The notes below the pieces were generated by a model. The model saw nothing but the letters and a program-made list of their open reading frames with translations, was not told where the DNA came from and searched no databases. A DNA stretch of 64,000 bases from a virus. Taxonomy: Duplodnaviria; Heunggongvirae; Uroviricota; Caudoviricetes. The translations under genes were made by a program, and so were the position numbers. Shown here piece after piece: positions 1-64,000 of this stretch (position 1 is the stretch's first letter; the number at the start of each line of letters is the position of its first letter). Location of the stretch: IMG/VR virus record IMGVR_UViG_3300021399_000141; one strand, 5' to 3'.

Positions 1-110
1 GTGCAGGATCAGGAACTGTTGTTCAGACAAAGATAAAAGAATGTTTGCGTCTTTTTTGGCTAGGATGTAATCGTAGCGTTTTAGTTCTTTATTAGTCATG
101 TTTGTTCAGT

Positions 111-641
111 TTACTTATTTTTTTTTTTCGCGAGTTTTTTGTGACTAATCATGTCTTTCAGTTCTTTGCGTAATATGTCGGAAGAGGAACCTTTGGGCAT
201 CAGTGGGCTGTACTCATCTGGGTTGAATGATGGGCAACAGGTCAGATTGACACATTTTATCTGGCTCAGGTTCATGATACCATCTTCGCCTTGCTGACCT
301 AATCCGCATATACCTCCCCAGAGAGGAATATCATGATCCATCAGTTGTTTGACCATATTACCTTCTTTGGTGTCCAGTACCTCGATGTCGACGGAAATGC
401 CTTCATCTGATAGTTTGGCATTTTTGACTTGATGGGATATGCATTCGATAGGTACGTTTCCGGTAGCTTCCACTGACGGGAAATGACGGGTCTCCAAGCA
501 CCCGTACATCTCACCTTTGGATACATTTTCTTTGAATTTATCAAATGCCTCTACGACACTTTCTTTAGTGTACACCCTATCATTGATAGAGGATTGATTG
601 TTAAAGGGTAAAATGACACCCTTGAGTGTATACTTTGCCAT
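111..641 (-). CDS. putative prohead (head maturation) protease, HK97-family-like
   Basis: N-terminus LKGVILPFNNQSSINDRVYTKESVVEAF resembles conserved S78 prohead protease N-terminal block; ORF track. Confidence 0.4.
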   Translation of the reverse strand: MAKYTLKGVILPFNNQSSINDRVYTKESVVEAFDKFKENVSKGEMYGCLETRHFPSVEATGNVPIECISHQVKNAKLSDEGISVDIEVLDTKEGNMVKQLMDHDIPLWGGICGLGQQGEDGIMNLSQIKCVNLTCCPSFNPDEYSPLMPKGSSSDILRKELKDMISHKKLAKKKNK

Positions 642-783
642 GATATAATATATATATTTATTCAGCTTATTTTAGGCCAGACATATGTCACATCCTTTTT
701 TGGGCAATGATAATGTTCGCCCCATATCCATATGACATGATGTTTCTCACAACAGTACGGACAATATTGAAGTCGTATTTGCG

Positions 784-1047
784 TTAGGACTGACATAGTT
801 CTTTGCTAATCTTCATCGTAACTGATAACAGTTCGTATGTTGGTTGGGACTTGCGCAGGACATCGTTGTCGTAGGTAAGAATATCGTAGGCGGTTGCCGA
901 TTTCAACCAAGTCATTGCTTCTTTTTTGCTATCGAAGAAGTGTGCTTTGTTAAACTTGTCAGAGAAGGTATCGGGGTCTTTTGCCAAGTAATCCCGACGT
1001 CCTTTGACAATTCGAGATATGGTGTACAGTGTGTAATCTTTTTTCAT
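784..1047 (-). CDS. hypothetical protein (start moved to internal MKKDYT)
   Basis: ORF track 784..1179; start trimmed to abut neighbour. Confidence 0.35.
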   Translation of the reverse strand: MKKDYTLYTISRIVKGRRDYLAKDPDTFSDKFNKAHFFDSKKEAMTWLKSATAYDILTYDNDVLRKSQPTYELLSVTMKISKELCQS

Positions 1048-1048
1048 A

Positions 1049-1336
1049 CTATTTGGAATTTTTAAGTTCACGCCTTCTACGTTCTGCACAGTATTTGCAA
1101 TTGCCTTTATGAGACAAATATCCATAACCTTGATATGACCCATATTGTCTACTACCAATAAGGTACTCGCAACTATCAATAATTACAACCCTAACATTAA
1201 GATCATCATATACTCTATATACATCATTTGTTTTTTCAACTTTATGATATACATTAGTATCAGGTCGTTGTTCACTGCAAGAAATCATTGTGAACAAAAC
1301 TGCGATTAAAAACAAAATCTTTTTCATATTATTCAT
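1049..1336 (-). CDS. putative lipoprotein
   Basis: MNNMKKILFLIAVLFTMISCSEQ signal peptide with lipobox Cys; ORF track 1049..1585 trimmed. Confidence 0.45.
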   Translation of the reverse strand: MNNMKKILFLIAVLFTMISCSEQRPDTNVYHKVEKTNDVYRVYDDLNVRVVIIDSCEYLIGSRQYGSYQGYGYLSHKGNCKYCAERRRRELKNSK

Positions 1337-1403
1337 CCATTTTATGTGATCGATATGAGCGTTCAGATGCTCTTTTGATATGTCTTTGTAGTCAAACATA
1401 GGA

Positions 1404-1976
1404 TTACTTGTTAAATTCGTTGTATGTCTTTTTGAGGATCTCTTCGTGAAGAACAAAATCCTCTTTAATACCTTTCGATTCACACTCCGCCAATTTTTCA
1501 AAAATGAAATCAATGAAGTATTTGGTGTCCAGATGCATCTTAGCTGTCCTGAGCTTATTGAATACATACTCATACTCACCGGCATATGTGAACTTGTCTC
1601 CTAGATATGCTTTTCCTGCTCCTATCCAGTCACAGATAAGCTCTACGACATACTTATACGGCATTCTGATGCAAGTAGTGCCTATGTCGTAGTTATCCGT
1701 CCAGTACTCGTAGTGGTGTGGATTGCGGCCTTTGTGATGCTGCCATGCGATTGAGTAACCTTTATCAGCCTTGGATGCATTGATGGGTGAACTGTCTCCT
1801 TGGTAGTACTTAACCGACTCCCAAAACTCCGTAGGAGAGAACTTGGACAAATCATGTGTGATGCCTTGCCAGTACAGCCCACATTTGAAACAGTACTTGG
1901 CTACCCAGTACTTGTGTGTGCAAATCTTATTGAAATGATGCACCGTATTTGCAATCGTTGTTTTTATATCACTCAT
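1404..1976 (-). CDS. hypothetical protein with N-terminal Cys/His cluster
   Basis: ORF track 1404..2042; start at MSDIKTT after A/T-rich promoter-like region. Confidence 0.4.
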   Translation of the reverse strand: MSDIKTTIANTVHHFNKICTHKYWVAKYCFKCGLYWQGITHDLSKFSPTEFWESVKYYQGDSSPINASKADKGYSIAWQHHKGRNPHHYEYWTDNYDIGTTCIRMPYKYVVELICDWIGAGKAYLGDKFTYAGEYEYVFNKLRTAKMHLDTKYFIDFIFEKLAECESKGIKEDFVLHEEILKKTYNEFNK

Positions 1977-2020
1977 AATTATATATATATGAAATGTCGA
2001 TCGCAATTTTAATGAAATCC

Positions 2021-2425
2021 TTATTTTATAAAGGCTTCCCACTCTTTATCAGCCTCAGATTTGAAGTCCGACCATTCAATATCCTTTTCAACAGAAGTTT
2101 TTTCAAAGGCTTTTTTTGCACTGTTGATGAATGAATGCTCCGCTTCTTTTGCGCCTTTGTGAAATAATTGGTCTGCTATAGCAAAACCTTCTTTAAGACG
2201 ATCCATACTGTATCTTTGTGATTGTTCGGATGTAGGGGTTTTCAATTCCAACCCAGTAAAGTCATCTATACCTCCGTCATTAAATTTGACAGTGTACACC
2301 GTTACTGGACTCGAACCGAAATGCGGTGGGGTCACCCTGATGATCTGCCCCATCTCACCCCCATAGAACTCGATACTGGGTTTGACTATCACCCAATCTC
2401 CTTTTTTGTACTTTGGTTTACTCAT
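2021..2425 (-). CDS. hypothetical protein
   Basis: ORF track, 134 aa, 4-bp overlap with next gene. Confidence 0.45.
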   Translation of the reverse strand: MSKPKYKKGDWVIVKPSIEFYGGEMGQIIRVTPPHFGSSPVTVYTVKFNDGGIDDFTGLELKTPTSEQSQRYSMDRLKEGFAIADQLFHKGAKEAEHSFINSAKKAFEKTSVEKDIEWSDFKSEADKEWEAFIK

Positions 2426-3189
2426 ATTCCTAATGGTTCTAATGCAAGTTTAACTGTTTCTTCTCCAAGGATTTCTATTGCTTGTGTAGCGTCTTTTTGT
2501 GTTTTGAATATTGTGAGATTTTCGCCTGTCCCAAAACAATATTCACCTATATGTGGTTTATTTTCAAAATCTCCGCAACACGTTAAGTAAAAAACATGGT
2601 CACCTTTATTTGGTTTCCATCCGTCATTTAAGTATATAGCAACCGTAGCTAGTTTGTTCTTTGCCAGAATGCACTCAAGTTGATGTTCCGTAGTAGCATT
2701 ATTTGCATCTAATAAAAATTGAGATGGGTCTGTACTGGTTACTTTTCCTATCTCTCCATTCACACATATATAGTAGAAATTATTTATGAGAAATAATTTC
2801 TTACAAACATCTTCATAAGTTAGTCGTTTGTCTTTCAAAACAATCTTATTTTGTTTCTTACTCTCATCCCAGTCGATCACTTTTCCATCCGGAATCTCAA
2901 TGGTTAATTCGTTTTCTTTCATATTTGTTTCTGGTATAAAATCCATAATATCATATTCATATTCTTCACTGTAACAATAGCCTTCTATCAGACAAATACA
3001 ACTTTTACCATTTGCCGCATAATCCGAAACATGGTTACCAGATAAAGTATAGGGATAATCATGCGACATTTTTCTTTTCGTATTTCTATGTAATTTAGAA
3101 AAATCGCATTTATTTCCGTTTCTCAATACGAATGTTCCTTTCAATTTACCCGCAAGGACATCTTCGAATAATTGTTTGTTGATTTTCAT
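2422..3189 (-). CDS. hypothetical protein
   Basis: ORF track 255 aa. Confidence 0.5.
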   Translation of the reverse strand: MKINKQLFEDVLAGKLKGTFVLRNGNKCDFSKLHRNTKRKMSHDYPYTLSGNHVSDYAANGKSCICLIEGYCYSEEYEYDIMDFIPETNMKENELTIEIPDGKVIDWDESKKQNKIVLKDKRLTYEDVCKKLFLINNFYYICVNGEIGKVTSTDPSQFLLDANNATTEHQLECILAKNKLATVAIYLNDGWKPNKGDHVFYLTCCGDFENKPHIGEYCFGTGENLTIFKTQKDATQAIEILGEETVKLALEPLGI

Positions 3190-3205
3190 GTTATGTCATA
3201 TTGGA

Positions 3206-3682
3206 TTATTTATCAAAGAAACGACTAGTTTCTTTGTTCATTTGTTTGTATGTTTTAGTCCGACTTTTACGAACATCTTCGTGTGTAGCAAAGATGCCAG
3301 GACCTTTTCGAAAATACATCTTCTTACCATACACAGGTTTCTTTATGCATAGAACACTAGCCTCTATTTCCGTCAGTATAGACAATACTGCGTGTATAGT
3401 AGCTTCATCACGATCTTCATCGTATATGCATATGTTATGGGTGATCTGATTGTCTAGTGAGACTAATGACGTCCACCAGTAACACTCGCCCGGCTCAAGA
3501 TGGTCGCGAAGTATATCGATCACTCGGAACATCATAATAGCTAATTCGTGTTTGGTGCTAGGTATGTATCCGTACACTGTTTTGAAGATATGTTTCATAT
3601 CCTCTACCAGATCCTTGTGTTCGTACCATCCTTTCGCGTAGAGTACTAGATCATTAAAACGCCAATCTTCTAATGGTTTCAT
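3206..3682 (-). CDS. hypothetical protein
   Basis: ORF track 158 aa. Confidence 0.5.
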   Translation of the reverse strand: MKPLEDWRFNDLVLYAKGWYEHKDLVEDMKHIFKTVYGYIPSTKHELAIMMFRVIDILRDHLEPGECYWWTSLVSLDNQITHNICIYDEDRDEATIHAVLSILTEIEASVLCIKKPVYGKKMYFRKGPGIFATHEDVRKSRTKTYKQMNKETSRFFDK

Positions 3683-3827
3683 ATGTTATTCTGTTATATA
3701 ACGTGAATCGATTCTTGGTCCTATCTTGATTGTCTTCACACAGACAGATTATGCTTTGCGCATACAACGGGAATACAAAATATTGCTGATATAAATATCA
3801 GCGCTATGATTGCAGACAGAACAGATA

Positions 3828-4043
3828 TCATATATTATTTGGATTTGAAGGCAAACTGAACCAGATGTCTTGCGGATTAAACTCGCGAGCGTAATCATCA
3901 CCGTCTTCAGTGTCCCAACAATCATACTCTTTATTGTAACATTGGGGACTCCATTGCTTGAGATGTTCGTCCCAGACCATCACGCGTTCGTCTTGTTCGG
4001 GCTCTTTGTCTTCGAGCCTATATAAATCAATGTTTACTTTCAT
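3828..4043 (-). CDS. hypothetical small protein
   Basis: ORF track 71 aa. Confidence 0.35.
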   Translation of the reverse strand: MKVNIDLYRLEDKEPEQDERVMVWDEHLKQWSPQCYNKEYDCWDTEDGDDYAREFNPQDIWFSLPSNPNNI

Positions 4044-4344
4044 GTCTTTGTTTTCTAAATTTAGGAAAGAATTCTTTAGCTACTGTGCTTATCCAGTGTT
4101 CGGGATCGAAGCATAATTGAGGGTCAATCAGTCCTTTTTCATTAAAAAACCAGAACAGATCGAGCATCATCTCGGTAGATGGGTGCGAGTCTGCGTACTC
4201 TGCACCAGCCATCCATATAACCCGAGGCGTTCCAGAATGATGAGTAATATACTCTTTGGATGCAATCTTTAACTCTTCTTTTCTTTCGTTAGTCATCATC
4301 CTCTGCAAATTCATCGTAATCGTTTTGATCAAAGGTCCAACCAA
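4027..4344 (-). CDS. hypothetical protein
   Basis: ORF track 105 aa. Confidence 0.4.
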   Translation of the reverse strand: MVGPLIKTITMNLQRMMTNERKEELKIASKEYITHHSGTPRVIWMAGAEYADSHPSTEMMLDLFWFFNEKGLIDPQLCFDPEHWISTVAKEFFPKFRKQRHESKH

Positions 4345-4780
4345 TCACACGCCCGTTCAGAATGCGGAATTGGAGATAATCACCGTATCCAGCATCATCA
4401 ATACTGAAACAATCCGGAACGTATCCTGTGTAACCTGCCAGGAGTTCGCCGTCCTGCTGGTATATTTCGTAACGACCTCTATCTGTCAACTTGTAGTTGT
4501 TGAAATCAAAGTTGATTCCTTCCGGCCAGTTGAGCACTTTGCCTGTACTCAAATCTATGCACAGTTTAAGAGTCTTGGTACCCTCTTTAGGATCCGAGCG
4601 GTAATATGCTGGTTGAATATCTACCAGCTGTGGATAGTCTTTTTCGAAATCGTCGATGTTGGTATACTCTTTACCATTGAACTTGAACGGTTCCTCTTCC
4701 CACCATTCGGCAACGTCACCTAGTAACGCCTTAAGGAACCATCCCGTGGCATCTACCTTCTTTCTTATGTTAAGTTCCAT
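4289..4780 (-). CDS. hypothetical protein
   Basis: ORF track 4289..4828, start at MELNIRKK. Confidence 0.45.
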   Translation of the reverse strand: MELNIRKKVDATGWFLKALLGDVAEWWEEEPFKFNGKEYTNIDDFEKDYPQLVDIQPAYYRSDPKEGTKTLKLCIDLSTGKVLNWPEGINFDFNNYKLTDRGRYEIYQQDGELLAGYTGYVPDCFSIDDAGYGDYLQFRILNGRVIGWTFDQNDYDEFAEDDD

Positions 4781-4957
4781 ATTGATTAGAATATAATTCT
4801 GTGATATACTGGATCCTTTACTCGACACTCCTCACCTTTGAGCATGAATCGCTCGATAGGCATAGGTTTGATTGGTTCTGGAAACTTGGGCTTCATGGGC
4901 GCCTGCATTAAGATTGCTAATAATAAACTTGCCATACTTGTTATTGTTTTTCAATTG

Positions 4958-5215
4958 TTATTTCTGTTTCACCTTTTTCATAAGATACATGTGGCAGTGA
5001 TTCCAGCCGAACTCCACACAGGTCTTGATGACGTCTTCAAACGTAACTCGACCTGGTTCGTCTCGGAACCATCCTTTTTGACCTTCGTGCCATTGATCCA
5101 GTGCGAATGCCTTGGCGCTGTTGAGGTCTTTCATATCCTCATCAAACTGTTTGCTGTTCTTTAAGAGGCGATCTATCTCTTCCTGAAGTTCTTTAGTGAT
5201 AATTGATTCTGCCAT
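4958..5215 (-). CDS. hypothetical protein
   Basis: ORF track 4958..5263; start moved to MAESIITKEL so that promoter motif 5228-5270 is upstream. Confidence 0.45.
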   Translation of the reverse strand: MAESIITKELQEEIDRLLKNSKQFDEDMKDLNSAKAFALDQWHEGQKGWFRDEPGRVTFEDVIKTCVEFGWNHCHMYLMKKVKQK

Positions 5216-5286
5216 ATCCGTTATGTTCTTATATGTATAAATATATAAAAAAAGAGGAAACATTTAGTGATTTCCTCCTGTAAAAT

Positions 5287-5724
5287 TTATTTTCCTAACA
5301 TATATTTTATGCTAGGATCGACTACTAATTTGAGTTCGGTCATCAGATTTCTATTCATGAGTGCTCCTGTTTTCTTGAATGATCGATCTGCAACAGCTAC
5401 GTAGGTGTTTTTTAGTACCCTGTTTCCTATTTTGATGTAGGCACACTTGACAACTGGGCGCGTCACTTTCTCTTTACCAACCTTAGGTTTGATTGTGCCT
5501 TCTACATTCAGGCATTCTTCGTAAAGACCATCTGAAGTGAAAATAGCCTGCACCATAAACTTGACACTATTATTATTTTCTTCTATTATAGAAGCGCCAA
5601 TAGTAGGATATATACCAGAGTTTCCTGTATCCATCGTCGCAGACAGCTGATACCATCGCTCACCATCAAAAGAAATGGTCACAATTTCTTCATAGCCTAC
5701 TCTTTTCTTGAATATTGGTCTCAT
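5287..5724 (-). CDS. hypothetical protein
   Basis: ORF track 145 aa. Confidence 0.5.
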   Translation of the reverse strand: MRPIFKKRVGYEEIVTISFDGERWYQLSATMDTGNSGIYPTIGASIIEENNNSVKFMVQAIFTSDGLYEECLNVEGTIKPKVGKEKVTRPVVKCAYIKIGNRVLKNTYVAVADRSFKKTGALMNRNLMTELKLVVDPSIKYMLGK

Positions 5725-6061
5725 CTTTGATAAATTTATTTAGATAATGTTTTTGAATATACGGTCCCCATAGTGGCCATAACGAAGTGAAGTTATCTGG
5801 GTCATCACCACAATCTTTCAACCACAGTTGGTCATTGGAATGGTTGAAAAACTTGGCGAACAATATCTCAAGATTTTTACTACCAATCAGTATCCATAAG
5901 ATAGGAGTTATGGTGATGATGCCGCAGGTCTCCAGTGCCAAGAAAGATATCAGGGTTGGTATATATATAACCCAGTTAAGAACGGTTGCTACTACATACA
6001 GTAGCCGTTTACATAATCCTTTGAAATAATTCATATCTGTTCGTCTGTTTGTTTTAGCCAA
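5690..6061 (-). CDS. membrane protein
   Basis: ORF track 123 aa with hydrophobic helices. Confidence 0.4.
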   Translation of the reverse strand: MAKTNRRTDMNYFKGLCKRLLYVVATVLNWVIYIPTLISFLALETCGIITITPILWILIGSKNLEILFAKFFNHSNDQLWLKDCGDDPDNFTSLWPLWGPYIQKHYLNKFIKDETNIQEKSRL

Positions 6062-6312
6062 TGTTTGATGATTTCCTGCTCTACTCTACGTTTGATGGAT
6101 TTTTCGTCTTCCATGTACATCAATCCGCAAGTAGAGTCGCGATAGACCATTTCAAATATCTTATCTCCTATACTACCGTATTTGTCGTACTCACGGACTG
6201 ATATAAGTCCCCAACGTAGTCTGAAGTAGGCAACAGGTTTACCAAACAAGTAAATGTCGTACTGTTCTGGGCATTCGCTGCATGTGCAACGCCAATCAAA
6301 TTCTAGTTTCAT
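6031..6312 (-). CDS. hypothetical Cys-containing protein
   Basis: ORF track 93 aa. Confidence 0.4.
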   Translation of the reverse strand: MKLEFDWRCTCSECPEQYDIYLFGKPVAYFRLRWGLISVREYDKYGSIGDKIFEMVYRDSTCGLMYMEDEKSIKRRVEQEIIKHWLKQTDEQI

Positions 6313-6354
6313 ACGTATCGAATTACCTTAAAATAAATGTCTTCGGGTGATGCA

Positions 6355-6951
6355 TCATTCCCACCATCCTCCTATACCAGTACCATCAAACACAGACGTC
6401 CACATGTCGTACGACTCGTGTGGATTAGGCTCTCGTCCGTGTGTCTTTTTGAAATCATCTTTTAACGGTTGGAGCAATGCATCAACGGTATCTCCGTCCT
6501 GTCCTCGCATCAACCGGAAGATCTTTTTGAAATGTTCGTTCACCAGGCCGTCATACAGCTTGTCGTACTCTTCATTGCTGAGTTTCTTTTGTTCTTTAAT
6601 CTTCCAAGCCTCATCCTCGACGTCTCGTTTGAGCTCACTGATAAGAGACTGAATAGCCAAGTACTTCAGATTAGCAGAACGATCTTCCTCATACCCGTTT
6701 TTGATCTGGTCAGCGAGTTGCCCTAACATCATGATATGAGCGTCATTGATATAGGAGTAGTCCCAAGAACGCCATTCCCAAAGGGTTTTCCAGAATACTT
6801 TAAGGTTGTGGAAGAACCACCAGACGTTGTAGTAGGTGTCTCTGATGCCAAACCTCCATGCATCATATTTGAGAAACTCCCATACTGTCCTGCAGATACG
6901 TCTACACCTCAGATATATTTTTCGTGTTCTTTTCATTTTTGTTCTGCTCAC
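6355..6951 (-). CDS. hypothetical protein
   Basis: ORF track 198 aa. Confidence 0.5.
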   Translation of the reverse strand: MSRTKMKRTRKIYLRCRRICRTVWEFLKYDAWRFGIRDTYYNVWWFFHNLKVFWKTLWEWRSWDYSYINDAHIMMLGQLADQIKNGYEEDRSANLKYLAIQSLISELKRDVEDEAWKIKEQKKLSNEEYDKLYDGLVNEHFKKIFRLMRGQDGDTVDALLQPLKDDFKKTHGREPNPHESYDMWTSVFDGTGIGGWWE

Positions 6952-7172
6952 AACTACCTCTTTGACTTTCTTCTAATTTCTTTTTGTCAACAGAGAAATA
7001 ATCGCACTTAAATTCAACAGTACCCAGGTATTCATGATACATACCATCAAGCTTTTTCATAAATGATTGATTTCTATCACAATATGTGGTATTAAGTGCC
7101 CTTAGACAGAATTTACACTGTTCAGGCCAATAGATTTCAGGATTTCCTATCATAGTTTCATTCTTATTTCTT

Positions 7173-7445
7173 TCATTGGTTTATCTGTTGAATCAAATCT
7201 ACGTCTTCGTTAGAAATTTTGATGAGGTGATTTGGTTGTACGCTGACTATGACGAAGTCCGTGCCACACCATATGTCCGTGGTTTCGACCGTAGTCTTTT
7301 GTTCAGTGAAACGAATGACTGTACCTATTCGGCGATCCAGTCCGTGTGAGCTGGTCGCACCGATGATGAGTACCAGGTCTCCTTCTTTAAGACTGCGTCC
7401 GAGCATGTCTAACCCAGGTACGTTTGGAAATTTTAATTCATTCAT
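7173..7445 (-). CDS. hypothetical protein
   Basis: ORF track 90 aa. Confidence 0.45.
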   Translation of the reverse strand: MNELKFPNVPGLDMLGRSLKEGDLVLIIGATSSHGLDRRIGTVIRFTEQKTTVETTDIWCGTDFVIVSVQPNHLIKISNEDVDLIQQINQ

Positions 7446-7451
7446 GTTGAT

Positions 7452-7652
7452 TTATACTTTATTGTAATCGTTGGCGTTTTCGTATACTGTTCTTGCAATA
7501 ATCTTACTCTGAACGAATCTTGAGTCGTACTCCTCCAAATATCTATCCAGTACCTTGAGTGCCTGACTCCTTTGCGTGAATAAGGGTTGTACCAATTCTA
7601 TGATGGTGCCTCTTTCATCCTTGACTAAAATTGTTAACTGATATATTTCCAT
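7452..7652 (-). CDS. hypothetical protein
   Basis: ORF track 66 aa. Confidence 0.4.
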   Translation of the reverse strand: MEIYQLTILVKDERGTIIELVQPLFTQRSQALKVLDRYLEEYDSRFVQSKIIARTVYENANDYNKV

Positions 7653-7657
7653 ATGGG

Positions 7658-8145
7658 TTACAATTTTTCTCCGATAGCCCCTAATATCTTGGTGCCTTCA
7701 TCAGTCTCGGAATAGAAATCCGGATAACGTGAAGCGGTAATACGTATGCCTTTCTCTCCAATAGGACGTTCTCGGCTTGCATCTCTCTTGATACATTCCT
7801 CAATAGGAGTCAGGATGTTTTTGTAGAAAATCTGAACTTCCTTTGAAGTGGCACTTGCTATCATATACAAGATAGTCTTGATCGTTTTGGGGTTCAGGTT
7901 CATGTTATCAATCACTACGCTAATGTCGTGTTCGAACGCCGTGATCAACATAGTGTTCATCACTCGATTCAAGAACGGAATCTTCTCCCGGTCCGGAACC
8001 CAGTAGCAACTCTCACCCCCCATCATTACTCGGAGATCATCCCAGTTGATGCGTATGCGGTGTTCTGGATCTTCTTTTACCCAGTTCTTTGCCCAAGTTG
8101 ATTTGCCGGATCCTTGCAAACCCCGTACTATAACTACTTGTATCA
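7658..8145 (-). CDS. P-loop polynucleotide-kinase-like protein
   Basis: Walker A GLQGSGKSTWA resembling T4 Pnk kinase domain; start moved to MIQVVIVRG (ORF track 7658..8260). Confidence 0.55.
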
Positions 8146-8210
8146 TATGCTTGTTTTGTTTATATAAATATATATGAAAAAAGGTCCTAAAATTTAGGAC
8201 CCTTTCGCAA

Positions 8211-8621
8211 CTAAATAAGGATTTTTTTTTGTGGTAACAAATCCGGATTCTCATACACATTACCTATCACCTCGAAAGTATGGTTGTGTTGATAGAACAT
8301 CTCAACCAGTGAGGCTTTGGAATCATGGACAATGTCATGACTGAAACATAGATAGAACTGACATAGATATTCATGCCATACTATTTGTGCTATAACATTA
8401 CCATCGACAGATACAATGTCCCCTTCGAACATTTGTCTGTCGTTCTTGTCATGGAGTCCGGTACCTATTCCTATTGTGCGAGGATCAACTAGTCGTCCAT
8501 TCACCCAGGTCATATTGCCGTGTATCAGGAGGTTGCCGTATTGCCACGTACCATCATCAGACATGACTTGATCATCACACCAAGCCCTACTGATGACCAT
8601 TCCTCTAAAAACGTATCTCAT
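8211..8621 (-). CDS. hypothetical protein
   Basis: ORF track 136 aa. Confidence 0.45.
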   Translation of the reverse strand: MRYVFRGMVISRAWCDDQVMSDDGTWQYGNLLIHGNMTWVNGRLVDPRTIGIGTGLHDKNDRQMFEGDIVSVDGNVIAQIVWHEYLCQFYLCFSHDIVHDSKASLVEMFYQHNHTFEVIGNVYENPDLLPQKKILI

Positions 8622-8622
8622 A

Positions 8623-8789
8623 TCACTTAATATTGATTACGAGTGCTACACCGAGTGTATTCCAAAAACGTTTCTGCAGTTCTTTTACTGTCGTACATTT
8701 GAATTCGGACATGTACTCTTGAAGTTCTTCATTGGTGGTGATCACTGCTTCACCCTTAGAATCTACGCGAACAGGTTTCATATTTTAAT
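8623..8789 (-). CDS. small hypothetical protein (55 aa, not in ORF track)
   Basis: hand translation MKPVRVDSKGEAVITTNEELQEYMSEFK...; promoter motif at 8838-8875 directly upstream. Confidence 0.3.
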
Positions 8790-8951
8790 ATATATATAGA
8801 TGTATATCTTTCTTCCATATTGTTTATTTCTTTTGTTGTATATATATCTGAAAAACCCATGAATATTTTAGTGATAAACCAATAAAAAATACCCTATTCA
8901 CACGAACCGGGTATTTGTATATAACAAAAATAAAATATAAGATTCAAATGA

Positions 8952-9248
8952 TTATATACTCAACAACTGTTGGAACTCTTTGGCATCCTGAGCCCATATC
9001 TCTATCAGGGTTTGCCCATTGACCTTGAGACACATTCCGCAAGTCTCTTCTTGGGTCCCGTCGGCTCCTTCTACGTATCCATTCCCAAGATACACAAATT
9101 CTATTTTGTTCTCCTGGATAACCTGATGCTGTTGTCCGTTGACTACTACCAACTGTTTGCGTTGTTGGGTCTTGATAAACGAATTACTTTTGCATTCGAA
9201 TCCCTGTTTCAACAGATAATTCTTGATGCTTTCGAAACTTTTGTTCAT
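8952..9248 (-). CDS. hypothetical protein
   Basis: ORF track 98 aa. Confidence 0.45.
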   Translation of the reverse strand: MNKSFESIKNYLLKQGFECKSNSFIKTQQRKQLVVVNGQQHQVIQENKIEFVYLGNGYVEGADGTQEETCGMCLKVNGQTLIEIWAQDAKEFQQLLSI

Positions 9249-9334
9249 TGTTTAATTGTGTTAGATAATAATATATAAGAAGTAGTTGACATATTTATAT
9301 TTCACCCCTTATTATTTTATTGAAATTTTGATAT

Positions 9335-12300
9335 ATGGCTAAAAGCAAAGAAGTACATGGCGGTGTAGTGAATCTGGGTGACATCATCAATCAGATCACA
9401 TCTACTACAGAGGATTTGGTAGGCATTATCGACGCGATCAATGCCAACTGCGACTATGCTTCTATAAGCAAAAAAGCAGACCAGGCTAGCAAAAACGTGC
9501 ATAATCTGATGCATGTTATGACTGACTTGTTCACATATATTCAAGAATCACTCACGAACTTAAAAGAGTTGAATGATGGAGACTCTGCGAAAAACCTACA
9601 ATCTATCCTAGTCGGATATGATCCTTCTGTTGATATTACAAAAACAGATTTTTCCAAAGTAGGCATACTTCAATTGTTGACAGGATTGTTTAAGATGATG
9701 GAAAACATCATCAATATGGAAATTCCTGGTCAAATTTCATTGATATGGAAGATGACTATGCTGAAGTTGGATGTGGACATTCTTGCTATAGGTATACGTG
9801 AATTGACATTGTCTGTTGGTGCATTGGCGATGATTCTAAATTCTGGTATAGGAAAAATGATTTTGACCAGCGTAAATAATATGATCAACCTGGCTATAGC
9901 ACTGGCAACCAAACTACAGGATTTTGAGGCTATAGATGCGCCGAATAACATCTCCATGCTTTACAAAACTCTTGTGCTATATCTAGACTTAAAGATACTT
10001 TCAGAATTTATAAACAAGCTCAATGTCTATGCACAAGAAAATATTCAGCTTGCCATTATAAAACAATTCATCATATCTACATCAACCGTTATTTCCGCCC
10101 TCAGATTGTTCACCGAATCAATCAATCAGTTCATGGACTTGGATGTGTCATCTGCCATGTCAGTTCGTAAAAGGATGAGAAATTTGACTCGGATAACACG
10201 AATACTGATATCAGGGTTGAATGAAATAGCAAAAACTATCAGTATAAATTTCAACCAGAAACGTCGCAACAAGCTGATGATGTCTATTTTTAATATGACG
10301 GTGATGTTCGCTCTTTTGAAAATAGCCATAGAGCAGATAGCCATAACTGTCGCAGTCATATCTGTAATCGGTGTGTTGGTATTGTTGCTGTTCATCCCAT
10401 TCATCTTAGGATTGGCATCTATAGTAGTAGCATTCGGAATCATGGTTAAAATGATTAAGTTGATGGCGAAACTAGCGAGAAGAGCAGCATTCCAAGCTAT
10501 AAAGGTAGTGGTGCCTATGATAGTAGTATGCGGTGTGCTCATGATTATAGCGGCCACACTAATGATGATAGTATTAGCGGGCAAGGTATTGCAAGATAAT
10601 CTATTAAGTACTCTCATCACTATAGGATTCATGGGATTGATAGTATTAGCTATTGCCGGATTTATGGCACTAGCATCTTTTGTTGCACCATTTGTGTTGG
10701 TAGGTGTTATAGCCATGGCTGCGATCACCATAGGTGTCTTGGCCTTGTTAGCACTTGCTACTATGTTGATAATGATTGTATGGATTGCAAAATATTTGGA
10801 TGCGGATGCTGTTATAATTTCAGTTGATAAGATCATAAGCACTGCCGAACAAGTGATTCAAACCGTTCTCAACGCTGATTTCAAACGTACCAAAGAAGAT
10901 ACTGATAGAAGTTGGATCAGAACCATACTCGGAAAAGTACTAGGTCAAGAAGCACTAGGTATATTCGATCTGATTATTAAGGTCACCATACTATTCTTGA
11001 CAGTGTTTGTAGTGATCACTTTGATAGTATTAGTGGGGGTCATCATAGGACTAACCAAGTTGTACGAGGCTAACAAATCGATCCTAGACAACGCCCCTGC
11101 GGTAGTAGTCTCTATCGTCGAAGGCGCATATCACATCATAGACACAGTCATAAACTATAAACCCAATGCCGAAATGGGTGAAGAGGATGATAAGTTCTCC
11201 AAGTTGATATCGTATGTCTCTGGTTCGGACTTTGTGACTATATTTAAACTACTCACCAAAGTAGTAGTTGTGGCACTAACGGTCGTTGTATTGGCTATGC
11301 TAGCACTACTGGTGAAGGAGATGAAATGGATGGTCGAGGCTACAGATGGTTTGGACTTCAATATGATAGAAACTCGTGTTGGCGACATCATGAAAGCTGT
11401 TGGTAACATCATAGGCATCTTATCAGAGCCTGCTGAAGAACCGAACGGTAAACCACGTAAGGGATTGTCCAAATTACTTCAGACCATAGGTCTAGGTAAT
11501 CTAGCGGATGTCGTGGATCTATTGTGTGCTTTCGTACGAATTGGTATATCTGTAGCAGCTCTGTCTGTTGTACTAGCCGCTGCAAACATCATGAAGTCTT
11601 GCTGGGAGACTTATAATGAGATGGGTGGTGAGAAGATCGGAACTAACGCTGCAGCTATGACCAATGGATTGCTCCGAGGGTTAGACTCCATCATAGTAAC
11701 CCTCAACGATTCCAAGGTTAAGTTGGGTGATGTGGATGACAGCCTAGAATCATTGCAAGCCACCATTCCATTGTTCACAACCATCATGAACATCACCAAG
11801 CTCATGAAAAAGGCTGTAAACGAGCTGCAGAGTATCGATGATGCTAACCTACAGAAGATAGATATTACCTGCAAGAAGATATCCGAATCGTTCAACCAAC
11901 TACTGGATGGTGAAGAAGGTCTCCTACCGTTTGTGGTAGAGCATTCACAATCCTATAGTGCCGTGGTCAAGGATACTGATAGGTTGATCAACCGAATCAA
12001 CGGTTTGAATATCAGCAAGTTGGATTCACTTGCTAAGATGTTCGGTCATGCTGCTGCATTCGCTCAGGCAATTGATGGTAACTTCGACAGACTTGCTGAT
12101 GTCATCAACGAGAAACTCGCACCCATCCTGGAAGGTCTCCAAAAGACGATTGATAATGCTGATCAACACATCAAAGAATATACCGAGAAGCAAAACCAAG
12201 CACCTGCTCAGGTTGCACAAACTACTGTAGTCGCACCAGTTGCCTCAGGTCCTGTTCCTCCTGGAGGTGCTAATCCTACACTACAAGGTGCCGGTCAAAA

Positions 12301-12409
12301 CAAGGATGTTCAAGCGGCTGCACAAGTGGATATAACATCACAGATCGAATCAGCATTGCGTAGCTTCTTCAGAACCAATGATGGCAAGATATTGGTTAGC
12401 ACAACGTAA
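9335..12409 (+). CDS. large membrane-spanning coiled-coil protein, tape-measure-like
   Basis: 1024 aa; central block of many hydrophobic helices flanked by long helical Ala/Leu-rich regions, Gly/Pro-rich C-terminus; composition typical of tail tape measure or ejection proteins. Confidence 0.45.
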   Translation: MAKSKEVHGGVVNLGDIINQITSTTEDLVGIIDAINANCDYASISKKADQASKNVHNLMHVMTDLFTYIQESLTNLKELNDGDSAKNLQSILVGYDPSVDITKTDFSKVGILQLLTGLFKMMENIINMEIPGQISLIWKMTMLKLDVDILAIGIRELTLSVGALAMILNSGIGKMILTSVNNMINLAIALATKLQDFEAIDAPNNISMLYKTLVLYLDLKILSEFINKLNVYAQENIQLAIIKQFIISTSTVISALRLFTESINQFMDLDVSSAMSVRKRMRNLTRITRILISGLNEIAKTISINFNQKRRNKLMMSIFNMTVMFALLKIAIEQIAITVAVISVIGVLVLLLFIPFILGLASIVVAFGIMVKMIKLMAKLARRAAFQAIKVVVPMIVVCGVLMIIAATLMMIVLAGKVLQDNLLSTLITIGFMGLIVLAIAGFMALASFVAPFVLVGVIAMAAITIGVLALLALATMLIMIVWIAKYLDADAVIISVDKIISTAEQVIQTVLNADFKRTKEDTDRSWIRTILGKVLGQEALGIFDLIIKVTILFLTVFVVITLIVLVGVIIGLTKLYEANKSILDNAPAVVVSIVEGAYHIIDTVINYKPNAEMGEEDDKFSKLISYVSGSDFVTIFKLLTKVVVVALTVVVLAMLALLVKEMKWMVEATDGLDFNMIETRVGDIMKAVGNIIGILSEPAEEPNGKPRKGLSKLLQTIGLGNLADVVDLLCAFVRIGISVAALSVVLAAANIMKSCWETYNEMGGEKIGTNAAAMTNGLLRGLDSIIVTLNDSKVKLGDVDDSLESLQATIPLFTTIMNITKLMKKAVNELQSIDDANLQKIDITCKKISESFNQLLDGEEGLLPFVVEHSQSYSAVVKDTDRLINRINGLNISKLDSLAKMFGHAAAFAQAIDGNFDRLADVINEKLAPILEGLQKTIDNADQHIKEYTEKQNQAPAQVAQTTVVAPVASGPVPPGGANPTLQGAGQNKDVQAAAQVDITSQIESALRSFFRTNDGKILVSTT

Positions 12410-12480
12410 TTTTATTGAGAAATATCGAAAATTGTCAAAATGCTTCATTTATTTTTTAGGAAATCAAACCTATCAAGTAA

Positions 12481-13071
12481 ATGAAGTATTTTATTGTTGG
12501 ACTTCATGGTAGTGGCAAGCAAGAAGTAGTGGATATTCTCGAACACCAAGGCGTCGCGTGCGGAAAGTTGTTCTCGAATATTGAAGCTCCATCGGATACG
12601 ATATATGGTAGTTACAACTACGAACTCGTCAGCACAGCCGACATCAATGAAGTATTCGAAAACAATGCCTACGTGTTCTTACGCGAACTAAAACACGGTA
12701 CAGAGAAGTACTATGAAGGGCTATCCACTTACGATGTGGAAAACAATGATGTGTTCGTATTATCACCGGATCAACTGGTGGCCATCTCTCCAAAACTCAT
12801 GCCTGAAGACGTGTGTTTCATCTGGTTGGACAATACCAAAGCCAATCGATACAATCGTTATCGTGATGAACGTTGCTCGTATAATTTCAATGAGCGAGAG
12901 GAACTCGAGCGCCAGGATCTTAACATCTTTATTAAGAATATGTACGCATACGACAAGAATCATGTGCTTTATTTCATGAATGACGACCCAGTTCGTATAG
13001 CAGCTATCGTGTTTGCGTTAGTTCAACATGAAGACTTGTTGCCTGCATTCAGTCAAGCATTTAGCAGTTAA
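12481..13071 (+). CDS. P-loop NTPase, nucleoside or nucleotide kinase-like
   Basis: Walker A GLHGSGKQEV near N-terminus. Confidence 0.45.
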   Translation: MKYFIVGLHGSGKQEVVDILEHQGVACGKLFSNIEAPSDTIYGSYNYELVSTADINEVFENNAYVFLRELKHGTEKYYEGLSTYDVENNDVFVLSPDQLVAISPKLMPEDVCFIWLDNTKANRYNRYRDERCSYNFNEREELERQDLNIFIKNMYAYDKNHVLYFMNDDPVRIAAIVFALVQHEDLLPAFSQAFSS

Positions 13072-13091
13072 ACAAAAATATCAGTAAGATT

Positions 13092-13772
13092 ATGATGCCA
13101 CAATTTGGAATAGACGGACCAGTGCTCGATGATACCGTATGGTACAACGCCAAGACTGGTGATTCATTCAAAGTTCGTAGTAACTATTTTGAGGACAACA
13201 ACATGATTGTTCAGACCTATGATGGTCGTCGACTCAATCTTAATCAATTAACGGAATACGTTCAGTGGACAGGCAAAGATCTTCCTCCTAAGAAGCCTAT
13301 CTCACAACCTTCTAAGACTACAAAAGAAGAACTCCCACCAGAGATCGCTGCAGAGATCGGAGATGCTCCTGAAGAAGGACTCATCGATCCAGAAGATCTT
13401 GCTATGATCAATGGAGCAAAACCGGTGGCTCCAAAGGAGTCTCGTCAGTTGAACTTACCTGTATCCAAAACACAAACATCCAATCGCGCATTCATCGAGA
13501 AGGCATTGAGCAAAGCCAAATTCCCGAACTGGAGTATAGTCATGAAATGGCCGAACTTCCCTCAGAACGAGATATCATTGTTGTTCCGCTCTATGGACAT
13601 ACCTATCGATGAGATTGCGGATTATTATTTGGATAACATCACTCAGGAGTTTGACTCATTCATGGGTAATATCAAAAAGCAACTCCATAATTATCTGATT
13701 GAGAAGATAATCCCAAAAGAAGAGACTGATGCGAAAGCCAAAACTACCAAAACTACTATAAAAAAGAAGTAA
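13092..13772 (+). CDS. hypothetical protein
   Basis: ORF track 226 aa. Confidence 0.5.
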   Translation: MMPQFGIDGPVLDDTVWYNAKTGDSFKVRSNYFEDNNMIVQTYDGRRLNLNQLTEYVQWTGKDLPPKKPISQPSKTTKEELPPEIAAEIGDAPEEGLIDPEDLAMINGAKPVAPKESRQLNLPVSKTQTSNRAFIEKALSKAKFPNWSIVMKWPNFPQNEISLLFRSMDIPIDEIADYYLDNITQEFDSFMGNIKKQLHNYLIEKIIPKEETDAKAKTTKTTIKKK

Positions 13773-13775
13773 GTT

Positions 13776-14324
13776 ATGAATCCAGATGATATGTTCGAAC
13801 AGGCGGAGAATCAGGTTACAGAGTTAATCGATCCGGATCAAATAGTGAATATAGATATTGATGCACTAGGTGAAGAGTCCAAGGATGAGGCCCTTCAACT
13901 TATTACAGACATATCACATTTCTACTACGATCCCGATTTTATGAAGGAACACCCTGCCTTCAAGAAACGCGTGGATGCAGATTTAGAGTCTATACGTATC
14001 AATCTCAAGATGCGTAAAGCCGATGAGGTGGCACATGATATCCTTCTGAAGAACATCGGAAACAATCCAGGTAATGCTAGTCTATATCGCGCACTGACTG
14101 AGACCCAACGCACTATCCTCAATATCACATCCAAGATAGAGGAGACTGTTCAGCGCCTCAATACCATGATGAAGGCTTATCAGATGGAAATAAATTTTGA
14201 GCCCCAACAAGAAGCTCAACCAGAAAATGGTCAGCCAGCTAATATACATCGTGGTTCTAAAGCCTTCATTGAGGAAATGGGCAAAGTTAATGATGATGAA
14301 GTTACCATTCCTGAGGAAGAATAA
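13776..14324 (+). CDS. hypothetical acidic protein
   Basis: ORF track 182 aa. Confidence 0.5.
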   Translation: MNPDDMFEQAENQVTELIDPDQIVNIDIDALGEESKDEALQLITDISHFYYDPDFMKEHPAFKKRVDADLESIRINLKMRKADEVAHDILLKNIGNNPGNASLYRALTETQRTILNITSKIEETVQRLNTMMKAYQMEINFEPQQEAQPENGQPANIHRGSKAFIEEMGKVNDDEVTIPEEE

Positions 14325-14387
14325 GCATAAACCTCATTTATTTCGCGTCTAATGCGATGAAATGCTCAAACTGATAACTTATATAGC

Positions 14388-14421
14388 TAAAAAAAGATCG
14401 CTCGTTAAAAGCGATCTTTTT
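14388..14421. terminator. bidirectional rho-independent terminator between convergent plus and minus modules
   Basis: aaaaaaagatcgctcgttaaaagcgatctttttt: 8-bp stem flanked by A-run and T-run. Confidence 0.6.
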
Positions 14422-14554
14422 TAGTTTATCAACATTTCTGCTTGTGACTTGTCTTTGGTCTTGAATATAGGACATCGTCCCCAGGTTTCACTGGTCCTGT
14501 ATACTACCCAGTAATCTCCTTCCTTTTCGATCTTGTCCATAGTACTGCGATTTA

Positions 14555-15073
14555 TTAGAATGGTTCTTCCCATCCCATTGCGAATGATCTGAACATGAGA
14601 TTCAACTGTTCATCGTCCTGACGACATGTTAGTCTGATAACATCCCCTATTGTCTTTTCGTGTTTGACACTGACTGACGTCTTCAAATCCTTGAATACAA
14701 CCAGATATAGTGAGGTGTTCTCGGTGACGGAGGTCTTGTGCTCTTTGTAAGCCTTTTTGAATATATCACGTATATACTCAAATCTGCTCGACTTATGTTT
14801 AGCGGTAAATGAATAAACTCGAGCACCTGATACACCATATGCATTACCGCTGGGTTGACCGTATCTGTCTTCTCGTCTACCCCAGTCCTGTATCTTGGCA
14901 TGATACTTCAACTCCTTGAATACATCGCTGACAGGTTTGAGGATATTCATTATATCTTCATATTTAGCCAAGCCTTTGATGGCTTTGTCCTCCATGCTAA
15001 TATCTATATCATTATCTAATATGCTTTCGTACAGAGTCTTCATATATGTATATATAATAACAAAGTCTTGCAA
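14555..15073 (-). CDS. hypothetical protein
   Basis: ORF track 172 aa. Confidence 0.5.
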   Translation of the reverse strand: MQDFVIIYTYMKTLYESILDNDIDISMEDKAIKGLAKYEDIMNILKPVSDVFKELKYHAKIQDWGRREDRYGQPSGNAYGVSGARVYSFTAKHKSSRFEYIRDIFKKAYKEHKTSVTENTSLYLVVFKDLKTSVSVKHEKTIGDVIRLTCRQDDEQLNLMFRSFAMGWEEPF

Positions 15074-15085
15074 GCTTTTGAGATT

Positions 15086-15112
15086 GCATTAAAAAAGGAG
15101 ACCTACTCGGTC
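15086..15112 (-). terminator. rho-independent terminator
   Basis: ggagacctactcggtctcc hairpin; T-run on minus strand after gene 15143..15904. Confidence 0.5.
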
Positions 15113-15142
15113 TCCTTTGTGCCTATTTTCATCATTCAGTAT

Positions 15143-15904
15143 TTACACTGCTTCACCTTTCAGTGCCTTTTTGACTTCTTCTGCAGTAATTTTGGATGAG
15201 CCTGTTATATCAATAGATATATTATCTACATTAGTATGTTTCTTAAAAGTCTCTGAATCGAACTCTTTGAAACAATCGATTTTCATATTAGCTAAGGTTA
15301 GTTCTTTCAATCCAGCAGGTAATGATTTTATGCTAGGACAACTTTTTAGATCCAGTAATTCAACATGTGATTTGGCGTTTATGCTAAATGATTCTGGACC
15401 ATTCCACCCGAATCCCCAATCTACCTCAATGCTATGTAGATTGATAGCAGGCTCGATATCTATATCATCAGAAGTATTCAGAGTTAGATGTCGAAGTTCT
15501 GAAGGTTTCACTTTTTTGAAGTAATCATTTACCACATTGGAATTTGCATGTGCAATTGTAACATATTCAAATTGATCGGGTAGAACTTCAATATCCCTGA
15601 TTTTTTTCACGTTTTCACAATTTATAGTTAAACTGTTTATGACCTTCGTTCTTTTACCTGCATAGAAATGTTTGTATTTACCTATATTTAACGCGTCACC
15701 AGCAGGTTTCAGATAGAGGCCAAAACGTTCTGCGGTTGTTCTTGAAGGAATAATATATACATCACCATCCTTTATGAACATATCTTTAACATCCTGTGGG
15801 TATTCGAGGATGTTAACTATGCTTTGTATTTCTGGATCATCTGACATGAACGGTTTGCTTTCTATAATCAGTTGTTCGTTAATGAAATCTACAATATCTT
15901 TCAT
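15143..15904 (-). CDS. hypothetical protein
   Basis: ORF track 253 aa. Confidence 0.5.
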   Translation of the reverse strand: MKDIVDFINEQLIIESKPFMSDDPEIQSIVNILEYPQDVKDMFIKDGDVYIIPSRTTAERFGLYLKPAGDALNIGKYKHFYAGKRTKVINSLTINCENVKKIRDIEVLPDQFEYVTIAHANSNVVNDYFKKVKPSELRHLTLNTSDDIDIEPAINLHSIEVDWGFGWNGPESFSINAKSHVELLDLKSCPSIKSLPAGLKELTLANMKIDCFKEFDSETFKKHTNVDNISIDITGSSKITAEEVKKALKGEAV

Positions 15905-15971
15905 GTATTAAATTTATTTGCCTATATAATAAAAAAAAAAGAGACTTTTTACAGCCTTCTTAAAAATGTAG

Positions 15972-16045
15972 TTGCGGGAGGTGGGTTCGAACCACCGACC
16001 TCCAGGTTATGGGCCTGGCGAGCTACCACTGCTACTCATCCCACA
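15972..16045 (-). tRNA. tRNA-Met (anticodon CAT)
   Basis: T-arm GGTGG-TTCGAAC-CCACC, anticodon loop CCCATAA, acceptor with one GU. Confidence 0.55.
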
Positions 16046-16047
16046 AG

Positions 16048-16122
16048 TGGCCCCTGCAGGACTCGAACCTGCGACATCTTGCTTGTAAGGCAAGCGCTCT
16101 GAACCAACTGAGCTAAAGGGCC
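16048..16122 (-). tRNA. tRNA-Val (TAC)
   Basis: cloverleaf by eye; anticodon loop CTTACAA; D-arm GCTCAGTTGGTTCAGAGC. Confidence 0.7.
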
Positions 16123-16232
16123 TTATAGTACGTCTCTCCGTACTGTCACCGATCTCTATAGACGCGCGGTTCTCGGTCCGTTCGGTAGCGCCTATCCAAA
16201 TCCCGAACTTACATGTAGTAAACGTTGGATTG

Positions 16233-16305
16233 TAGCCCCAACGGGATTCGAACCCGTGTTTCCTCCGTGAAAGAGAGATGTCCTAGTCCACTAGACGATA
16301 GGGCT
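16233..16305 (-). tRNA. tRNA-Glu (TTC)
   Basis: T-arm ACGGG-TTCGAAT-CCCGT; anticodon loop CTTTCAC. Confidence 0.6.
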
Positions 16306-16539
16306 GTATAACATGTGGTAATCATCCACTAACGGTAAGTTTCGTACCGATGAAACTTTTACCGGAGCTTCATAAAACCTTGCTCTGTCTCGTAGAACTA
16401 CGGTATTCCATTTTGATTATCGGTGGAACTTCTCTATGACCGATATTCGTATTAGGTTTTAAGGTGTCATCCGACTTATGGTACCTAATTTAAGGAAACT
16501 GCGCCCTTCGTCTTTTCAGACTTCGCGAGTTTGTATTGA

Positions 16540-16742
16540 AACCTCTCCAACCACTCCCTTCGTGACATAGGTCAATATCCAAGGGCTGTTACTATCCTAG
16601 AGACCAATTCAAGCAACCGATATGTGAATAGTTGGATTTGTATTGAAACTTCTCCAGCTATACCCTTCGTGACATGGGTCAATATCCAAGGGCTGTTACT
16701 ATCCTAGAGACCAATTCAAGTAACCGGTGAGTGAATAGTTGG
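16540..16742. repeat. two tandem copies of an approximately 100-bp repeat
   Basis: copies 16540-16644 and 16646-16742 about 90 percent identical; each ends in gtgaatagttgg, also found at the adjacent tRNA-like gene. Confidence 0.7.
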
Positions 16743-16797
16743 GCTCGAACCAACGACATACCTTCTTTGGTGCTCTACCATCTGAGCTATATTCACT
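16731..16797 (-). ncRNA. tRNA-like gene lacking a canonical anticodon arm
   Basis: perfect acceptor GTGAATA/TATTCAC, D-arm GCTC-AGATGGTA-GAGC, T-arm GTTGG-TTCGAGC-CCAAC, but only 17 nt between D and T arms. Confidence 0.4.
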
Positions 16798-16869
16798 AAC
16801 TTACTTTATCCATAGATTTCATGAGACTTTAAGCGCGCTCTATCTCCTACGTCTATCCAATTTCAGCTG

Positions 16870-16956
16870 CGGAGAGTGCAGGATTCGAACCTGCGAGTCC
16901 CTTACGGGACTACTGGTTTAGCAAACCAGCGCCTTCAGCCACTCGGCCAACTCTCC
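16870..16956 (-). tRNA. tRNA-Ser (GCT)
   Basis: type II with long variable arm; anticodon loop TTGCTAA. Confidence 0.7.
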
Positions 16957-17067
16957 AAACAATACTCCAATACCCAATGGTTTGAATACTCAGGGACGAA
17001 CATTTGACTGTTCCAGATAATGATACAGGTTGCGATCCTATATGTCACATCTGCACTGGGATTCTGG

Positions 17068-17157
17068 CGGAGAGTGAGGGATTCGAACCCCCGGGACGCT
17101 CATCACGCCCACGAATTTTCAAGATTCGCACGATAAACCGGACTCTGACAACTCCCC
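17068..17157 (-). tRNA. tRNA-Ser (TGA)
   Basis: type II; anticodon loop CTTGAAA; promoter motif immediately upstream. Confidence 0.65.
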
Positions 17158-17164
17158 ATTTATT

Positions 17165-17210
17165 GTTCTTCTATATAATATATAAGAAAGAATGTCAAAA
17201 TTTTAGTGGG
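17165..17210 (-). promoter_or_regulatory. phage promoter motif CACTAAAATTTTGACA-N-TTATATATTATATAG upstream of tRNA-Ser
   Basis: member of the roughly 20-copy bipartite motif family; 30 nt upstream of tRNA 5-prime end. Confidence 0.5.
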
Positions 17211-17312
17211 AAAATAAAAAAAAAATAAGGTATTATCCTTCTAGGTCATCCATCAGAGGACGTTCATCCACTTCAAATACCGGTTCTCTTTTCATAATAA
17301 TCCTTTTTTTTG

Positions 17313-17386
17313 TGGACCCTGTGGGACTTGAACCCACGACCCCCTGCTTGCAAAGCAGGTGCTCTAGCCAACTGAGCTAAGGGCCC
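17313..17386 (-). tRNA. tRNA-Ala (TGC)
   Basis: anticodon loop TTTGCAA; D-arm GCTCAGTTGGCTAGAGC. Confidence 0.7.
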
Positions 17387-17537
17387 TTAGAGGCGGTGCA
17401 ACGACTTTTCTATCCGCCGTTAAGTCACTACGTCCGTTGCTGACGTCTGTGTCGTTCCTACTCCATCTTGTACACAGAAGTTCGCTGAAACTATCTTTTT
17501 GTTGCCACATTGTTAAGAGGTGTGGAGCCGCGAAAGG

Positions 17538-17610
17538 AGCCTCCTGTCAGACTCGAACTGACGACCTGTTCATTACAAGTGAACCGCTCTACCAACTGAG
17601 CTAAAGAGGC
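17538..17610 (-). tRNA. tRNA-Thr (TGT)
   Basis: anticodon loop CTTGTAA; T-arm GTCAG-TTCGAGT-CTGAC. Confidence 0.7.
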
Positions 17611-17614
17611 AAAA

Positions 17615-17636
17615 AGCAACCGGCGAAGGTTGCTCT
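17615..17636 (-). terminator. hairpin plus T-run immediately upstream of tRNA-Thr
   Basis: gcaaccggcgaaggttgc stem followed by TTTTT on minus strand. Confidence 0.4.
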
Positions 17637-18487
17637 ATGTCATCTGCCTGAGAACTTAGGCTTTGGTGATATCATTGCGATAGGGTTGGACCTATCTGTT
17701 CACACTCTGTATTTCTACAGCGTAGATACCATGCACATCAGTTTTGAAAAACTGCCAAACTCTTACTCAACATCGTCGTAAATTTCCTTTCTGTACCACC
17801 TACTTGCGGATTCGAAGGGTGCCCCCTCCTCGGTCGATACTTACTTGTACTCTTTTGTGATTTTCCTTGCGAGAATCTCACATCCTCGTATTGCAGAGGA
17901 ACAAGTGCATTTTAGATGTCAAGTGTCGCACACTTTTGCTGACCTATATTAAACTTTACTGATTCATTATCGTTGTCAGTAGTAGGGATCGAACCTACAG
18001 TCTAGTAACCATTTTTAAGAGATGTGGTGCGACCCAACGCATTCGTACCTTTTGGATACGACCCACGTAAACACCTCTCTGTCCTTCGTGCTTCCTACAG
18101 CACTATTAACTGTCCGTTTCGTTCAAATCATTTCTGATGTTAAACTAGTCCTTCCGTGCAGCAGCAATTGATTAGGAGTTCTTTCACCGCTACCAACTTA
18201 AACCTTTATTGGGTTTTTATCCCTCAAGTCAGGAGTTTCACCCGACTCACTCGTACTTCAGTCTCACCATTTGGCATTGACGCTGATCCCTTTTGCGGAT
18301 TCTCCCATACGAGTGATGTTCTAGTTCTTTTCCGTGGACAGGTTCTTTTATCAACCTGCGCTCTAACTGTGTTACTGGGTTAGGGCTTTATAGTATTACT
18401 ACTTTATCCTTAACAGCTCCGAAAGCGAACTGGAGACCTTCCGCGGACACTTCCGCTAGTCTAACAAGGTGGTTTATTTCCTTGTTC

Positions 18488-18524
18488 AATTATAATATAT
18501 AGAAATGATCAAAAATTTTAGACC
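18488..18524 (-). promoter_or_regulatory. phage promoter motif variant (TCTAAAATTTTTGATCA ... TATATATTATAAT)
   Basis: heads an ORF-free roughly 850-nt minus-strand region. Confidence 0.4.
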
Positions 18525-18548
18525 TGGTGTATTTTTTTTTTGATTTTT

Positions 18549-19070
18549 TTACATCTCGCGTGTTTTTGCCTTGATCAGTTCCGTCAGATGTCCATCTCCG
18601 TACCCAGTTACAGGCTGGAAACCCAGCTCCACTTGGATATTGTCTTCGTCACCCTCATCTACCCAGGCTCGACATAAGAATCCACCTGTACCGATCATAG
18701 CAAACGCCTCATCGTGGTCTGTATAATTGCACACCAGCTGTTGTAATGTATTGCGGATATTGTCTTTGGCACAGTCCAGGATATCCTTGCGAGTTGCAGG
18801 ACTGTTTACATATATCCATTTCATATCTTCCATGATTTTGTATACACGTTCCATGTTCATGCCAGATATGACTTGATCTACAATATCTTCAATCAAGGTC
18901 TGATATGTCTTTTGAGACTTTTCCTGCGACAACGGTTGCTTAGTGATGCTTTCACTAGTCGATGTGTTCTCTTCATCTAATTGATTAAGCATCAAAATGG
19001 CATCGTTGACATTGATCTTGTGATCGCGCAGCATGTTAAGTATGCTTGCTCGCTGTTCTTCCTTTGTCAT
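18549..19070 (-). CDS. hypothetical acidic protein
   Basis: ORF track 173 aa. Confidence 0.5.
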   Translation of the reverse strand: MTKEEQRASILNMLRDHKINVNDAILMLNQLDEENTSTSESITKQPLSQEKSQKTYQTLIEDIVDQVISGMNMERVYKIMEDMKWIYVNSPATRKDILDCAKDNIRNTLQQLVCNYTDHDEAFAMIGTGGFLCRAWVDEGDEDNIQVELGFQPVTGYGDGHLTELIKAKTREM

Positions 19071-19190
19071 AATGTATAATCATTTTCGTTGGTTTCGTTA
19101 TCGTATTCATGGACAGACTCGTAGTCATATCTGGTGCGTCTTTTCTTTCGAGTACACTTACGATAGAGTGCGAGTTCTTGTTCTGTCATA

Positions 19191-19406
19191 TTAGAATTCT
19201 ATTTTTCCTGCAGCTAATAAAGCATCGTGTTCACGTGCGATTTTATTAGTCTCTGAGTCAGGATCGTTCAGTTCGCGTACTATGTCTTCTGCGCGTCTAC
19301 GGACTTCATCGCGATAGTTAGGAGTGTCGTACGGGACGCAGTCACAGATGATACACATAGTGTTCTGTACTTCTGCCTCGAACTCTTCTGGTGTCATGTT
19401 GAGCAT
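19191..19406 (-). CDS. hypothetical small protein
   Basis: ORF track 71 aa. Confidence 0.4.
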   Translation of the reverse strand: MLNMTPEEFEAEVQNTMCIICDCVPYDTPNYRDEVRRRAEDIVRELNDPDSETNKIAREHDALLAAGKIEF

Positions 19407-19407
19407 A

Positions 19408-20325
19408 TTAGTAATCTGAATTTGCTACCTGACAAGTCAAGAGACCTAGTTCTCTCCACATCGACACACATTTGTTGCTGTCTTCGAAGACACATAGCAC
19501 GTTGTACTTGTCTTGTATCTGTTGTTCGTACATTTTGCGTTTGTATACTTCTCCTGAAGAGAAATCTCTCTGACTGCGAGTAATCAGCTCCCATCTGTTG
19601 TTCAGACCCTGTTTTGGGTCTTGTAACCATTTCAAGGTATCCCGTTGTGCACATTTGTTGCGACCAGTCAAGAAGAATACCTTGGTACCATTCGCCATGT
19701 GGAAGTTCAACAGATCACGCAAACGGGGATCGATCTTGTCCGTCAATAGTCTACCCCATTCGAACGGCTCTCGCCCCTGATGTAATGCCAACGTAGCATC
19801 TAGATCACAGATGATACAGAGCGGAAGGGTGGGTTCTGGTTGTCTGATGACTCTCTTGTCTGTGAGCTCGTCCCGGTACCTCTCATGATAGAACGTATCG
19901 TAGAACTTGGCAATAACATCTCGAGGAATGTATTCTTTGGCGCGAACTCCAATCTCTTTGTTGCGTTTGTAACTTTCAGCGTACGGAACATATAATTGCT
20001 TGATCACCAATTCCGCGCCTGTTTCGTTTGCGAGCTTTTCGAACTCCTGAATACGCCGTGGATTGATGTTGTAGGCATCGACAATGATGTCCCAGCTCAG
20101 ATGTGGATATCTGTTGAATTTATCCAGGATAGTTTGACGCTCGGTCTCTAGAACAGAGCCCAGGGTATTTATAATATAACCCTTATCCGTGGATTCCCAA
20201 CTCAGGTCTCTGGTGCTGATCATATGTACACAGATATCCGTAGGTGCCTCGTTCCAGTGTTTCCTTGCCCAAGTCGTCTTACCACTTCTGGGCGGGCCTT
20301 GTAATAGAATGATTTGTCTTTTCAT
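19408..20325 (-). CDS. pnk: polynucleotide 5-prime-kinase/3-prime-phosphatase (Pnkp-like)
   Basis: N-terminal Walker A GPPRSGKTTWA; C-terminal HAD motif I ICDLDATL (DxDxT) as in T4 Pnk phosphatase domain. Confidence 0.65.
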   Translation of the reverse strand: MKRQIILLQGPPRSGKTTWARKHWNEAPTDICVHMISTRDLSWESTDKGYIINTLGSVLETERQTILDKFNRYPHLSWDIIVDAYNINPRRIQEFEKLANETGAELVIKQLYVPYAESYKRNKEIGVRAKEYIPRDVIAKFYDTFYHERYRDELTDKRVIRQPEPTLPLCIICDLDATLALHQGREPFEWGRLLTDKIDPRLRDLLNFHMANGTKVFFLTGRNKCAQRDTLKWLQDPKQGLNNRWELITRSQRDFSSGEVYKRKMYEQQIQDKYNVLCVFEDSNKCVSMWRELGLLTCQVANSDY

Positions 20326-20756
20326 TGTTTTAGTTGGTTTTGGTATATCAACGCCAATATTTTGTTTTGATATTCGACTTTGAAGATCTGTTCTACAAAG
20401 TCTGCGAGATCGTTTGCTGCATTGATGACCTCTTGCGTCCCATAGGAATGATGATATTCCCAGGCGCGATCTACAATTTGAACGCAGCTTCCGTAACTCA
20501 AATCCTCATGATTAGAACATATCGTTGCCGCCAAATTGTCTCTGAACTTGCCTTCCTCTTGATGACGTTTGTTACGTTCTTGCAGTATAATGCGCTCTTC
20601 GGCTTGTCTGATCGCTTCGGCTACTTTGGCTTCTTCTTTACGATGTGCTTCGCGAATAGCATGTAACTCATCCAGATCGTGGATGTCGTTCAATTTTGAA
20701 ATGTCGTTATTTTGCATTTTTCTTATAGTTTTCAAGTAAACGAATGATGTCTTCAC
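20322..20756 (-). CDS. hypothetical protein
   Basis: ORF track 144 aa. Confidence 0.45.
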   Translation of the reverse strand: MKTSFVYLKTIRKMQNNDISKLNDIHDLDELHAIREAHRKEEAKVAEAIRQAEERIILQERNKRHQEEGKFRDNLAATICSNHEDLSYGSCVQIVDRAWEYHHSYGTQEVINAANDLADFVEQIFKVEYQNKILALIYQNQLKQ

Positions 20757-21066
20757 GTCCCACTGGATTAGATGAATGAGATGTGAACTCAGGAAGAGGG
20801 TTACCTGTCTCTATGCACATATCCACCAGATACTTAGCACAGTCATATCCTGTAGGACCAAGTCCGAGATCGTGATCGAAACAAACGAGATCAGGCCATG
20901 TCTCAAGAATAAGATGTTGGATAAACTCGTTCTTGCTTTTGACCCAGCTTACTACGCACTCGTTCAAAGGGACATCTAGGAACTCTTCCGCTGCGTAAGC
21001 AAGATAATCTTTCCACTCGGGGACGTTAGGGTCCCTCATGTCATCTATCCAAAGAATATGCTTCAT
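20707..21066 (-). CDS. hypothetical protein
   Basis: ORF track 119 aa. Confidence 0.45.
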   Translation of the reverse strand: MKHILWIDDMRDPNVPEWKDYLAYAAEEFLDVPLNECVVSWVKSKNEFIQHLILETWPDLVCFDHDLGLGPTGYDCAKYLVDMCIETGNPLPEFTSHSSNPVGREDIIRLLENYKKNAK

Positions 21067-21079
21067 ATATCTATATTGT

Positions 21080-21118
21080 TTTGTATATATAAATATATGA
21101 AAATAAGAAAAATATTTA
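21080..21118 (-). promoter_or_regulatory. phage promoter motif variant (CATTAAATATT ... TATATTTATATATAC)
   Basis: between tRNA-Arg and gene 20707..21066. Confidence 0.4.
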
Positions 21119-21139
21119 ATGAAAAAATAATGAGAAATG

Positions 21140-21213
21140 TGGCTCCGCTGGGACTCTAACCCAGGACCAACAGTTTAGAAGACTGCCGCTCTATACAACT
21201 GAGCTACGGAGTC
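21140..21213 (-). tRNA. tRNA-Arg (TCT)
   Basis: anticodon loop CTTCTAA; one acceptor mismatch. Confidence 0.6.
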
Positions 21214-21216
21214 TTG

Positions 21217-21609
21217 TCAGACAACCAGCCTATAGATATCATTCCACTCCAGTTCATCGTCTTCTATTGCGCTGATAGGTGTCTCACATCTATTAAGGAC
21301 GAATCCCATTCGTTGGTACCATTCTGCACAGAACTTTTCTGAATAATCATTAACTGCTATCTCAACAATACATTGCTCGATGGCATTCAGTTGTGCGTGT
21401 GCACGACACTCCTTAATAGCGCTTTCAATCATCAAAGTACCTAGTCCATGCTTTCGTAATGCAGGATTGACGTACAAATCAGACAACAGATAGGCTTCAT
21501 CACTAACGTATTTGGTGATTCGAATCATGGCGCCACCTGTACTCTCCATGATATAGATGCTTTCAGCATCTTTCCATTTTTGACAATGTGTTATCGTTTT
21601 GAAATTCAT
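21217..21609 (-). CDS. GNAT-family N-acetyltransferase embedded in the tRNA array
   Basis: motif LYVNPALRKHGLGTLMIESAIKEC (GNAT motif A-like); ORF-track N-terminal extension overlaps tRNA-His so start set at MNFKTITH. Confidence 0.55.
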   Translation of the reverse strand: MNFKTITHCQKWKDAESIYIMESTGGAMIRITKYVSDEAYLLSDLYVNPALRKHGLGTLMIESAIKECRAHAQLNAIEQCIVEIAVNDYSEKFCAEWYQRMGFVLNRCETPISAIEDDELEWNDIYRLVV

Positions 21610-21631
21610 ATTGAGAATAGTTTTGATGTGG

Positions 21632-21706
21632 GTGACCTGTGGGATTCGAACCCACGAAATACCAGAACCACAATCTGGCGCAATAGGCCTCTCTGCCAAA
21701 GCCACC
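21632..21706 (-). tRNA. tRNA-His (GTG)
   Basis: anticodon loop TTGTGGT; extra 5-prime G(-1) opposite discriminator C. Confidence 0.7.
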
Positions 21707-21781
21707 ATAAAAAGGAACACTGATTAACTGGTTCAATGTCCGAAACCTCGATAGGACTCGTACCATAGGTAAAAGCCTCTG

Positions 21782-21855
21782 AGCGGGAAACGAGATTCGA
21801 ACTCGTGACCCTCTGCTTGGAAGGCAGATGCTCTAACCAACTGAGCTACACCCGC
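21782..21855 (-). tRNA. tRNA-Gly (TCC)
   Basis: anticodon loop CTTCCAA. Confidence 0.6.
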
Positions 21856-21863
21856 ATAAAGAG

Positions 21864-21935
21864 TACCCCGACCAGGATTCGAACCCGGATCCTATGGTCC
21901 GTAGCCACATATTCTATCCGTTGAACTATCGGGGC
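21864..21935 (-). tRNA. tRNA-Arg (ACG)
   Basis: anticodon loop CTACGGA. Confidence 0.55.
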
Positions 21936-22294
21936 AAAAAAGATACCGAGCAAAGGTATAAAAGTTCGCCGAAGTGCTCTGAGACGTATACCATTGAATA
22001 GACTAATATACGACAGCTATCTGGTTGCACTTGTCCAGTTTGCGTTGTTGAGAGGCTGTTAAGTTTGTGGGCTAGGCCACGCTTTTGAGCATCAAGTTCT
22101 CGTTTTGTTGACTTCGGGCTATGTTCCTTGCGTCTCCCAGTGAGTGCTGCTCTGGTAACAATTCGATATTCCATGTGCTCTCTTTCAAGCAGATTAGCGA
22201 AGTGTTTGAAGTTCTATTCTTCAATCCTTACAAACTACCTGGATATCTATGAACTTACCCTTTTCTTGCGGTATCAATATATGTCAAAGATCTG

Positions 22295-22379
22295 TGCCCG
22301 AAGAGGGATTCGAACCCTCACGTCCATTACAGACACCACTCCCTCAAAGTGGCGCGTCTACCGATTCCGCCATCCGGGC
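22295..22379 (-). tRNA. tRNA-Leu (GAG)
   Basis: type II; anticodon loop TTGAGGG. Confidence 0.7.
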
Positions 22380-22392
22380 TTAATTTACTGTG

Positions 22393-22465
22393 CAGGGGCA
22401 GCAGGATTCGAACCCGCGACCTTTGGTTTTGGAGACCAACATTCTACCAACTGAACTATACCCCA
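22393..22465 (-). tRNA. tRNA-Trp (CCA)
   Basis: anticodon loop CTCCAAA; 1-72 mismatch. Confidence 0.55.
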
Positions 22466-22469
22466 GTAT

Positions 22470-22600
22470 AAATAATACATTTGACATGAGAATAGGAATC
22501 GAACCTATATCTGTCGTGTAACACCCATTTGCATACCGTACACTTTACTTCAGGAATTGTACATCTGAAGCGGCTCCCTTGCCGCGGTACTACCATTATA
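22470..22600 (-). ncRNA. atypical tRNA-like element with roughly 80-nt internal insertion
   Basis: perfect acceptor CATGAGA/TCTCATG, D-arm and T-arm ATAGG-TTCGATT-CCTAT, but about 80 nt of hairpin-rich sequence between D and T arms. Confidence 0.3.
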
Positions 22601-22625
22601 CGATCTCATGATTGATATTGAATGT

Positions 22626-22670
22626 TCTTCTATAATAATATATAAAAAACATTCTCTGATTTTTAGTGGA
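22626..22670 (-). promoter_or_regulatory. phage promoter motif (CCACTAAAAATCAGAG ... TTATATATTATTATAG)
   Basis: CACTAAA to TTATATAT spacing 23 nt, as in other copies. Confidence 0.5.
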
Positions 22671-22686
22671 TCATTTAATTTTTGTG

Positions 22687-22761
22687 TTGGCCCTGTGGGA
22701 TTTGAACCCACGTCCCTCGGTTTATGAGACCGCCGCTACGCACCAGCCGAGCTCAGAGCCA
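22687..22761 (-). tRNA. tRNA with CAT anticodon (Met or Ile-lysidine)
   Basis: anticodon loop CTCATAA. Confidence 0.55.
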
Positions 22762-22768
22762 ATTATTG

Positions 22769-22842
22769 TCCCGAGAACTGGGTTCGAACCAGTGACCTCG
22801 GCATTATGAGTGCCGCGCTCTGACCAGCTGAGCTATCTCGGG
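22769..22842 (-). tRNA. tRNA-Met (CAT)
   Basis: perfect cloverleaf; loop CTCATAA. Confidence 0.7.
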
Positions 22843-22871
22843 ATTTGAGAGTCTGAATCTTCTATGCCTGT

Positions 22872-23156
22872 CTACGCCATTTTGTTATGTGTTTGTATAA
22901 GTTCTCTATCATTAGGAAAATGTTTTAAGTATCTTGTCACCATGTCCTCGTTCTCAATGACATATGTTTTGAAGAACTCTTTTTTAGATTCTTCCCACAT
23001 TTCTACGCGTAGTCTTAAAGCAGGCTTGAAAGTTTCTTCTTTGTGATTCTCACAAGTCTCCGTAGGAAGGAGTATCTTCCATTCATCTTTATGAAGACAA
23101 CATGGATCACCGTCCCATATCTTGAAATATTTGCAATATAGACAAATGTTTTCCAT
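22872..23156 (-). CDS. small Cys-rich (zinc-finger-like) protein
   Basis: ORF track 94 aa, CxxC...CC...C..H pattern. Confidence 0.4.
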   Translation of the reverse strand: MENICLYCKYFKIWDGDPCCLHKDEWKILLPTETCENHKEETFKPALRLRVEMWEESKKEFFKTYVIENEDMVTRYLKHFPNDRELIQTHNKMA

Positions 23157-23158
23157 AG

Positions 23159-23232
23159 CAGCCCCACCGAGGATCGAACTCGGATTTCCACCTTGAGAGA
23201 GTGACGTCCTGTACCGGTTAGACGACAGGGCC
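23159..23232 (-). tRNA. tRNA-Glu (CTC), tentative
   Basis: T-arm CCGAG-TTCGATC-CTCGG; loop CTCTCAA; acceptor with several GU pairs. Confidence 0.4.
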
Positions 23233-23570
23233 AGATGCGACTGCTGTCAGCTCCTGTCCGTCGCGAGACCGTATGCTCTATACTTGTTGGGCATACTACA
23301 ACTCTACCTGTCTTTCCAGGTGTCTAGCCTATTGACGAGATAGGACTTTGGTCGAGATATCAGGAGTCGAACCTGTACCATTGCTGATAAAGAGGCTATT
23401 AGACTAGTATTATTCACCTCTCACCTCCCAGACCCATATGGGCGTGCGCCGTACACTATATCCCGTAATTTAGTCGCACTATCGCAGGACTATAAGCTCC
23501 CGTGCGCCTGACCTAAGCAGTACTGAAGAATTGTCAGGAGGTCCTATGTACAGCTTGAACCTATTCTTTG

Positions 23571-23643
23571 TGACCAATCAGGGAGTCGAACCCTGCTACC
23601 CAGTTTTGCAGACTGGTGCCTAAACCGCCCGGACCCATTGGTC
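23571..23643 (-). tRNA. tRNA-Cys (GCA)
   Basis: perfect acceptor GACCAAT/ATTGGTC; loop CTGCAAA. Confidence 0.65.
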
Positions 23644-23648
23644 ATTGG

Positions 23649-23721
<73 letters not shown>

Positions 23722-23936
23722 ATGGTCAGGACAGAAGTTTTTACGGGTTATTCTTCGACCTCTCCTACTCTCTAGAAGCGCTCTATTTACATACATCAGT
23801 ATTTTCACTTCAACGTTTGCAACCATTTCAGCTTCTATAACTTTCATGTTTCAGAATCCAACAAACCGTTTCATATTGGCGTCCCGCAACTACTAATGAA
23901 TGTCTTCTTCTTCCCCGTGCCTGCGCTATATCCTGG

Positions 23937-24009
23937 AGCGGAAAACGGGACTCGAACCCGCGACCTGTGCCTTGGCAAGGCACCGCTCTACCAGCTGAGC
24001 TATTTCCGC
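23937..24009 (-). tRNA. tRNA-Gly (GCC), CCA encoded
   Basis: loop TTGCCAA. Confidence 0.7.
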
Positions 24010-24013
24010 GTGG

Positions 24014-24090
24014 CGCACATCAGAGGACTCGAACCTCAATCTCCCAAAACTCCTTTCGGGCGTAATTTCCAGTTATACTATCCGTGCAAA
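24014..24090 (-). ncRNA. tRNA-like gene with anticodon arm replaced by a 7-bp tetraloop hairpin; CCA encoded
   Basis: T-arm and acceptor present, but the central region is CCCGAAA-GGAG-TTTTGGG, so no 7-nt anticodon loop. Confidence 0.4.
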
Positions 24091-24093
24091 TGG

Positions 24094-24166
24094 AGCCCAG
24101 AGTCAGACTCGAACTGACGACCTCTTCCTTACCATGGAAGTGCTCTACCAACTGAGCTATCTGGGC
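24094..24166 (-). tRNA. tRNA-Thr (GGT), CCA encoded
   Basis: perfect acceptor GCCCAGA/TCTGGGC; loop ATGGTAA. Confidence 0.7.
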
Positions 24167-24171
24167 TTATC

Positions 24172-24244
24172 GTCTCCGAACCGGACTTGAACCGGCGCCC
24201 TCTCCCCTCGTCCGGGAGCGTTCTACCAACTGAACTATCGGGAC
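24172..24244 (-). tRNA. tRNA-like with non-canonical anticodon loop GGACGAG (possible ACG)
   Basis: good D-arm GTTC-AGTTGGTA-GAAC and T-arm GCCGG-TTCAAGT-CCGGT; loop lacks U33; two acceptor mismatches. Confidence 0.35.
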
Positions 24245-24419
24245 TAGTTGCCTCTCATCAACACGAGGATTTACAAGTTTTGAAACCCCTAAACCTTTTC
24301 TGTTCACTTACCACAACAGCGTGTAGCTCATCTATAGCTCCTCAAGATGACTTGGCAGTCCTTTTTCTATCGCGCAGGACACAAGGCTTTGCGCTAGACA
24401 CGAGTCTTTTTACCGGTTG

Positions 24420-24493
24420 CGGGGCTAGGGGGATTCGAACCCACCGTCAGAAGATCGACAGTCTACCATACTAACCAACTGTACTATAGCCTC
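24420..24493 (-). tRNA. tRNA-Asp (GTC)
   Basis: loop CTGTCGA. Confidence 0.5.
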
Positions 24494-24509
24494 ATCTCAG
24501 GTACTGAGG

Positions 24510-24833
24510 TCATTCAATAACGACCTCGTACTGTGTTCTGGTGATTTTGCGATTCGACTGAATAAGATAGTCGCCTCGTCTTACATTTACTTCAAATGAA
24601 CTCCGCGCGGTCTTGACAGGTCTACCGTGTTTCAAATCATAGACATAGGTGATTTGCATAGGATTGTTTGAGATAATATCAATCCTGACTACATCCCTGA
24701 ATATGACCGTCTGTTCATTTACTACTTCTACTCGTGGATCTTGAGTCCATCCTGAATTGGTTTTCTGCACAGAACATGCATTCAATCCAAGCACTATGAA
24801 CAAGACTGCGAGTGCGTTGATAATTTTTTTCAT
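24510..24833 (-). CDS. putative lipoprotein
   Basis: MKKIINALAVLFIVLGLNACS lipobox; ORF-track N-terminal extension overlaps tRNA-Leu and is discarded. Confidence 0.5.
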   Translation of the reverse strand: MKKIINALAVLFIVLGLNACSVQKTNSGWTQDPRVEVVNEQTVIFRDVVRIDIISNNPMQITYVYDLKHGRPVKTARSSFEVNVRRGDYLIQSNRKITRTQYEVVIE

Positions 24834-24858
24834 ATTTTTATATTCTTGATAATTTGTG

Positions 24859-24938
24859 TACCCAGAGCGGGACTCGAACCCGCACCCTTTCGGACCTGAT
24901 TTTGAGTCAGGCGCGTCTACCGATTCCGCCATCTGGGC
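24859..24938 (-). tRNA. tRNA-Leu (CAA)
   Basis: type II; loop CTCAAAA. Confidence 0.7.
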
Positions 24939-25120
24939 ATGAAATAAGAGCTAGTACATGTGAATGCTCTACCTTGAACTATCCGGCCAGGTCGGCCATA
25001 CCAGGACTTGAACCCAGATCTTTCACTATGCATTTCACTCTCTTTTGTGTGAAGCTTAACACGACTTGACGACACACTCAACTACTAACTATCATCGTGC
25101 ATTCAAGTTTTCGTGTGGAC

Positions 25121-25187
25121 ACATGTGGGATTCGAACCCCTCCGTCACATTGCAAATGTGAAGTGCTAGCCGTTACACTACATGGCC
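25121..25187 (-). pseudogene. degenerate tRNA-Ala(TGC)-like gene
   Basis: perfect anticodon arm TCACA-TTTGCAA-TGTGA but weak acceptor and 3-bp T stem. Confidence 0.3.
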
Positions 25188-25279
25188 CGTATCCTATTCT
25201 TGATTATACTGGTGAATAGTGTAATATCCAGTTCCTTTTCGGAAGCAGGGTAGTTTTATTTCGTACCCTAGGAATTTGT

Positions 25280-25348
25280 TGCGGTCGTAGGAATCGAACC
25301 TCGTCTCAGGGTTATGAGCCCCACATGCTACCATTACACCACCACCGC
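25280..25348 (-). tRNA. initiator-like tRNA-fMet (CAT)
   Basis: anticodon stem with three consecutive G-C pairs, TGGGG-CTCATAA-CCCTG, as in bacterial initiator tRNA; short (69 nt). Confidence 0.5.
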
Positions 25349-25359
25349 GATATTCATTG

Positions 25360-25432
25360 TGGACCGGGACGGGATCGAACCGCCGACGCCAGGCTCTTCA
25401 GGCCTGCGCTCTACCAACTGAGCTACCGGTCC
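25360..25432 (-). tRNA. tRNA-Phe (GAA)
   Basis: perfect cloverleaf; loop CTGAAGA. Confidence 0.75.
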
Positions 25433-25597
25433 ATTGTAAAGGATTTTGAATGCTGATGCGCTTCTATCCAATGTCACATCATTTAAGATTTGTTGAGTGG
25501 GTTTTACCCTAAGAGTATTGACCTTACTCTCACTCCGGACTCCGTCTTTAGTTACCGTACACACTCTGCCACAGGTCAAATGACAAATATCCTTTGG

Positions 25598-25670
25598 TGA
25601 CCCCGCCGGGGCTCGAACCCGGGACCCCCTCATTAAAAGTGAGGTGCTCTACCAACTGAGCTACGAGGTC
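25598..25670 (-). tRNA. tRNA-Lys (TTT), CCA encoded
   Basis: loop CTTTTAA. Confidence 0.7.
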
Positions 25671-25818
25671 ATATAAAAGTGAGCCCTTACGTGTCTCACT
25701 GGATACACAGATCTGCTAAATCCATTTGGTGTATCAACGTTGAGGCTTCACCCACCGAGCATCCGCTCGCCTCGCAGTGATCTCGCATAACGACCCTGCT
25801 CAACCCCCTCAACTGTTG

Positions 25819-25900
25819 TGGGCCTGGTGGGACTCGAACCCACACCTCTTATGAGACCAGATCCTAAGTCTGGCGCGTCTGCCAATTCCGCCACAAGCCC
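25819..25900 (-). tRNA. tRNA-Leu (TAG)
   Basis: type II; loop CTTAGGA. Confidence 0.7.
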
Positions 25901-25920
25901 TTAAAAAAATCTAACCTGAG

Positions 25921-26006
25921 TGGGAGTGGAGGGATTCGAACCCCCTGCGTTTCTAATGTACTAGGTTTACAGTCTAGCGCCCATCCACCATCTGAGCAGC
26001 ACTCCC
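25921..26006 (-). tRNA. tRNA-Tyr (GTA)
   Basis: type II; loop CTGTAAA with A-C closing mismatch. Confidence 0.6.
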
Positions 26007-26084
26007 ATGAGCAATACGTTTTGTACCAATTATATTCAAAGACCAATTTCAGGCCAACTATCACTTGGAAGTCTGACTAAATGC

Positions 26085-26111
26085 TTCCGCGCGAGGTGGA
26101 CTTGAACCACT
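26085..26111 (-). pseudogene. tRNA 3-prime fragment (T-arm plus acceptor only)
   Basis: GTGG-TTCAAGT-CCAC then CTCGCGC; only 16 nt to the next tRNA, so no room for a 5-prime half. Confidence 0.35.
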
Positions 26112-26126
26112 ATCTTATTGCTTTTG

Positions 26127-26197
26127 TTGCCCTTCCAAGACTCGAACTCAGATTCCAGGGACCAGAACCCTGTGTGCTACCATTACACCAAAAGGCA
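26127..26197 (-). tRNA. tRNA-Gln (CTG)
   Basis: perfect anticodon arm CAGGG-TTCTGGT-CCCTG. Confidence 0.55.
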
Positions 26198-26552
26198 ATA
26201 TTAGGTTTTTTAAGTTGTTTTCTCAACTAATGGAGACGCCGTGAGTTTTTTAGATGAGATATAGAATCTCACACGGGGTCTGAACGTCACTGTCACCCCT
26301 CCTACCCGGAATAAGACTATAAATTTGGTTTTTGTAAGTTGTTTTCTCAACTATTGGTGGCGAACTACGACTTTCACGTAACCTCCACCGTATGGACAGT
26401 GGCGCACTGTGTACGTACACTCTACCAACTCCTCATAATAAAACACACGCGTTATTGTTTATCACTTTGGAGAACCAAGAACTAAAACTTCACGAATGAA
26501 TAATAGTTCGTTTTCACAGTAGGTTCCTATGTTCATTATGCTAATTCGCGAG

Positions 26553-26623
26553 TTGCCCTACCACGATTCGAACGTGGATTCTCTGAACCAAAATCAGATG
26601 TTCTGCCATTGAACTATAGGGCA
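26553..26623 (-). tRNA. tRNA-Gln (TTG)
   Basis: perfect cloverleaf; loop TTTTGGT. Confidence 0.75.
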
Positions 26624-26687
26624 GTATTGTGAGGTTTCGTTTTTTGATCGCCTGGAATTTTATCCCCACTAAAGAAAACAGGAGCTG

Positions 26688-26761
26688 TCGGCTGGGCTGG
26701 ACTTGAACCAGCGACCCCCGCCTTATCAGAGCGGTGCTCTAACCAACTGAGCTACCAGCCG
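26688..26761 (-). tRNA. tRNA-Ile (GAT)
   Basis: perfect acceptor; loop CTGATAA. Confidence 0.7.
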
Positions 26762-26768
26762 TTCATTG

Positions 26769-26841
26769 CCGTCTTTCGAGGGCTCGAACCTCGCATCTAC
26801 TGGTAGAATCCAGCGCTTCGTCCATGCAAAGCTTAAAGACG
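26769..26841 (-). tRNA. tRNA, anticodon unresolved (6-nt loop ATTCTA)
   Basis: perfect acceptor CGTCTTT/AAAGACG and T-arm CGAGG-TTCGAGC-CCTCG; anticodon stem CTGG/CCAG closes a 6-nt loop. Confidence 0.4.
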
Positions 26842-26895
26842 TACCTCTCATATAAAAACCTTGATAGGAACTTCCACGAGATAAAGTTTTTGGTG

Positions 26896-26925
26896 TGACC
26901 GCAACAGGAGTCGAACCTGCATTTT
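26896..26925 (-). pseudogene. tRNA 3-prime fragment
   Basis: GCAGG-TTCGACT-CCTGT then TGCGGTC with no complementary 5-prime acceptor nearby. Confidence 0.3.
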
Positions 26926-27052
26926 GTACTCGCTTCTTTTACCTCGCCAAAGGTGATATCGTGTTTCAGATACCGGAAACTTTCCATATACCTCATCAGC
27001 AGTACATCATAGTTGGCGCTACAATGCCTTATCTTATGCGATCATTTTATTG

Positions 27053-27125
27053 CGGAGTTGACGGGAGTCGAACCCGTTCCGAACTGCGTGACAGGCAGAC
27101 ATCTTAGCCGTTTGACCTCAACTCC
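27053..27125 (-). tRNA. tRNA-Asp (GTC), second copy
   Basis: perfect acceptor GGAGTTG/CAACTCC; loop CTGTCAC. Confidence 0.55.
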
Positions 27126-27292
27126 AAAAAACTGATGCTTACACGAAGATCGATCAGACTCACATCACTTCTCTTCTCCTTTTGTTATGCGTCCATAACA
27201 CTCCTCCATTATAGGAACTCCGAAAGTGGAATTTCAACCACTCGCAGCGGATTCACCATGTTCCTAAAGGTCTTGTTCCCTCAGCATCATTG

Positions 27293-27364
27293 CGGGGAGT
27301 GCGGGATTCGAACCCACAACCCACTGGTTAACAGCCAGTTGCTCTACCATTGAGCCAACTCCCC
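27293..27364 (-). tRNA. tRNA-Asn (GTT)
   Basis: perfect anticodon arm ACTGG-CTGTTAA-CCAGT. Confidence 0.7.
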
Positions 27365-27520
27365 AAAGATTGACATTCTCATTACCATACGTTAGAGTTA
27401 TTTCAAGCGCTACGACCACCATCCTCCTTTACTCCGTTCGTTGTTATATAGTTAACATCAAACTTCAAACGTTTCGAGTAACTTTACGTGATTTGCTCTT
27501 CATCGCAATGTCAATTGTTG

Positions 27521-27595
27521 TAGGGTAGACAGGATTCGAACCTGCGACCCCTTGATCCCAAATCAAGTGCTCTAACCGGACTGAGCCACTACCCT
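27521..27595 (-). tRNA. tRNA-Pro (TGG)
   Basis: loop TTTGGGA; D-arm GCTC-AGTCCGGTTA-GAGC. Confidence 0.7.
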
Positions 27596-27871
27596 GTTGA
27601 TAACCCAACTCCTAAAGACTATTGCTAGTCTAACGCTCGTTGCGTCAAAGCGTTTGTGTCTTATCTGACTATCCTTCACAGGTCATCAGATGTTATATAA
27701 ATAGTAATCTCCTTCGGGCATCATTTACAACGTGATATAGTATAGGGTCTTAAAACCTTGTTGACATAGATGCTATCGTTCGTCTCGTTATAATGGAGAT
27801 TCTATAAATGTTTCTTTTTTGCTATTCCCAATATGTCAAAGATCGTTTCGTATTAGAACTCTGTTTTGTTC

Positions 27872-27913
27872 TTCTACAATAATATATAAGAAACTTTTTA
27901 TAAATTTTAGTGA
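27872..27913 (-). promoter_or_regulatory. phage promoter motif (GTCACTAAAATTTATAAAAAG ... TTATATATTATTGTAG)
   Basis: spacing 23; heads an approximately 290-nt leader preceding tRNA-Pro. Confidence 0.5.
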
Positions 27914-27949
27914 CTTATATATTTTTTTTTTTTAATTTTTTTTGCGCAG

Positions 27950-28035
27950 TACCGCAAGTGGGACTCGAACCCACACGAACCCTTCGGTTCATCAGATTTT
28001 AAGTCTGACGCGTCTACCAATTCCGCCATTACGGC
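27950..28035 (-). tRNA. tRNA-Leu (TAA)
   Basis: type II; loop CTTAAAA; first tRNA of the array on the minus strand. Confidence 0.7.
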
Positions 28036-28266
28036 AAATAAAAAAGCCCCAATCATTAGATTGCGGCTTGTATCTTGGTAGTTAGTTAAGGTTACGTGTA
28101 TATATCGATGTGACTTACAAGCCGCAGTATATTAGAGAGCACATAGATACCAGCCCAAGAAATTTGGACGTGCATCATGTTGTTTCTTAATATTGCAGGG
28201 TTGTAATCGTGTCATATCAATTCTATAATAAATAGGTCGTTCTAAATTTTAACTAATATATAAGAA

Positions 28267-28545
28267 TCAGACCAGAAATTTAAGGAGCAGTTTACCTTTT
28301 TTAGTAGAAAACATGTTTATTATCTTTAACATCTTGATGTGTTCGTTCTCTTCAGCATCTTCTCCGTATATTATAAGATACAGGTTATCTATATCTTGAG
28401 CCCACATCTGAGCCAAAGATTTCCAAGCACCCAATTTTATCCGGTCTTGACGCAAATTCTGATTTTCTTCTCGCAGTTTGTCCAGTTCTTTTTGAAGGGC
28501 AACTACGTCCATCTCGTTCTCGTCTATTATGCTCATATCTACCAT
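28267..28545 (-). CDS. small coiled-coil protein
   Basis: ORF track 92 aa. Confidence 0.4.
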   Translation of the reverse strand: MVDMSIIDENEMDVVALQKELDKLREENQNLRQDRIKLGAWKSLAQMWAQDIDNLYLIIYGEDAEENEHIKMLKIINMFSTKKGKLLLKFLV

Positions 28546-28551
28546 AATATA

Positions 28552-28770
28552 TCATTTCTGTTGTGGACAGGGTACGTACAGTGCGCAGCAGCAATGATTG
28601 TCTTCTCTGTAGCTACGACAAGGACATATATCGTTGTCAGTACCCTTATCGGGGTTGTTACATGGACAGTGTCCGTTATTCTTACCCAGTAGTCTAAAGA
28701 TAGAGTTAACTGTTCTATCATCAGGATTCAATATAAATCCAGGCTTTCTTAATATCGTTATGCTTGTCAT
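28552..28770 (-). CDS. small Cys-cluster protein, ferredoxin-thioredoxin-reductase catalytic-subunit-like
   Basis: HCPC-x13-CPC-x8-HCCC pattern reminiscent of FtrC CPC...CPC...CHC; start set at MTSITIL. Confidence 0.35.
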   Translation of the reverse strand: MTSITILRKPGFILNPDDRTVNSIFRLLGKNNGHCPCNNPDKGTDNDICPCRSYREDNHCCCALYVPCPQQK

Positions 28771-28958
28771 GTGTATATAATATATAAAGACACTTGAATA
28801 ATCTCGCATAAACCGCGATTTTTTCGAGTTTAACAAATGATCGATATCAAGTCAACCAAATATATTACTCAGTTAATTTGATCCCATTATATCAAAATTT
28901 ATTGATACTTTCAATATAAAGTGAAATGAGACAAGAGTCATTTGTTTCGATTACTACC

Positions 28959-29330
28959 TTATTCTTTTTCATTGTCTCGCTCATTTATAAATTGATAAAT
29001 TAACTCTACTAACCAACCTATCACATACGCGTAGGTCTCATTACTCTCTCCTCGATGAAAAAGAACTCCGACGAACTCCAACATTGCCTGTGCAATATGA
29101 AAACTCTCATGCGCCCAAGTTCCTACGGTTGCTTCACTACCAAGAAGTATGCAATCCCACCTGTAACCGTTGTGGTTAGCCGTAAAAGCCAACCCTCTAC
29201 GACTAACGTCTTCATCAAAAGGTGCAAGTGTCCCACCTTCGAGAGTCGTAAATTTTTCCATAAACTCATCGGGTGTATCACCGATGGCTACGTTGAAGGG
29301 AAAAATATCACATTGATAAAACTTAATCAT
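28959..29330 (-). CDS. small HExxH zinc-metallopeptidase-like protein
   Basis: WAHESFHIAQAM contains an HExxH motif in a 123-aa protein. Confidence 0.4.
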   Translation of the reverse strand: MIKFYQCDIFPFNVAIGDTPDEFMEKFTTLEGGTLAPFDEDVSRRGLAFTANHNGYRWDCILLGSEATVGTWAHESFHIAQAMLEFVGVLFHRGESNETYAYVIGWLVELIYQFINERDNEKE

Positions 29331-29334
29331 GCTA

Positions 29335-29649
29335 CTATGCAGGTTGATTCACCATTTCTGGCTTTATGTTTTTTAGAACCACACCCACAAGACGGTCTGA
29401 ATGGTCGTCAGACTTACGTCCGCAGCATAGGGTATGATCTTTTTGGATGATCATGAAATCCAGACCAGGATTTTTCACAGGCTCGTCTTTCTTATTAACC
29501 ACCCGACCACTGGATAGTTTTTCCATAAAGTGGTTTAAGATAGAACGAGCATCGTTTTCTGATATTTCGGGTTCACGAAACACCTTGACTGTCAGACCTC
29601 CGATTTGTAATTCTGTGAAAGATTTGATATTACTCATATTCTTCAACAA
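29335..29649 (-). CDS. hypothetical protein
   Basis: ORF track 104 aa. Confidence 0.4.
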   Translation of the reverse strand: MLKNMSNIKSFTELQIGGLTVKVFREPEISENDARSILNHFMEKLSSGRVVNKKDEPVKNPGLDFMIIQKDHTLCCGRKSDDHSDRLVGVVLKNIKPEMVNQPA

Positions 29650-29878
29650 TAGTTTTGTATGTCTTTGACATGGCTTGATTTATGGCGTTTTGCGCATCTC
29701 GCAAGGTATCAAAATCCCCAGTAGTCGTGCCATCGATGTTCAAGAAGTTATACCACCAAAGGAAACCAAGGAATCGTTTCTGGACTTCGTATACTGTAGG
29801 ATTATGTTTAATAGTTACTCCAAATTGACCAGACTCTGTCCATTCGGTTGTATGTTTTACTATTCTGTACTTTTTCAT
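29630..29878 (-). CDS. small protein, paralog pair member A
   Basis: shares KRFLGFLWWY core with next gene. Confidence 0.45.
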   Translation of the reverse strand: MKKYRIVKHTTEWTESGQFGVTIKHNPTVYEVQKRFLGFLWWYNFLNIDGTTTGDFDTLRDAQNAINQAMSKTYKTIVEEYE

Positions 29879-29886
29879 AAGCTGTT

Positions 29887-30138
29887 TTAATATTCACATA
29901 TTACTACTTGTTCGTTCTCTTCAAACATATCTTTCATGATTACAGACCGAGCTTCTTCTTTGGTCTCATACCCGATGATATCGGAAATATTGTCAATCAT
30001 ACTGTACCACCAAAGAAAACCTAAGAATCGTTTTTGGGGTATGAATCCAATGTAACAATGCTGTATGAATGAATAAGGCTCGTTGGGGTTAGGTTCTTGC
30101 CAAACCGTTTTCTTCATGATTATTCTGTATCGTTTCAT
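29887..30138 (-). CDS. small protein, paralog pair member B
   Basis: shares KRFLGFLWWY core with previous gene. Confidence 0.45.
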   Translation of the reverse strand: MKRYRIIMKKTVWQEPNPNEPYSFIQHCYIGFIPQKRFLGFLWWYSMIDNISDIIGYETKEEARSVIMKDMFEENEQVVICEY

Positions 30139-30140
30139 AA

Positions 30141-30440
30141 TTAAACCTCCTCAATATAGATTATTGTATATGACCGGGACATATCCATTGGATCTGCTGC
30201 ATCATGATAATCCGCCCACACTTTATACTGTTTGTCATCTTCGATTTTCTTTTCAATACTTTCATTAGGATAATTCCAGGTTTCTATATCATGATATACA
30301 TTTCCGACATCATGTGTGTGCATGCTCCATCCATAGAAAATGCCTACATAATAAGCTCCCCTTCTCAAATCTTCCATTGTTACCTCAGTCCAGCCGTATG
30401 TATGTAACTGGTGCGGGCTTTTCATAATTACAGTTTTCAT
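30141..30440 (-). CDS. hypothetical protein
   Basis: ORF track 99 aa. Confidence 0.45.
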   Translation of the reverse strand: MKTVIMKSPHQLHTYGWTEVTMEDLRRGAYYVGIFYGWSMHTHDVGNVYHDIETWNYPNESIEKKIEDDKQYKVWADYHDAADPMDMSRSYTIIYIEEV

Positions 30441-30504
30441 AGTTAAATATATAAAAAGGATCTAGGTTATTTACCTAGACCCTTTCTTTTTGTGAATCGA
30501 CATA

Positions 30505-32007
30505 TTACTTACTTTCTACCTTGGCTCCGGCAGAGATCACTTTGGAGTTCTCCTCCATAATCTTTCCGAGGTTTACACCGGTGGCCTGTTCCATTACGTC
30601 CATCGACTGTTTTACCAGTACCGGAACGTTGCCTGAGATACCTGATACCTCGTTACCGTTCGTACCATAGACGTGAACATCCTTGATAGACTTGAGTGGT
30701 TCAGCAACTGATGCAGCGACCTCAGGAAGTTTATCAACAACCATCTGTGCGAGAGCGGCGTGTCCGTACTCTTTGTACGCTTCGGCTTTCTTGTACATCG
30801 CTTTGGCTTCAGCCTCTCCTTTGGCTAGGATAGCAGCGGCTTCTGCCTCACCGACCGCCTTGATACCTGCTGCCTCTTGTTGACGTGCATAGAGATCTGC
30901 TTCTGCCTTGGCTTTAACAGCGAGTGCTTTCTGCTCTGCTTCGTAACGCTCGGCTTCTGCCTGACGTTTGCGTTGCTCCAATTCAGCAGCGGCATTGACC
31001 TCTTTCTGGTACTTCTCCGCATCGGCTTGTTTGTTGACTTGTGCAGCCAATGTCTTCTCCTGGATAGCAATCTCCTGCTCCTTCAAAAGCTGTTCTTGTT
31101 TGGCCTTCTCAACCTTTGCCTCGACTTCAAGTTTGTTGATTTCCTTCTGGCGCTCGTTAATACGAATCGTCTTGGCGGCCTGAGCCTCAACAGTCTTGAT
31201 ATTGATCTCACGAGCCTGTTCTTGCTCCTGGATCTTGTAAGCGGCGTCTGCCATAGCCTTTTGAGTATCTGCTTGGCGCTTCAGTTCCGCTTGCTTGACA
31301 GCTAGCTCCGTGTTGCGTTGTGCAATCTCCGTCTCGGATGCTACTCGAGCATCGTTAGCCTCTTTCTTTGCCTTTGCCTCAGCGATAGCGACATCACGCT
31401 CTGCGTTAGCTTTGTTGATAGAGGCGTTCTTCTTGATCATATAGGTGTTGTCTGCACCTAGGTCTTGAATAAGCCCTTTCTCGTCGGTGATGTTCTGGAT
31501 GTTGCAGGTAAGAATGTGGAGGCCCAACTGTTGCATATCCTTCTCAGCCTTGTTGCGGATCTGATCGGAGAATCCATCTCGGTCTAGGTTCAACTGTTTG
31601 AGCTCCTGTGTACCAACAATCTCACGCATGTTACCTTCTAGGGACTCTTGAATGTTTCGTGCAATGTCTGATGGATTGAAATTCAAGAAGTTCTTTGCTG
31701 CTGTTGCAATGAGTTCTTGATCGACACAAATCTTTGCCACTGCATCGACATTCACGTTGATGAAGTCCTTCGTAGGAATAGAAGAGGCCTTGATATCCAC
31801 AGAGAACTGTCCTAGATACAAACCATCCACCTTTTGCAAGCCTGGAATACGAAGACCACCAGTACCTTTAAGGAACTTGGGTGTTTTCAGCGGCCAACCG
31901 GAAATTACCAATGCCATGTTAGGACTCGCCTTTACATACGAAAGACACAGAATCAGAATGAGGAGTGCCAAAACCGCGCCTCCGATAATAAGTGAAATGT
32001 TTACCAT
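30505..32007 (-). CDS. SPFH/band-7 (flotillin or YqiK-like) membrane protein
   Basis: N-terminal TM helix, SPFH-like region, then a roughly 250-aa Ala/Glu/Lys/Gln-rich coiled coil; antisense plus-strand ORFs here are low-complexity artefacts. Confidence 0.55.
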   Translation of the reverse strand: MVNISLIIGGAVLALLILILCLSYVKASPNMALVISGWPLKTPKFLKGTGGLRIPGLQKVDGLYLGQFSVDIKASSIPTKDFINVNVDAVAKICVDQELIATAAKNFLNFNPSDIARNIQESLEGNMREIVGTQELKQLNLDRDGFSDQIRNKAEKDMQQLGLHILTCNIQNITDEKGLIQDLGADNTYMIKKNASINKANAERDVAIAEAKAKKEANDARVASETEIAQRNTELAVKQAELKRQADTQKAMADAAYKIQEQEQAREINIKTVEAQAAKTIRINERQKEINKLEVEAKVEKAKQEQLLKEQEIAIQEKTLAAQVNKQADAEKYQKEVNAAAELEQRKRQAEAERYEAEQKALAVKAKAEADLYARQQEAAGIKAVGEAEAAAILAKGEAEAKAMYKKAEAYKEYGHAALAQMVVDKLPEVAASVAEPLKSIKDVHVYGTNGNEVSGISGNVPVLVKQSMDVMEQATGVNLGKIMEENSKVISAGAKVESK

Positions 32008-32020
32008 TCGTTATTTGAAT

Positions 32021-32497
32021 TTAATTGTTAAAGAATTTCTTAATATGATTGAGTGTAGTCTCAAATCTGCATACAATGTACAGTTTCTTCCACTGGAACC
32101 AACGTTTGAATTTACGGAAGTTCTTGTCGTCGTAGTCGATACACCAGTTTACACTCTTGTCAGGCTTGCTCGAACCTGTGAAGTAGATGTGCATTGGCTG
32201 GCCGTTCGACTTGTTGATAACCTTGATACGGAGGTTCTCTATGTCTAGATCACTTGTGTTGCACCACTTGCCAATGCACTCAGACATCATTTTGAATGCG
32301 TGCACTGAGTTAGATACGTGCTGACCAGCTGTTTCAAGCACCACAGACGGTTCTGGTCCTGATTCGATCCCTATGTATCTTAACGTCAGATAGTTCTGAT
32401 CGGTAAAGTTCCAAAATTTCATTTGCCAATCCTCGCAATCCCAGTAAATCATTAGGATATCCCGTAGATCGTGTACAGTTGTGTATGGATGTCTCAT
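32021..32497 (-). CDS. hypothetical protein
   Basis: ORF track 158 aa. Confidence 0.5.
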   Translation of the reverse strand: MRHPYTTVHDLRDILMIYWDCEDWQMKFWNFTDQNYLTLRYIGIESGPEPSVVLETAGQHVSNSVHAFKMMSECIGKWCNTSDLDIENLRIKVINKSNGQPMHIYFTGSSKPDKSVNWCIDYDDKNFRKFKRWFQWKKLYIVCRFETTLNHIKKFFNN

Positions 32498-32564
32498 AAC
32501 GGTGTGTTTTTATAATTTTAATATATATAACAGTAGAGTCTTCTTTAGACGTTACTGTGATAAA

Positions 32565-33083
32565 TCAGTGCTTATTGTTATGATACTCGGGCTCCCGTTC
32601 TGTAGGAGCAAATCCCATCTCCTTTCGATACTCATCAGGATAGTAACGTGCATAGTACCCTTCTAAAATATCGTACCCTACAGAGAGATGACCTTCCTTG
32701 GCTCGTTCACTACCATCCACTTCCCGATTCTTGTCCTGCTCGAGAGTCTCCAGGAAAGACTTATGAAGGTCAATGAGTTCCAGCTCTGCGCCGTAGCAGT
32801 AAGCCATAACGTTCATACGCGCTATCGTGTTCTCATTCAGGTTGGTAGCGTCACTGATGACCGTGTATCCTTTCTTAAGCGCCTCCGCAATCATGTGGGT
32901 TTCTACTTCGGTGATGTAACCTTCTCGCTCTGGCACCCAATAGGTGCCTGTCATCTCACGAATGGCGTCCCGGCTGACCACCACTGTCGTCTTGCGCTCT
33001 TCCATATCGAGATTCGCGATATAGTTCTTACACCATGTGGATTTACCACATCCAGGAGGGCCTTGTAATACAATCAACTTCAT
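32565..33083 (-). CDS. P-loop kinase (Pnk-like or AAA-kinase)
   Basis: Walker A LQGPPGCGKSTW. Confidence 0.55.
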   Translation of the reverse strand: MKLIVLQGPPGCGKSTWCKNYIANLDMEERKTTVVVSRDAIREMTGTYWVPEREGYITEVETHMIAEALKKGYTVISDATNLNENTIARMNVMAYCYGAELELIDLHKSFLETLEQDKNREVDGSERAKEGHLSVGYDILEGYYARYYPDEYRKEMGFAPTEREPEYHNNKH

Positions 33084-33156
33084 ATGATCAAAAATCTAAT
33101 ACCTCACAATCAATACACTCTCATGTGTTTAGTTGTTATATCATGTAGGTTATGGA

Positions 33157-34464
33157 CTAGACGTTACGTCCGTTTTCATAAATGAATTTGAGCACCGGGA
33201 AACGGAGCGAGTACTCGCCTGTTTTGGAGTCTTTCGTCTCCTCAAAGTACTGCACAGTAATGGTTTTGCCTATGATCTCTTCTGGGTGATCGTACCAGCG
33301 GAGTCGTTGTTCTTTGGACAGTCCGCTACCTACTTGTACCTGATTACCTTTATGCTCGATCAACAGAGCCCGGCACGCATCGAACTCCTTATGACCATCT
33401 TCGTTATAGGTGACTTTAGAGTTCAAGGTACCCACTACCACGTATTCTGCATCCTTGAACTTCTTGACCTTCAAGAGATCTTTGGTACGTCCACGTTGAT
33501 AAGGAACGTCTTTGCGCAACATGAATCCCTCCCAGTGCCCCTCTGCTACGTATCCGGACCAGCGATCGAAGTCCTCTTGACACATCAGGCGTTCTTGTTC
33601 GAGCACCCTGATGCGGTCACTAGGATGTTGTGCATATAGACTTTGGAGCGCAGTCAATCTTATCACAAACCGCGGCGACTCTTGTTTCATGTCGAACTCG
33701 TCTTGAGTCAACAGGTCAAAGACATTGTAGCAAGGATGCTCGATCGTATGATTCTTACGGGTGATCTCTTTCATTACCCAATCGAAGTGCTCGTCTCCGT
33801 TCTCATCGAGGATGCATACCTCCCCATCCAGGACCCACTTGCCTAAGTAAGGAGACATCATTTCCCGTACAGGTTCCTTAAGATTGTCCAGAGTAGTGAA
33901 CACCTTGTTCTGGCGGCTGCGAAACTCTACTTCTTGATGGAGGAGACCTGTCTTGTCATACCAGTTATTGATGAATGCCACACAGCGCACCCCATCTAAC
34001 TTACGAGACGCGAAATAGGTACCATCTACAGGATCAACACCCTTCGTGTCTGCGAGCTGTTCTGCAAGAGACACCTCATAGACATCAAAGATCGGCGCGA
34101 TCTTTTGGAAGTTGTCACGTGATACACCGATCTTCAGGTTGTGTGCTAGTACGTTGAGCAAGATCTTCTGATCATCTTCCTGGAAGCGCTCGAGCTCCAT
34201 CTGCAATGCGAGACGGGCTTCGTTACCGGTGAGGTGATGACACTCACACTGCCAAAGGACTTGTTTGTAGTCAGCCCATCCTTCTTCGATCGTGAGATCA
34301 CCGACCGTCTCGACATCTACCTTGGTCACGTAGAACTTGTGTCCTCCGTAAGCCTGTTCGAAGATATCCTTCATTAGGTCTGACATGTTGTACGTTAGAA
34401 TGAGAAGTTTCTCATTGGTCTTTGCTGTGTCTTTTACTGTTTTAAAAAGTTGCGCTATTGTCAT
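33157..34464 (-). CDS. ATP-dependent DNA (or RNA) ligase
   Basis: nucleotidyltransferase motif I KLDGVR (KxDG); DGEVCIL motif downstream. Confidence 0.6.
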   Translation of the reverse strand: MTIAQLFKTVKDTAKTNEKLLILTYNMSDLMKDIFEQAYGGHKFYVTKVDVETVGDLTIEEGWADYKQVLWQCECHHLTGNEARLALQMELERFQEDDQKILLNVLAHNLKIGVSRDNFQKIAPIFDVYEVSLAEQLADTKGVDPVDGTYFASRKLDGVRCVAFINNWYDKTGLLHQEVEFRSRQNKVFTTLDNLKEPVREMMSPYLGKWVLDGEVCILDENGDEHFDWVMKEITRKNHTIEHPCYNVFDLLTQDEFDMKQESPRFVIRLTALQSLYAQHPSDRIRVLEQERLMCQEDFDRWSGYVAEGHWEGFMLRKDVPYQRGRTKDLLKVKKFKDAEYVVVGTLNSKVTYNEDGHKEFDACRALLIEHKGNQVQVGSGLSKEQRLRWYDHPEEIIGKTITVQYFEETKDSKTGEYSLRFPVLKFIYENGRNV

Positions 34465-34480
34465 ATTATATTATCCTTTA

Positions 34481-34528
34481 TGTATATATATCTGAAACTA
34501 CTGTCGAATATTTAGTGATTTAGTGAAA
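34481..34528 (-). promoter_or_regulatory. phage promoter motif with duplicated CACTAAAT box
   Basis: TTTCACTAAATCACTAAATATTCGACAG ... AGATATATATAC upstream of the ligase start. Confidence 0.45.
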
Positions 34529-34536
34529 TCATAAAT

Positions 34537-34674
34537 TTATTTTTCCAGCAGTTCGATAGTGGATATGGTGGCAACTGCCCAGCCACATGCACCAGTCCAA
34601 TTTTCAGACAAAGCACATAAACCTGCGTTCACCATACTTAATACGATTGTTGCGATAGTAAGAAAATCTTTCAT
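34537..34674 (-). CDS. small membrane protein (45 aa)
   Basis: MKDFLTIATIVLSMVNAGLCALSENW TM helix; start trimmed from ORF track. Confidence 0.3.
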   Translation of the reverse strand: MKDFLTIATIVLSMVNAGLCALSENWTGACGWAVATISTIELLEK

Positions 34675-34773
34675 ATGTAATTTTGTTAAAGGGTTAATGC
34701 TGCGGTTAATACTACTGCGGTCCAGAGGACCCATCCTACGATCTGTGAGGGTTTTAATTTATCGTTCATAATT

Positions 34774-35052
34774 TCAAAATTGTATTTCGAGTTGTCGTTT
34801 ATCCTGTTCGTTCTGAATCTGTGCCCGTTTATGTTCTTTCTCATCCCGAACACAAGCGATAACCTTATCATAGTCTGTAATACGCAGATCTTCCGCCTCG
34901 CAGAATAGACCAGAGCAGAAGCTTTGGCTTACATGCACCAGAGATTGAACAAGGTCATCTGCACTCGGTGTGTTATCATAATGCTGTTCTTCGGTGATAA
35001 CGAATGACATCTTCTTCACACCGTTATGCCAAATAGTAATCTTCTTGCTCAT
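34774..35052 (-). CDS. hypothetical protein
   Basis: ORF track 92 aa. Confidence 0.45.
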   Translation of the reverse strand: MSKKITIWHNGVKKMSFVITEEQHYDNTPSADDLVQSLVHVSQSFCSGLFCEAEDLRITDYDKVIACVRDEKEHKRAQIQNEQDKRQLEIQF

Positions 35053-35181
35053 ATATTATTTCTATTATGAATATATATAAGAAAAAACGCCGAAATCTTT
35101 AATGAAAACCCTTGGAAATTTTCCAAGGGTCTTCAAGACTTCGTGATAAAATCCCGACGTAAAAAATAGTGAATCCTGCGA

Positions 35182-35430
35182 TTATTGTTCTTTAGTAGAA
35201 TTCGAGTTCTCCACTGCTATCTGCTCCTCTGCATAGTCGTGCATGGCGTGGATTACGGTGGTGTTCAAGTACGTCATACCAATCATCGCAGCATGGACTG
35301 CTGCCAGAATGTTTTCTGCTGATGCATCCCAAGGTAATTCCTGGGTGATGGTACAGTCACCATTTTGAAAGGTAATTCTGGTAGGAGGACAATCTTGGTT
35401 GCCTAAGTAATAAGGGTCATTCTCATTCAT
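35182..35430 (-). CDS. hypothetical protein
   Basis: ORF track 82 aa. Confidence 0.4.
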   Translation of the reverse strand: MNENDPYYLGNQDCPPTRITFQNGDCTITQELPWDASAENILAAVHAAMIGMTYLNTTVIHAMHDYAEEQIAVENSNSTKEQ

Positions 35431-35434
35431 ATTG

Positions 35435-36226
35435 TCATTGATTAAAATAGTTATATCTTATTTGTGCGCCTTGGGATGCCTGTTGATACTGTTGATATAT
35501 CATAAATCCATCAATGTCCCGAGGTTTACCCAATCGACTTTTTTCAGGTGACAAGTCTAGGACAAACAAGTCATGTTCCCAATAATTTCCATACGGACCT
35601 ATAAAAGGATTGTTCTTCGGATCATTTATATCGCAAATATCCCAAGAAGTAGACTTGGCGCACGCATACAATAGTCCGAAACCTATTCCGTTACTAGTCA
35701 TCATAATTTTGATGTATGCAGGAGATTCGAACCAGTTAGCATGTAATAATATGCCTGGCTCGTAGCAGAACCAATCATCATCTTTGCATGTAGGTGGCCA
35801 CATGTGCATCATATCGAACTCATTCAATGACATGATATGCATGCCATTTTCTGCGAACAGTTTTATCAACTCATTCGCAATTTTCTGGACGAGTTCTCCA
35901 TTGATCAATTCATTATATCTCTCCATATCTTTCTGTTCTGTTTGCCCGGCTACTTTGTTCCAATTGTTTACCCAATCCGGAGACACTTCAATCCTACCTA
36001 TCAATTCCCAGAGTTCACATAGTGTCAGCTTGCCGTCAAACATCGTATTGCATAGTCTTTTTGCGTACTCTTCATCTACTTCGACAGGATTACCAAATGT
36101 CGAGCCGTTTCTAGGCTCGTAATGAAGAGTCCAGAGTTTTGATATCTGAGGAGTCAATGGAAGCCATCGACCTAACAAGAACAACTTGTCCGTGCGTTTT
36201 ATGTAGTTGTCATCCAGTATACTCAT
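35435..36226 (-). CDS. hypothetical protein
   Basis: ORF track 263 aa. Confidence 0.5.
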   Translation of the reverse strand: MSILDDNYIKRTDKLFLLGRWLPLTPQISKLWTLHYEPRNGSTFGNPVEVDEEYAKRLCNTMFDGKLTLCELWELIGRIEVSPDWVNNWNKVAGQTEQKDMERYNELINGELVQKIANELIKLFAENGMHIMSLNEFDMMHMWPPTCKDDDWFCYEPGILLHANWFESPAYIKIMMTSNGIGFGLLYACAKSTSWDICDINDPKNNPFIGPYGNYWEHDLFVLDLSPEKSRLGKPRDIDGFMIYQQYQQASQGAQIRYNYFNQ

Positions 36227-36675
36227 GATAGTTCTTTTATACGCGCTACTAAGGCTTCTTTTTGTTTGAGGAGCTCCGTGACGTCCTTACCGTCCTTACG
36301 CCAGTTATAGATGCGCATTGTTAGACGGTCGCGCTCATCTCGGAGTTCTGTCAGTTTGTCCGTAGGTGTTGCCACCTTGCGAGGTTTGCGAATCAGTTTG
36401 TATTTGATACAGTAGTCGAATACCTCTTTGAACAAGACGTCCCAGTTGAACGTGGTGTCATCGTTCACAAACTTTTCATAAGGAGGTTCGAAAGTGGTAA
36501 CTTTCTGTCCGTGATTGAACAGATCGAACTGCACTTTCTTTGTGTCATCGAAAACACACGCGGATCCCTCGATCTCGGTACTCTCCGTCATCACATCCCA
36601 GGCTTCCTCCCAAGAAGAGCTCTTTTTGAGTTGTGGAAAATACTCCAGTATTCGTACCTCTACTTTACGTGCCAT
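36223..36675 (-). CDS. hypothetical protein
   Basis: ORF track 150 aa. Confidence 0.5.
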   Translation of the reverse strand: MARKVEVRILEYFPQLKKSSSWEEAWDVMTESTEIEGSACVFDDTKKVQFDLFNHGQKVTTFEPPYEKFVNDDTTFNWDVLFKEVFDYCIKYKLIRKPRKVATPTDKLTELRDERDRLTMRIYNWRKDGKDVTELLKQKEALVARIKELS

Positions 36676-36682
36676 ATTCTCA

Positions 36683-36922
36683 TTATTTAGAGTTTAGTAT
36701 TTCCATGGACACCACCAGGAACAGTACGCCGAATCCGTAGCATTCAAAGATGAACTCTTCAAACGCATCAGCAAACCCGTACCCAGACCAATCCAACACG
36801 CGGAGGACAATGTCGATCGGCCATAGTGTCACAGTCACAATGACCAAGTCAACGATGCAGAATGGGATACCAATGCACATCAGCATCACGATGGCAAGTA
36901 GTTTTTTCAATAGCTTCTTCAT
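36683..36922 (-). CDS. small membrane protein
   Basis: ORF track 79 aa, two hydrophobic helices. Confidence 0.4.
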   Translation of the reverse strand: MKKLLKKLLAIVMLMCIGIPFCIVDLVIVTVTLWPIDIVLRVLDWSGYGFADAFEEFIFECYGFGVLFLVVSMEILNSK

Positions 36923-37122
36923 AATATGCTTTTGTTGAATTTTCTATTCTTTTTGATATACGTATACCATTCATTCAAGAATCGTTTGGTATCCTTTTTC
37001 GTATATACTGAGGGTGCTGTTCTGAGTGTCATTATGTAGTCCACTTGAGACCATGTCAGGCCAAACTCCGTACGATATCTCCAATGTCGTCTTCTTGAAT
37101 GACTTTTCTTTACTTGTGTCAT
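36919..37122 (-). CDS. small basic protein
   Basis: ORF track 67 aa, Arg/Lys-rich. Confidence 0.35.
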   Translation of the reverse strand: MTQVKKSHSRRRHWRYRTEFGLTWSQVDYIMTLRTAPSVYTKKDTKRFLNEWYTYIKKNRKFNKSIL

Positions 37123-37155
37123 TTGCGTCTGTATCTCATGATAAAATCATATGAC

Positions 37156-37797
37156 TTATTCGTGCAAATAAGCGTACAACAGAGTAAGCGCCTCTTTCTT
37201 GACTTCAGGCGTTTCGTACCGACCATCTCGTTGATACTCGTCTTTGAAAGTCTTGGTGTTGAATGGTCTGGTGATGATATGTATTCCGTGCGCAGTCGGA
37301 ATAGCAGTGATGATAGGGTTGTTATATACACTACTGCATTGAAACATGATACAATTCAAAGCTGCTTCTAAATCATCCCTATCCCGGCTATCTACATCTA
37401 CTACCCAAAGACGCTCATCTCGAGAATCAACTGCAGCTTTCATCGCAGCGGAGTCTACCATCCCATTCAGACCAGTAGGGTTACCAGAGATCATCTGATT
37501 TAGACGTTCATTGATATTGGTGTTCAGGCCCAACAGGATACGCATCACCGACTTCCTGTTCAAACTGATGTAGGCACGGCAGTTGAATGCCTTACACATA
37601 GTGATGATCTCATCGTGTGCGTCAGTCCATTGTTCCTCGGACTGGATTAGATAGGACTTGATGGTTCTATTCTTGTTGTTGCCTTTTGCTTTGGTATTCC
37701 CGTCTTTCTTACGAAGGACTAACTCCACCACGTAAGCGTGCTCCATGTCAAATTTGAGCAATTTGCGTATTTCCTCAAAGTTGTCTACCTCTATCAT
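37156..37797 (-). CDS. hypothetical protein
   Basis: ORF track 213 aa. Confidence 0.5.
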   Translation of the reverse strand: MIEVDNFEEIRKLLKFDMEHAYVVELVLRKKDGNTKAKGNNKNRTIKSYLIQSEEQWTDAHDEIITMCKAFNCRAYISLNRKSVMRILLGLNTNINERLNQMISGNPTGLNGMVDSAAMKAAVDSRDERLWVVDVDSRDRDDLEAALNCIMFQCSSVYNNPIITAIPTAHGIHIITRPFNTKTFKDEYQRDGRYETPEVKKEALTLLYAYLHE

Positions 37798-37946
37798 GCG
37801 TTGCCCTTATTCATTTCGTCAAACATAAACTTAGCTGCTGCATTCCAACCTATCCTGATGTAGGTAAGAGCATTGTTCCCATACCTGTCTCCAAACAATT
37901 CTTTGAAAACTCTGTCTAACTTGTGCTTTGGAAATTGTGCCGCCAT
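37794..37946 (-). CDS. small hypothetical protein (50 aa, not in ORF track)
   Basis: hand translation MAAQFPKHKLDRVFKELFGDRYGNN...; ATGA overlap with downstream gene; promoter motif upstream. Confidence 0.3.
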   Translation of the reverse strand: MAAQFPKHKLDRVFKELFGDRYGNNALTYIRIGWNAAAKFMFDEMNKGNA

Positions 37947-37957
37947 ATGCTATATTG

Positions 37958-38003
37958 TTTTATATGTATAAATATATGAAAATAGAATCAAAATTTTAGT
38001 GAT
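37958..38003 (-). promoter_or_regulatory. phage promoter motif (AATCACTAAAATTTTGATTC ... TATATTTATACAT)
   Basis: motif family member. Confidence 0.45.
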
Positions 38004-38674
38004 TAGAACCTGAGAAAATAGTCTGATGGTCTGAAAAAATTATACCCAGTCGGGTCACCTGACGATATGCCCGGTTGATATATAAGATTGTTAATAGGTG
38101 TTGTGTTACAGCTATTATCTACCCAGAACGTGACTTGATCCCAAGGTTGCCTACATCTATATTTTCTGCTATCAATCAGCCAATCTGGCCATTCGGTCAC
38201 GTTTTTTAAGGCTATTATCGGTGGAAGTCTTAGGACAAAGTTTACTGATGTTCCGTCTGGTGATGATATTGTTACATTGGCTCGTTCCAATTGAATCATC
38301 CGGGAATAAGCCGTTATCTTACCAAGTGTGTATGCTTTGCACATATCGGGTGGAGCACCAGGATTTACTATATCTACCAGGTTTTCTGCAGGACAAAAAA
38401 ACTGAATCATAAAAACAGGATTACCCGGTCCAAACTTCAAGTGAGGCTTGCCGTACTCTTGCTCCAACGTCGTGATTTCAGACTTCTCTATTTCCAGATA
38501 CGTGCCTACAGCCGGTTCAGGCTTCCACGTTTTGGAATGCTCGGCAAACCATGAATATATATGACTGTCAGGATATTTCTTTTGGAACTCATCGTCTTCA
38601 ACCTTCCAACGCAAATACAAGTCGGCTTGTTTGTCGGCTTGTTCTATTCGTTCATCAATATCTAATACACTCAC
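38003..38674 (-). CDS. hypothetical protein
   Basis: ORF track 223 aa. Confidence 0.5.
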   Translation of the reverse strand: MSVLDIDERIEQADKQADLYLRWKVEDDEFQKKYPDSHIYSWFAEHSKTWKPEPAVGTYLEIEKSEITTLEQEYGKPHLKFGPGNPVFMIQFFCPAENLVDIVNPGAPPDMCKAYTLGKITAYSRMIQLERANVTISSPDGTSVNFVLRLPPIIALKNVTEWPDWLIDSRKYRCRQPWDQVTFWVDNSCNTTPINNLIYQPGISSGDPTGYNFFRPSDYFLRF

Positions 38675-38691
38675 AACATATATAGTAATTT

Positions 38692-39030
38692 TTAGAATAG
38701 AGATAATTGCTCACCTCTATACTTGCGCAAGGTTCCGCGCAAATCTTGTGTTCGACAGATCTCCATGTACAAGTCTTCTTCAGGATCCCCCTTCTGCCAT
38801 TCATAAGGCTCCACATCCTGAATGACGACCGGATTCAGTCTTTGGCCTGTTTTCTTGTAGTAGTACTCAGCTTGACTCGGCGTCACATTCTGAAAGGTGG
38901 CTACCGCCCAAAGAAAGAAGTCCAGATGTTTGTCTATCAGTTCTTCAATGGTACAACCTTTATATCTGGTGTACCAGAAACGAACAATAGGCCATTCCGC
39001 CTGTCTATCTTTCTTGAGTTGATTGAGCAT
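38692..39030 (-). CDS. hypothetical protein
   Basis: ORF track 112 aa. Confidence 0.45.
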   Translation of the reverse strand: MLNQLKKDRQAEWPIVRFWYTRYKGCTIEELIDKHLDFFLWAVATFQNVTPSQAEYYYKKTGQRLNPVVIQDVEPYEWQKGDPEEDLYMEICRTQDLRGTLRKYRGEQLSLF

Positions 39031-39406
39031 GCTTTTCTGCGATGAGTTTTATACAACGCTTGACTCCGAACGCTAGTGCCGTCATCGGGTCATGATAATC
39101 ATACTGCGAATCGAGACATATCAGATTATCACTATCTTCCCATCGTACGACGTACTTAAACGTATACGAGATGTGCTTCCGGTCCAGATCATGTATCCAG
39201 GGTTCAATGGTCACCACAGCATTGTATTTGTTGAACAACCAGGCTAGGACAAGACTTACACGGGGCGCCCAGACACCATCAGGACATTCCTCGAATCCGT
39301 TTTCAGGATAGAAGATACTGTTACGACTGTTACCCCAATCGAACCCTAATTCAGCTAACCGTTCCGCGTCTTCGCGTACGAGATATGTTTCGTGTTCTTC
39401 AATCAT
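39005..39406 (-). CDS. hypothetical protein
   Basis: ORF track 133 aa. Confidence 0.45.
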   Translation of the reverse strand: MIEEHETYLVREDAERLAELGFDWGNSRNSIFYPENGFEECPDGVWAPRVSLVLAWLFNKYNAVVTIEPWIHDLDRKHISYTFKYVVRWEDSDNLICLDSQYDYHDPMTALAFGVKRCIKLIAEKHAQSTQER

Positions 39407-39588
39407 AATTGATTATTCATTGCTAAAAAGAAAATACCTATATATAGGATACTGATAATCACCCATATGATCTTGGCAGACCATCCTTGTATCTGTTTAA
39501 TAGGTGTACCCATGATCATAGTGGACAGTCCTAACATGAAGCCAATGATACAACATACGAATGCTTCTGTTAAACCTAGTGTGTACAT
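39403..39588 (-). CDS. small membrane protein
   Basis: ORF track 61 aa, hydrophobic. Confidence 0.4.
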   Translation of the reverse strand: MYTLGLTEAFVCCIIGFMLGLSTMIMGTPIKQIQGWSAKIIWVIISILYIGIFFLAMNNQL

Positions 39589-39589
39589 C

Positions 39590-40054
39590 TTACTTCTGCT
39601 CTAATGATTCGATAATCTCATTACGACTTGCTATCCGTCCGTCCTCCTGTAGGAACCCAAGGAAGCTGTTGATGACCATGAGAGACATAGGCTCTTTCTT
39701 GGCGTACTCAGGAATGTACCCTATGATTGGAATGTTCCTTCCATAAGCGTATCCGAGTTCCCATGCCGTACCTGTAGTGCCTTTACGTCCGTCGTACAGC
39801 GCGATAACCAAATCTGCCTCTTCGATATGTTTGAGGTCGGACCAGAACACATTCCGCGCCCATTTGTGATTAGGAAGATGCCAAGATCCGTCCGGGTTCT
39901 GATAGTCGCCTTCCACCTTGTACTCCATCGGGATGTACAGATCCAATTCGCCCGTGTTGGTATTATATGCTTTCTTGACGAGGTTGATCATATGGAGAAG
40001 TGCCTCCCTATGATGTGGCTCCGCGAACGGACCCGCTATATAAATCTTGTCCAT
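39590..40054 (-). CDS. nucleoside 2-deoxyribosyltransferase-like protein
   Basis: MDKIYIAGPF ... LYDGRKGTTGTAWELGYAYG pattern typical of the NDT fold. Confidence 0.45.
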   Translation of the reverse strand: MDKIYIAGPFAEPHHREALLHMINLVKKAYNTNTGELDLYIPMEYKVEGDYQNPDGSWHLPNHKWARNVFWSDLKHIEEADLVIALYDGRKGTTGTAWELGYAYGRNIPIIGYIPEYAKKEPMSLMVINSFLGFLQEDGRIASRNEIIESLEQK

Positions 40055-40084
40055 GTTTTAATATATTGCTTTTTCGGTATTGTT

Positions 40085-40459
40085 TTATTGTTTTCTGATG
40101 TTTTTTAAGAACTGCACCATGTCATCACTTAATGTTGTGCGCAAGCGACCATCATGATGTATATCCAGTTTAGTCTGAACACCTAATTTGAACTCTTCTT
40201 CGGTCTGGTAACGCTTACGGCAGTTCAGCCAACTGATGTGTGGGTCCGAACTACACATCTTTTCTGAGCAGAATATATATGTGTTTGCACCATACTCCCT
40301 TCCAAAATGGACTGCAACGGCACGAGCGTTTCGTTTCTTACAGCTGTACTCGCTTCGAGTGATCATGTGATCCTCCAACCAACGTACGAGCCCGTCTATG
40401 TCTTTTATGTCTTCTTTGAGTATGTACATATTAGAACCCCCCGTTGATAAAGTTGTCAA
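40085..40459 (-). CDS. hypothetical protein
   Basis: ORF track 124 aa. Confidence 0.45.
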   Translation of the reverse strand: MTTLSTGGSNMYILKEDIKDIDGLVRWLEDHMITRSEYSCKKRNARAVAVHFGREYGANTYIFCSEKMCSSDPHISWLNCRKRYQTEEEFKLGVQTKLDIHHDGRLRTTLSDDMVQFLKNIRKQ

Positions 40460-41006
40460 TCATATCGTAGAACTCACCTGCTCTGTACTCGTCCATCCAC
40501 TTAGGCAACTCGATCTTGCTCTTGTCGATAGTCACACCCGGAATATTGTTCGTCAGCATCTCCAGTGCTTCTACGAAAGGCTTTACGATCATACGTCTCT
40601 TGATCTCCTCTACCTCTTCCGGGGCGCATCTAGAAAGCACTATCTTGTTCTTACATCGAGTGCGCTCTACACCGTTAGCGTGAAACTCTATCGTTTCATT
40701 GCATCCGTCCATCCGACGTACGATAAAGGTGTCCTTTACCCATCCGGTTCTTTCGAACTTCACCAGGAACTCTTCGTTACCTCTTTTGGCCTTGAGATAC
40801 TCACCAGCTTCACAATCCATAAAACTCTTGAGGATATGGACATGTGCTACGAGCTTCGTGCTAATGATGGGGAAGAGGTGATCCTCAATGTATTCGTCTG
40901 TGATATCTTCCCGATTGTGAACGTCAGACACGTAAAACACCTTCTTATCCGTTCCGCAAACCTTCTTTCCTAATTCGCTAAGCGTTAATTCTACTACGTA
41001 ACTCAT
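40431..41006 (-). CDS. hypothetical protein
   Basis: ORF track 191 aa. Confidence 0.5.
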   Translation of the reverse strand: MSYVVELTLSELGKKVCGTDKKVFYVSDVHNREDITDEYIEDHLFPIISTKLVAHVHILKSFMDCEAGEYLKAKRGNEEFLVKFERTGWVKDTFIVRRMDGCNETIEFHANGVERTRCKNKIVLSRCAPEEVEEIKRRMIVKPFVEALEMLTNNIPGVTIDKSKIELPKWMDEYRAGEFYDMIDNFINGGF

Positions 41007-41039
41007 ATCTTCTAATGTTATATTGTTCTTTTATGTATA

Positions 41040-41195
41040 TATAAGAAAAAAAAGAGGAGATCTTTAATGAAATCCCAAAGACTTTCAGGACTTTGTTAAT
41101 GAAATTCCGTGGGAATTTATGACTGCGTTAATGAAATCCCAAAGACTTTCAGGACTTTGTTAGTGATTTCCTCTGATTTTCTTTATTTTTTTTTG
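41040..41195. repeat. intergenic array of approximately 32-bp hairpin-containing units (TTAATGAAAT-hairpin-CAGGACTTTG)
   Basis: unit ttaatgaaatcccaaagactttcaggactttg occurs twice with a variant between; related units at 45858-45925 and 35069-35150. Confidence 0.6.
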
Positions 41196-41196
41196 G

Positions 41197-41841
41197 TCAC
41201 AGTCCATTACAGAACTTACGCGCGACTTCTTTGGCATATGCTTTGATAGACCAAGCAGTCTTTCCGTACTTACTTCGAACCTGAACACCATCTACTCGCG
41301 CCTCCCATTTACCATCCGCGTTCTTATAGTACTCTACTTTGTCGTAGTCGTACTGATTGGTGTCCAGCGGGTATACTAATTCCTCTTTCCAGACCTCATC
41401 AATGACTCGCATAGGATTCTTTTCAGAAAGAGGCATGTACGTGAGCCCATTGGCTAACATCAGCGTGCGACCGGTTTTCAATAATCGTAATCGATCGCGG
41501 AGCGTCTGTTCTTCCAATCCACAGGCGGCTTCCAACCAGGATTGATTCTTGATGTGCTCTTCCATCTCTACTGCTATGCGCCAGGGAGAGGAAGGATGGT
41601 TCATTATGATCTCAGGCTTGTTCGGATCATGGATACCTTTTATGACATACGTGCCTTCTTTGCGATCTTCGAAACCATCTGTAAACTCTCGCCTCATGAC
41701 TTTATTGAAATGATCAAGAACATCTTGTTCTTTATGAGGTTGCAGGTACCAAGTACCGTTGTCTAGCTTTACGAAATGATACATAAGATTAGATATTAAA
41801 TGTGTTACGTAATGCGATCTCGTCCATTTGACGCAATGCAC
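41197..41841 (-). CDS. hypothetical protein
   Basis: ORF track 214 aa. Confidence 0.5.
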   Translation of the reverse strand: MHCVKWTRSHYVTHLISNLMYHFVKLDNGTWYLQPHKEQDVLDHFNKVMRREFTDGFEDRKEGTYVIKGIHDPNKPEIIMNHPSSPWRIAVEMEEHIKNQSWLEAACGLEEQTLRDRLRLLKTGRTLMLANGLTYMPLSEKNPMRVIDEVWKEELVYPLDTNQYDYDKVEYYKNADGKWEARVDGVQVRSKYGKTAWSIKAYAKEVARKFCNGL

Positions 41842-43042
41842 TCACCGATACCATTTTGTATCCGAAAGTGGAATCCGTGTTGATCTGTCCACCGTAGAAC
41901 TTGTTGGCGTAATCGTAAATAGCTTGGAGCTGCGCCTCAGTAGGACACCATAGCTTACGATCTTTGCCTACCTCCTCACGCTTGAAAGCGAATATTCCAA
42001 ACACCCTGTCGTGGTGTATCTTCATGTAACCTTCTTGCATGAGCGCGTATTCGATATCGAATGAGTTACTCTGTTTGAACTCTTTGAACTTCTTTTCTGC
42101 GAGCATGTCGCCGAGTTGTACGTGGAGGAGTTCGTTGGTCTCGCCCTTCAAGCCATAGAATGTTCCGTCCGGGGCAAGATATCCTGCATCGTATCCGTCA
42201 AGGATGTCTTTTGATAAGATGCCGTCTCTAAAGAACTCCTTACCGAACATCGTCTTGTTCATCTCTTCGTACATCTGCTCCTTCATCTTGATCACTTCCT
42301 CATCGCAAGCAACGTGATGATAACCTTTTTCTGTGTCGTAGAAGTCGGACAAATAATTGTGCAGGCAATTTTCAAACAAGTCAGCGATGAAAGGAACGTG
42401 TTTAATCAGATCCCACTTCAGCAACCATTCCCACATCTTACTCAATTTAACTAACTCGTTGTGTAAGTTCTTTATAGCGCGTACATAGCGTACAATGCAG
42501 TAGTACCCCAATTCTTCACTATTGAGTTCTTCGATGTTCTCGTCACCCAGAGCCATCATTCGTTGAAAATTAGGCAGTTTGTAATTGCCTTCAATCTGAT
42601 GACCGGCCAGATAACGTGCTGTCAGAGTACATAGTGGGGACAACTCATCTTTGTTGTTAGACGGATTGGTCATGTATCGCGTCAAGCAATAGTCGTTGAG
42701 ATCGATTGAGACCTTGGACTTCAGCCAGTCGATGTATTCACAGTACTCTTTCGCTCTCTTGATAGAGGAACTGATAACTACGTTCCAATCCTCCAAGTGA
42801 ACCCGACTCTCTTCTACTACTTTGACATCATCCGTGACATCGATGTTTCGTCCGCCATCGATAGGTCTGATAGCGTACTTCCCTTGGAGTATGCCTACAG
42901 CTAACGTTGCAGGAAATCCTTCGAACGACTGGGTGTACGTTCGCAGTGCTCCTTCGAAGTCTCCTACATTCATCTTGTTCTGCGCTATGTCCAAGAGAAC
43001 CTCATTGATGTTCACCCCTAATGTGAATTGAAGTCTTGCCAT
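41789..43042 (-). CDS. hypothetical protein
   Basis: ORF track 417 aa. Confidence 0.55.
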   Translation of the reverse strand: MARLQFTLGVNINEVLLDIAQNKMNVGDFEGALRTYTQSFEGFPATLAVGILQGKYAIRPIDGGRNIDVTDDVKVVEESRVHLEDWNVVISSSIKRAKEYCEYIDWLKSKVSIDLNDYCLTRYMTNPSNNKDELSPLCTLTARYLAGHQIEGNYKLPNFQRMMALGDENIEELNSEELGYYCIVRYVRAIKNLHNELVKLSKMWEWLLKWDLIKHVPFIADLFENCLHNYLSDFYDTEKGYHHVACDEEVIKMKEQMYEEMNKTMFGKEFFRDGILSKDILDGYDAGYLAPDGTFYGLKGETNELLHVQLGDMLAEKKFKEFKQSNSFDIEYALMQEGYMKIHHDRVFGIFAFKREEVGKDRKLWCPTEAQLQAIYDYANKFYGGQINTDSTFGYKMVSVSALRQMDEIALRNTFNI

Positions 43043-43051
43043 ATATTATTC

Positions 43052-43120
43052 TTTTATGTATATATATAAGAAAAAAGAGGAAATCTTTAATGCATTGCAT
43101 TAAAGATTTCCTCCATATTT
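43052..43120 (-). promoter_or_regulatory. terminator hairpin plus phage promoter motif (CATTAAAG ... TTATATATATACAT)
   Basis: 18-bp perfect inverted repeat gaggaaatctttaatgca/tgcattaaagatttcctc; on the minus strand followed by T-run and TATA element abutting the ATG. Confidence 0.55.
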
Positions 43121-43133
43121 TTAGATAGTATTT

Positions 43134-43946
43134 CTACAAAATTCTTTTACCAATCGTTATTTTCTTGGCAACAACTTTAGAATCCCAGCGTCTTTCATTA
43201 CATACTCCTTCAAGCTCAACTTCGCGAATCACCATGTCTCCTCCAAATGTCCCGTCATAATAACTAAATACGTCTGCAAGATTTAAACAAGCATGAAAGC
43301 CACAATGACATAATATAGGTTCACCATCGAACTCGTATGTTTTACCTTCTTCATATTGAAAGCCTCGGCATGTCATATCAGGATAAAACCCTTTATACGC
43401 TTTACATTTACCGTCTCTAATAACCTGGTTTGCGTAGGTTTTGCCCCTAAAGATTATAGAAGCCAAATTGCCACAGCCTTCGAATGCACACCATCCTATG
43501 CGGATGACACTGTCAGGAATCTCAATAGACGTCAAACCTATGCAATCTTTAAAAGCATCACTTTCAATGCTTGTAACCCTATTTGGAATAGTTAAAGATT
43601 TCAAACCGATGCATCCTCGAAAAGCACTACCACTAATGCAAGTGATACTATTCGGAATTTTTATCGTGGTCAAACCGGTGCAATGACCGAAAACTCCGGT
43701 CCCAATGCTTGTGACACTGTCTGGGATCGTTATAGAGGTCAAACCTGTACAATAGCTGAAAACCCAGCATCCAATGCTTGTGATACTGTCTGGGATCGTT
43801 ATAGAGGTCAAACCACTACAGCCACAGAAAGCGCGGTTTCCAAAAGCTGTATATCCTTTGAGCATATCAGCAGTGATAACAGATACTTCATCAAAACCAA
43901 GTATTTCAACTTGTTCTCTTGTTAAAACTTTTTCTTCCATATTCAT
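43134..43946 (-). CDS. BspA-type leucine-rich-repeat protein
   Basis: tandem about 23-aa repeats ITIPDSVTSIG..F..C.GLTS. Confidence 0.55.
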   Translation of the reverse strand: MNMEEKVLTREQVEILGFDEVSVITADMLKGYTAFGNRAFCGCSGLTSITIPDSITSIGCWVFSYCTGLTSITIPDSVTSIGTGVFGHCTGLTTIKIPNSITCISGSAFRGCIGLKSLTIPNRVTSIESDAFKDCIGLTSIEIPDSVIRIGWCAFEGCGNLASIIFRGKTYANQVIRDGKCKAYKGFYPDMTCRGFQYEEGKTYEFDGEPILCHCGFHACLNLADVFSYYDGTFGGDMVIREVELEGVCNERRWDSKVVAKKITIGKRIL

Positions 43947-43958
43947 AGTATAAAATCG

Positions 43959-44477
43959 TTAATGGTTCCTTCCTAAAATAGTCAGACACTTCTCTACGTC
44001 GGAATCCCGTAGACCTACAGTCCAATCAACCTGTATGAAATGTTCTTTCTGTTCGTCTAACATATCGTTGTCATCGTCCAGAATGACATAATTGTCGATT
44101 TTTTCGCCTTTAAACCTTTCGCTAACCAGGCCCTGCTTGATCCAACTTTCCCATTCGTCCATCAGACGTTTGATCTCATCTCCCCGACAACCATGATACC
44201 ATCGATGAGGAGTGATACCAACCAGATAAGGCAGTATCCTTTCCAAACCAGGGTATTCAGCTAGTTTCAATATAGTATCATGTAGGTTGTATCGTCTCCA
44301 GGAAGAAGATAATATTATATAACACCCTGTCTTCTGGATCAGACCCATCAGTCTATTCACAGCCTCTTTGTCCACCCAGATATGATAGCCTTTTTGTCCT
44401 AGGTTCTCCTTATGCCAACGATGCGAATACTCTTCAGAGTTGAGCACACCATCTATGTCTAGGAAAATGGCTTTCAT
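43959..44477 (-). CDS. HAD-superfamily phosphatase
   Basis: motif I FLDIDGVL (DxDG). Confidence 0.55.
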   Translation of the reverse strand: MKAIFLDIDGVLNSEEYSHRWHKENLGQKGYHIWVDKEAVNRLMGLIQKTGCYIILSSSWRRYNLHDTILKLAEYPGLERILPYLVGITPHRWYHGCRGDEIKRLMDEWESWIKQGLVSERFKGEKIDNYVILDDDNDMLDEQKEHFIQVDWTVGLRDSDVEKCLTILGRNH

Positions 44478-45016
44478 TTGATATTCAATTGATTTTTAAC
44501 GCGTTCCAGCAGGTCTTCGTAAGGCATCAAGTCCTTTGAGATAGAGAACATCTGATCCCAGCAAGCTCGTGTAACCCGTTCAACAAGGACTCTGGTCACA
44601 TCATCTATGATCTCTTTGTTGTCTTGCACCACAGATGGTTCTGATGTCTTAGGATTCAAGGTTGCGTATTCTTTCTCGAAATCCGACACCTTAGCTGACA
44701 TATGCCAAAATAGGTGAGTCTTACCTGTAGGGACCATTTTGCATTTCTCACCGTCCCATTTTGCCGTAGGAATCTCTTCGAGCACACCTACTCGCTCGAA
44801 TATGTCGCGGTGTTGTTGAATGAATTTATCATCCGAGATACGCAGAGAAATAGATGCGCTCGGACCTAACCCGCTGAATGAATTAGTAGCTGTTGAGAAC
44901 ACGGTCCCTGTGTCAGAAAGGCGCCCGTAACTTTTTTTCACCCAATAGAGCCCTGTAGGTTTGTGTTTTAAACGATATACTTTTCTCATATTATATGTGT
45001 TATTCTCCTTGTTCAA
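44474..45016 (-). CDS. hypothetical protein
   Basis: ORF track 180 aa. Confidence 0.5.
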   Translation of the reverse strand: MNKENNTYNMRKVYRLKHKPTGLYWVKKSYGRLSDTGTVFSTATNSFSGLGPSASISLRISDDKFIQQHRDIFERVGVLEEIPTAKWDGEKCKMVPTGKTHLFWHMSAKVSDFEKEYATLNPKTSEPSVVQDNKEIIDDVTRVLVERVTRACWDQMFSISKDLMPYEDLLERVKNQLNIK

Positions 45017-45440
45017 TAACGTACATCATCAACCATTTGGAGTTCTTCAGCATTCTAACCAAACGATTGTTGTTCAACGAATCGGGACGCATCTTATTCA
45101 GTTTATGATACAGTTGTTTTGCGAACAAGTGTCTATTCATACGTTGTCCGTTATAGATGACGCTGCCGTTTATATTTGATAAAGCCCAGTACATCTCATC
45201 TTCAGCGATATTATCGACGTCTCGACTGAGTATATCATCGGCCTTTTTGATAGCTGCATCATAGGATCCTAACTGCTTCTGACCATGCCTGATCGACATG
45301 TAACGACTATTCTGCCAATTATATCCGCAGGACGCAACCAACTCGGATATCATTTGTCGTATGCTCTGATTGTATCTTTCTTCCTTATTCTTCATCTTCT
45401 GGATCCTCCTCTTGATCAAATAAACCATCTGCTGCAGCAC
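45000..45440 (-). CDS. hypothetical protein
   Basis: ORF track 146 aa. Confidence 0.45.
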   Translation of the reverse strand: MLQQMVYLIKRRIQKMKNKEERYNQSIRQMISELVASCGYNWQNSRYMSIRHGQKQLGSYDAAIKKADDILSRDVDNIAEDEMYWALSNINGSVIYNGQRMNRHLFAKQLYHKLNKMRPDSLNNNRLVRMLKNSKWLMMYVIEQGE

Positions 45441-45614
45441 TCAACCGACTTGCGAGTTCTTTCAGATAAGCACCCAACTCTTGATAGGTGGAGCACTCTG
45501 TGTACGCTCCTCTGGCACAGTACTCTAATTCATATCGAGCATCGAATGCGTCCCTCAGTACTGGAAGTACACAACTTATTTTTTCTTCATTCCATTCTGT
45601 CATATATCCTGTTT

Positions 45615-45821
45615 TTAGAGTTTCACATAATGAATCATTCCGTTGTCAAGCGTCACCCGAAGGACTTCATCCTTACTTCCAATAAGCTTACCGTCGTCAT
45701 AATAGGCGTTTGTAGGAGTCTGGATTCCTAAGACTCTGCGTGTGGTTTTTACAGTAGACCACAGATATTTGTCACCTGGTTTCAGTGGTGCCGCCTTATA
45801 ATTACTTATTCTTTTTCTCAT
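45615..45821 (-). CDS. hypothetical small protein
   Basis: ORF track 68 aa; promoter motif abuts start. Confidence 0.4.
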   Translation of the reverse strand: MRKRISNYKAAPLKPGDKYLWSTVKTTRRVLGIQTPTNAYYDDGKLIGSKDEVLRVTLDNGMIHYVKL

Positions 45822-46041
45822 ATGTATATATATAAGAAAAAAGAGAAAATATTTAATGAAATCTCAAAGGATTTCAAGACTTTGTTAATGAAAATCAAAG
45901 ATTTTCAAGACTTCGTAAGTGAATCAACAAAAATAGAATAGGTCATCTTCCCGATCAAGTGCGTCTTCAAAATCCACGTTGCGTGGTCTGATCTCATCGT
46001 CGAAGTACTCCTCTGGAAATACGTTCGGGATGTCGACCATG

Positions 46042-46446
46042 TCAGAAGAGGCTTTTTTGTTTGTACGAATCGATTTCGTCCTGCAGTTCGCGTTTGGCTT
46101 CCTCAACTCGTTTGTTAGCCTCGCGCAAGCGCTGCATACGTTCCTCAGTCCACTCATCAGGAGCCCCTTTACAGTAGCTAGGATAGTTCATCCAGTGCTC
46201 CACACCCAACTGGCTCAACTCGAGACTCTTCCAGTACCACTTATGGAACAGCTCCGGATCGATATTGTTGTCGACATCATATCGGATGTTCTCCATGGAT
46301 ACGAACATGTCACACACCTCGATAATAGTACCCGGATCACTCCCGACCCACATGTACGGGTCGTACTCGTACTCATGACGTTCACAGAATACCCGAAGGT
46401 ATTCATCACAGATCTCACTCCAACGTGTCTTTAATGGTCTTTGCAT
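46042..46446 (-). CDS. hypothetical protein
   Basis: ORF track 134 aa. Confidence 0.45.
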   Translation of the reverse strand: MQRPLKTRWSEICDEYLRVFCERHEYEYDPYMWVGSDPGTIIEVCDMFVSMENIRYDVDNNIDPELFHKWYWKSLELSQLGVEHWMNYPSYCKGAPDEWTEERMQRLREANKRVEEAKRELQDEIDSYKQKSLF

Positions 46447-46680
46447 ATATATAAATGTATTTATGATATTTTCGAATCATTTCCCCAAACATCCCAGCCC
46501 TCGTAATTATCGCGTGCAAAGAGTTCTATGCGTTTTCTGTTGCCGCACAGTTCAACGATAGAATCTCTTATTATATCCGGTTTTTTGGAGTGTTCTTGTC
46601 TTGGGTATTCTATAAAAGAATTGATATTGTGTTTCTGTACTAACTTATGTGCATCTTTTCCTTTTGTGGCTATCAGACAT
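46447..46680 (-). pseudogene. MT-A70-like adenine methyltransferase C-terminal fragment, no start codon
   Basis: frame-2 translation ...EYPRQEHSKKPDIIRDSIVELCGNRKRIELFARDNYEGWDVWGNDSKIS* matches the C-terminal block of MT-A70/Dam-family methyltransferases; no in-frame ATG and no upstream catalytic half. Confidence 0.4.
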
Positions 46681-46748
46681 ATAAATATATAAAAAACGGA
46701 GGTAATCTTTAATGAAATACCTCCTGAAATATATTGGAAATAGCTTTG

Positions 46749-47486
46749 TTAGAATTCGATTAGTTTATAGGAAGCACCCAGACCGAAGTACATACCACCA
46801 CCCATGATGATTCCCGAACTGACCGCACCACCTGGTGGGATACACAAACCATATCCGACAAGACCTCCCACGCCCAGATGCAGAGCCAAAGACCAACGTT
46901 TGGGTTTGGTATATATAGAACTGCCCCGAATAGCCGCACCTTCGATGTCTGTGATGACCAGATACGGATTCTTGGATTCGACCCAGATGTTGTAGTTGTC
47001 TGTGAGTCCCACCCGAAGAGGAGCTGGTACTGTTATGCTATTGTATTGCGTAGTAGACCAGCCGTTATGAAGTGTGGTGAAGCCATCGATGTCGATCCAA
47101 TCATTCTTGTATCCAATATTTATATATACAGTGTCGCCAGAAACAGTAGATGTGTCCTCTGAAATCAGTGTATCATAACGGATCTGTGATTCGAGATTGG
47201 AGATATACGCCAGCTTAGAATTGAGTTTCTTTTCCAGCTCCTTCACTTCTGCTTTGGAAATATCCAAGTAGTGTTCTAGTTCTTTCTTTTCTAATATATA
47301 AGAACTCATTTCGTATACCAAATCGCCATTTTTGAGTTCCAGCACTTCAATTGAGTCCCGCGATACGTCTAGGTTATGACGTGCAACCTTCAGATCATGA
47401 CTTACCTTTCCTAATCCTAATAACAGTAGTAGGATTAAGAGTGCTATTATACCGTATCCGATTATTTTAGTCCACTTGTTGTTCAT
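46749..47486 (-). CDS. membrane-anchored protein with C-terminal glycine-zipper region
   Basis: N-terminal TM helix; C-terminus GVGGLVGYGLCIPPGGAVSSGIIMGGGMYFGLGAS. Confidence 0.5.
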   Translation of the reverse strand: MNNKWTKIIGYGIIALLILLLLLGLGKVSHDLKVARHNLDVSRDSIEVLELKNGDLVYEMSSYILEKKELEHYLDISKAEVKELEKKLNSKLAYISNLESQIRYDTLISEDTSTVSGDTVYINIGYKNDWIDIDGFTTLHNGWSTTQYNSITVPAPLRVGLTDNYNIWVESKNPYLVITDIEGAAIRGSSIYTKPKRWSLALHLGVGGLVGYGLCIPPGGAVSSGIIMGGGMYFGLGASYKLIEF

Positions 47487-47685
47487 ATATCACATCTTTT
47501 TTGCTTTGATGTTCAATCAAACGCTTAATCAGTGCATCCGCATACTGTATGGCTGCAACCGCATACACATCTTTGACCGCTTCTGTCTCCAGAACAGGAT
47601 GTTTTGTTGTTTCAATAATAGAACTCATGAAACTGATGGCTGCATTGTTGCGAACTTCGTCCCAATTGATATTCGAATTATTCAT
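47467..47685 (-). CDS. hypothetical protein
   Basis: ORF track 72 aa. Confidence 0.4.
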   Translation of the reverse strand: MNNSNINWDEVRNNAAISFMSSIIETTKHPVLETEAVKDVYAVAAIQYADALIKRLIEHQSKKDVIYEQQVD

Positions 47686-48145
47686 GTTTCTTTCTTGTTT
47701 TCTTTTTTGGTTCCGGATCCGCGAACCCTCTCACCACCACGGGCTTTGGATATTTGGGTGAGCAAGCTTTATCCATACGGACTTGATGTGCTATCTCTGC
47801 GTCTTTTCGAGCCTGTTCTGCTTCTTCCTGGTGTTTCTGCTCTATAAAATCATAGAATTGTTGTACGACGCCATCTATGTTCTGGAGAAGTGCGTCCATC
47901 TCATCGGACCAATCGAAGTAATCGAAAAGTTCCCATGGGCACCCTATCAGAGTCTGTTTCCATTTGTCTTTCCAGAATTCAATCCATCTTCGGAAGTTGT
48001 CACACATATGAGTGGCTGTGACAAACTGAGCCTCATCATCACACGAATTGAGCACATCGATAATTTTTCGGTGTGCCTGTCTAAACTCGTGCTTACTGTA
48101 TTTGGTTAACTTTGAATACGTCTTTATCATCTTCGTGCTCGACAA
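47678..48145 (-). CDS. hypothetical protein
   Basis: ORF track 155 aa. Confidence 0.5.
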   Translation of the reverse strand: MSSTKMIKTYSKLTKYSKHEFRQAHRKIIDVLNSCDDEAQFVTATHMCDNFRRWIEFWKDKWKQTLIGCPWELFDYFDWSDEMDALLQNIDGVVQQFYDFIEQKHQEEAEQARKDAEIAHQVRMDKACSPKYPKPVVVRGFADPEPKKKTRKKHE

Positions 48146-48887
48146 TCAAGGATGCAATGAAGTCTTGTCCTAATGTGTCGACTATAATAATATGCGGGTG
48201 TGCATCAGGAATTATCGCTTTCGCCTGAGTATGTCCTACAATCTGTTTACCATTCGGTAGTCCGTTATGACGTGGTTTAACCAATGTCGTAGGGCGGATC
48301 CATGCCGGTGACTGTTCTGGTGAGGTGCCATATACGTCTCCCCAACTGGTAGCGCCGTATCCGAACTGGAACTTGCCTAGACCGGTTTCCCAGGGGCGCT
48401 CTCCCCAATCAGCAGTACCATCGGAACGCTCTGTATATCCGTCCCAGAAGATACTATTGACGTGTGCTGCAATCTCATAGGCGTTGCCCGGTGTTCCTGC
48501 GTATTCGGTCTTTTCCAACCATTCTTTGGTTACACCTGCGTGTGATACCAAGATGTCCTTACTGATTGCGAATGCCATGCCACCGAACATATACATGCTA
48601 TCGAGGAACAGTTTCTCGATCTCTTTTTCGTGAGACCAGTCCTTACGAGACCCACCCGGTTCGTGATGCAGATAGTGGAGATCGTGATTACCTAGCAGCA
48701 ATATCGTGTCGGTATGTGTGCGAGCGAACCAAAGGATGTTTTCAAAGTTTTCCTTGAGTTTTTCGAACGGTATGCACTCGTATGGATCGAAGTAGTCACC
48801 TACAAAGATATTTACACAATCTTCCCGCACCAGGCGCTCCCAATGAGTACGTCCGTGGGTGTCTCCTATGATGTTATACTTTTTCAT
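48093..48887 (-). CDS. calcineurin-like metallophosphoesterase
   Basis: GDTHG, GDYFD and GNHD motifs. Confidence 0.6.
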   Translation of the reverse strand: MKKYNIIGDTHGRTHWERLVREDCVNIFVGDYFDPYECIPFEKLKENFENILWFARTHTDTILLLGNHDLHYLHHEPGGSRKDWSHEKEIEKLFLDSMYMFGGMAFAISKDILVSHAGVTKEWLEKTEYAGTPGNAYEIAAHVNSIFWDGYTERSDGTADWGERPWETGLGKFQFGYGATSWGDVYGTSPEQSPAWIRPTTLVKPRHNGLPNGKQIVGHTQAKAIIPDAHPHIIIVDTLGQDFIASLIVEHEDDKDVFKVNQIQ

Positions 48888-48948
48888 ATGTATGTAATAT
48901 ATAAAAAAAGAAGGAGGTTTTTAACCCTCCTTCTAATTATAGATTTTC

Positions 48949-49404
48949 TCAAATGAGCGACTTTATGTCTGCTGTGAACACATTTGGGTCAGCTGGAGGC
49001 GTGTCACTTATCATAGACATTTCTGTACACAACGCTGTTTCGAATGTTTCTTTAAATGATTCTTTGTTCAGTTCCGACATTGTGTTTTTGCGTTTATCGT
49101 AAGGCTTGTACACCGTTACACCTTGTTCTGATATTTTCAGTGCAATCTCACCCATTATGAATTGATGTTGTAAAACATCGAAGGACTCACTGTATGAGAC
49201 ACTTGCCTCTTTGATCATATCAGAAATTGCTATTGGAAATTCGGATGTCTTTTTGTATTCATTGTAAGTGTACCCCGAACTATACCAATCATAGTTACAT
49301 TCCCGTTTTGTACCTGTGCGACTAGGTTGCTCAAAGTGTGTCTTCAATAGATAATGCCAATCGCAGCCCCGGTGTATACTAATGGTAATCCAAAGGGGGC
49401 TCAT
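48949..49404 (-). CDS. hypothetical protein
   Basis: ORF track 151 aa. Confidence 0.45.
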   Translation of the reverse strand: MSPLWITISIHRGCDWHYLLKTHFEQPSRTGTKRECNYDWYSSGYTYNEYKKTSEFPIAISDMIKEASVSYSESFDVLQHQFIMGEIALKISEQGVTVYKPYDKRKNTMSELNKESFKETFETALCTEMSMISDTPPADPNVFTADIKSLI

Positions 49405-49405
49405 A

Positions 49406-49750
49406 TCAACCCTCCTTTGTTACCGGTTTCTCATCCTTGAAGAACTCGTTGAACGTGCCTTCTGCGATCTTCAACTGGTCCTCAGCGAGCTTCAGTTCCC
49501 AACGAGTGCGCTGCAGATCCTGTGCCCATTTGTTGGGGTCCCAGTTCTTCGTGCCAACCTGGAGTGAGTCGGTGGAGTCCGGGGCGAAGTCTGTCAGGTT
49601 ATCTACCTTGAGCTTCAGTTCGCTGACCTTGTTGCGAAGAGTGTTGACTACCGTCTGCTGTGCGATCTCTGCCTGGGTTGCAAGCGCACCGGCGCGTTTC
49701 TTGAGAGTGTTAGAGGTGTTGTCTGAAATGAGCTGTTGAAACTTGTTCAT
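49406..49750 (-). CDS. hypothetical coiled-coil protein
   Basis: ORF track 114 aa. Confidence 0.45.
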   Translation of the reverse strand: MNKFQQLISDNTSNTLKKRAGALATQAEIAQQTVVNTLRNKVSELKLKVDNLTDFAPDSTDSLQVGTKNWDPNKWAQDLQRTRWELKLAEDQLKIAEGTFNEFFKDEKPVTKEG

Positions 49751-49796
49751 AATCTTAATGTGTTATGTGGTTAATACTTTTGTTGATTCTTGTTGA

Positions 49797-50066
49797 TTAC
49801 TTACTCATCTTGCGGCCTAATGAGATACCGCGGTTCTTCATCGTCTGAGCCTGTTTACGATTCTCTATCAGGCGCTTCTCATAAGCAGTGGCAAGATTCT
49901 TTGCAGAAACGTAACCCTTCTGAGCGAGCTTGTCGTAAAGGGACTCCAACTCAGAGCGCGTGTGATCTGTATAGGTGCTGAATGCGCGTCCGTTAATCAC
50001 TTCTGTGAGACTTCCATTATCCATCAGGTGATCAATTGCGTAATTCACGGTCTCATTCTTTGTCAT
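49797..50066 (-). CDS. hypothetical protein
   Basis: ORF track 89 aa; promoter motif 50110-50148 upstream. Confidence 0.4.
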   Translation of the reverse strand: MTKNETVNYAIDHLMDNGSLTEVINGRAFSTYTDHTRSELESLYDKLAQKGYVSAKNLATAYEKRLIENRKQAQTMKNRGISLGRKMSK

Positions 50067-50273
50067 ATTCTTGTTCCTTTCTTAAATGTTGTTCTTAATT
50101 ATTGTTCTTATGTATATATATAAGAAAGAAATCAAAATATTTAGTGATTACGCGCAAAAAAATTAAAAATAATATAATTTATCATCTCACAATAGTTATC
50201 GCGTTAAATCAAAGAAAATCGCGCAATAAAGCAAAATAAATGGAGTTACCATTCAGCAACTCCATTCGTTTCA

Positions 50274-50996
50274 TCAGATTCCTAAAATTTCCCTAATCAA
50301 TTTTTGTGCGATTTCCTTCTGATCGTGATTCAGAATGAATCCCGGATTGCCCTTTTCCGTTGTGCGACCGGTAACTTTGATATTTGGATCATTTAATCGT
50401 CGACCTCGACTCAATCTTTTACAGAGTGTGTCGTAGAATTCGAGTGAGGATCTCAGTACCCGATCTGCACCCTCAGTGATATTGATCTGGGTCTGGATCG
50501 TTTTTTTGGCTTTTTTCAGATTGTCCAGTTTGGCTCGGATCTCATTGATCTCCTGACTTATCTGATTCATCTCTTGCTCGTTGCGCTTCATGTCTTTGAG
50601 CAAGTTTGTATGTGCGCGATTGTTGCCTTCGATATCTACCTGGATACTTTTAATCATATCCTTCACATCGTCATCTAGTTCAGCGCGATCAGTAGCATTC
50701 ATCTTATATGCTTGATCGAGAATATCTTTAATCCTGTCTGCTGACAAAACTTGTTTGACGAAATCATCAATGATGGGTGCATCTGTCTCAGCTACGCCAG
50801 TCAGTTCGTCCAAGTCGAAATCCGGAAGACAATGATCGTATGTTTGTTCTGGCTCGATATTCGCTGGTTTGAATTCAATTGACGCGGTAACCAATTCTTT
50901 TTTACCTAGAGCGTCCGTAAACGCCTTGTTGTAGTCTTGGATATTATCGTAAGTCTTGCCGTTGACTGTCCCTACGAATTTGCTGTTTTTATCCAT
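50274..50996 (-). CDS. hypothetical coiled-coil protein
   Basis: ORF track 240 aa. Confidence 0.5.
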   Translation of the reverse strand: MDKNSKFVGTVNGKTYDNIQDYNKAFTDALGKKELVTASIEFKPANIEPEQTYDHCLPDFDLDELTGVAETDAPIIDDFVKQVLSADRIKDILDQAYKMNATDRAELDDDVKDMIKSIQVDIEGNNRAHTNLLKDMKRNEQEMNQISQEINEIRAKLDNLKKAKKTIQTQINITEGADRVLRSSLEFYDTLCKRLSRGRRLNDPNIKVTGRTTEKGNPGFILNHDQKEIAQKLIREILGI

Positions 50997-51008
50997 ATAT
51001 AAATCGAT

Positions 51009-51926
51009 TTATTTGTATTTTTCTTTTTCTTGTTTTAGCAAAGTATGTACTTGACGCGCCAGAAAACGCATGTCTGGGTGTGCTGCCTTATCATCTCTCA
51101 AATAGATGAAGTGATTCCAGTCTTTTTCAAACGCGGTATAAACCACCTCTGTATGTGTGTCCAACGGAAGAACACGGCGTGCTTGTTGGGGTTTCCATCC
51201 TAGACGAATCAAATTCATATACGATGCCTCGCAGGCGATGTTGGCAAACATCCACCAGTCTATATCTGAAAATCTGGGTCCATATCCATCAGCAATAGCT
51301 GCACAATATCCGTCCAATTTGAGCGGAGCCAGTTCCTCATCCGGTGCGTCAAACAGATTAGTAGGAAGCACAATCTGTAACGAGTTGTCAAACCGGTCGT
51401 TGCTGTAGTTGCAGTATCGCGTACTCTGCTCGCTCGGTGAGAGGGTACGATGACGATTGGCTTCGCGGCTGACACCTATGTCACAAGAGAATCGGAAGGT
51501 ATATCGTTTCTCGTGTTTCTTGAATGGTTTGGTAAGATAGAGCAGATCACCCCAACGATGATTCTCTTCGATCACACGATAATTGGTGGTGATATAAGCG
51601 GTATAACCCACATGACTCTCATAAATATTGACATGTGAGTACTTGTTGTTTTTATAAAAGAGAACGATATTGTTGAGTCTGTTCATCTCATCTGATGAGA
51701 TGTTGTCTACAGGTACCTGAATGGTCAGATAAGCAGTACCGTGCTCCAAAGGACTCAGGTGGCGAGGTGTGTTAGACAACAGATGTGTCTTGATCCATTC
51801 ACGCGGATCGTCCACTTCCTTATCCACCTTATAACAGGTCTGAGCACATTTGACAATGTGTTTGAACATGGATGTCTGATCCGTCTCCGGAACCAACATC
51901 TCTACACTAGGAATTACTATTTGCAT
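51009..51926 (-). CDS. thyX: flavin-dependent thymidylate synthase
   Basis: ThyX signature REANRHRTLSPSEQSTRY (RHR...S...S.R). Confidence 0.65.
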   Translation of the reverse strand: MQIVIPSVEMLVPETDQTSMFKHIVKCAQTCYKVDKEVDDPREWIKTHLLSNTPRHLSPLEHGTAYLTIQVPVDNISSDEMNRLNNIVLFYKNNKYSHVNIYESHVGYTAYITTNYRVIEENHRWGDLLYLTKPFKKHEKRYTFRFSCDIGVSREANRHRTLSPSEQSTRYCNYSNDRFDNSLQIVLPTNLFDAPDEELAPLKLDGYCAAIADGYGPRFSDIDWWMFANIACEASYMNLIRLGWKPQQARRVLPLDTHTEVVYTAFEKDWNHFIYLRDDKAAHPDMRFLARQVHTLLKQEKEKYK

Positions 51927-51939
51927 ATATCAATATATT

Positions 51940-51975
51940 AAAAAGAACCTAAGTCTTTAGGACCTAGGTTCTTTT
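51940..51975. terminator. bidirectional hairpin terminator between nrdD and thyX
   Basis: aaaaagaacctaagtctttaggacctaggttctttt. Confidence 0.5.
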
Positions 51976-51976
51976 A

Positions 51977-54184
51977 TTAACAATCCGATGGAATGTGCTC
52001 GTATACACGTTTCTCTTTTTGACGGGGTTCCGCCCATTTGTCTTTGCGGGTCAAGTAACCGATCACACGATCATAGGTCCAGATATGCTCAGATCCACAC
52101 TTTGGACATTTGGCGATAGGTACTTTTGTAATATATCCACAGTCTGCACACTCACTGTTCGGTATATTGAATGTCAGGTACTGACATCCTTGTTCGGCTG
52201 CGTACTGCAGTACCTTTTCGTACTGGGCTTTGCTCAAGTGACTATCCAGGTTAAGGTGTGCTGCGGATCCCCCATCCAGGTAGTCCCCGATGTAGTTCTT
52301 ACCGTGCATACGAATTTTCTCGAACAGATGAACCTTCTCGTCAGAGGGCAGGTATATATATGATGCATACAGATTACGATCTTCAGGAACCCAGTATCCA
52401 TCAGCCTTGTCCCAGTTATAGTTTTTTGCTGCCAACGACTCTGCCGGAACACACTCGGTGTTGAATGTCAGTTTGTGTCCGTTGAACTTACCATTATGGG
52501 AGGTGTTCATGTCCTTGATACAACTGAATATCATTTGACAGAACTTCGAGTACTCTGGATTGTCACTAATGGATATACCAAGGAACTCTGCTGCTTCGTT
52601 CAGACCATTGATACCGATAGTCAGATACTGTTTGTCCAAGGATATGAATCCTGCTCTATATACAGGCAACATATGTGCGTCGTACATACGCCAGAGGCTC
52701 TCGTTGTAGGCAGTGTGATACTTATATACTCGTTCAAGGATCGAGATGAGATATTTTTGAAACTCATAATGGACAATGTCAAAATCAGATGAATCATCCT
52801 GCTGTTTCCAAAGTTTTTGAATCTCATCACGGGTCAATCCAGAAGATCCGGCAAAATAATCTTGCACAATACGGTTCAGGTTCAGAGTGATGACGGACTT
52901 GCTACCTGTCATGACACCCATATTACCATTGGTGAAGTTGAACTCTTTTGTCTGCACCTTGTTCTTGAGACGGCAGCAACTGGATAAAGAATCTACCGAA
53001 TCAGATATGTACGTAAAGAAGGAATGTCCTCGCGCGTACTCTGCGGCTACGAAATCCGCACTGTCCTGGTCTACGAAATGTCCGTCTTTGTACACCAGAG
53101 CAAAAGACTCCACTGGGAACGTCAACATACAACGCAGGCGCTCTTCGTTGAACCACTGCATGAAATCGCGTTGCAGCCAGTTAACACTCTCCCAACAGGC
53201 CTTGGTTCCGTCCGGGAACATGAAGTTACCGAACATGCCATCAAAGAAGGGCTTGTCGAAGTACGAGAAGTTCACGAACGCGCTCTGCATACCACGGGCA
53301 GCTGCTGGTTGATTGATACTGTACACCACTTGTTGGAAATACTGGTGAATAAGCTTGCGTAACGTGCGTTTTCCAATGAGTTCGTCTGTGTGCTTATAAT
53401 AGTTGTCACCCCATTCTTTTCGAGCGAAATAATCGAAGTATACAAAGAACTCTGACGTAGCAACAGCTCCTGCAAACTGACCACTGATAGCGAATATCAG
53501 ATTGATATATATACCACAGAAGGACATCAAGCTATGTGGACAAGCAGATAGTCCACCGATATGTTTAATACCGCCAGTGATGAACGGATACATCGAAATA
53601 CTACAACAGTATGGTGCGATAGGTCCAGCATAAGTAGACTCATCATGTTTATATATTATATGATGGGTCAGATCCCTGATGTACTGTTTGTGATCGAAGT
53701 CTGGATACAGTATCTTGAGCATGTCCATGACCATACCTCGAGAGATCTTGATGTTCCACGGTTTATGAATCTCACTATTGAGTGTACCTATGTTTTTACT
53801 AGCTACATTAGAGTTGTCATCTATAGTAGCGTTGGCATTGTTATCTGATTGGATGTACCGATCGATGAAATCACGCTGGGACTTGACGTATTCGCGTGTT
53901 ACCTTATGCTCGTATCGATATATAAGGTACTCGTTATATACATCTTGATATCCCCATTTAAACAGTAGGTTCTGGACTCGATCCTGGATAGACTCTACTG
54001 TCAGTGGAAGGAGTTTACCATTTAGGTCGCGTGGATTCTCATCTTTGAATGTGTGCTCCAATGTCGTTTTGAAATCTTCAGGCATTGTTCGATTGCAGTG
54101 TACGAATGCAGCATCCACGGCATTGTATATCTTACTGAAATCGAAGATTTCCTTAGATCCGTCTCGTTTTATTACTTTCCTCAT
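51977..54184 (-). CDS. nrdD: anaerobic ribonucleoside-triphosphate reductase (class III)
   Basis: N-terminal ATP-cone VIKRDGSKEIFDFSKI; C-terminal zinc ribbon CADCG...CPKCG and glycyl-radical motif RVIGYL. Confidence 0.7.
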   Translation of the reverse strand: MRKVIKRDGSKEIFDFSKIYNAVDAAFVHCNRTMPEDFKTTLEHTFKDENPRDLNGKLLPLTVESIQDRVQNLLFKWGYQDVYNEYLIYRYEHKVTREYVKSQRDFIDRYIQSDNNANATIDDNSNVASKNIGTLNSEIHKPWNIKISRGMVMDMLKILYPDFDHKQYIRDLTHHIIYKHDESTYAGPIAPYCCSISMYPFITGGIKHIGGLSACPHSLMSFCGIYINLIFAISGQFAGAVATSEFFVYFDYFARKEWGDNYYKHTDELIGKRTLRKLIHQYFQQVVYSINQPAAARGMQSAFVNFSYFDKPFFDGMFGNFMFPDGTKACWESVNWLQRDFMQWFNEERLRCMLTFPVESFALVYKDGHFVDQDSADFVAAEYARGHSFFTYISDSVDSLSSCCRLKNKVQTKEFNFTNGNMGVMTGSKSVITLNLNRIVQDYFAGSSGLTRDEIQKLWKQQDDSSDFDIVHYEFQKYLISILERVYKYHTAYNESLWRMYDAHMLPVYRAGFISLDKQYLTIGINGLNEAAEFLGISISDNPEYSKFCQMIFSCIKDMNTSHNGKFNGHKLTFNTECVPAESLAAKNYNWDKADGYWVPEDRNLYASYIYLPSDEKVHLFEKIRMHGKNYIGDYLDGGSAAHLNLDSHLSKAQYEKVLQYAAEQGCQYLTFNIPNSECADCGYITKVPIAKCPKCGSEHIWTYDRVIGYLTRKDKWAEPRQKEKRVYEHIPSDC

Positions 54185-54260
54185 ATGCTATAAAATATCA
54201 GTTTTGGCTTCTTTATTCAATGAATTTAGATAAAAAACACCACTGTTTTTTGAGTGGTGC

Positions 54261-55133
54261 TTACTGTATGGTTTCTTTGTCAACTTTCTTGTTGGATAAG
54301 TTGTTCAGAGCCGATCCCATCTTATCCGGAAACGATGTGCTTTTATCACTGGTATCCGAACCTCCTTTGGATGTCTGAGGCATGTATCCTCGTTCAGGTG
54401 CGTTGTGTGGTGGCTTCTTGTTTTTCTTCAGCGCCATAATATTGTCGATGATGAACTGACGTGCTTCGTCATCTGTTTTGATCTTCGGATTGGCATCCTT
54501 CAAACGTCTCCAGGTTTCTGAGTTTTCGTTGTCAAGGATATATCTTTCGATCTCTTTTTTGCTCATGTCGTATATGTTATGACCTGGTGGAACATGCTGC
54601 ACTGGTAGGTTTTCACCCTTTCGTGCTTGGACCGCGGCTATGGTGCCTTGTACTGCCTTGAGCATCTGAGTAATGGTTATGTTTGCTGAATAGTCGAAAC
54701 ACAACATCTTACCTTTTGGATTGAACACAGCTATCTCGGACCATCTGTGGTGTCCGTCAATGATGTACTTACCATTGAAGGTTACCAGTGGCATGCGTGC
54801 AATGATAATCAAATCACTATATTCAACAACCACATTATCAGGATTATGGAACGGGGCTCCGATGGTCTTATCTATATCGATCTCGTTTTGTGAAGGATAC
54901 AGGCGGGATGCTTCTATCAGTTTTGGAGTGTACTTGAATTTGAGATCACCAAATTCTGTGCCGAATCCTTCGTCTAATAATGTCTTGGCTTTAGGATCTT
55001 CAAGAATCTTGTTCAGTGTGTCTACGTAGTCCACATAATTCTTACCCTTCAACCAGTCCCGGAGCTGCTCCAGACGCTCCTTGTTAGAAGAGGTTTCTTG
55101 AGATTCGACTATGTAGTTGTACAGACTTTTCAT
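54261..55133 (-). CDS. ParB-like nuclease-domain protein with MKSL-type N-terminus
   Basis: DGHHRWSE motif; start set at MKSLYNYIVES (ORF track 54261..55169). Confidence 0.4.
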   Translation of the reverse strand: MKSLYNYIVESQETSSNKERLEQLRDWLKGKNYVDYVDTLNKILEDPKAKTLLDEGFGTEFGDLKFKYTPKLIEASRLYPSQNEIDIDKTIGAPFHNPDNVVVEYSDLIIIARMPLVTFNGKYIIDGHHRWSEIAVFNPKGKMLCFDYSANITITQMLKAVQGTIAAVQARKGENLPVQHVPPGHNIYDMSKKEIERYILDNENSETWRRLKDANPKIKTDDEARQFIIDNIMALKKNKKPPHNAPERGYMPQTSKGGSDTSDKSTSFPDKMGSALNNLSNKKVDKETIQ

Positions 55134-55171
55134 GATATAAATAATAAAACAAAAAGCCGTGCAGTGCACGA

Positions 55172-55696
55172 CTATTTCTTGTCATTTTTGATCATAGGTT
55201 TGATGAAGATATCGTATGTCATCCAGAAGAATAACAGACTTAATATAACGAAAAAGGTTGGATCTCCTATTGGGGCAGGCAGGTCTTTGTAGTATCGAGT
55301 AGGATTATTAGTTCCTGGACTGCCAGATCTCCAATCCCATAATGCCCACCCCCAATCTAATAATGATCTCCATTCACCCCACGAGTTTTCTTTTTTCCTA
55401 TACCAATTTCCGTTCCAGTAATAGTATTCGTAGTCAGCCTGCCACATGGGACTAGGACTTCCTGCAATACCTGATGGATTTATAGAATCCCCATCAGCAG
55501 TATACCCTTTCACCCTCCTTGACTGTCTCGGCCTCCCCGAATTAGTATTAAAACCATTTCCATATGGTGTGGTGTATCCTAATCGGTATTCTGAAGTAGG
55601 TATATTACTGCCCCTATCATAAACGCTGCTAGTACTGTTGAAAGTAGTTCCATAGATCAATTGTAAATTTAGTAATATCAGTAGTATTGTTCTCAT
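55172..55696 (-). CDS. secreted Gly/Tyr/Trp-rich protein
   Basis: signal peptide MRTILLILLNLQLIYG. Confidence 0.45.
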   Translation of the reverse strand: MRTILLILLNLQLIYGTTFNSTSSVYDRGSNIPTSEYRLGYTTPYGNGFNTNSGRPRQSRRVKGYTADGDSINPSGIAGSPSPMWQADYEYYYWNGNWYRKKENSWGEWRSLLDWGWALWDWRSGSPGTNNPTRYYKDLPAPIGDPTFFVILSLLFFWMTYDIFIKPMIKNDKK

Positions 55697-55758
55697 ATCT
55701 TAAATCATAAAAAGTCCCGAGCTGATAACCCAGGACTCTACATTTGTCGGATTGATCG

Positions 55759-57465
55759 TTACATCATACCTCCACCATCATCCGGGTTCTCCCCTCCAGC
55801 AAGGTTGAGTTCTTCAATCTCTTCTTGTTTCAACTTGGTGTTGAGTTTCAAATCAGCATCAGATAGTTTCAAGTACTTCTGTACCAAGAACTTAGATGAC
55901 CAGAACTTGATTTCATTACCATTTTGATCCATATCCACCATACCATCTTTCATGGTCTGGATGAAGTCAACACGTTTCTGCATCAGCTCCATCTCCATCA
56001 TCTCTTCGAAGAGGTTGTAAGAGTGGTACTGCAACGAGATAGCTTCGAGCACCTCTCTGTTGTCTTGCAGTTCAGGAATAGACAGCGCCAACTGCATCTG
56101 TAGTGGTTTGATCATGATTTGACTGAAGCGATTACGCAAACGAGTAACGAATCGTCCGAAATCAATCTCGGTACGCGCTACTGATGTGGCGTCGGATCCA
56201 AACCAAGTCTCTCCGTTGTCCTGTTCAAAACGACTCAAAGGAATTTTTGATATCTTGTATAACTGGTTCTTGAAGTAACGTAACTGGTCGTCATCGTTAA
56301 GGTTAGGTCCGTCCCCACCCAGTGTCTCGATATTTGGTGTACCTGAGTCGTTCTCTGGAAACCAGTACTCTTTGTTGAACGGGAGGTTCACTTGACCATT
56401 GATCTCCAATTCACCTGTATCAGGCATGAATTTGATGTCTTCCTTGTACTTGTTCATCGCGGACGATACTGTCTGCATACCGAGTGTGCGGTTCATACCC
56501 TTAACAGGTATGGTAAACTTCATCTTATAGGATGAGTTGGTAATGGTCCAGATCAACTGGGCTTGCTCGACGATACGATAGATATTGAACGGTCGGATCA
56601 GACGCTCCAGATACGACAAACGAGTCAGGCAATTGGTCTCTTGGTACGCTATATAGACGACTTGTGAATCGAGAAGAGTACGCTCTTTGCCATTCATACC
56701 CTTATATTGGATCCAGTACCATTTGTTGTTGTCGAACTTCTTGGTTAGTGTGGCTGGGTCCAAAGGAACGAGTCCGATGATGTTGGTTGGTTTCTCTAGA
56801 TTGTCGTAAACGATCTCCCAAGCCAGGATACCTTCCACGAGGAATCGTTTGAAATCATCCCAAGCATTGTATTTCCAGTTCAACATCTTATAGAAGCGGC
56901 GGAAGTTGGTATTGATAGTATTGGTGATTTTCTCCTGGACTTCTTTGGTGAACATATTGATCTCCTGAGCCTCGACAAAAGGTTCTGCAAAGTATACCAG
57001 TTCATTATCGTACACGATAGCTTCGTTAGTCATGGTATCCAGGATATCTTCCAGTTCCGGCTGCATAGCGAGCTTGCGGAGCGCGTCACGTTTCTGTGGA
57101 AAATCCTTACTGAAGAAATCCTTATCAGCGTTCTGTTTGACCTTCCAGTTGTTAGCCATCGATGTGAACAAGTCCTGGTTGATCAACTGTTGCTCTTTTG
57201 GAATGAAGTTCTTATCCGCTGGTATAGCGCGCATGTTGGCAATGACCTGTTCATCGTACGTCATACCCAGACGAGACATGTTTGAGAAAAACCGAGCGAT
57301 GACGCCTTTCTTCTTCTCTTGCTGGGTCTGCGCATATCGAGGCCTGAAGTTGGTCGTCTCCTTGAATCCGGGTATATTAGAAGGGTTCTGTAATTGACCC
57401 TCTCCGATTAGGATACTACCTCCTTCGTCTATTAGTTTTGAGGATATTGATGATTCTTGTTCCAT
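55759..57465 (-). CDS. putative portal protein
   Basis: 568 aa, no Walker motif; size and position next to lysis and structural genes; weak evidence. Confidence 0.35.
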   Translation of the reverse strand: MEQESSISSKLIDEGGSILIGEGQLQNPSNIPGFKETTNFRPRYAQTQQEKKKGVIARFFSNMSRLGMTYDEQVIANMRAIPADKNFIPKEQQLINQDLFTSMANNWKVKQNADKDFFSKDFPQKRDALRKLAMQPELEDILDTMTNEAIVYDNELVYFAEPFVEAQEINMFTKEVQEKITNTINTNFRRFYKMLNWKYNAWDDFKRFLVEGILAWEIVYDNLEKPTNIIGLVPLDPATLTKKFDNNKWYWIQYKGMNGKERTLLDSQVVYIAYQETNCLTRLSYLERLIRPFNIYRIVEQAQLIWTITNSSYKMKFTIPVKGMNRTLGMQTVSSAMNKYKEDIKFMPDTGELEINGQVNLPFNKEYWFPENDSGTPNIETLGGDGPNLNDDDQLRYFKNQLYKISKIPLSRFEQDNGETWFGSDATSVARTEIDFGRFVTRLRNRFSQIMIKPLQMQLALSIPELQDNREVLEAISLQYHSYNLFEEMMEMELMQKRVDFIQTMKDGMVDMDQNGNEIKFWSSKFLVQKYLKLSDADLKLNTKLKQEEIEELNLAGGENPDDGGGMM

Positions 57466-57540
57466 ATATACAGTTTATGTAAGTATATAATAATAGCCCA
57501 TCCTTGTGTTTGTTGAGATGGGCTATTAAAATTATTAAAA

Positions 57541-58323
57541 TTATGCGTCTTTCAGGCGATCTTTGAACACCAGCCAGGCTTTTTCATCACTATGTACGTT
57601 GGTTTTGATACCTGTTTTCGAATCGTATATAGGTCCGGGATTCCATCCGATTATACCAGGACACAACTTGCGGGTAGCATCGTAATGTCGTATGACTTTG
57701 TCCCAAGGAATACCGTACTTCTTCATGATGATCTTGGATAGTAGTACGGCATTGTCTATCGATGCTCGTGTGAAGTACCATCCTTCATGGTTAGGAACTT
57801 TCGGTGTGGTACCTTTCTTTAGATTAGAACAGATCTCAATGCTGATCGCGTTCTGGTTGGTTACACCGTACTTACCCTTACCATCTCCTACAGCCCAACA
57901 ATAGTAGTTCTTAGGATCAGGATTGACTTGTAGCATCGAGTCATCATCTACCACGAAATCTGCGCTCGCGTTTCTATTAAGGAATACATTACGATTGCGT
58001 TCATCAGCATCACCTGCTGAAGAGGATCCTGCTGTGAAGTGTATGACAAGGTACTCAATAGGTCGACCGTCCTTATGGGTGATGTGCTTGTCAATAGGAT
58101 TATATATAACCCTCGGATCTATCTGACCAGATGGAAGGGTGGTGCACGTCATCATCGACCATGTCTTATCACCTACTATTCCATCAGACACCAGACCATG
58201 TGTTGCTTGCCAGTTCTTGACAAGGCGTTCTGTAGTGGACCCGAAATCACCATCTGGACGACACCCTAGGATGACCTGTAGTCTCTTGACATCCTCACCT
58301 TTGGATCCTTTTTTGAGAAGCAT
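57541..58323 (-). CDS. endolysin: peptidoglycan-binding domain plus N-acetylmuramoyl-L-alanine amidase (PGRP type)
   Basis: N-terminal PG_binding_1-like GSKGEDVKRLQ...DGDFG...DGIVG; amidase_2 residues HFTAG, ISIE, HYDATRKLCPG. Confidence 0.65.
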   Translation of the reverse strand: MLLKKGSKGEDVKRLQVILGCRPDGDFGSTTERLVKNWQATHGLVSDGIVGDKTWSMMTCTTLPSGQIDPRVIYNPIDKHITHKDGRPIEYLVIHFTAGSSSAGDADERNRNVFLNRNASADFVVDDDSMLQVNPDPKNYYCWAVGDGKGKYGVTNQNAISIEICSNLKKGTTPKVPNHEGWYFTRASIDNAVLLSKIIMKKYGIPWDKVIRHYDATRKLCPGIIGWNPGPIYDSKTGIKTNVHSDEKAWLVFKDRLKDA

Positions 58324-58326
58324 AAG

Positions 58327-58734
58327 TTACTTTCTTTTGACTCCGTCTTTGTCCATGTAATTACCCTTCTTGATCCAGTCAAGATTGAGCTTGATGAGCT
58401 CATGCATACGATCAGCGATCTTCTCCGCATAACGACGTTCGAAGCTGCTCACCTTCAACTCTTCACAAGCAATTTCATCGAGCACTTGGAGACAATACAC
58501 TGGTTCGAATGTGTCGCCTGCATGGTTATATACATCGAAGCGTCTGTTTATCTCTTCTCCGCCACGTTCCGCAATCTTATTTTGCGATGTACCTGAACTG
58601 ACGCCACCACTTACATATCCCGACCAGTTGTCCCAATACTGTGTGAATAGGTCCAAGTCAGATAGTTTGCTCCACATGATACGTTGGGCTTCGGTCAGTA
58701 GGGATTCTTGAATAGATTCAATTAGGCTTTTCAT
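58327..58734 (-). CDS. MKSL-N-terminus family protein
   Basis: starts MKSLIESIQESLLTEA. Confidence 0.45.
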   Translation of the reverse strand: MKSLIESIQESLLTEAQRIMWSKLSDLDLFTQYWDNWSGYVSGGVSSGTSQNKIAERGGEEINRRFDVYNHAGDTFEPVYCLQVLDEIACEELKVSSFERRYAEKIADRMHELIKLNLDWIKKGNYMDKDGVKRK

Positions 58735-58735
58735 A

Positions 58736-58993
58736 TTACTTCAGTTGCCCAACAAACGTTTTCAGTGCGTCTGTTGCTTTTTTGTATTTGTCATCCATAT
58801 CGTCTAGATATTCAGGGTCCTCGCGATAAACTAGTCCTGCTTTGAGACCCTCTACTATAGCACCCAGTACATTGTACATCTCGCGTTGGTCTGGTACTCC
58901 TTTAACCCAGGACTCCAAATAAGCGGCGATCTGCTTGGTATCGGTGCGACTTTCGTTGAGACTCTGATTCAACATCTCTTTTATGTCTTGCAT
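58736..58993 (-). CDS. hypothetical protein
   Basis: ORF track 85 aa. Confidence 0.45.
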   Translation of the reverse strand: MQDIKEMLNQSLNESRTDTKQIAAYLESWVKGVPDQREMYNVLGAIVEGLKAGLVYREDPEYLDDMDDKYKKATDALKTFVGQLK

Positions 58994-59023
58994 ATCAAAA
59001 ATGGTTTTTTTTAATCCTGAGAG

Positions 59024-60259
59024 TTATTCGGCTGGGGCTTCAGGTTCAGCTGTATCATTACAGTAATCATAGATAGTTTCACCTTCTGATGGATAATCAT
59101 TATCGACTAAATAATCCTCTGCAGATTCTCCTGCGAACGAATCATAAGCATTTGAACTATAGTATCCATTATAACCTTGTTCATTATATGTTTCATTTGG
59201 ATTTAGACTTACATATGTAGGATCTTCTGCTTCGTGTTCGATTGTGACTGTTACTTCTGGGTTATAACTATCATTGCAGTAATCATAGATAGTTGCACCA
59301 GCCTCTGGATATTTGTCATCAACTAAGTAATCATCAGCAGTTTCACCAGCCTCGGAATTATACATATCACTTTCATAGTATCCATTATAACCTTGTTCAC
59401 TATATGTTTCATTTGGATTTAATGATACTGTTTCAGAAGGTCCATCTTCATGTTCAATCGTAACATCCGCACCGGGTTCTTTCAACCACATATTTAAAGT
59501 CACATCAGTACCATCTGCTAATGTAATTGTAAACACTTCTTCTTTGTTATAATCATATGTTTGACCACCAACAACAGTTATTGTTTGCAAACTGCCAGGA
59601 TAAGCTGGTTCACCTGTCACATCATTGCCAACGAAGAAAGCACTATTTGCAATGCCTGTAACCCCACTACCAATAATCACAGATGTCAAACTGACGCAAT
59701 CAAAGAAAGCACCATATCCAATGCTTGTAACACTATTCGGGATCGTTATAGATGTCAAACCGACACAATTAAAGAAAGCGACTGCTCCGATTCGTGTAAC
59801 TGTTTTTGGTAAAACAATATTTTTTACATTGCATGTTAACCCTATTTTTGGATATATTATAAAAAATGGACCATCAGCGATCATTGTTTCTGCGTCATTA
59901 TCACCCAATATAGTCACGTCACCATCAAATGTCATGCACCACATCTGTTTTTCTTCATCAAACTTGTTAGAAACCACAGCCGGACCATTATATGTACCTC
60001 CCATGCTAATTATCCCTTCTATAATTCCACCAAAATCATAGATTTCACCATCAGTTGTGGTGTACCAAATCTCATTGGATGCCGGCCCCACAGGTTCAGG
60101 ACCTGGATTATATATTTCTTGATAAGCACCGAGTTGATGGATATGATCTTTAATGATCTGATCATCTAAGGATAATGTGCCTGCAACGAGTTGCTGTGCC
60201 AAACTCGAGTCTGTTAGGTACTTGTTATTTAGTACGTCATCAATAGACATGTTAGCCAT
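59024..60259 (-). CDS. BspA-type LRR protein with C-terminal repeated about 60-aa modules (tail-fiber or adhesin candidate)
   Basis: LRR units TSITIPNSVTSIG; two C-terminal modules ending DYLVD..YP..G.TIYDYCND; N-terminal 45 aa identical to next gene. Confidence 0.55.
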   Translation of the reverse strand: MANMSIDDVLNNKYLTDSSLAQQLVAGTLSLDDQIIKDHIHQLGAYQEIYNPGPEPVGPASNEIWYTTTDGEIYDFGGIIEGIISMGGTYNGPAVVSNKFDEEKQMWCMTFDGDVTILGDNDAETMIADGPFFIIYPKIGLTCNVKNIVLPKTVTRIGAVAFFNCVGLTSITIPNSVTSIGYGAFFDCVSLTSVIIGSGVTGIANSAFFVGNDVTGEPAYPGSLQTITVVGGQTYDYNKEEVFTITLADGTDVTLNMWLKEPGADVTIEHEDGPSETVSLNPNETYSEQGYNGYYESDMYNSEAGETADDYLVDDKYPEAGATIYDYCNDSYNPEVTVTIEHEAEDPTYVSLNPNETYNEQGYNGYYSSNAYDSFAGESAEDYLVDNDYPSEGETIYDYCNDTAEPEAPAE

Positions 60260-60296
60260 ATTCGTGTATTATGTATTTTTCTTAATTTGATTGAAA

Positions 60297-62381
60297 TTAT
60301 TCTGCTGGTTCTTCTGGCTCGGGCTCTTCAGGATCTGGTTCAGCTATATCATTACAGTAGTCATAAATGGTATCGCCTTCTGATGGATGTGTATCATTAA
60401 CTAAGTAATCATCAGCAGATTCATCGGTCTCGGAATTATAAGTATTTTGACTGTAGTATCCTGTATAACCATTGTCAGCATATGTTATCTCTGAATTTAG
60501 ACTTACATATGTAGGATCTTCTGCTTCGTGTTCGATTGTGACTGTTACTTCTGGGTTATAACTATTATTACAGTAATCATAGATAGTGTCGCCTGATTGA
60601 GGAGAATTATTATCAACTAAGAAATCATCAGCAGATTCGCCTGCATCCGAATTATAAGTATCTTGACTATAGTATCTTTCATATCCTTGTTCACCATATG
60701 TTTGGTTAGCATCTAATGATACTGTTTCCGGGTCTGCATCTTTATGTTCAATCGTAATCTTTACGTAAGTTGGATCTGGATCTAAAGCCGTATCATCAGC
60801 TAACACATACATATAATCAGGATCTAATGATTCATCCACATCAACAAGTGCAATATGATCAGGATCTACAAATTCATAATCTGTTGCTTTTACGATTGAT
60901 ATAGAGTGCCCAGATTCAGCATGATGGGCAACAGGCATTGTTACCCCCTGGAACTCTTGAGTTATAACAGTAAATCCGTAGGTAGATAATCCAGGAACGT
61001 CTTTTGTACCATTGACTAAAGTTGAAATAAATTCTCCAGCCGTCATAGGATGTTCATCTATTTTAACAGATCCGACGACATATAGAAAATGTGGTAAATG
61101 TTCTTTTCCGATTAGATCCACAAACCAGGATGCTTCTGCTAAAAGCGACGGAAATATCATGTTTGAATTATAAATCTCAACAACTGTACCATCAAAACAT
61201 TGATACTCACCTATACCAGTTCCGTCGAGCCAACCTTTGTCGATTCTAGCGCATTCTTTTTGTGTGCCCTCGTAATATACTTCATTAACACCGGATAGGG
61301 CACCCATTCCTATAGACGAAACACCGTTTGGTAAAGTTAATGTTAATGATGGTTTACGCTCTATAACTGCTTCAAATGTGTTATCAAACCAGCTTTGTTC
61401 AAGTGTTGTCAAATCATCGCTAAATGTAACTATTCCTTCGCCCTGTTTGTCATTAAATGTATGTTCGACATAATTTACTCCCTCTTTTATGGTTAACTGT
61501 TCAGGGGCAGTATATCGTATCTGGTTGTTATTTAACAGCGCTTCGATCCTATCTGCATATTCAGACCAAAATTCCTTATACGCATCAACCGAATCAGCAG
61601 GTACCATTATTAGACAGTCACTACCACTGAAGACGTCATTTCCTATGACTGGGGGATTTGGTGCTTTGCAGATAATAGGGTCTAAACCTTCACAGCCACC
61701 GAAAACATTGTCTCCGATGAATGTAACCCTGTCACCAATTATTGCGGATTTCAAACCGGTACAACCACCGAAAGCACGATCTCCAATACTTGTGACGCTA
61801 TCAGGAATCGTTATTGAGGTCAAACCGGTGCAACTCCAGAAAGCATGATTTCCAATACTGGTGACGCTGTTAGGAATCGTGATAGAGTTTAGACTACTGC
61901 AACCTCCGAAAGTCAAATCGCCAATTCGTGTAACCGTTTTTGGCAAAACAATAGTTTCTACATTGCAAGTTATGCTCATGTCTTTGTTTGTTCCAAAAAA
62001 TGGACCGTCAGCAGTAAATGCAACTAGATCAATATCACCCAATACTGTCACATCTTCATCGAATGTCAGGCACCACATTTGTTTTTCCTCATCAAACTCA
62101 TTAGAAACTACAGCAGGACCATTGTATGCGCCTCCCATACCAGTCAGCATTTCTATAATTCCAGCCAAATCATACATTTCACCATCTGATGTGGTGTACC
62201 AGATTTCTTTGCCAGAATCATCACCCGATCCATAAATTTCGATATATGCGCCGAGTTGATGGATGTGATCTTTAATGATCTGATCATCTAGGGATAGTGT
62301 GCCTGCAACGAGTTGCTGTGCTAAACTCGAGTCTGTTAGGTACTTGTTATTTAGTACGTCATCAATAGACATTTTTGCCAT
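60297..62381 (-). CDS. BspA-type LRR protein, larger paralog
   Basis: same N-terminus MAKMSIDDVLNNKYLTDSSLAQQLVAGTLSLDDQIIKDHIHQLGAY; LRR units; same C-terminal modules. Confidence 0.55.
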   Translation of the reverse strand: MAKMSIDDVLNNKYLTDSSLAQQLVAGTLSLDDQIIKDHIHQLGAYIEIYGSGDDSGKEIWYTTSDGEMYDLAGIIEMLTGMGGAYNGPAVVSNEFDEEKQMWCLTFDEDVTVLGDIDLVAFTADGPFFGTNKDMSITCNVETIVLPKTVTRIGDLTFGGCSSLNSITIPNSVTSIGNHAFWSCTGLTSITIPDSVTSIGDRAFGGCTGLKSAIIGDRVTFIGDNVFGGCEGLDPIICKAPNPPVIGNDVFSGSDCLIMVPADSVDAYKEFWSEYADRIEALLNNNQIRYTAPEQLTIKEGVNYVEHTFNDKQGEGIVTFSDDLTTLEQSWFDNTFEAVIERKPSLTLTLPNGVSSIGMGALSGVNEVYYEGTQKECARIDKGWLDGTGIGEYQCFDGTVVEIYNSNMIFPSLLAEASWFVDLIGKEHLPHFLYVVGSVKIDEHPMTAGEFISTLVNGTKDVPGLSTYGFTVITQEFQGVTMPVAHHAESGHSISIVKATDYEFVDPDHIALVDVDESLDPDYMYVLADDTALDPDPTYVKITIEHKDADPETVSLDANQTYGEQGYERYYSQDTYNSDAGESADDFLVDNNSPQSGDTIYDYCNNSYNPEVTVTIEHEAEDPTYVSLNSEITYADNGYTGYYSQNTYNSETDESADDYLVNDTHPSEGDTIYDYCNDIAEPDPEEPEPEEPAE

Positions 62382-62400
62382 ATTCGTATTGTATATTTTT

Positions 62401-62853
62401 TTAATTTTTCAAATCTTTTGCAAAATCACCCTTGGTATAATCCAAGTCGGTGATAACCCCTTCCCCATTGCGCACTTCTATATATCCTTGAGGAAAAGCA
62501 TTGAGCACTGCTCGTAGGTATCGATATGGAGTTAGTCCGTCCATCACATGTCCCGTCACAGGGTTCAGTACGAACAACTTATCATCGTTTGCAGGGATAA
62601 CACGATTTAGATAGTTTTTGCGGACTTTACCAGTGATTGGGATAGTGAACAACCATTTATTACGATACTCAATATGACCATCCTGGTATATGATGAAAGT
62701 GTCGTCGTCGTGTCTAAAGTCTAAGCCGATATCGCTAATCTTTGTTTTTAGACTTTGGGATAATTTTAGAGGCTTGCCGAACAGCTCCTTCATCTTTTTG
62801 TCGGCTGCTTCGTTAATGGTGCTTTCATATAAGGTTTCGATTAGACTTTTCAT
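62401..62853 (-). CDS. MKSL-N-terminus family protein
   Basis: starts MKSLIETLYESTINEA. Confidence 0.45.
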   Translation of the reverse strand: MKSLIETLYESTINEAADKKMKELFGKPLKLSQSLKTKISDIGLDFRHDDDTFIIYQDGHIEYRNKWLFTIPITGKVRKNYLNRVIPANDDKLFVLNPVTGHVMDGLTPYRYLRAVLNAFPQGYIEVRNGEGVITDLDYTKGDFAKDLKN

Positions 62854-62865
62854 ATTTATAGTTTT

Positions 62866-63258
62866 TTATTTATGCAAACCAAGATATAGCGTCCAGACAT
62901 CATCAGGGACATCCACTTCTACGTCTACTACATAACAGCCATCAAGCTCTTTTACTACAGCCTGCATGTCTTTTAGGTATGTCTCCCATTTACCAGAGCC
63001 GTTGAGACCACCATACAGTTTGATTATGTAGTGATCCGAATCCACCAAGAACACATCTACGACAGCCAGGTTAGAGGTCTCCTTGGCGTTTTTGATACTG
63101 GACAACGAATCCAATTTTTTATTGAGTTCGTCTGTCTTCGTCCACTTCTCACCGTACTTTTCGTACTTGTCTTGGAGTGTGTCCTTATCCTCGTTCACTA
63201 TCGAACGAAGGCACGACAGTATCCGATCCTCGATGATCATTTGTGTCAGACTTTTCAT
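62866..63258 (-). CDS. MKSL-N-terminus family protein
   Basis: starts MKSLTQMIIEDRIL. Confidence 0.45.
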   Translation of the reverse strand: MKSLTQMIIEDRILSCLRSIVNEDKDTLQDKYEKYGEKWTKTDELNKKLDSLSSIKNAKETSNLAVVDVFLVDSDHYIIKLYGGLNGSGKWETYLKDMQAVVKELDGCYVVDVEVDVPDDVWTLYLGLHK

Positions 63259-63272
63259 GCTTGTGCTATTTT

Positions 63273-63731
63273 TTATCTGTATTTACCCCTCATTACGCGC
63301 CATTCTCCTTCAAGGGTCCTCCAATAGTGTTTCAATTGGCTGACAGAAACAGAAACCATGCAATCCTTAGGTAGGTTTTCGAACACTCCGTTGAGATAAT
63401 CCGTCATGTCATCAGCGCGATTTTTCTCTATCTCTTTAGCGGCCTTGGTATTTTGCAGTTCGATGTCGAGTATATAAGCATCAGCTTGTTTTCCTGTATA
63501 ACCACTTTCACCCCACTTAGGTTTTACATCAGGTAGCTCAACAGTTAGTTTTTTGAGATCTTTGACAGTTATATTTGGGTCAAGACCGAAAATGTTCAGT
63601 CTCTTGCTGTAACTCTGGGTCTCAGGATCTCTTTCGTATGTAAATTGCAAACCTCCTTTGTCCACGAGATTTTGACTAGCAAATCTCTCACATATAATGG
63701 ATTCCTTTAAAAATTCAGATAAACTTTTCAT
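63273..63731 (-). CDS. MKSL-N-terminus family protein
   Basis: starts MKSLSEFLKESIICE. Confidence 0.45.
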   Translation of the reverse strand: MKSLSEFLKESIICERFASQNLVDKGGLQFTYERDPETQSYSKRLNIFGLDPNITVKDLKKLTVELPDVKPKWGESGYTGKQADAYILDIELQNTKAAKEIEKNRADDMTDYLNGVFENLPKDCMVSVSVSQLKHYWRTLEGEWRVMRGKYR

Positions 63732-63761
63732 ATATAGATCATTTTTTGATGTCTTTTGAGC

Positions 63762-63977
63762 TCAGGTACACGACTGATGTGCGTGTTTCTGGGTACTGCA
63801 ATTTGAATGATGGGTTATCAATAATAGCCCAGCACAAATTCGACATCGTCTTCGGATCGCGTTTGTGTTGATCCAACCAACCGTCTGTAAACATAATAAC
63901 CAATTCTGACTGAGTTCGTGAGAAACGTTTGTCGTTTCGGAGGAAATCCCAACATGCCTGTTGGTAGTTACCACCAC
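63762..63977 (-). CDS. hypothetical protein, possibly truncated by window edge
   Basis: ORF track 71 aa. Confidence 0.3.
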   Translation of the reverse strand: MVVTTNRHVGISSETTNVSHELSQNWLLCLQTVGWINTNAIRRRCRICAGLLLITHHSNCSTQKHAHQSCT

Positions 63978-64000
63978 GTCCTTTGACGGTGGCTACTTTG

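Follow-up and report, generated by a model that had tools for sequence, protein, structure and literature searches.

A two-part promoter-like motif repeated about 25 times in an uncultured T4-superfamily jumbo phage of the sheep rumen

Which recognition machinery reads a short intergenic motif that a rumen phage repeats ahead of its genes and tRNA clusters? The question is raised by a stretch of 64,000 nucleotides of phage DNA (the window; IMG/VR record IMGVR_UViG_3300021399_000141), in which a sequence-only reading had described a bipartite, genome-wide element. The phage, whose source is sheep rumen, belongs to the T4 superfamily and is of the jumbo type, with a gp20 portal, a T4-type baseplate and terminase, and a genome of at least 207 kb. 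Its nearest portals are those of Lak (Prevotella), PTm1 (Tenacibaculum), PAU (Sphingomonas) and uncultured huge phages. The two-part motif is real, with about 25 copies. We put at roughly 60% the probability that the sites are sigma-70-family-like promoters, most likely read by the host core RNA polymerase together with a phage-specified factor.

The existence, strand bias and intergenic position of the motif were borne out by pattern counts, EM and a weight matrix. In the window, CAYTAAA-N16-TTATATAT has 11 matches at no more than 2 mismatches against 0.73 expected; nine lie on the minus strand and six are exact. The box CAYTAAA occurs 22 times in the minus sense and 8 times in the plus sense, and 17 of the 22 minus-sense copies are intergenic in a window whose intergenic share is 17%. 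TATATAT follows 22-27 nt past the box in about 15 of these 22, and in none of the 8 plus-sense copies. Motif discovery on intergenic DNA, which the sequence-only reading had proposed, was run as unsupervised EM on 69 intergenic segments and recovered the same motif de novo. At 14 bits or more, the weight matrix gives 32 minus-sense (coding-strand) matches against 0.27 in Markov shuffles, almost all of them intergenic and upstream of a minus-strand gene or tRNA cluster. The plus-strand matches are mostly echoes of the same sites, since an AT-rich and nearly palindromic motif inflates opposite-strand scores. Strand-specific and intergenic, and placed immediately ahead of protein genes and tRNA clusters alike, the sites behave like transcription signals, as had been supposed.

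The layout consists of a -35-like CAyTAAA box (core yTAAA), a spacer of 16-17 nt that is T-rich in its 3' half, a -10-like TATATAT and an ACATAA start region. The spacing between box and TATATAT has a mode of 17 bp, which is the geometry of the sigma-70 family. From the C of the box to TTATATAT, the distance had been called a fixed 23 nt; this is indeed the mode, within a range of 22-26 nt. At several sites an ATG lies 13-17 nt past the first T of TATATAT, and the metallophosphatase start codon is fixed by its N-terminus, MKKYNIIGDTHG. These short distances and the fixed start would place TATATAT at -10 and make those mRNAs nearly leaderless.

An exact CAYTAAA or GTCTAAA is found at 16 of the 20 positions first listed. 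The positions near 8150, 48890, 28205 and 32503, listed among the copies, have a merely degenerate yTAAA box, and the spacer at 32503 is also 3 nt short. The portal position near 57466 has neither box nor T-run and represents a second class, TTATTATAT, that had been merged with the box-bearing class (class I in Table 1). The extension of the box to CACTAAAATTTTGA, described as frequent, is exact at 2 sites alone. Similarly, tRNA 5' ends had been placed 10-30 nt downstream, which suits one tRNA-cluster promoter (within 30 nt), whereas the others lie about 180-290 nt away. The spread is not genome-wide either: the motif is clustered in 1-52 kb and the next 10 kb, and is missing in structural blocks.

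Table 1. Promoter-like sites and associated repeats in the window, in order of position
Coordinates	Strand	Type	Sequence features	Context
1971..2014	-	class I	CATTAAA	ATG 15 nt past start of -10 element
5227..5282	-	class I	CACTAAA in terminator hairpin loop (GGAGGAAA/TTTCCTC)	
8156..8205	-	degenerate	terminator hairpin, CATATAT, box TCCTAAA	
8826..8873	-	class I	CACTAAA, spacer +3	
9257..9300	-	poor box	ATATAAA, TATATAT	before 98-aa ORF
15039..15082	-	class II	TTATTATATATACATA	ATG 16 nt past -10 element
15911..15954	-	class II-like	T-run, TTATTATAT, TAAA at class I distance	before 253-aa gene
17164..17208	-	class I		27 nt upstream of tRNA-Ser
18481..18523	-	class I	GTCTAAA	next 940 nt without ORF, tRNA or Rfam match
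21079..21121	-	class I		ahead of operon of cREC_REC protein and PNKP
22624..22668	-	class I		within tRNA region
27868..27912	-	class I		heads tRNA cluster; first tRNA 293 nt downstream
28242..28285	-	weaker	CCTTAAA-N16-TATATAT	
30433..30482	-	degenerate	terminator hairpin, TATATAT, box AGGTAAA; compensatory changes in relative	
32509..32550	-	weaker	GTCTAAA inside hairpin, 14-nt spacer, TATATAT	
34470..34525	-	class I	duplicated CACTAAA (34517, 34525), spacer +3	before DNA ligase
35059..35104	-	class I	CATTAAA; strong hairpin ends at box	
37958..38001	-	class I	CACTAAAATTTTGA ... CATATAT	
41023..41069	-	class I	CATTAAA, spacer +2	before 191-aa ORF
41064..41166	-	tandem repeat	32 nt, 3.2 copies, each with CAYTAAC box	last copy is source of promoter box
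43048..43114	-	class I	box 43086-43092 in 3' arm of 18-bp hairpin 43076-43114; T-run is spacer	before 417-aa gene
45814..45858	-	class I	CATTAAA	ATG 13 nt past first T of -10 element
45853..45913	-	tandem repeat	31-nt units, each with CAYTAAC box	array ends in promoter box at 45858
46671..46727	-	class I	CATTAAA in hairpin loop (GGAGGTA/TACCTCC)	
48883..48934	-	degenerate	terminator hairpin, T-run, TATATAT, box GGTTAAA in loop	metallophosphatase ATG 16 nt past start of -10 element
50102..50146	-	class I	CACTAAA-N17-TATATAT-ATACATAAGAACAA, no hairpin	before 89-aa ORF; ortholog kept in relative
51919..51972	-	degenerate	terminator hairpin, T-run, AATATAT, box TCCTAAA in stem	before ThyX
57472..57532	-	class II	box-less; hairpin, TTATTATATAC-N3-ACATAA	27 nt before portal ATG

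A hairpin had been said to precede most copies. About 12 of 26 sites have a strong one (z < -2), with its T-run as the spacer, and at least 10 strong sites without a hairpin still have the box, the spacing and TATATAT. The hairpins are genuine, as compensatory substitutions relative to an approximately 80%-identical relative occur at 51939, 48903 and 30453, and they are predicted to act as terminators of the upstream unit. In the same relative the -10-like 8-mer is 95/96 (99%) identical and the TAAA core of the box 92-100%, against about 88-92% in the flanks, a modest signal since intergenic DNA is well conserved overall between the two. The Y position of the box switches between C and T. Conservation is highest in TATATAT, downstream of the T-run.

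The closest known analogue, missed by the earlier description, is the composite promoter–terminator cassette of T4-like phages, named PeSL or PmSL (Arbiol et al. 2010; Comeau et al. 2014; PMC2839356, PMC4122927). These are likewise short, repeated, intergenic elements of T4-superfamily phages, in which a stem-loop is combined with a -35/N17/-10 promoter just ahead of the next start codon, and most of their copies likewise sit in variable regions rich in ORFans, with few in structural blocks. A further likeness is that stem-loop copies with a degraded or duplicated -35 occur, represented here by the 31-32-nt arrays. However, the consensus here is unrelated to that of the host, whereas PeSLs resemble host sigma-70 promoters and PmSLs retain the host -10. 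Additionally, the hairpin here overlaps the -35 box and spacer while theirs lies upstream, the Shine-Dalgarno part is absent, and a breakpoint test gave no link to recombination (P = 0.5).

Shine-Dalgarno use is 9% against 13% at random, which amounts to none, and the start-codon context has A at -12/-13 at 0.64/0.60. This combination is the signature of Bacteroidota (PMC6847099), and the start-codon contexts make a Bacteroidota host likely. The phage sites share with the Bacteroidota primary-sigma promoter (-33 TTTG / -7 TAnnTTTG) the AT-rich upstream DNA and a T-rich tract near -18, and four have TTTG near -27, but none of them has the TTTG of the -7 element, which is nearly invariant in Bacteroidota. 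The sequence-only reading had found no match to either consensus, and this held: TAHHTTTG is present in none of the motif sites, and E. coli-type sigma-70-like sites (TTGACA/TATAAT) are not enriched, with 39 against 47 expected. A full host-type promoter in promoter position occurs 0 times in 154 kb, with one chance match inside a gene. These counts weigh against reading the sites as classical early promoters for the host primary sigma, like the PeSL cassettes of T4-like coliphages and vibriophages; the consensus would then simply mirror the preference of an atypical host sigma. The cassettes do lie between small ORFans, typical early-gene territory, and a 17-bp sigma-70 geometry with a stem-loop just upstream is that of PeSLs (PMC4122927); the first genes also need a polymerase to transcribe them, and about 105 kb revealed no phage factor. 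Such a reading is nevertheless unlikely, as a Bacteroidota primary sigma needs nearly invariant T-12 A-11 T-8 T-7 T-6 G-5 and within IMG/VR the exact motif occurs in no other phage lineage.

The genes downstream differ between the two classes. Class I copies precede ORFans, genes of nucleotide and nucleic-acid metabolism, and tRNAs, a set that matches the T4 middle genes (replication, nucleotide metabolism, tRNAs; PMC2988021). The box-less TTATTATAT is followed by the genes for the portal and terminase, by a tail-tube-like gene and by one adjoining the baseplate, and similar TATA-rich elements stand before late genes in relatives whose portals are 41-71% identical. Class I would thus be middle-type and the box-less class would serve late structural genes, an early, middle or late assignment made by analogy only, since the two classes overlap at 15931, a site that combines TTATTATAT with TAAA at class I distance. 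The T4 late promoter, TATAAATA, is read by gp55 with gp33 and the gp45 clamp. It resembles the phage sites in its AT-rich 8-mer at about -13 to -6, in the single position that separates TATATATA from TATAAATA, and in the placing of the box-less form before structural genes, with related TATA-rich elements at late genes of distant relatives. It differs in that most copies here carry a conserved -35-like box at sigma-70 spacing, the box-bearing copies drive tRNAs and metabolic genes instead of late genes, and about 105 kb yields no gp55 or gp33 homologue.

A T4-middle-type appropriation of sigma, with the host sigma on the -10 and a MotA-like activator and AsiA-like helper acting at CAyTAAA, is quite unlikely. 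In T4 middle promoters (MotA box and host -10) a phage-specific upstream box also replaces the host -35, the gene set (nucleotide metabolism, ligase, kinases, tRNAs) is similar, the additional boxes arrayed ahead of two promoters resemble sites for a separate DNA-binding protein, and cassettes of a Mot box and stem-loop (PmSL) are known in phage nt-1 (PMC4122927). However, a T4 middle promoter depends on an excellent host -10 and the element here is not host-like, the box lies 17 bp from the -10 as opposed to 12 +/- 1 bp (PMC2988021), and the accessible genes, scanned with Pfam and PHROGs over about 105 kb, gave no MotA or AsiA match.

The window, its 10-kb flanks and the other pieces of the relatives yielded neither a sigma factor nor an RNA polymerase, and about 105 kb of the phage and its close relatives (genome at least 207 kb) gave no homologue of gp55, gp33, MotA or AsiA. 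T4-superfamily jumbo phages of this class are reported to lack an RNA polymerase and always to encode sigma factors and gp33 (PMC7824862), which favours a phage sigma or co-factor strongly over a phage polymerase; an RpoS-like sigma is encoded by a relative of PTm1 and PAU (PMC10537231). The sequence-only reading had raised a phage-encoded polymerase; promoters for such an enzyme, of the single-subunit or multisubunit kind, would suit a long, lineage-specific conserved stretch (about 45-50 nt including the start region), but they are improbable given the T4-type portal, baseplate and terminase, the reported lack of RNA polymerases in the group, the absence of a polymerase domain in about 105 kb, and two boxes with a 17-bp spacer, which is a sigma factor signature. 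That the sites are not promoters, only terminators, RNA-processing sites or gene-shuffling recombination sites, is highly improbable: about half have a genuine hairpin and T-run and several synteny breaks against the relative fall at them, but the hairpin-free sites and the position of TATATAT speak otherwise, and breakpoints are no nearer the motif than other intergenic positions (P = 0.5).

Phage-encoded full sigma factors have precedents, such as gp28 and gp33/34 of Bacillus phage SPO1. Their promoters similarly have a phage-specific -35 and -10 at sigma-70 spacing and use the host core polymerase, the would-be reader here; they come from another host phylum and another phage family, and for the present phage such a sigma is hypothetical. 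As the motif is unlike the promoters of the likely Bacteroidota host, with their -7/-33 elements, the phage probably supplies its own recognition factor, most likely acting on the host core. Since about 105 kb yielded neither a sigma factor nor an RNA polymerase, recognition of the motif by a phage-specified factor is something that we infer. Candidates for it are a phage sigma that has regions 2 and 4 and a gp55-like sigma with a box-binding partner.

On the favoured reading, TATATAT would lie at about -13 to -7 and transcription would probably start in the following ACATA. Where the upstream unit needs terminating, a GC-rich hairpin lies over the -35 region, with the box in its loop or 3' arm and the T-run as spacer, and a stretch of about 60 bp would end one transcript and start the next. 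The box-bearing class would drive a middle-type set of ORFans, nucleotide and nucleic-acid metabolism genes and tRNA clusters, and the -10 element also occurs without a box, as the related TTATTAT(A/T)T, before the structural, late genes. The motif is real, yet it represents a fairly ordinary kind of phage regulation.

The spaced motif that the sequence-only reading had picked out upstream of minus-strand genes is real and well defined, and its copies are most likely promoters (probability roughly 0.85). In its full form (class I), it consists of a box (CAYTAAA, core YTAAA), a spacer of 16-17 nt and the element TATATAT. The pattern has 11 matches at two mismatches or fewer against 0.73 expected, and de novo discovery by unsupervised EM on 69 intergenic segments recovers it as ...AAa.att....tttTTTTtaTaTATATAtacAtAaAAgAa. 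The matrix derived in this way has 32 minus-sense matches at 14 bits or more (0.27 expected), almost all of them intergenic and immediately upstream of genes. The window contains 22 minus-sense and 8 plus-sense copies of CAYTAAA; about 15 of the minus-sense copies are followed by TATATAT 22-27 nt further on, a distance at which none of the 8 plus-sense copies has it. Of the 22 minus-sense boxes, 17 are in intergenic DNA, as are nearly all matrix matches.

Individual sites differ in how complete they are. The box is exact or nearly exact at 16 sites, about 7 have the YTAAA core alone at an equal distance, and at least 3 are box-less. Most of the examples first put forward do carry the box, but the one near 57466 belongs to the box-less second class (class II). 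Conservation was assessed in 12 orthologous pairs shared with a relative, an approximately 80%-identical IMG/VR phage. The 8-mer at the TATATAT element is identical at 95 of 96 positions, and the TAAA core is 92-100% identical compared with 88-92% in the flanks and spacer, while the Y position of the box switches between C and T.

The elements follow in order: the box, a spacer of 16-17 bp that is T-rich over its final 5-8 bases, TATATAT, and then commonly (A/T)TACATAA. The spacing between box and TATATAT has its mode at 17 bp, as in promoters of the sigma-70 family. At several sites the start codon lies 13-17 nt past the first T of TATATAT, and at one of these short-distance sites it is fixed by the N-terminus of a metallophosphatase, MKKYNIIGDTHG. 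An ATG at this distance argues that TATATAT would be the -10 element, that transcription would begin within ACATA, and that some mRNAs would be nearly leaderless.

The motif was first described as genome-wide, which does not hold. It is clustered, being dense at 1-52 kb, where ORFans, tRNAs and nucleotide-metabolism genes are found, and in the next 10 kb, and it is absent from 52-64 kb (the portal, endolysin and LRR block) and from the structural flank. An IMG/VR-wide search with the strict motif found multiple genuine copies in two related contigs only, of 197.5 kb and 131.5 kb, and the remaining matches are single chance occurrences in AT-rich contigs; it is thus specific to this lineage. 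In relatives whose portals are 66-71% identical, the portal neighbourhoods (mostly late genes) lack the exact class I motif, as does a relative whose ligase is 47% identical; only the TATA-rich core and ACATAA recur in these. To our knowledge, the consensus has not been described previously.

A terminator hairpin was also said to precede the motif as a rule. The hairpins are real, and comparison with the relative reveals compensatory substitutions in their stems, but only about 12 of 26 sites have one (z < -2 against shuffled controls). At seven sites the hairpin adjoins a T-run, in the manner of an intrinsic terminator. The box lies within the loop of such terminator-like hairpins at 5247 and 46691 and within the 3' arm at 43068, and at three sites the hairpin ends at the box. 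That the box might be an RNA signal of terminator loops is rejected, because its distance from TATATAT is unchanged at the sites without hairpins. Hairpins are missing from ten strong sites, all the tRNA promoters among them, and these sites retain both box and spacing. For the promoter reading, a packing constraint would be the simplest account of the overlap, since a terminator that must be fitted into the 35 bp preceding the -10 element has its T-run as the spacer and its stem over the -35 region.

Tandem units of 31-32 nt lead straight into the -35-like box of promoters 41043 and 45834. Each unit, CAYTAAC-AAAGTCYTGAAA-N-CTTTGRGATTT, combines a box with a small hairpin. The units may have arisen by slippage, or may form an array to which a protein that recognises the box binds.

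The class II motif, TTATTAT(A/T)T, lacks both box and T-run and lies 15-30 nt upstream of genes, including those for the portal, a tail-tube-like protein, the terminase, a baseplate-adjacent protein, a 779-aa protein and two further genes of the window. It is probably a late promoter class. The T4 late promoter, which precedes late genes, has one 8-bp TATAAATA-like element near -10 and lacks a -35 element; the box-less TTATTATAT sites of the portal, tail tube and terminase fit this layout, whereas the box-bearing majority does not. TATATATA is one base apart from TATAAATA, which is a lead rather than a test. TATA-rich elements similar to class II precede late genes in LR756500.1, where the form is (G/T)ATATATAA, and in the relatives whose portals are 66-71% identical. 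In the first 50,000 nt of Tenacibaculum phage PTm1, a hairpin or T-run followed by ATACATA stands before many genes (23 sense versus 5 antisense), and a second motif, TTGTTTAATACnATAGAAAT, stands ahead of the SSB and RNR genes. In the promoters of the window, too, ATACATA comes after TATATAT.

Nearly all genes of the window lie on the minus strand. The recognisable proteins include the portal gp20 (Portal_T4, E = 1.5e-78), an anaerobic ribonucleotide reductase, ThyX, an ATP-dependent DNA ligase, a polynucleotide kinase/phosphatase (PNKP) and two BspA-type leucine-rich-repeat (LRR) proteins identified by family match, and Pfam and PHROGs scans gave no family match for most of the remaining approximately 60. 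A protein with a T4_baseplate domain, a tail-tube-like protein and RuvC are encoded in the flanks, and a T4-type terminase in the relative. The closest portals are those of an uncultured 462-kb phage (41% identity), Sphingomonas phage PAU, PTm1 and the Prevotella Lak megaphages, and megablast against known phages gave no match. A 207,057-bp contig represents the same genome, which also turns up in sheep rumen assemblies. Among minus-strand start codons of the window, a Shine-Dalgarno sequence precedes 9%, versus 13% of random positions, while A is found at -12/-13 at frequencies of 0.64/0.60 and T at -1 at 0.66; A at -12/-13 without Shine-Dalgarno is the published start-codon signature of Bacteroidota (PMC6847099). 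Taken together, these features indicate a T4-superfamily jumbo phage with a rumen Bacteroidota host.

Several further observations were made in this DNA. Two ORF-less stretches directly downstream of strong promoters (18501 and 27888) have no tRNA or Rfam match and may be novel non-coding RNAs or decayed tRNA genes; the Rfam scan returned tRNAs only. A 107-nt tandem repeat lies in the tRNA region, together with two tRNA-like Rfam matches without an ARAGORN call and one ARAGORN "tRNA-???" with a two-base anticodon. A 119-aa protein with a cREC_REC receiver domain is encoded by the first gene after promoter 21099, in an operon shared with PNKP. The large terminase subunit of the relative is apparently interrupted, the order being an N-terminal fragment, a homing-endonuclease-like ORF and a large fragment with an intein. 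At least three BspA-type LRR genes are scattered over the region, and 69-nt tandem repeats occur in genes of this type, which probably explains why the contig of one assembly ends beside the portal.

Positions of promoter-associated and neighbouring features (window coordinates unless a piece is named; L027 is from the relative, L070 and L072 are other DNA pieces compared)
Feature	Position	Remark
tRNA genes	15971 to 28035	n = 36
Intrinsic terminators at promoter sites	51939, 48903, 46691, 43068, 30453, 8176, 5247	GC-rich stem and T-run ending a transcription unit
Box-array repeats	41064-41166, 45853-45913, ~35104-35160
Box-array repeat, plus-strand copy	~15050-15093
Class II copies	57493, 15932, 15060; L072:3239, 3212, 733; L070:19164; L027:7508
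Class II variant TTATTATTT	upstream of 9335	+
ORF-less stretches	17611-18548, 27596-27948
tRNA-region oddities (repeat, uncalled tRNA-like matches, "tRNA-???")	16530-16742, 16730-16796, 27053-27125, 26768-26841
Receiver-domain protein gene	20707-21066
Repeats in BspA-type LRR genes	43661-43830, 61751-61912
Interrupted terminase gene	L027:7483-10914
Segments inserted, deleted or replaced versus the relative	48938-49789, 32556-33157, 39408-41206, 43093-43957	all breakpoints intergenic

Which polymerase reads these promoters was addressed through both the motif and the gene content. On balance we favour a recognition factor specified by the phage, and our best estimate is that it would work with the host core polymerase. 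The T4-superfamily jumbo phages, Lak and PTm1 included, are reported to encode no RNA polymerases and always to encode sigma factors and gp33 (PMC7824862), and an RpoS-like sigma is described in a relative of PTm1 and PAU (PMC10537231). About 90 proteins were scanned against Pfam and PHROGs, and precomputed Pfam matches were added, for the window, its two 10-kb flanks and four more pieces from relatives; in this approximately 105 kb of the 207-kb genome and relatives, no sigma factor, gp55, gp33, MotA, AsiA or RNA polymerase was found. A PTm1 sigma was sought as a bridge, but none is named in the annotation of the first 50 kb, where 10 candidate ORFs have no Pfam sigma domain.

Among the alternatives, activation in the manner of T4 middle promoters has the gene content in its favour, as the class I gene set is what T4 expresses from such promoters (PMC2988021). 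However, the T4 activator box lies 12 +/- 1 bp from a host-type -10 element; here the two lie 16-17 bp apart, with a -10 element unlike that of the host, and both differences speak against a strict MotA/AsiA mechanism. Recognition by the host primary sigma is a further, improbable alternative. That factor, in Bacteroidota, requires TAHHTTTG at -7, and none of the 7 intergenic sense-strand copies in the window is at a motif site; no full TTTG-N16-23-TAHHTTTG promoter is in promoter position in 154 kb of phage and relatives, the single match falling within the NrdD gene, on its non-coding strand. Promoters of the E. coli type (TTGACA/TATAAT) are not enriched, and the mismatch to both consensus sequences noted in the sequence-only reading is upheld.

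A stronger form of the phage-specified factor, which we consider speculative and rather improbable, is that the phage bypasses the host primary sigma and has its pre-late genes, including the 36 tRNAs, read via a two-part system of its own making. This might be a full phage sigma, or a "split sigma" that would pair a gp55-like -10 reader with a gp33-like or other partner. Such a partner would have acquired sequence-specific binding to the CAYTAAA box, and the 32-nt arrays of extra boxes would serve it as a regulatory sink or enhancer.

The closest described analogues are the PeSL and PmSL cassettes, composite terminator–promoter motifs between ORFans in the hyperplastic regions of T4-like phages (PMC4122927). 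Here too the phage is of T4 type (portal, baseplate, terminase of the relative), a stem-loop is joined to a -35/N17/-10 promoter just before the next gene, and the sites are concentrated in ORFan-rich variable regions. The 31-32-nt arrays resemble the "degraded, duplicated -35 plus stem-loop" copies of PeSLs. Unlike those cassettes, the hairpin overlaps the box instead of preceding it, and the promoter is not host-like, whereas PeSL has a host sigma-70-like promoter and PmSL a Mot box with a host -10 element. Two small ORFs and a PNK-like kinase gene are found in the window but not in the relative, and unrelated DNA takes the place of two other segments. Of 40 breakpoint ends, 8 are close to a site (P = 0.0004 when all positions serve as the background, P = 0.5 when intergenic positions alone do); recombination of the PeSL style thus shows no excess of breakpoints at the cassettes over other intergenic positions in this comparison.

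The finding is of a familiar kind and brings no new principle, since T4-like phages are well known to have both phage-specific promoter classes and promoter–terminator cassettes; its significance is moderate to low unless the recognition system turns out to be unusual. Our literature search found no experimental study of transcription in the huge T4-related phages of gut or rumen Bacteroidota (relatives of Lak, PTm1 and PAU), and we know of none. For this group, a sharp promoter consensus unlike that of the host is a concrete handle, which predicts the operon structure of the phage, and the promoter classes separate pre-late from late genes. The promoter–terminator units are compact and insulated parts that might function in Bacteroidota solely in the presence of the phage factor. 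The consensus also predicts that there is a phage sigma, or a co-factor, that recognises a defined DNA target.

Follow-up and report, generated by a model that had tools for sequence, protein, structure and literature searches.

Large tRNA gene sets, and genes for RNA repair beside them, are already described from phages. Complete huge phages carry up to 67 tRNAs (PMC7162821), counts of up to 70 per genome are published (PMC13037316), and mycobacteriophage Rizal has 36 (PMC10264068). Phage tRNAs evade anticodon nucleases, PARIS and retrons (PMC10264068, PMC11464382, PMC11555353), and jumbo-phage tRNA arrays with RNA repair have been proposed as counter-defence in work that also describes the cREC family (PMC7824862). 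An earlier note on the DNA analysed here had placed its tRNA array at the upper end for any phage, which is too strong because 67-70 tRNAs per genome are on record.

The window, a 64-kb stretch of DNA, is of phage origin, as had been assumed: it encodes a T4-type portal, NrdD, ThyX and an endolysin, with genes on one strand. A 207-kb metagenome contig encodes a polynucleotide kinase-phosphatase (Pnkp) identical to that of the window and matches it exactly over 20.9 kb; a viral contig of 197.5 kb from IMG/VR shows collinearity with it. The window most likely belongs to an uncultured rumen jumbo phage that, with its T4-type portal, is distantly related to the PAU, PTm1, Lak and "huge phage" lineages, the contig that shares the 20.9 kb being at least 207 kb long. 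Homologs of its LRR protein come from Eubacteriales/Oscillospiraceae (55-62% identity) or Prevotellaceae (39%), and the host signal is ambiguous.

The large array reported earlier is real. ARAGORN at default settings, run on the whole window, finds 36 tRNA genes, all on the minus strand between 15971 and 28035 and none elsewhere, and these calls alone cover all 20 amino acids. Rfam model RF00005 gives 35 matches at its gathering score across the window and, in a more sensitive search of 15-29 kb, 37 that score 29 bits or more (E down to 3e-15). The union is 39 tRNA or tRNA-like genes across 12,065 bp. Spacing is tight, many genes lying just 1-12 nt apart, and orientation is that of the flanking genes. 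Canonical or near-canonical members are listed below, with Rfam bit scores and, where given, identity to the ortholog in relative L004; all but the second tRNA-Asp were called by ARAGORN.

15971-16045, minus: tRNA-Met-like CAT copy a, 34.5 bits; C33 not U33, loop cccataa, weak D stem
16047-16122, minus: tRNA-Val TAC, 74.7 bits; no copy in L004
16232-16305, minus: tRNA-Glu TTC, 58.8 bits; 92%
16869-16956, minus: tRNA-Ser GCT, 61.2 bits
17065-17157, minus: tRNA-Ser TGA, 35.7 bits; CCA encoded (tail gcca); 95%
17312-17386, minus: tRNA-Ala TGC copy 1, 71.8 bits; within the GOLLD-carrying indel, no counterpart in L004
17536-17610, minus: tRNA-Thr TGT, 69.9 bits; 35 nt past the GOLLD 3' end, no counterpart in L004
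21139-21213, minus: tRNA-Arg TCT, 61.5 bits
21630-21705, minus: tRNA-His GTG, 49.2 bits
21781-21855, minus: tRNA-Gly TCC, 69.7 bits
21863-21935, minus: tRNA-Arg ACG copy 1, canonical, 57.1 bits; 97%
22294-22379, minus: tRNA-Leu GAG, 52.2 bits
22392-22465, minus: tRNA-Trp CCA, 65.4 bits; 97%
22686-22761, minus: tRNA CAT copy b, elongator type, 45.4 bits; 97% to the sole L004 CAT tRNA
22768-22842, minus: tRNA CAT copy c, elongator type by sequence, 70.6 bits; anticodon arm like that of E. coli elongator Met
23158-23232, minus: tRNA-Glu CTC, 47.6 bits
23570-23643, minus: tRNA-Cys GCA, 39.9 bits
23646-23721, minus: tRNA-Lys CTT, 69.3 bits; CCA encoded
23934-24009, minus: tRNA-Gly GCC, 71.9 bits; CCA encoded
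24091-24166, minus: tRNA-Thr GGT, 69.7 bits; CCA encoded
24419-24493, minus: tRNA-Asp GTC copy 1, 50.0 bits
24858-24938, minus: tRNA-Leu CAA, 61.5 bits
25115-25187, minus: tRNA-Ala TGC copy 2, 32.8 bits; T stem of 3 bp, yet 100%
25278-25349, minus: initiator tRNA-fMet CAT copy d by sequence and structure, 44.7 bits
25359-25432, minus: tRNA-Phe GAA, 66.8 bits; 96%
25595-25670, minus: tRNA-Lys TTT, 71.4 bits; CCA encoded
25818-25900, minus: tRNA-Leu TAG, 59.2 bits
25920-26006, minus: tRNA-Tyr GTA, long variable arm, 39.0 bits
26126-26197, minus: tRNA-Gln CTG, 53.3 bits
26552-26623, minus: tRNA-Gln TTG, 65.6 bits
26687-26761, minus: tRNA-Ile GAT, 71.1 bits; the Ile-GAT at the matching L004 site is a different gene
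27052-27125, minus: tRNA-Asp GTC copy 2, 52.5 bits, loop CUGUCAC; G73, G2:C71, G10 and C38 in the sequence
27292-27364, minus: tRNA-Asn GTT, 74.7 bits
27520-27595, minus: tRNA-Pro TGG, 70.6 bits; 100%
27949-28035, minus: tRNA-Leu TAA, transcriptionally the first gene of the array, 60.3 bits

ARAGORN and Rfam together reproduce exactly the 34 anticodons that had been found by hand folding (CAT four times, GTC twice, and TAC, TTC, CTC, GCT, TGA, TGC, TGT, GGT, TCT, ACG, GTG, TCC, GCC, GAG, CAA, TAG, TAA, CCA, GCA, CTT, TTT, GAA, GTA, CTG, TTG, GAT, GTT and TGG). Relaxed ARAGORN reads 27052-27125 as Val-CAC, a misfold; the loop in the Rfam covariance alignment gives Asp-GTC. The CAT copy described as initiator-like does have typical bacterial initiator features, with a C1xA72 mismatch, a GGG:CCC anticodon stem and the ends 5' CGCGG and 3' CCGCAAC, together with a weak T stem of 3 bp. 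Copy b could be Met or Ile2. The 3' CCA is encoded by six of the 39 genes: to the five named earlier (Lys-CTT, Gly-GCC, Thr-GGT, Lys-TTT and the 24011-24087 element) Ser-TGA must be added.

Decoding capacity was compared with codon usage in 56 phage genes (13,494 codons). Given four-way wobble by U34 and one lysidine-modified Ile2, the set reads 60 of the 61 sense codons, or 99.7% of all codons, and only CGG (0.3%) has no reader. Watson-Crick pairing accounts for 57% of codons, standard wobble for 31%, four-way U34 wobble for 9.1% and Ile2 (AUA) for 2.4%. The 9.1% comprises GCY, CCY, GUY and UCY codons, readable only through extended U34 wobble, and frequent AUA codons are probably served by a lysidine-dependent Ile2. 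Optional C34 isoacceptors are present for AAG, GAG, TTG and CAG only, which rank 1, 2, 3 and 5 in usage among 13 NNG codons; by a calculation from codon usage, only 2 of the 715 possible subsets have ranks this high.

L004, whose Pnkp is 80% identical, carries a collinear array of 29 tRNAs without GOLLD RNA, evidence that genes enter and leave the island. Aligned blocks are about 75-87% identical. Several tRNAs exceed this (Pro-TGG and Ala-TGC copy 2 at 100%; Trp, Arg-ACG copy 1, CAT copy b, Phe and Ser-TGA at 95-97%), which suggests purifying selection on island tRNAs. The L004 ortholog of Thr-GGT is a Thr-TGT in which the entire anticodon arm is swapped, a pair that points to compensatory remodelling of that arm; within the window, Thr-TGT and Thr-GGT have identical T arms. 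Val and fMet genes are missing from L004, which shows that this lineage can do without a complete set.

The remaining elements are aberrant or fragmentary.

16530-16742, minus: tandem duplication, 2 x about 107 nt, 91% identity (repeat search, family D13; sequence)
16730-16796, minus: tRNA-like gene of 67 nt without a proper anticodon arm (Rfam tRNA 45.9 bits; ARAGORN at ps80 only; fold)
23351-23378, minus: tRNA 3'-half fragment, T arm and 3' acceptor strand (repeat search, family D3; sequence)
24011-24087, minus: tRNA-like gene, 8-nt anticodon loop aaGGAGtt, CCA encoded (ARAGORN at ps90 only)
24172-24244, minus: tRNA-Arg-like ACG copy 2 (ARAGORN; Rfam 38.6 bits; G33, acceptor end mismatched)
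26079-26126, minus: tRNA 3'-half fragment, T arm and 3' acceptor (repeat search, family D16; sequence)
26768-26841, minus: tRNA-like gene, 6-nt anticodon loop attcta (ARAGORN "???")
26895-26922, minus: tRNA 3'-half fragment, T arm and 3' acceptor (repeat search, family D3; sequence)

The "about 8 further" elements mentioned earlier correspond to the second Ala-TGC, the second Arg-ACG, three aberrant tRNA-like genes and the three fragments. The 16730-16796 element keeps its acceptor, D and T arms, has an anticodon arm cut to about 10 nt, and has no counterpart that we found in L004; the tandem duplication begins inside its 3' end. Acceptor-stem mismatches mark the 24011-24087 element, which has no Rfam match and is not conserved in L004. 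In L004 the ortholog of Arg-ACG copy 2, with a 3-nt indel in its loop, receives a Pro-CGG call. The 26768-26841 element, with no Rfam tRNA match even at E<=10, is 82% identical in L004, its acceptor and T arms kept and its anticodon arm diverged. Five or six aberrant members (6-nt loop, 8-nt loop, no anticodon arm, G33, C33, weak stems) may be dead genes, and the tRNA genes likely to work number about 33-35.

The earlier note missed what a 3.5-kb gap in the array contains, namely GOLLD RNA together with a cassette for RNA repair. The island is interrupted by GOLLD RNA, a T4-type Pnkp, a cREC cyclic-phosphate domain protein and a GNAT acetyltransferase, as follows.

17611-17633, minus: hairpin GCAACC-TTCGCC-GGTTGC then TTTTT, between GOLLD and tRNA-Thr (read from sequence)
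17645-18079, minus: GOLLD RNA, conserved 3' domain (Rfam RF02032, E 4.6e-27, model 1-416 of 416)
18080-18548, minus: stretch upstream of the GOLLD 3' domain, no minus-strand ORF of at least 50 aa (ORF list)
18549-19070, minus: ORF of 173 aa, conserved in L004 (no Pfam, PHROG or NCBIfam match)
19191-19406, minus: ORF of 71 aa (no Pfam match)
19408-20325, minus: T4-type Pnkp (PHROG 505 E 5.9e-56; Pfam HAD_PNKP 2e-32 and AAA_33)
20322-20756, minus: ORF of 131-144 aa (no family match)
20707-21066, minus: cREC_REC protein, cyclic-phosphate-processing receiver domain (Pfam PF20274 E 8.4e-19)
21217-21609, minus: GNAT acetyltransferase of 130 aa, between tRNA-Arg and tRNA-His (Pfam Acetyltransf_7 2.3e-8, Acetyltransf_1 1.6e-7)
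22872-23156, minus: Cys-rich ORF of 94 aa (no Pfam match)
24510-24833, minus: ORF of 107 aa, lipoprotein-type signal peptide LGLNAC (no Pfam match)

The GOLLD match scores 104.5 bits, below the RF02032 gathering score of 150. By nhmmer it is homologous to 59 of 120 GOLLD-motif loci, and of its 74 consensus pairs 50 carry compensatory changes among 10 sequences. Its linker contains a hairpin resembling a tRNA T arm, and Ala-TGC copy 1 shares 88% identity with the Ala-TGC that lies downstream of the nearest GOLLD relatives. The hairpin at 17611-17633 looks like a terminator or processing element. The stretch 18080-18548, whose sole ORF of at least 50 aa is one of 75 aa on the plus strand (18156-18383), presumably forms the variable 5' domain of GOLLD; nhmmer finds no homologs of it, which fits the poorly conserved 5' half of published GOLLD RNAs (PMC12286853).

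Pnkp has an N-terminal P-loop kinase and a C-terminal HAD phosphatase; it aligns end to end with T4 Pnkp (1LTQ, E 1.3e-22) and retains the GxxxxGKT and DxDxT motifs. The Pnkp cassette lies within the tRNA array in L004 and L005 too, and in L007 a Pnkp of 41% identity and a 9-tRNA cluster are 4.5 kb apart. Other RNA-repair-type domains in the window are HAD_SAK_2, two PSTK/PNK-like kinases and a metallophosphoesterase. No RNA ligase (Rnl1, Rnl2, RtcB) turned up in the 64 kb, where the sole ligase is of DNA-ligase type, and the repair pathway is therefore incomplete within this stretch. Searches of the same 64 kb found no aminoacyl-tRNA synthetase, CCA-adding enzyme or TilS/TadA-type modifier. 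The phage tRNAs remain dependent on host synthetases, CCA-adding enzyme, TilS and TadA, and the near-autonomy proposed earlier holds for the tRNA pool only, given these missing enzymes, the unread CGG, the 33 of 39 genes that lack CCA and the 9.1% of codons that rely on extended U34 wobble.

Most likely, phage-borne tRNA supply and tRNA end-healing together sustain phage translation when the host runs short of tRNAs or has them cleaved. The data directly establish the genes and their anticodons, the fit to phage codon usage, conservation in L004 and the domains of the embedded proteins; we infer the expression, processing and charging of the tRNAs, and the selective reason for the island. The tRNAs would presumably be transcribed as polycistronic precursors, from which host RNase P and enzymes of 3' processing would release them; the host CCA-adding enzyme would finish most of them before host synthetases charge them. 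With one reader, initiator included, for nearly every codon that the phage uses, phage protein synthesis would be independent of the size, composition and integrity of the host tRNA pool, which may become limiting through codon mismatch, host shut-off or anticodon-nuclease cleavage. Such cleavage leaves 2',3'-cyclic-phosphate and 5'-OH ends, which Pnkp and cREC would heal, and a ligase from outside the genes identified here would reseal the healed tRNAs. The location of Pnkp and cREC inside the array, with the other RNA-repair-type domains elsewhere in the window, lends contextual support to the earlier idea of resistance to tRNA-targeting defences. GOLLD RNA would be a co-oriented passenger or partner, of the type that usually travels with phage tRNA islands.

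RNA repair genes in phage tRNA arrays were known before, as was GOLLD RNA in tRNA islands, and the island described here is a rich example of an already known type of phage island, not a new one.

ARAGORN, run across the whole window, found 36 tRNA genes, all on the minus strand between 15971 and 28035 with none elsewhere in the 64 kb, and these make up a complete amino-acid set. Rfam model RF00005 gave 35 matches at gathering score (29 bits) over the whole window, and 37 elements at or above 29 bits, ranging from 32.8 to 74.7 bits, when the region from 15 to 29 kb was searched with laxer filters. The union of the two methods is 39 tRNA and tRNA-like genes spread over 12,065 bp, a phage tRNA array in the sense of many clustered genes on one strand of a phage genome. 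An earlier note, made from the sequence alone, had listed 34 anticodons and coverage of all 20 amino acids; ARAGORN and Rfam together recover every entry, and the coverage is confirmed. It had also mentioned about eight additional elements. The count is eight, consisting of three tRNA 3'-half fragments in spacers near 23351, 26079 and 26895, and five genes beyond the 34, as follows.

16730-16796, minus strand, 67-nt element with a truncated anticodon arm
24011-24087, minus strand, CCA-ending element with an 8-nt loop, below the RF00005 threshold
24172-24244, minus strand, second tRNA-Arg(ACG), with G33
25115-25187, minus strand, second tRNA-Ala(TGC)
26768-26841, minus strand, element with a 6-nt loop, below the RF00005 threshold

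The sequence features expected of a functional decoder (7-nt loop, U33, purine 37, four arms and a discriminator) are found in 33 genes. Three elements depart from them in the anticodon region (no anticodon arm at 16730-16796, an 8-nt loop at 24011-24087, a 6-nt loop at 26768-26841), and two more at position 33, with G33 in the second Arg-ACG gene and C33 in the gene at 15971-16045. The second Ala-TGC gene is borderline, having a T stem of 3 bp, and is 100% conserved in the relative described below. The gene at 25278-25349, which has a C1xA72 mismatch, a CAU anticodon, a GGG:CCC anticodon stem and the sequences 5' CGCGG, 3' CCGCAAC and GGGCUCAUAACCC, is a textbook bacterial initiator tRNA-fMet as predicted from these features; its T stem is just 3 bp. 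Two elongator-type CAT genes lie side by side at 22686-22761 and 22768-22842. AUA makes up 32% of isoleucine codons, which argues that one of the two would be a tRNA-Ile2 carrying lysidine. A relaxed ARAGORN fold called the gene at 27052-27125 Val-CAC; this was rejected because the Rfam covariance alignment gives the loop CUGUCAC, that is, Asp-GTC, with G73, G2:C71, G10 and C38 readable in the sequence. Relaxed ARAGORN searches returned no credible tmRNA, plus-strand tRNA or intron-containing tRNA.

No CCA is encoded by 33 of the 39 genes. The genes for which the earlier note had reported an encoded CCA do carry one, but it overlooked Ser-TGA, which brings the total to six. A separate pattern was seen at position 74: C74 is encoded by 35 of 36 window tRNA genes, by 28 of 29 in the relative L004 and by 9 of 9 in the remoter contig L007, and by 165 of 254 genes in other phage arrays. 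The full CCA occurs in only 5 of 36 window genes; what most often follows the discriminator is CAA. This pattern would point to a distinctive pathway of 3' processing or of RNase P recognition.

Decoding capacity was assessed against 13,494 codons from 56 confident phage genes. The 30 distinct anticodons make 99.7% of these codons readable. A Watson-Crick reader is present for 57% and a standard wobble reader (G:U, U:G, I34) for 31%; four-way reading by U34 is needed for 9.1% (GCY, CCY, GUY, UCY), and a lysidine-modified CAT tRNA for the 2.4% that are AUA. CGG, at 0.3%, has no reader. With CGG unread and the GCY, CCY, GUY and UCY boxes dependent on extended U34 wobble, the array falls short of a full set for the 61 sense codons, and the complement is an almost, not strictly, complete decoding set. 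Of the optional C34 isoacceptors, the array has Lys-CTT, Glu-CTC, Leu-CAA and Gln-CTG, whose codons are four of the top five NNG codons by use. Only 2 of 715 possible subsets reach so high a rank, and the complement is therefore tuned to the phage's own demand.

The array is interrupted for 3.5 kb, from 17611 to 21138, by a GOLLD RNA and a protein cassette, neither of which the earlier note had mentioned. The protein-coding genes embedded in the array are listed here.

Two ORFs of 173 aa and 71 aa, minus strand, adjoining the GOLLD RNA, with no assigned function
19408-20325, minus strand, Pnkp, a T4-type polynucleotide kinase-phosphatase (PHROG 505, E 5.9e-56; Pfam HAD_PNKP and AAA_33)
ORF of 131-144 aa, minus strand, between Pnkp and cREC, with no assigned function
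20707-21066, minus strand, cREC_REC protein (cREC), with a cyclic-phosphate-processing receiver domain (PF20274, 68.5 bits against a cutoff of 27)
21217-21609, minus strand, GNAT acetyltransferase, between tRNA-Arg and tRNA-His

The Pnkp gene encodes 305 aa that align with residues 2-301 of T4 Pnkp (1LTQ) at E 1.3e-22. It has the T4-type architecture, a P-loop kinase at the N terminus joined to a HAD 3'-phosphatase at the C terminus, with the P-loop GPPRSGKT and the DxDxT motif as DLDAT. The cREC gene lies two genes upstream and combines its PF20274 domain with this RNA-repair neighborhood. No RNA ligase of the Rnl1, Rnl2 or RtcB type was found among about 60 scanned proteins of the 64-kb window, so that the T4-type repair set is represented there without its ligase; nor was a phage aminoacyl-tRNA synthetase or CCA-adding enzyme seen in the window. 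NCBIfam and PHROGs gave nothing above cutoffs for the array's unnamed ORFs and for the extra kinases. Those kinases lie outside the array, and are two AAA_33, PSTK-KTI12-like (PSTK/PNK-like) P-loop proteins at 7658-8260 and 32565-33083. Also outside it are a "Swiss Army Knife" RNA-repair HAD protein (HAD_SAK_2, 43959-44477) and a calcineurin-like metallophosphoesterase (48093-48887), all four on the minus strand.

The reading we favor, already the accepted one for tRNA islands of jumbo phages, is that the phage would supply its own tRNA pool and so make its translation independent of both the abundance and the integrity of host tRNAs. The array would be transcribed as polycistronic precursors, as suggested by its single strand, its spacers of 1-12 nt and the lack of CCA in most genes, and host RNase P, 3' nuclease and CCA-adding enzyme would process them. 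Pnkp and cREC would heal the ends of tRNAs cut by anticodon nucleases, as already described in T4 and suggested for jumbo phages at large (PMC7824862). We judge this reading, in which codon compensation and counter-defense are combined and are not mutually exclusive, to be probably right from what the sequence predicts. Its closest competitor, that the tRNAs only top up poorly expressed host isoacceptors and have no role against tRNases, is the traditional view and the one most commonly held (PMC10264068). It would account for how closely the set tracks phage codon use, with C34 isoacceptors limited to the NNG codons used most often and spare CAT genes beside a frequent AUA (24 per 1000). Coverage of nearly every codon, common ones included, exceeds what compensation would need, however, and end-healing enzymes sit within the island itself; we regard compensation by itself as possible and distinctly the less likely of the two.

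The GOLLD RNA occupies 17645-18079 on the minus strand and matches the entire RF02032 model (1-416 of 416) with 104.5 bits and E 4.6e-27. This score is below the gathering threshold of 150 bits, so family membership was checked independently. The two most conserved motifs of the family, AGCAAAAGU and CUCGCAAGG, are present 58 nt apart, the modal spacing: in a comparison set of 120 IMG/VR loci (1.06 Mb) retrieved by this motif pair, the spacing is 58 nt in 54 and 54 nt in 38. An nhmmer search with the 3' domain of the window GOLLD matched 59 of the 120. The RNAalifold consensus of the window RNA with nine other GOLLDs has 74 pairs, 50 of them showing compensatory changes, so that the helices and motifs of the 3' domain are both present and supported by covariation. 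The family is characterized by a total of about 800 nt, including a 5' domain, and by assembly into a 14-mer nanocage. Upstream of the match, the 469 nt at 18080-18548 lack any minus-strand ORF as long as 50 aa, and nhmmer found no homologs of this stretch, which fits the published variability of the GOLLD 5' half (PMC12286853); the gene probably extends to about 18548.

The linker of the window GOLLD contains a hairpin resembling a tRNA T arm, and tRNA-Thr(TGT) starts 35 nt past the 3' end, which places the RNA in a phage among co-oriented tRNA genes. Among the 120 loci, 77 have at least one tRNA, and the tRNAs have the orientation of GOLLD without exception (254 of 254). Of 59 loci, 44 have a tRNA beginning no more than 150 nt from the 3' end of GOLLD, and in eight of these it is Thr-TGT. 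The T-arm-like hairpin and the 3' tRNA are typical family traits. One IMG/VR locus (L024, GOLLD at 10902-11375) has a complete tRNA-Ser(TGA) at 10969-11041 nested in the linker region, an arrangement mentioned in PMC12286853.

A general linkage of GOLLD to Pnkp was considered and rejected: when three Pnkp proteins and one cREC protein were searched against the 120 loci by tblastn, there was no Pnkp match and a single cREC match. The other window proteins are likewise not shared with these loci, except for one nucleoside deoxyribosyltransferase match. In the Lak megaphages, as seen in Prevotella phage Lak-B2 (MK250021.1), a Pnkp homolog (15174-16082) is preceded on its own strand, at a distance of about 2.9 kb, by a divergent GOLLD-like RNA (11881-12307; full model at 37.5 bits and E 8.8e-7), and no tRNA lies closer than 12 kb. 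The pairing therefore recurs in two distant lineages. Since none of the 120 other GOLLD loci has Pnkp, it is not general, and any link would be lineage-specific.

The closest relative found is IMGVR_UViG_3300021255_002784 (L004), a contig of 197.5 kb. Its Pnkp is 80% identical to that of the window, the two sequences are collinear at about 75-87% identity, and L004 has 29 tRNAs in the same order and the Pnkp cassette in the same place. GOLLD is absent from L004, and window positions 18486 to 17163, which hold GOLLD, Thr-TGT and Ala-TGC, form a 1.3-kb indel between the two. Syntenic counterparts at 79% identity or more exist for 23 of the 39 window genes. Pro-TGG and the second Ala-TGC are 100% identical, and Trp, Arg-ACG (21863-21935), CAT (22686-22761), Phe and Ser-TGA are 95-97% identical. 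For Ile, Gln-TTG and His, L004 has non-orthologous genes of the same specificity, and Val, fMet, the second Asp and Lys-CTT are absent from it. Two ortholog pairs differ in what they would decode. Thr-GGT (24091-24166) corresponds to Thr-TGT in L004 (6282-6355), the entire anticodon arm having been exchanged with compensatory changes while the remainder is nearly identical. The second Arg-ACG gene corresponds to a gene called as Pro-CGG (6208-6277), with a 3-nt loop indel. Both pairs are cases of anticodon remodeling in a phage array.

A remoter contig, L007, has a Pnkp 41% identical to that of the window and a tRNA cluster 4.5 kb from it that includes an amber suppressor. Amber-suppressor tRNAs (CTA) were seen in four related or GOLLD-bearing phage contigs: L007 (13117-13196), L046 (8838-8923), L070 (1412-1497) and L110 (2494-2569). 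They suggest stop-codon recoding in those phages. The window has no suppressor tRNA, and the standard code reads well in it.

The differences between the two collinear genomes bear on another explanation, that the island is a collection of mobile tRNA and GOLLD cassettes, captured horizontally as modules, partly selfish or neutral passengers, many of which contribute nothing to fitness. It would explain the GOLLD indel, the swapped Ile, Gln-TTG and His genes, and the fragments, tandem duplication and aberrant copies in the array. It is also consistent with the 88% identity between the Ala-TGC gene at 17312-17386 and the Ala-TGC genes beside the closest GOLLDs, on unrelated contigs, and with the occurrence of GOLLD-tRNA modules in at least 77 unrelated IMG/VR loci. 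Against it, core tRNA genes are 95-100% identical and the surrounding aligned blocks roughly 80%, a difference that indicates strong purifying selection. The set is moreover non-redundant, with almost exactly one gene for each needed anticodon, a result that random capture would not produce. We consider the passenger explanation unlikely.

The aberrant genes could, in principle, be functional non-decoding RNAs (decoys for host tRNases or for tRNA-binding sensors of defense, processing punctuation, or a quadruplet +1 decoder) and not pseudogenes. They belong to tight clusters, with 1-6 nt separating them from canonical tRNAs, and are therefore probably co-transcribed with these; the 6-nt-loop element has kept its acceptor and T arms in L004, with drift confined to the anticodon arm, and the 8-nt-loop element retains its encoded CCA. 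However, L004 has nothing conserved that corresponds to the 8-nt-loop or the arm-less element, and the second Arg-ACG differs from its ortholog by a loop indel of the kind decay would give. A function of this sort is improbable. Still more doubtful, in our estimation, is an integrated tRNA-protection module, in which the GOLLD nanocage RNA, co-transcribed with tRNAs and covalently joined to them on both sides, would act with Pnkp, cREC and the aberrant RNAs to shelter, present or decoy tRNAs under tRNase attack.

The spacers have features of their own. A tandem duplication of about 107 nt at 91% identity (16530-16742) begins inside the 3' end of the anticodon-arm-less gene. An AT-rich motif that reads approximately CCACTAAAA...TTTCTTATATATTAT on the minus strand occurs in three copies (17175-17209, 22623-22688 and 27867-27932), and could represent phage promoters or processing signals within the array. 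A fixed-spacing pattern search for this motif gave no matches. Promoters of the Bacteroidota type (TTTG...TAnnTTTG) numbered 4 against 2.1 expected, all on the non-coding strand, and so have no support; sigma-70-like sites are modestly enriched in the array, at 46 against 29 +/- 5.8, in a simple consensus scan.

The window encodes a T4-type portal, NrdD, ThyX, ATP-dependent DNA ligase, an amidase endolysin and three BspA-type leucine-rich repeat (LRR) proteins, and 75 of its 87 ORFs are on the tRNA strand. Its exact Pnkp protein is encoded on ENA assembly ERZ12302813 NODE_37 (207,057 bp), of which the 20.9 kb fetched are identical to the window, and also appears in a sheep-rumen run of Shi et al. 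2014 (PMC4158751). The idea that the array belongs to a bacterial chromosome or plasmid, or to a chimeric assembly, draws on GOLLD-bearing tRNA arrays in Mycobacterium genomes (PMC6582537) and is scarcely credible, given same-strand flanks with portal, endolysin, NrdD, ThyX and DNA ligase, recurrence of the arrangement in sheep-rumen assemblies and, independently, in an IMG/VR viral contig of 197.5 kb, and the absence of ribosomal and housekeeping genes from the window. The portal is 41% identical to those of uncultured huge phages and 31-35% identical to those of Sphingomonas phage PAU, Tenacibaculum phage PTm1 and Prevotella Lak phages. No close DNA relative was found in INPHARED, where megablast with the 12-kb array returned only single-tRNA matches.

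The BspA-type LRR proteins (43134-43946, 59024-60259 and 60297-62381, minus strand; one with DUF7666) may be host-adhesion proteins and offer a weak clue to the host. Their closest cellular homologs are in ruminant-gut metagenome-assembled genomes (MAGs) of Eubacteriales and Oscillospiraceae (55-62% identity) and of Prevotellaceae (39%). Host assignment through the LRR_5/DUF7666 protein was set aside as ambiguous among ruminant MAGs of these three groups. A nucleoside 2-deoxyribosyltransferase (39590-40054), ThyX (51009-51926) and an anaerobic NrdD with an ATP-cone (51977-54184), all on the minus strand, fit an anaerobic host and possibly modified nucleotides. Two genes lie near the array on the same strand. 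Just downstream, at 30505-32007, is a 500-aa membrane protein with SPFH/Band-7 and flotillin domains, unusual in a phage. Just upstream, at 28552-28836, is a small Cys-rich ORF that resembles the ferredoxin-thioredoxin reductase catalytic chain at E 0.0045, below cutoff.

Large one-strand tRNA clusters in genomes above 200 kb, with RNA-repair genes such as PNK-HAD and cREC alongside, are already described for huge and jumbo phages (Al-Shayeb et al. 2020, PMC7162821; Iyer et al. 2021, PMC7824862), and the published reading of them is redirection or protection of translation (PMC7162821, PMC7824862). The window portal is 31-41% identical to huge-phage portals, but there is no close nucleotide relative in INPHARED. 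Up to 67 tRNAs per genome are reported for huge phages (PMC7162821) and up to 70 for jumbo phages (PMC13037316), with means of 18-22 in tRNA-rich jumbo subgroups (PMC7824862). With 39, the window exceeds those means and stays below the maxima; the earlier note's placement of the array at the upper end for any phage is overstated, since the number is high without being extreme.

Mycobacteriophages of cluster C1 (Rizal/Bxz1-type, about 36 tRNAs; exactly 36 in Rizal, PMC10264068) have a similar number and near-complete amino-acid coverage, and for both them and the window it is proposed that phage tRNAs replace host tRNAs cleaved by anticodon nucleases (PMC10264068). They are of an unrelated lineage and host, and no tmRNA was found in the window. 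Earlier examples of GOLLD within tRNA arrays come from Mycobacterium and from phages (PMC6582537; PMC12286853), including the arrays of Morgado et al. 2020 as cited in PMC12286853. Shared with these are a GOLLD among about 30 same-strand tRNAs, a tRNA-like piece in the linker and a tRNA at the 3' end. The window differs in being from a rumen jumbo phage, in its divergent GOLLD (104.5 bits against 150) and in the adjoining Pnkp/cREC cassette.

In phage T4, a tRNA cluster together with tRNA repair by Pnkp and Rnl1 counters PrrC (summarized in PMC7824862). Alignment of the window Pnkp to T4 Pnkp runs from end to end, with both catalytic motifs preserved, and in both phages tRNAs and end-healing activity are phage-encoded, the latter as a prediction for the window. 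T4 differs in having Rnl1 as partner, where no Rnl1, Rnl2 or RtcB was found in the window, and it has 8 tRNAs with pseT outside the tRNA cluster. The lytic phage T5 likewise has a multi-tRNA region, with about two dozen tRNAs and no GOLLD. Its tRNA-Lys neutralizes PARIS (PMC11464382) and tRNAs neutralize retron effectors (PMC11555353) in experiments, which concern T5 alone.

The island is real, and tRNA arrays with RNA repair, like GOLLD in tRNA islands, are already known; since each association has been described before, current understanding is unchanged by it. Among phage tRNA complements it ranks with the more complete ones, and the rumen jumbo-phage lineage it comes from is poorly known. 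The pair of genomes, with 39 and 29 genes, shows gain, loss, replacement and anticodon remodeling of phage tRNAs, and a tRNA island with end-healing enzymes and GOLLD side by side is well suited to asking why phages have tRNAs and what role GOLLD plays.

Follow-up and report, generated by a model that had tools for sequence, protein, structure and literature searches.

The minus strand from about position 18482 to 17645 or 17611 of the window (the 64,000-nt stretch of a Caudoviricetes virus, IMG/VR record IMGVR_UViG_3300021399_000141, that was analyzed here) very probably holds a full-length GOLLD RNA gene of ~840 nt, belonging to a divergent clade of huge gut-type phages that includes the Lak phages. 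GOLLD RNAs are among the largest and most elaborate RNAs of bacteria and phages. The kind of element is already known; this copy falls on a divergent branch, common to it and gut megaphages, that standard RNA annotation misses. The gene and its surroundings comprise the following parts, given in the 5' to 3' order of the minus strand:

18488 to 18524, minus strand: promoter-like motif of the form CTAAAAT-N14/15-TATATATTATAAT, recognized from repeat counts and from conservation in the related phage contig L004 up to the GOLLD start
18435 to 18487, minus strand: 5' leader with two hairpins (-15.3 kcal/mol, z = -2.5), specific to the window and unalignable across the clade
18086 to 18434, minus strand: GOLLD 5' domain of a clade-specific type, which aligns with 24 relatives and contains eight covarying helices
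18017 to 18079, minus strand: first hairpin of the Rfam model, with a CAAAAG loop (model positions 1-64 in the Rfam alignment; covariation in helices 1 and 2)
18027 to 18033, minus strand: pseudoknot strand GUCGCAC; its pairing with 17925-17931 makes a closed loop of the linker
17932 to 18016, minus strand: GOLLD linker, variable, AT-rich and unpaired (Rfam model positions 65-150)
17982 to 17998, minus strand: isolated tRNA T-arm, GTAGG-UUCGAUC-CCUAC, which aligns with the T-arms of linker tRNAs in relatives
17925 to 17931, minus strand: pseudoknot strand GUGCGAC within the invariant AGCAAAAGUGUGCGACAC block, the partner of 18027-18033
17645 to 17924, minus strand: multihelix GOLLD 3' core with all helices of the Rfam model, placed by the RF02032 match, its canonical pairs and covariation
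17611 to 17636, minus strand: hairpin followed by U5, abutting tRNA-Thr, recognized from fold and sequence
17536 to 17610, minus strand: tRNA-Thr(UGU), called by ARAGORN and Rfam and missing along with GOLLD in L004
17312 to 17386, minus strand: tRNA-Ala(UGC), the final gene of the cassette, called by ARAGORN and Rfam and missing in L004
17174 to 17206, minus strand: second copy of the promoter motif, upstream of tRNA-Ser(UGA), recognized from the motif repeats, at which homology to L004 resumes

In a permissive Rfam scan, the interval 17645-18079 matches RF02032 (GOLLD) on the minus strand with 104.5 bits over model positions 1-416 of 416 (E = 4.6e-27 with 14 kb searched and 3e-28 with 0.9 kb searched), the sole strong non-tRNA match obtained. 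The curated Rfam gathering cut-off for this family is 150 bits, and a scan of the window at gathering thresholds reports tRNAs only. The score of the GOLLD match falls under the curated cut-off, and threshold-based annotation therefore shows nothing but tRNAs here. An earlier sequence-only reading of the same DNA had listed a long structured noncoding RNA among its candidates and had named cmscan against Rfam (group I/II introns, tmRNA, RNase P, and 6S) as a check. The full-model GOLLD match bears that candidate out, and no group I/II intron, tmRNA, credible RNase P, 6S, or ROOL RNA is found in the region at E ≤ 10. The other rows at that threshold are noise, namely NEAT1_2 with 12.3 bits and archaeal RNase P with 11.9 bits (cut-off, 84). 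The low GOLLD score reflects clade-wide divergence from the seed alignment and not a defect of the window copy, since other members of the clade match RF02032 at 59 to 99 bits.

The conserved 3' domain is supported by covariation. When the Rfam consensus structure is moved onto the window via the cmscan alignment, 87 of its 92 pairs remain canonical. When 31 clade sequences are aligned with MAFFT, 83.8% of the cells are paired under this structure, compared to 37 to 48% in slid controls in which partners are displaced by 1 to 3 columns, and changes on both sides are seen in 63 of the 92 pairs (22 to 37 when slid). The covariation score is 0.54 versus 0.07 to 0.13 for the slid structures, and none of 500 shuffles reaches the observed values. 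Helix 1 is 100% paired, with seven of nine pairs compensatory. The short helices 8, 11, and 13 pair poorly in the MAFFT alignment, which could be due to misalignment or to a real difference.

The 3'-side internal loop of the first hairpin is the source of one strand of a 7-bp pseudoknot. All 210 cells of this helix are paired across the alignment and six of its seven pairs have changed on both sides, compared to 6 to 71% pairing in the slid controls. The Rfam consensus line displays an equivalent complementarity (GgcGgAG / CUucguC). Such a pseudoknot helix lies beyond what a covariance model can represent.

Upstream of the Rfam match, the 5' domain is marked by the conserved blocks TAAGGATAA, AGTRATG, TAAA, and GAAAAG. 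RNAalifold places 41 pairs in its eight helices, 38 of them compensatory, and 90.7% of cells are paired versus 33 to 45% when slid, a count made on the same alignment from which the structure was derived. With a covariance model of the 5' core, the window scores 71.9 bits and the held-out relatives L034 and L035 score 52 and 44 bits, respectively. phiCbK, Vibrio phage PG07, and Mycobacterium phage Bongo, whose GOLLD loci are of the classical type, give no match to the same model, and a motif check in phiCbK found nothing. Judged from sequence comparison, the 5' domain appears homologous across the clade and clade-specific in type, which agrees with the published description of GOLLD as variable in its 5' part and conserved in its 3' part. 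Covariation across related phages, another check named in the sequence-only reading, thus came out in favor of the 3' fold, the pseudoknot, and the 5' helices alike.

Two pattern scans of IMG/VR yielded ~34 true relatives, with 31 nonredundant sequences that form 11 clusters at 75% identity. Three of the 20 matches to the first 18-mer were chance matches. Many relatives reside on phage contigs of 200 to 550 kb (up to 553 kb), Lak-A, Lak-B, and Lak-C included. A metagenome scan added 82 further candidates, none above ~71% identity to the window. Among 185,579 species-representative GTDB genomes we observe 22 matches, of which two are plausible members, both located on MAG contigs; the other 20 do not pass the motif check and probably arose by chance. 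The clade hence appears to be essentially confined to phage contigs. Neither IMG/VR nor the metagenomes nor the GTDB genomes contain a closer relative with the window's GOLLD, the best match reaching ~71% over the 3' core, and the window copy is a singleton that forms its own lineage within the clade. Likewise, no near-identical match to 24 kb of window sequence turned up among the GenBank phages.

In GenBank, the only phage DNA matches are to the Prevotella Lak megaphages, with ~68% identity over the 3' core, and obvious compensatory changes are seen when the Lak and window sequences are aligned. The Lak-type RNAs share with the window both domains, the pseudoknot, and the blocks AGCAAAAGUGUGCGACAC, GUGUGAAC, UCCAAC, GUUCUCAG, and UAAGGAUAA, and both have a gene for a polynucleotide kinase-phosphatase at a distance of a few kilobases from the RNA. 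They differ in that the window copy is only 50 to 60% identical to them over its full length and in that no tRNA lies closer than 3 kb to the RNA in the Lak loci. The Lak-C-like relative L022 matches RF02032 with 59 bits. Lak-B copies give no GOLLD row in Rfam even at E ≤ 10, so their homology to GOLLD rests on alignment and covariation. Lak phages are absent from the available portion of the published GOLLD alignment, and no mention of GOLLD was found in the Lak, huge-phage, and jumbo-phage literature searched. The Lak GenBank records carry no annotation of GOLLD.

We take the definition of the family from Kretsch 2025 and a 2026 review, according to which the 5' domain varies, the 3' domain is conserved, the gene lies in a tRNA island, and the linker may hold a tRNA. 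In the published layout, a linker connects the ~400-nt 5' domain to the 3' domain, and the total length is ~700 to 850 nt. The solved GOLLDs are RNA-only cages of 10 to 14 copies in which the 5' domain forms the caps and the 3' domain the ring, with the stoichiometry set by which 5' helices are present (Kretsch 2025; 2026 review) and with the linker as a disordered loop that faces the interior (Kretsch 2025). Cryo-EM structures include 9MEE (env-38, a 14-mer) and 9L0R (Streptococcus agalactiae, a 12-mer). The window shares with classical GOLLD the full model match, the covarying 3' helices, the linker-closing pseudoknot, the two-domain layout (~0.84 kb here), and the location in a phage tRNA array on the strand of the tRNAs, as well as a tRNA-bearing linker in some members. 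For example, phiCbK has an annotated tRNA-Gly inside its GOLLD, and the GOLLD of Mycobacterium phage Bongo lies between two tRNAs. In contrast to phiCbK, Vibrio phage PG07, and Bongo, which match RF02032 at 165 to 216 bits, the window scores lower, has a 5' domain not detectably related to those of the three loci, and retains only the T-arm of a tRNA in its linker. The carriers differ too, being huge gut-type phages here and prophages or phages of Lactobacillales, Mycobacterium, and Caulobacter for classical GOLLD. ROOL RNA (RF03087) is likewise a large ornate phage and prophage RNA near tRNA islands and is known to form an RNA-only cage, but it is unrelated in sequence and fold and gives no match in the region at E ≤ 10.

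The linker differs in length and content across the clade. The lone T-arm within it is canonical, with a G53-C61 closing pair and the loop UUCGAUC. At the corresponding place, L005/L016, L024, L028, L032, L034, L037, and L041 carry a complete linker tRNA whose T-arm aligns with that of the window, and the T stem of the L028 tRNA is identical to it. ARAGORN detects a linker tRNA in 17 of the 88 distinct clade members with identifiable anchors, with the identities Asn, Ile, Ser-UGA, Leu, Thr, and Phe, and two further members contain an uncalled tRNA-like insert. Among these 88 members, only the window contains a lone T-arm. The simplest reading of these alignments is that the T-arm is a vestige of a linker tRNA whose 5' two-thirds were deleted. 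The sequence-only reading had noticed a T-arm-like piece without an acceptor partner at about 17972-17990; the piece and its lack of a partner stand, and the position shifts by 8 to 10 nt to 17982-17998.

The window contains 36 tRNA genes at 15971-28035, all on the minus strand and hence on the same strand as GOLLD. The 11-nt core of the promoter motif, TATATATTATA, occurs 18 times with at most one mismatch, versus 2.7 expected. Its extended form, CTAAAAT-N14/15-TATATATTATA, is found in six minus-strand copies at 644, 17174, 18491, 22634, 27878, and ~32517. The repeat is detectable only via the core: searches with the whole 29- to 34-nt string, exact or with three mismatches, return the string itself or nothing. 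The copy at 18491 reads GATCATTTCTATATATTATAATTGA and is identical base for base in L004. The promoter-motif copy that had been proposed at 18488-18524 is confirmed in this way as a repeated and conserved element, and we infer it to be the promoter of the GOLLD unit, with a predicted start site at ~18480-18485, a few bases past TATATATTATAAT.

At the other end, the hairpin consists of AGAGCAACC-UUCGCC-GGUUGCUUU followed by UU, with a 6-nt loop, and the 45-nt stretch around it folds with -13.4 kcal/mol (z = -2.3). A hairpin plus T5 immediately before tRNA-Thr had been described from the sequence and is upheld by this fold, with a span of 17611-17636. The hairpin and its U-run stop exactly at G1 of tRNA-Thr (17610), which begins 35 nt past the GOLLD end, and the hairpin is absent from the output of a consensus terminator scan. 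No promoter motif was found between GOLLD and tRNA-Thr/tRNA-Ala, so both tRNAs most likely depend on the GOLLD promoter, and the hairpin-U5 element can therefore be at most a partial terminator. tRNA-Thr(UGU) is probably cotranscribed with GOLLD, and for the hairpin the likeliest roles are leaky termination or protection of the 3' end. It would end only part of the transcripts, the remainder reading into the promoterless tRNA-Thr and tRNA-Ala, and cleavage by RNase P at the tRNA-Thr 5' end (17611/17610) would then free a GOLLD RNA bearing the protective hairpin. In group 2 relative loci, a tRNA begins 13 to 16 nt past GOLLD; by analogy, this spacing and the tRNA-flanked GOLLD of Bongo would support coprocessing with tRNAs.

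A natural deletion is seen in the related phage represented by L004, whose polynucleotide kinase is 80% identical to that of the window and whose flanking genes are collinear. Over the promoter copy, this contig is identical to the window as far as TATAATTGA, after which it jumps to the second copy upstream of tRNA-Ser. As a result, GOLLD, tRNA-Thr, and tRNA-Ala are absent from it as one block, precisely between the two promoter copies. Because so close a relative lacks the element, GOLLD is dispensable.

Several other explanations of the region were weighed against a GOLLD gene. A protein-coding region whose frame is masked by frameshifts or by a nonstandard code has a negligible probability in our view. 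The idea draws on the recoding of TAG in the Lak megaphages that carry GOLLD relatives and on a tRNA(CUA) present in relatives, but no suppressor tRNA was found in the window, and substitutions among relatives preserve base pairs rather than codons. As stated in the sequence-only reading, there is no minus-strand ORF of at least 60 aa; the longest within 17615-18480 has 47 aa (code 11). Stop-to-stop frames on this strand reach at most 57 aa under code 11, 71 aa under code 15 (TAG = Gln), and 112 aa under code 4 (TGA = Trp), and reading TAA as sense likewise gives no long minus-strand frame in the region. We attach next to no weight, either, to a tRNA that is permuted, split, or interrupted by an intron, or to a precursor of multiple small RNAs built around the T-arm; apart from the split tRNA, these possibilities had been raised at the outset. 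The canonical T-arm is what speaks for them, yet it stands alone, with no matching acceptor, D, or anticodon arm. ARAGORN and Rfam report no tRNA and no permuted tRNA at 17982-17998, and the local fold is no better than that of shuffles (z = -0.3). The T-arm matches those of complete tRNAs in homologous GOLLD linkers and nothing else there is tRNA-like, while a multi-sRNA precursor is countered by the two halves, whose order is fixed in 11 clusters and which the linker and a covarying pseudoknot connect.

It is also very improbable that only the 3' 435 nt are GOLLD and that the upstream part, 18086-18480, is an independent small-RNA gene or a functional 5' leader. Such a split would account for an Rfam match confined to 17645-18079 and for a 5' part without similarity to the three classical loci. 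However, the Rfam model is limited to the family's conserved 3' part, ahead of which published GOLLDs have a variable 5' domain. Moreover, 11 of 11 clusters have the same arrangement, a 5' domain followed immediately by the 3' domain at a comparable distance, and no promoter motif or terminator separates the halves. Slightly more room, at a probability that we still regard as low, is left for a decaying, nonfunctional GOLLD pseudogene en route to the loss seen in L004. The absence of GOLLD and both tRNAs from that phage, the reduction of the linker tRNA to a lone T-arm, and the score under the gathering cut-off would all fit decay. Against it, the window copy retains its canonical model pairs, every model helix, and the 7-bp pseudoknot, has a complete 5' domain by the clade model, and sits behind an intact promoter copy directly upstream; its low Rfam score is common to the whole clade.

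A full-length GOLLD gene remains our preferred reading, and since every 3'-domain helix and the linker-closing pseudoknot are kept, cage formation by the window RNA is likely by analogy with the solved structures. By homology, the 5' domain of the RNA would fold as a cap and its 3' domain as a ring, and the RNA would self-assemble without protein into a closed dihedral cage of 10 to 14 copies, with the linker and its T-arm relic inside. Because the 5' domain differs, the copy number of this cage is not predictable. The GOLLD locus is adjoined by a polynucleotide kinase-phosphatase gene (19408-20325), and a gene for a cyclic-phosphate-processing receiver-domain protein (cREC) lies at 20707-21066; PHROGs and Pfam searches with two small ORFs upstream (173 and 71 aa) were uninformative. 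Given the tRNA array, the linker tRNAs of relatives, and these adjacent tRNA-repair genes, the predicted role of GOLLD most likely concerns how the phage manages tRNAs and translation during lytic growth. A more far-reaching proposal, which we regard as unlikely, is a distinct GOLLD subfamily of huge gut-type phages. In it, an unrelated 5' cap would give a cage stoichiometry or geometry unlike those of the solved 12- and 14-mers, and the T-arm would act as a functional internal T-loop handle recruiting tRNA-binding or repair factors (the polynucleotide kinase-phosphatase and cREC) or tRNAs. If true, GOLLD cages would be linked to the defense of phage tRNAs, by protection or repair, against anticodon nucleases of the host.

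The clade provides natural variants of the linker, from those with a full tRNA through a lone T-arm or a small hairpin to those with none of these, and they bear on the idea of tRNA storage or shielding. The related phage that lacks GOLLD and two tRNAs exactly between promoter repeats adds a natural deletion, and the proximity of GOLLD to tRNA-repair genes in two lineages offers a testable functional lead. Finally, the whole clade, with the copies of the Lak megaphages (roughly 540 kb) among its members, scores below the Rfam cut-off or slips past its filters altogether, so current annotation probably underestimates how widely GOLLD occurs in huge phages.

GOLLD, the large structured phage RNA, is missing together with tRNA-Thr and tRNA-Ala from the closely related phage contig L004 (IMGVR_UViG_3300021255_002784), and the boundaries of this gap are exactly the two promoter copies (L004 6900-8100 versus window 17190-18487). 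The difference is a natural indel, which possibly arose through recombination between the promoter repeats. These copies belong to a repeated motif:

Window 644, 17174, 18491, 22634, 27878 and ~32517, minus strand: promoter-like motif CTAAAAT-N14/15-TATATATTATA

In the window, the motif is often followed by TAGAAGAACA. Its spacing does not fit sigma-70, and it may represent a phage-specific promoter class at the head of tRNA sub-operons. The tRNA array also contains a 107-nt unit present twice with 90% identity (16530-16742). Rfam tRNA matches at 16730-16796 and 27053-27125 were missed by ARAGORN. Two further features were recorded in the array and its flank, the second being an unusual gene for a phage:

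Window 26768-26841: "tRNA-???" with a two-base anticodon (ARAGORN)
Window 30505-32007, minus strand: 500-amino-acid SPFH/Band 7 and flotillin-domain protein, beside the tRNA array

Close upstream of GOLLD, we observe two RNA-repair genes:

Window 19408-20325, minus strand: T4 PseT-like polynucleotide kinase-phosphatase (HAD_PNKP, 2e-32, plus P-loop kinase domain)
Window 20707-21066, minus strand: cREC_REC "cyclic-phosphate processing receiver" protein (8.4e-19)

Eight Lak-type loci likewise have a kinase-phosphatase homolog no more than a few kilobases from their GOLLD-like RNA; in the other clusters of GOLLD relatives, no such homolog was found near the RNA. The Lak megaphages themselves (Lak-A/B/C loci L001-L003 and L021) carry this unannotated RNA of approximately 880 nt (e.g., L001 2441-3322), with no tRNA within 3 kb. 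Lak-B copies are not reported by Rfam even at an E value of ≤10, yet they align and covary with the GOLLD clade.

Members of the clade that lack a tRNA in the linker between the 5' and 3' domains often have a small hairpin there (columns 125-160 of the 31-sequence MAFFT alignment; e.g., L006, L008, L013, L029, and L031). Its stem varies on both sides (TTTGAA...TTCAAA, TTTTGAT...ATCAAAA, and TCGAA...TTCGA), so the GOLLD linker is not always unstructured.

One cluster has stretches of 121 to 126 nt directly 3' of GOLLD that match the Rfam tRNA model but on which ARAGORN makes no call:

L006 6136-6261
L008 3877-4000, minus strand
L019 3736-3858, minus strand
L016 1222-1342, minus strand

These look like tRNAs with an insertion of ~50 nt, which would be an intron or else an arm of unusual length.

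Window positions 28000-52000 have no megablast match among 50,697 GenBank phage records, which places the window in an undescribed phage lineage; the nearest relative identified is a 197.5-kb IMG/VR contig. Finally, the IMG/VR huge-phage loci L005, L006, L008, L013, and L024 encode both a phage tmRNA, with a tag ending in ...PAYEYA[IVL]AA, and CUA-anticodon tRNAs, labeled "Pyl" by ARAGORN, and this combination suggests amber-codon recoding in these phages.
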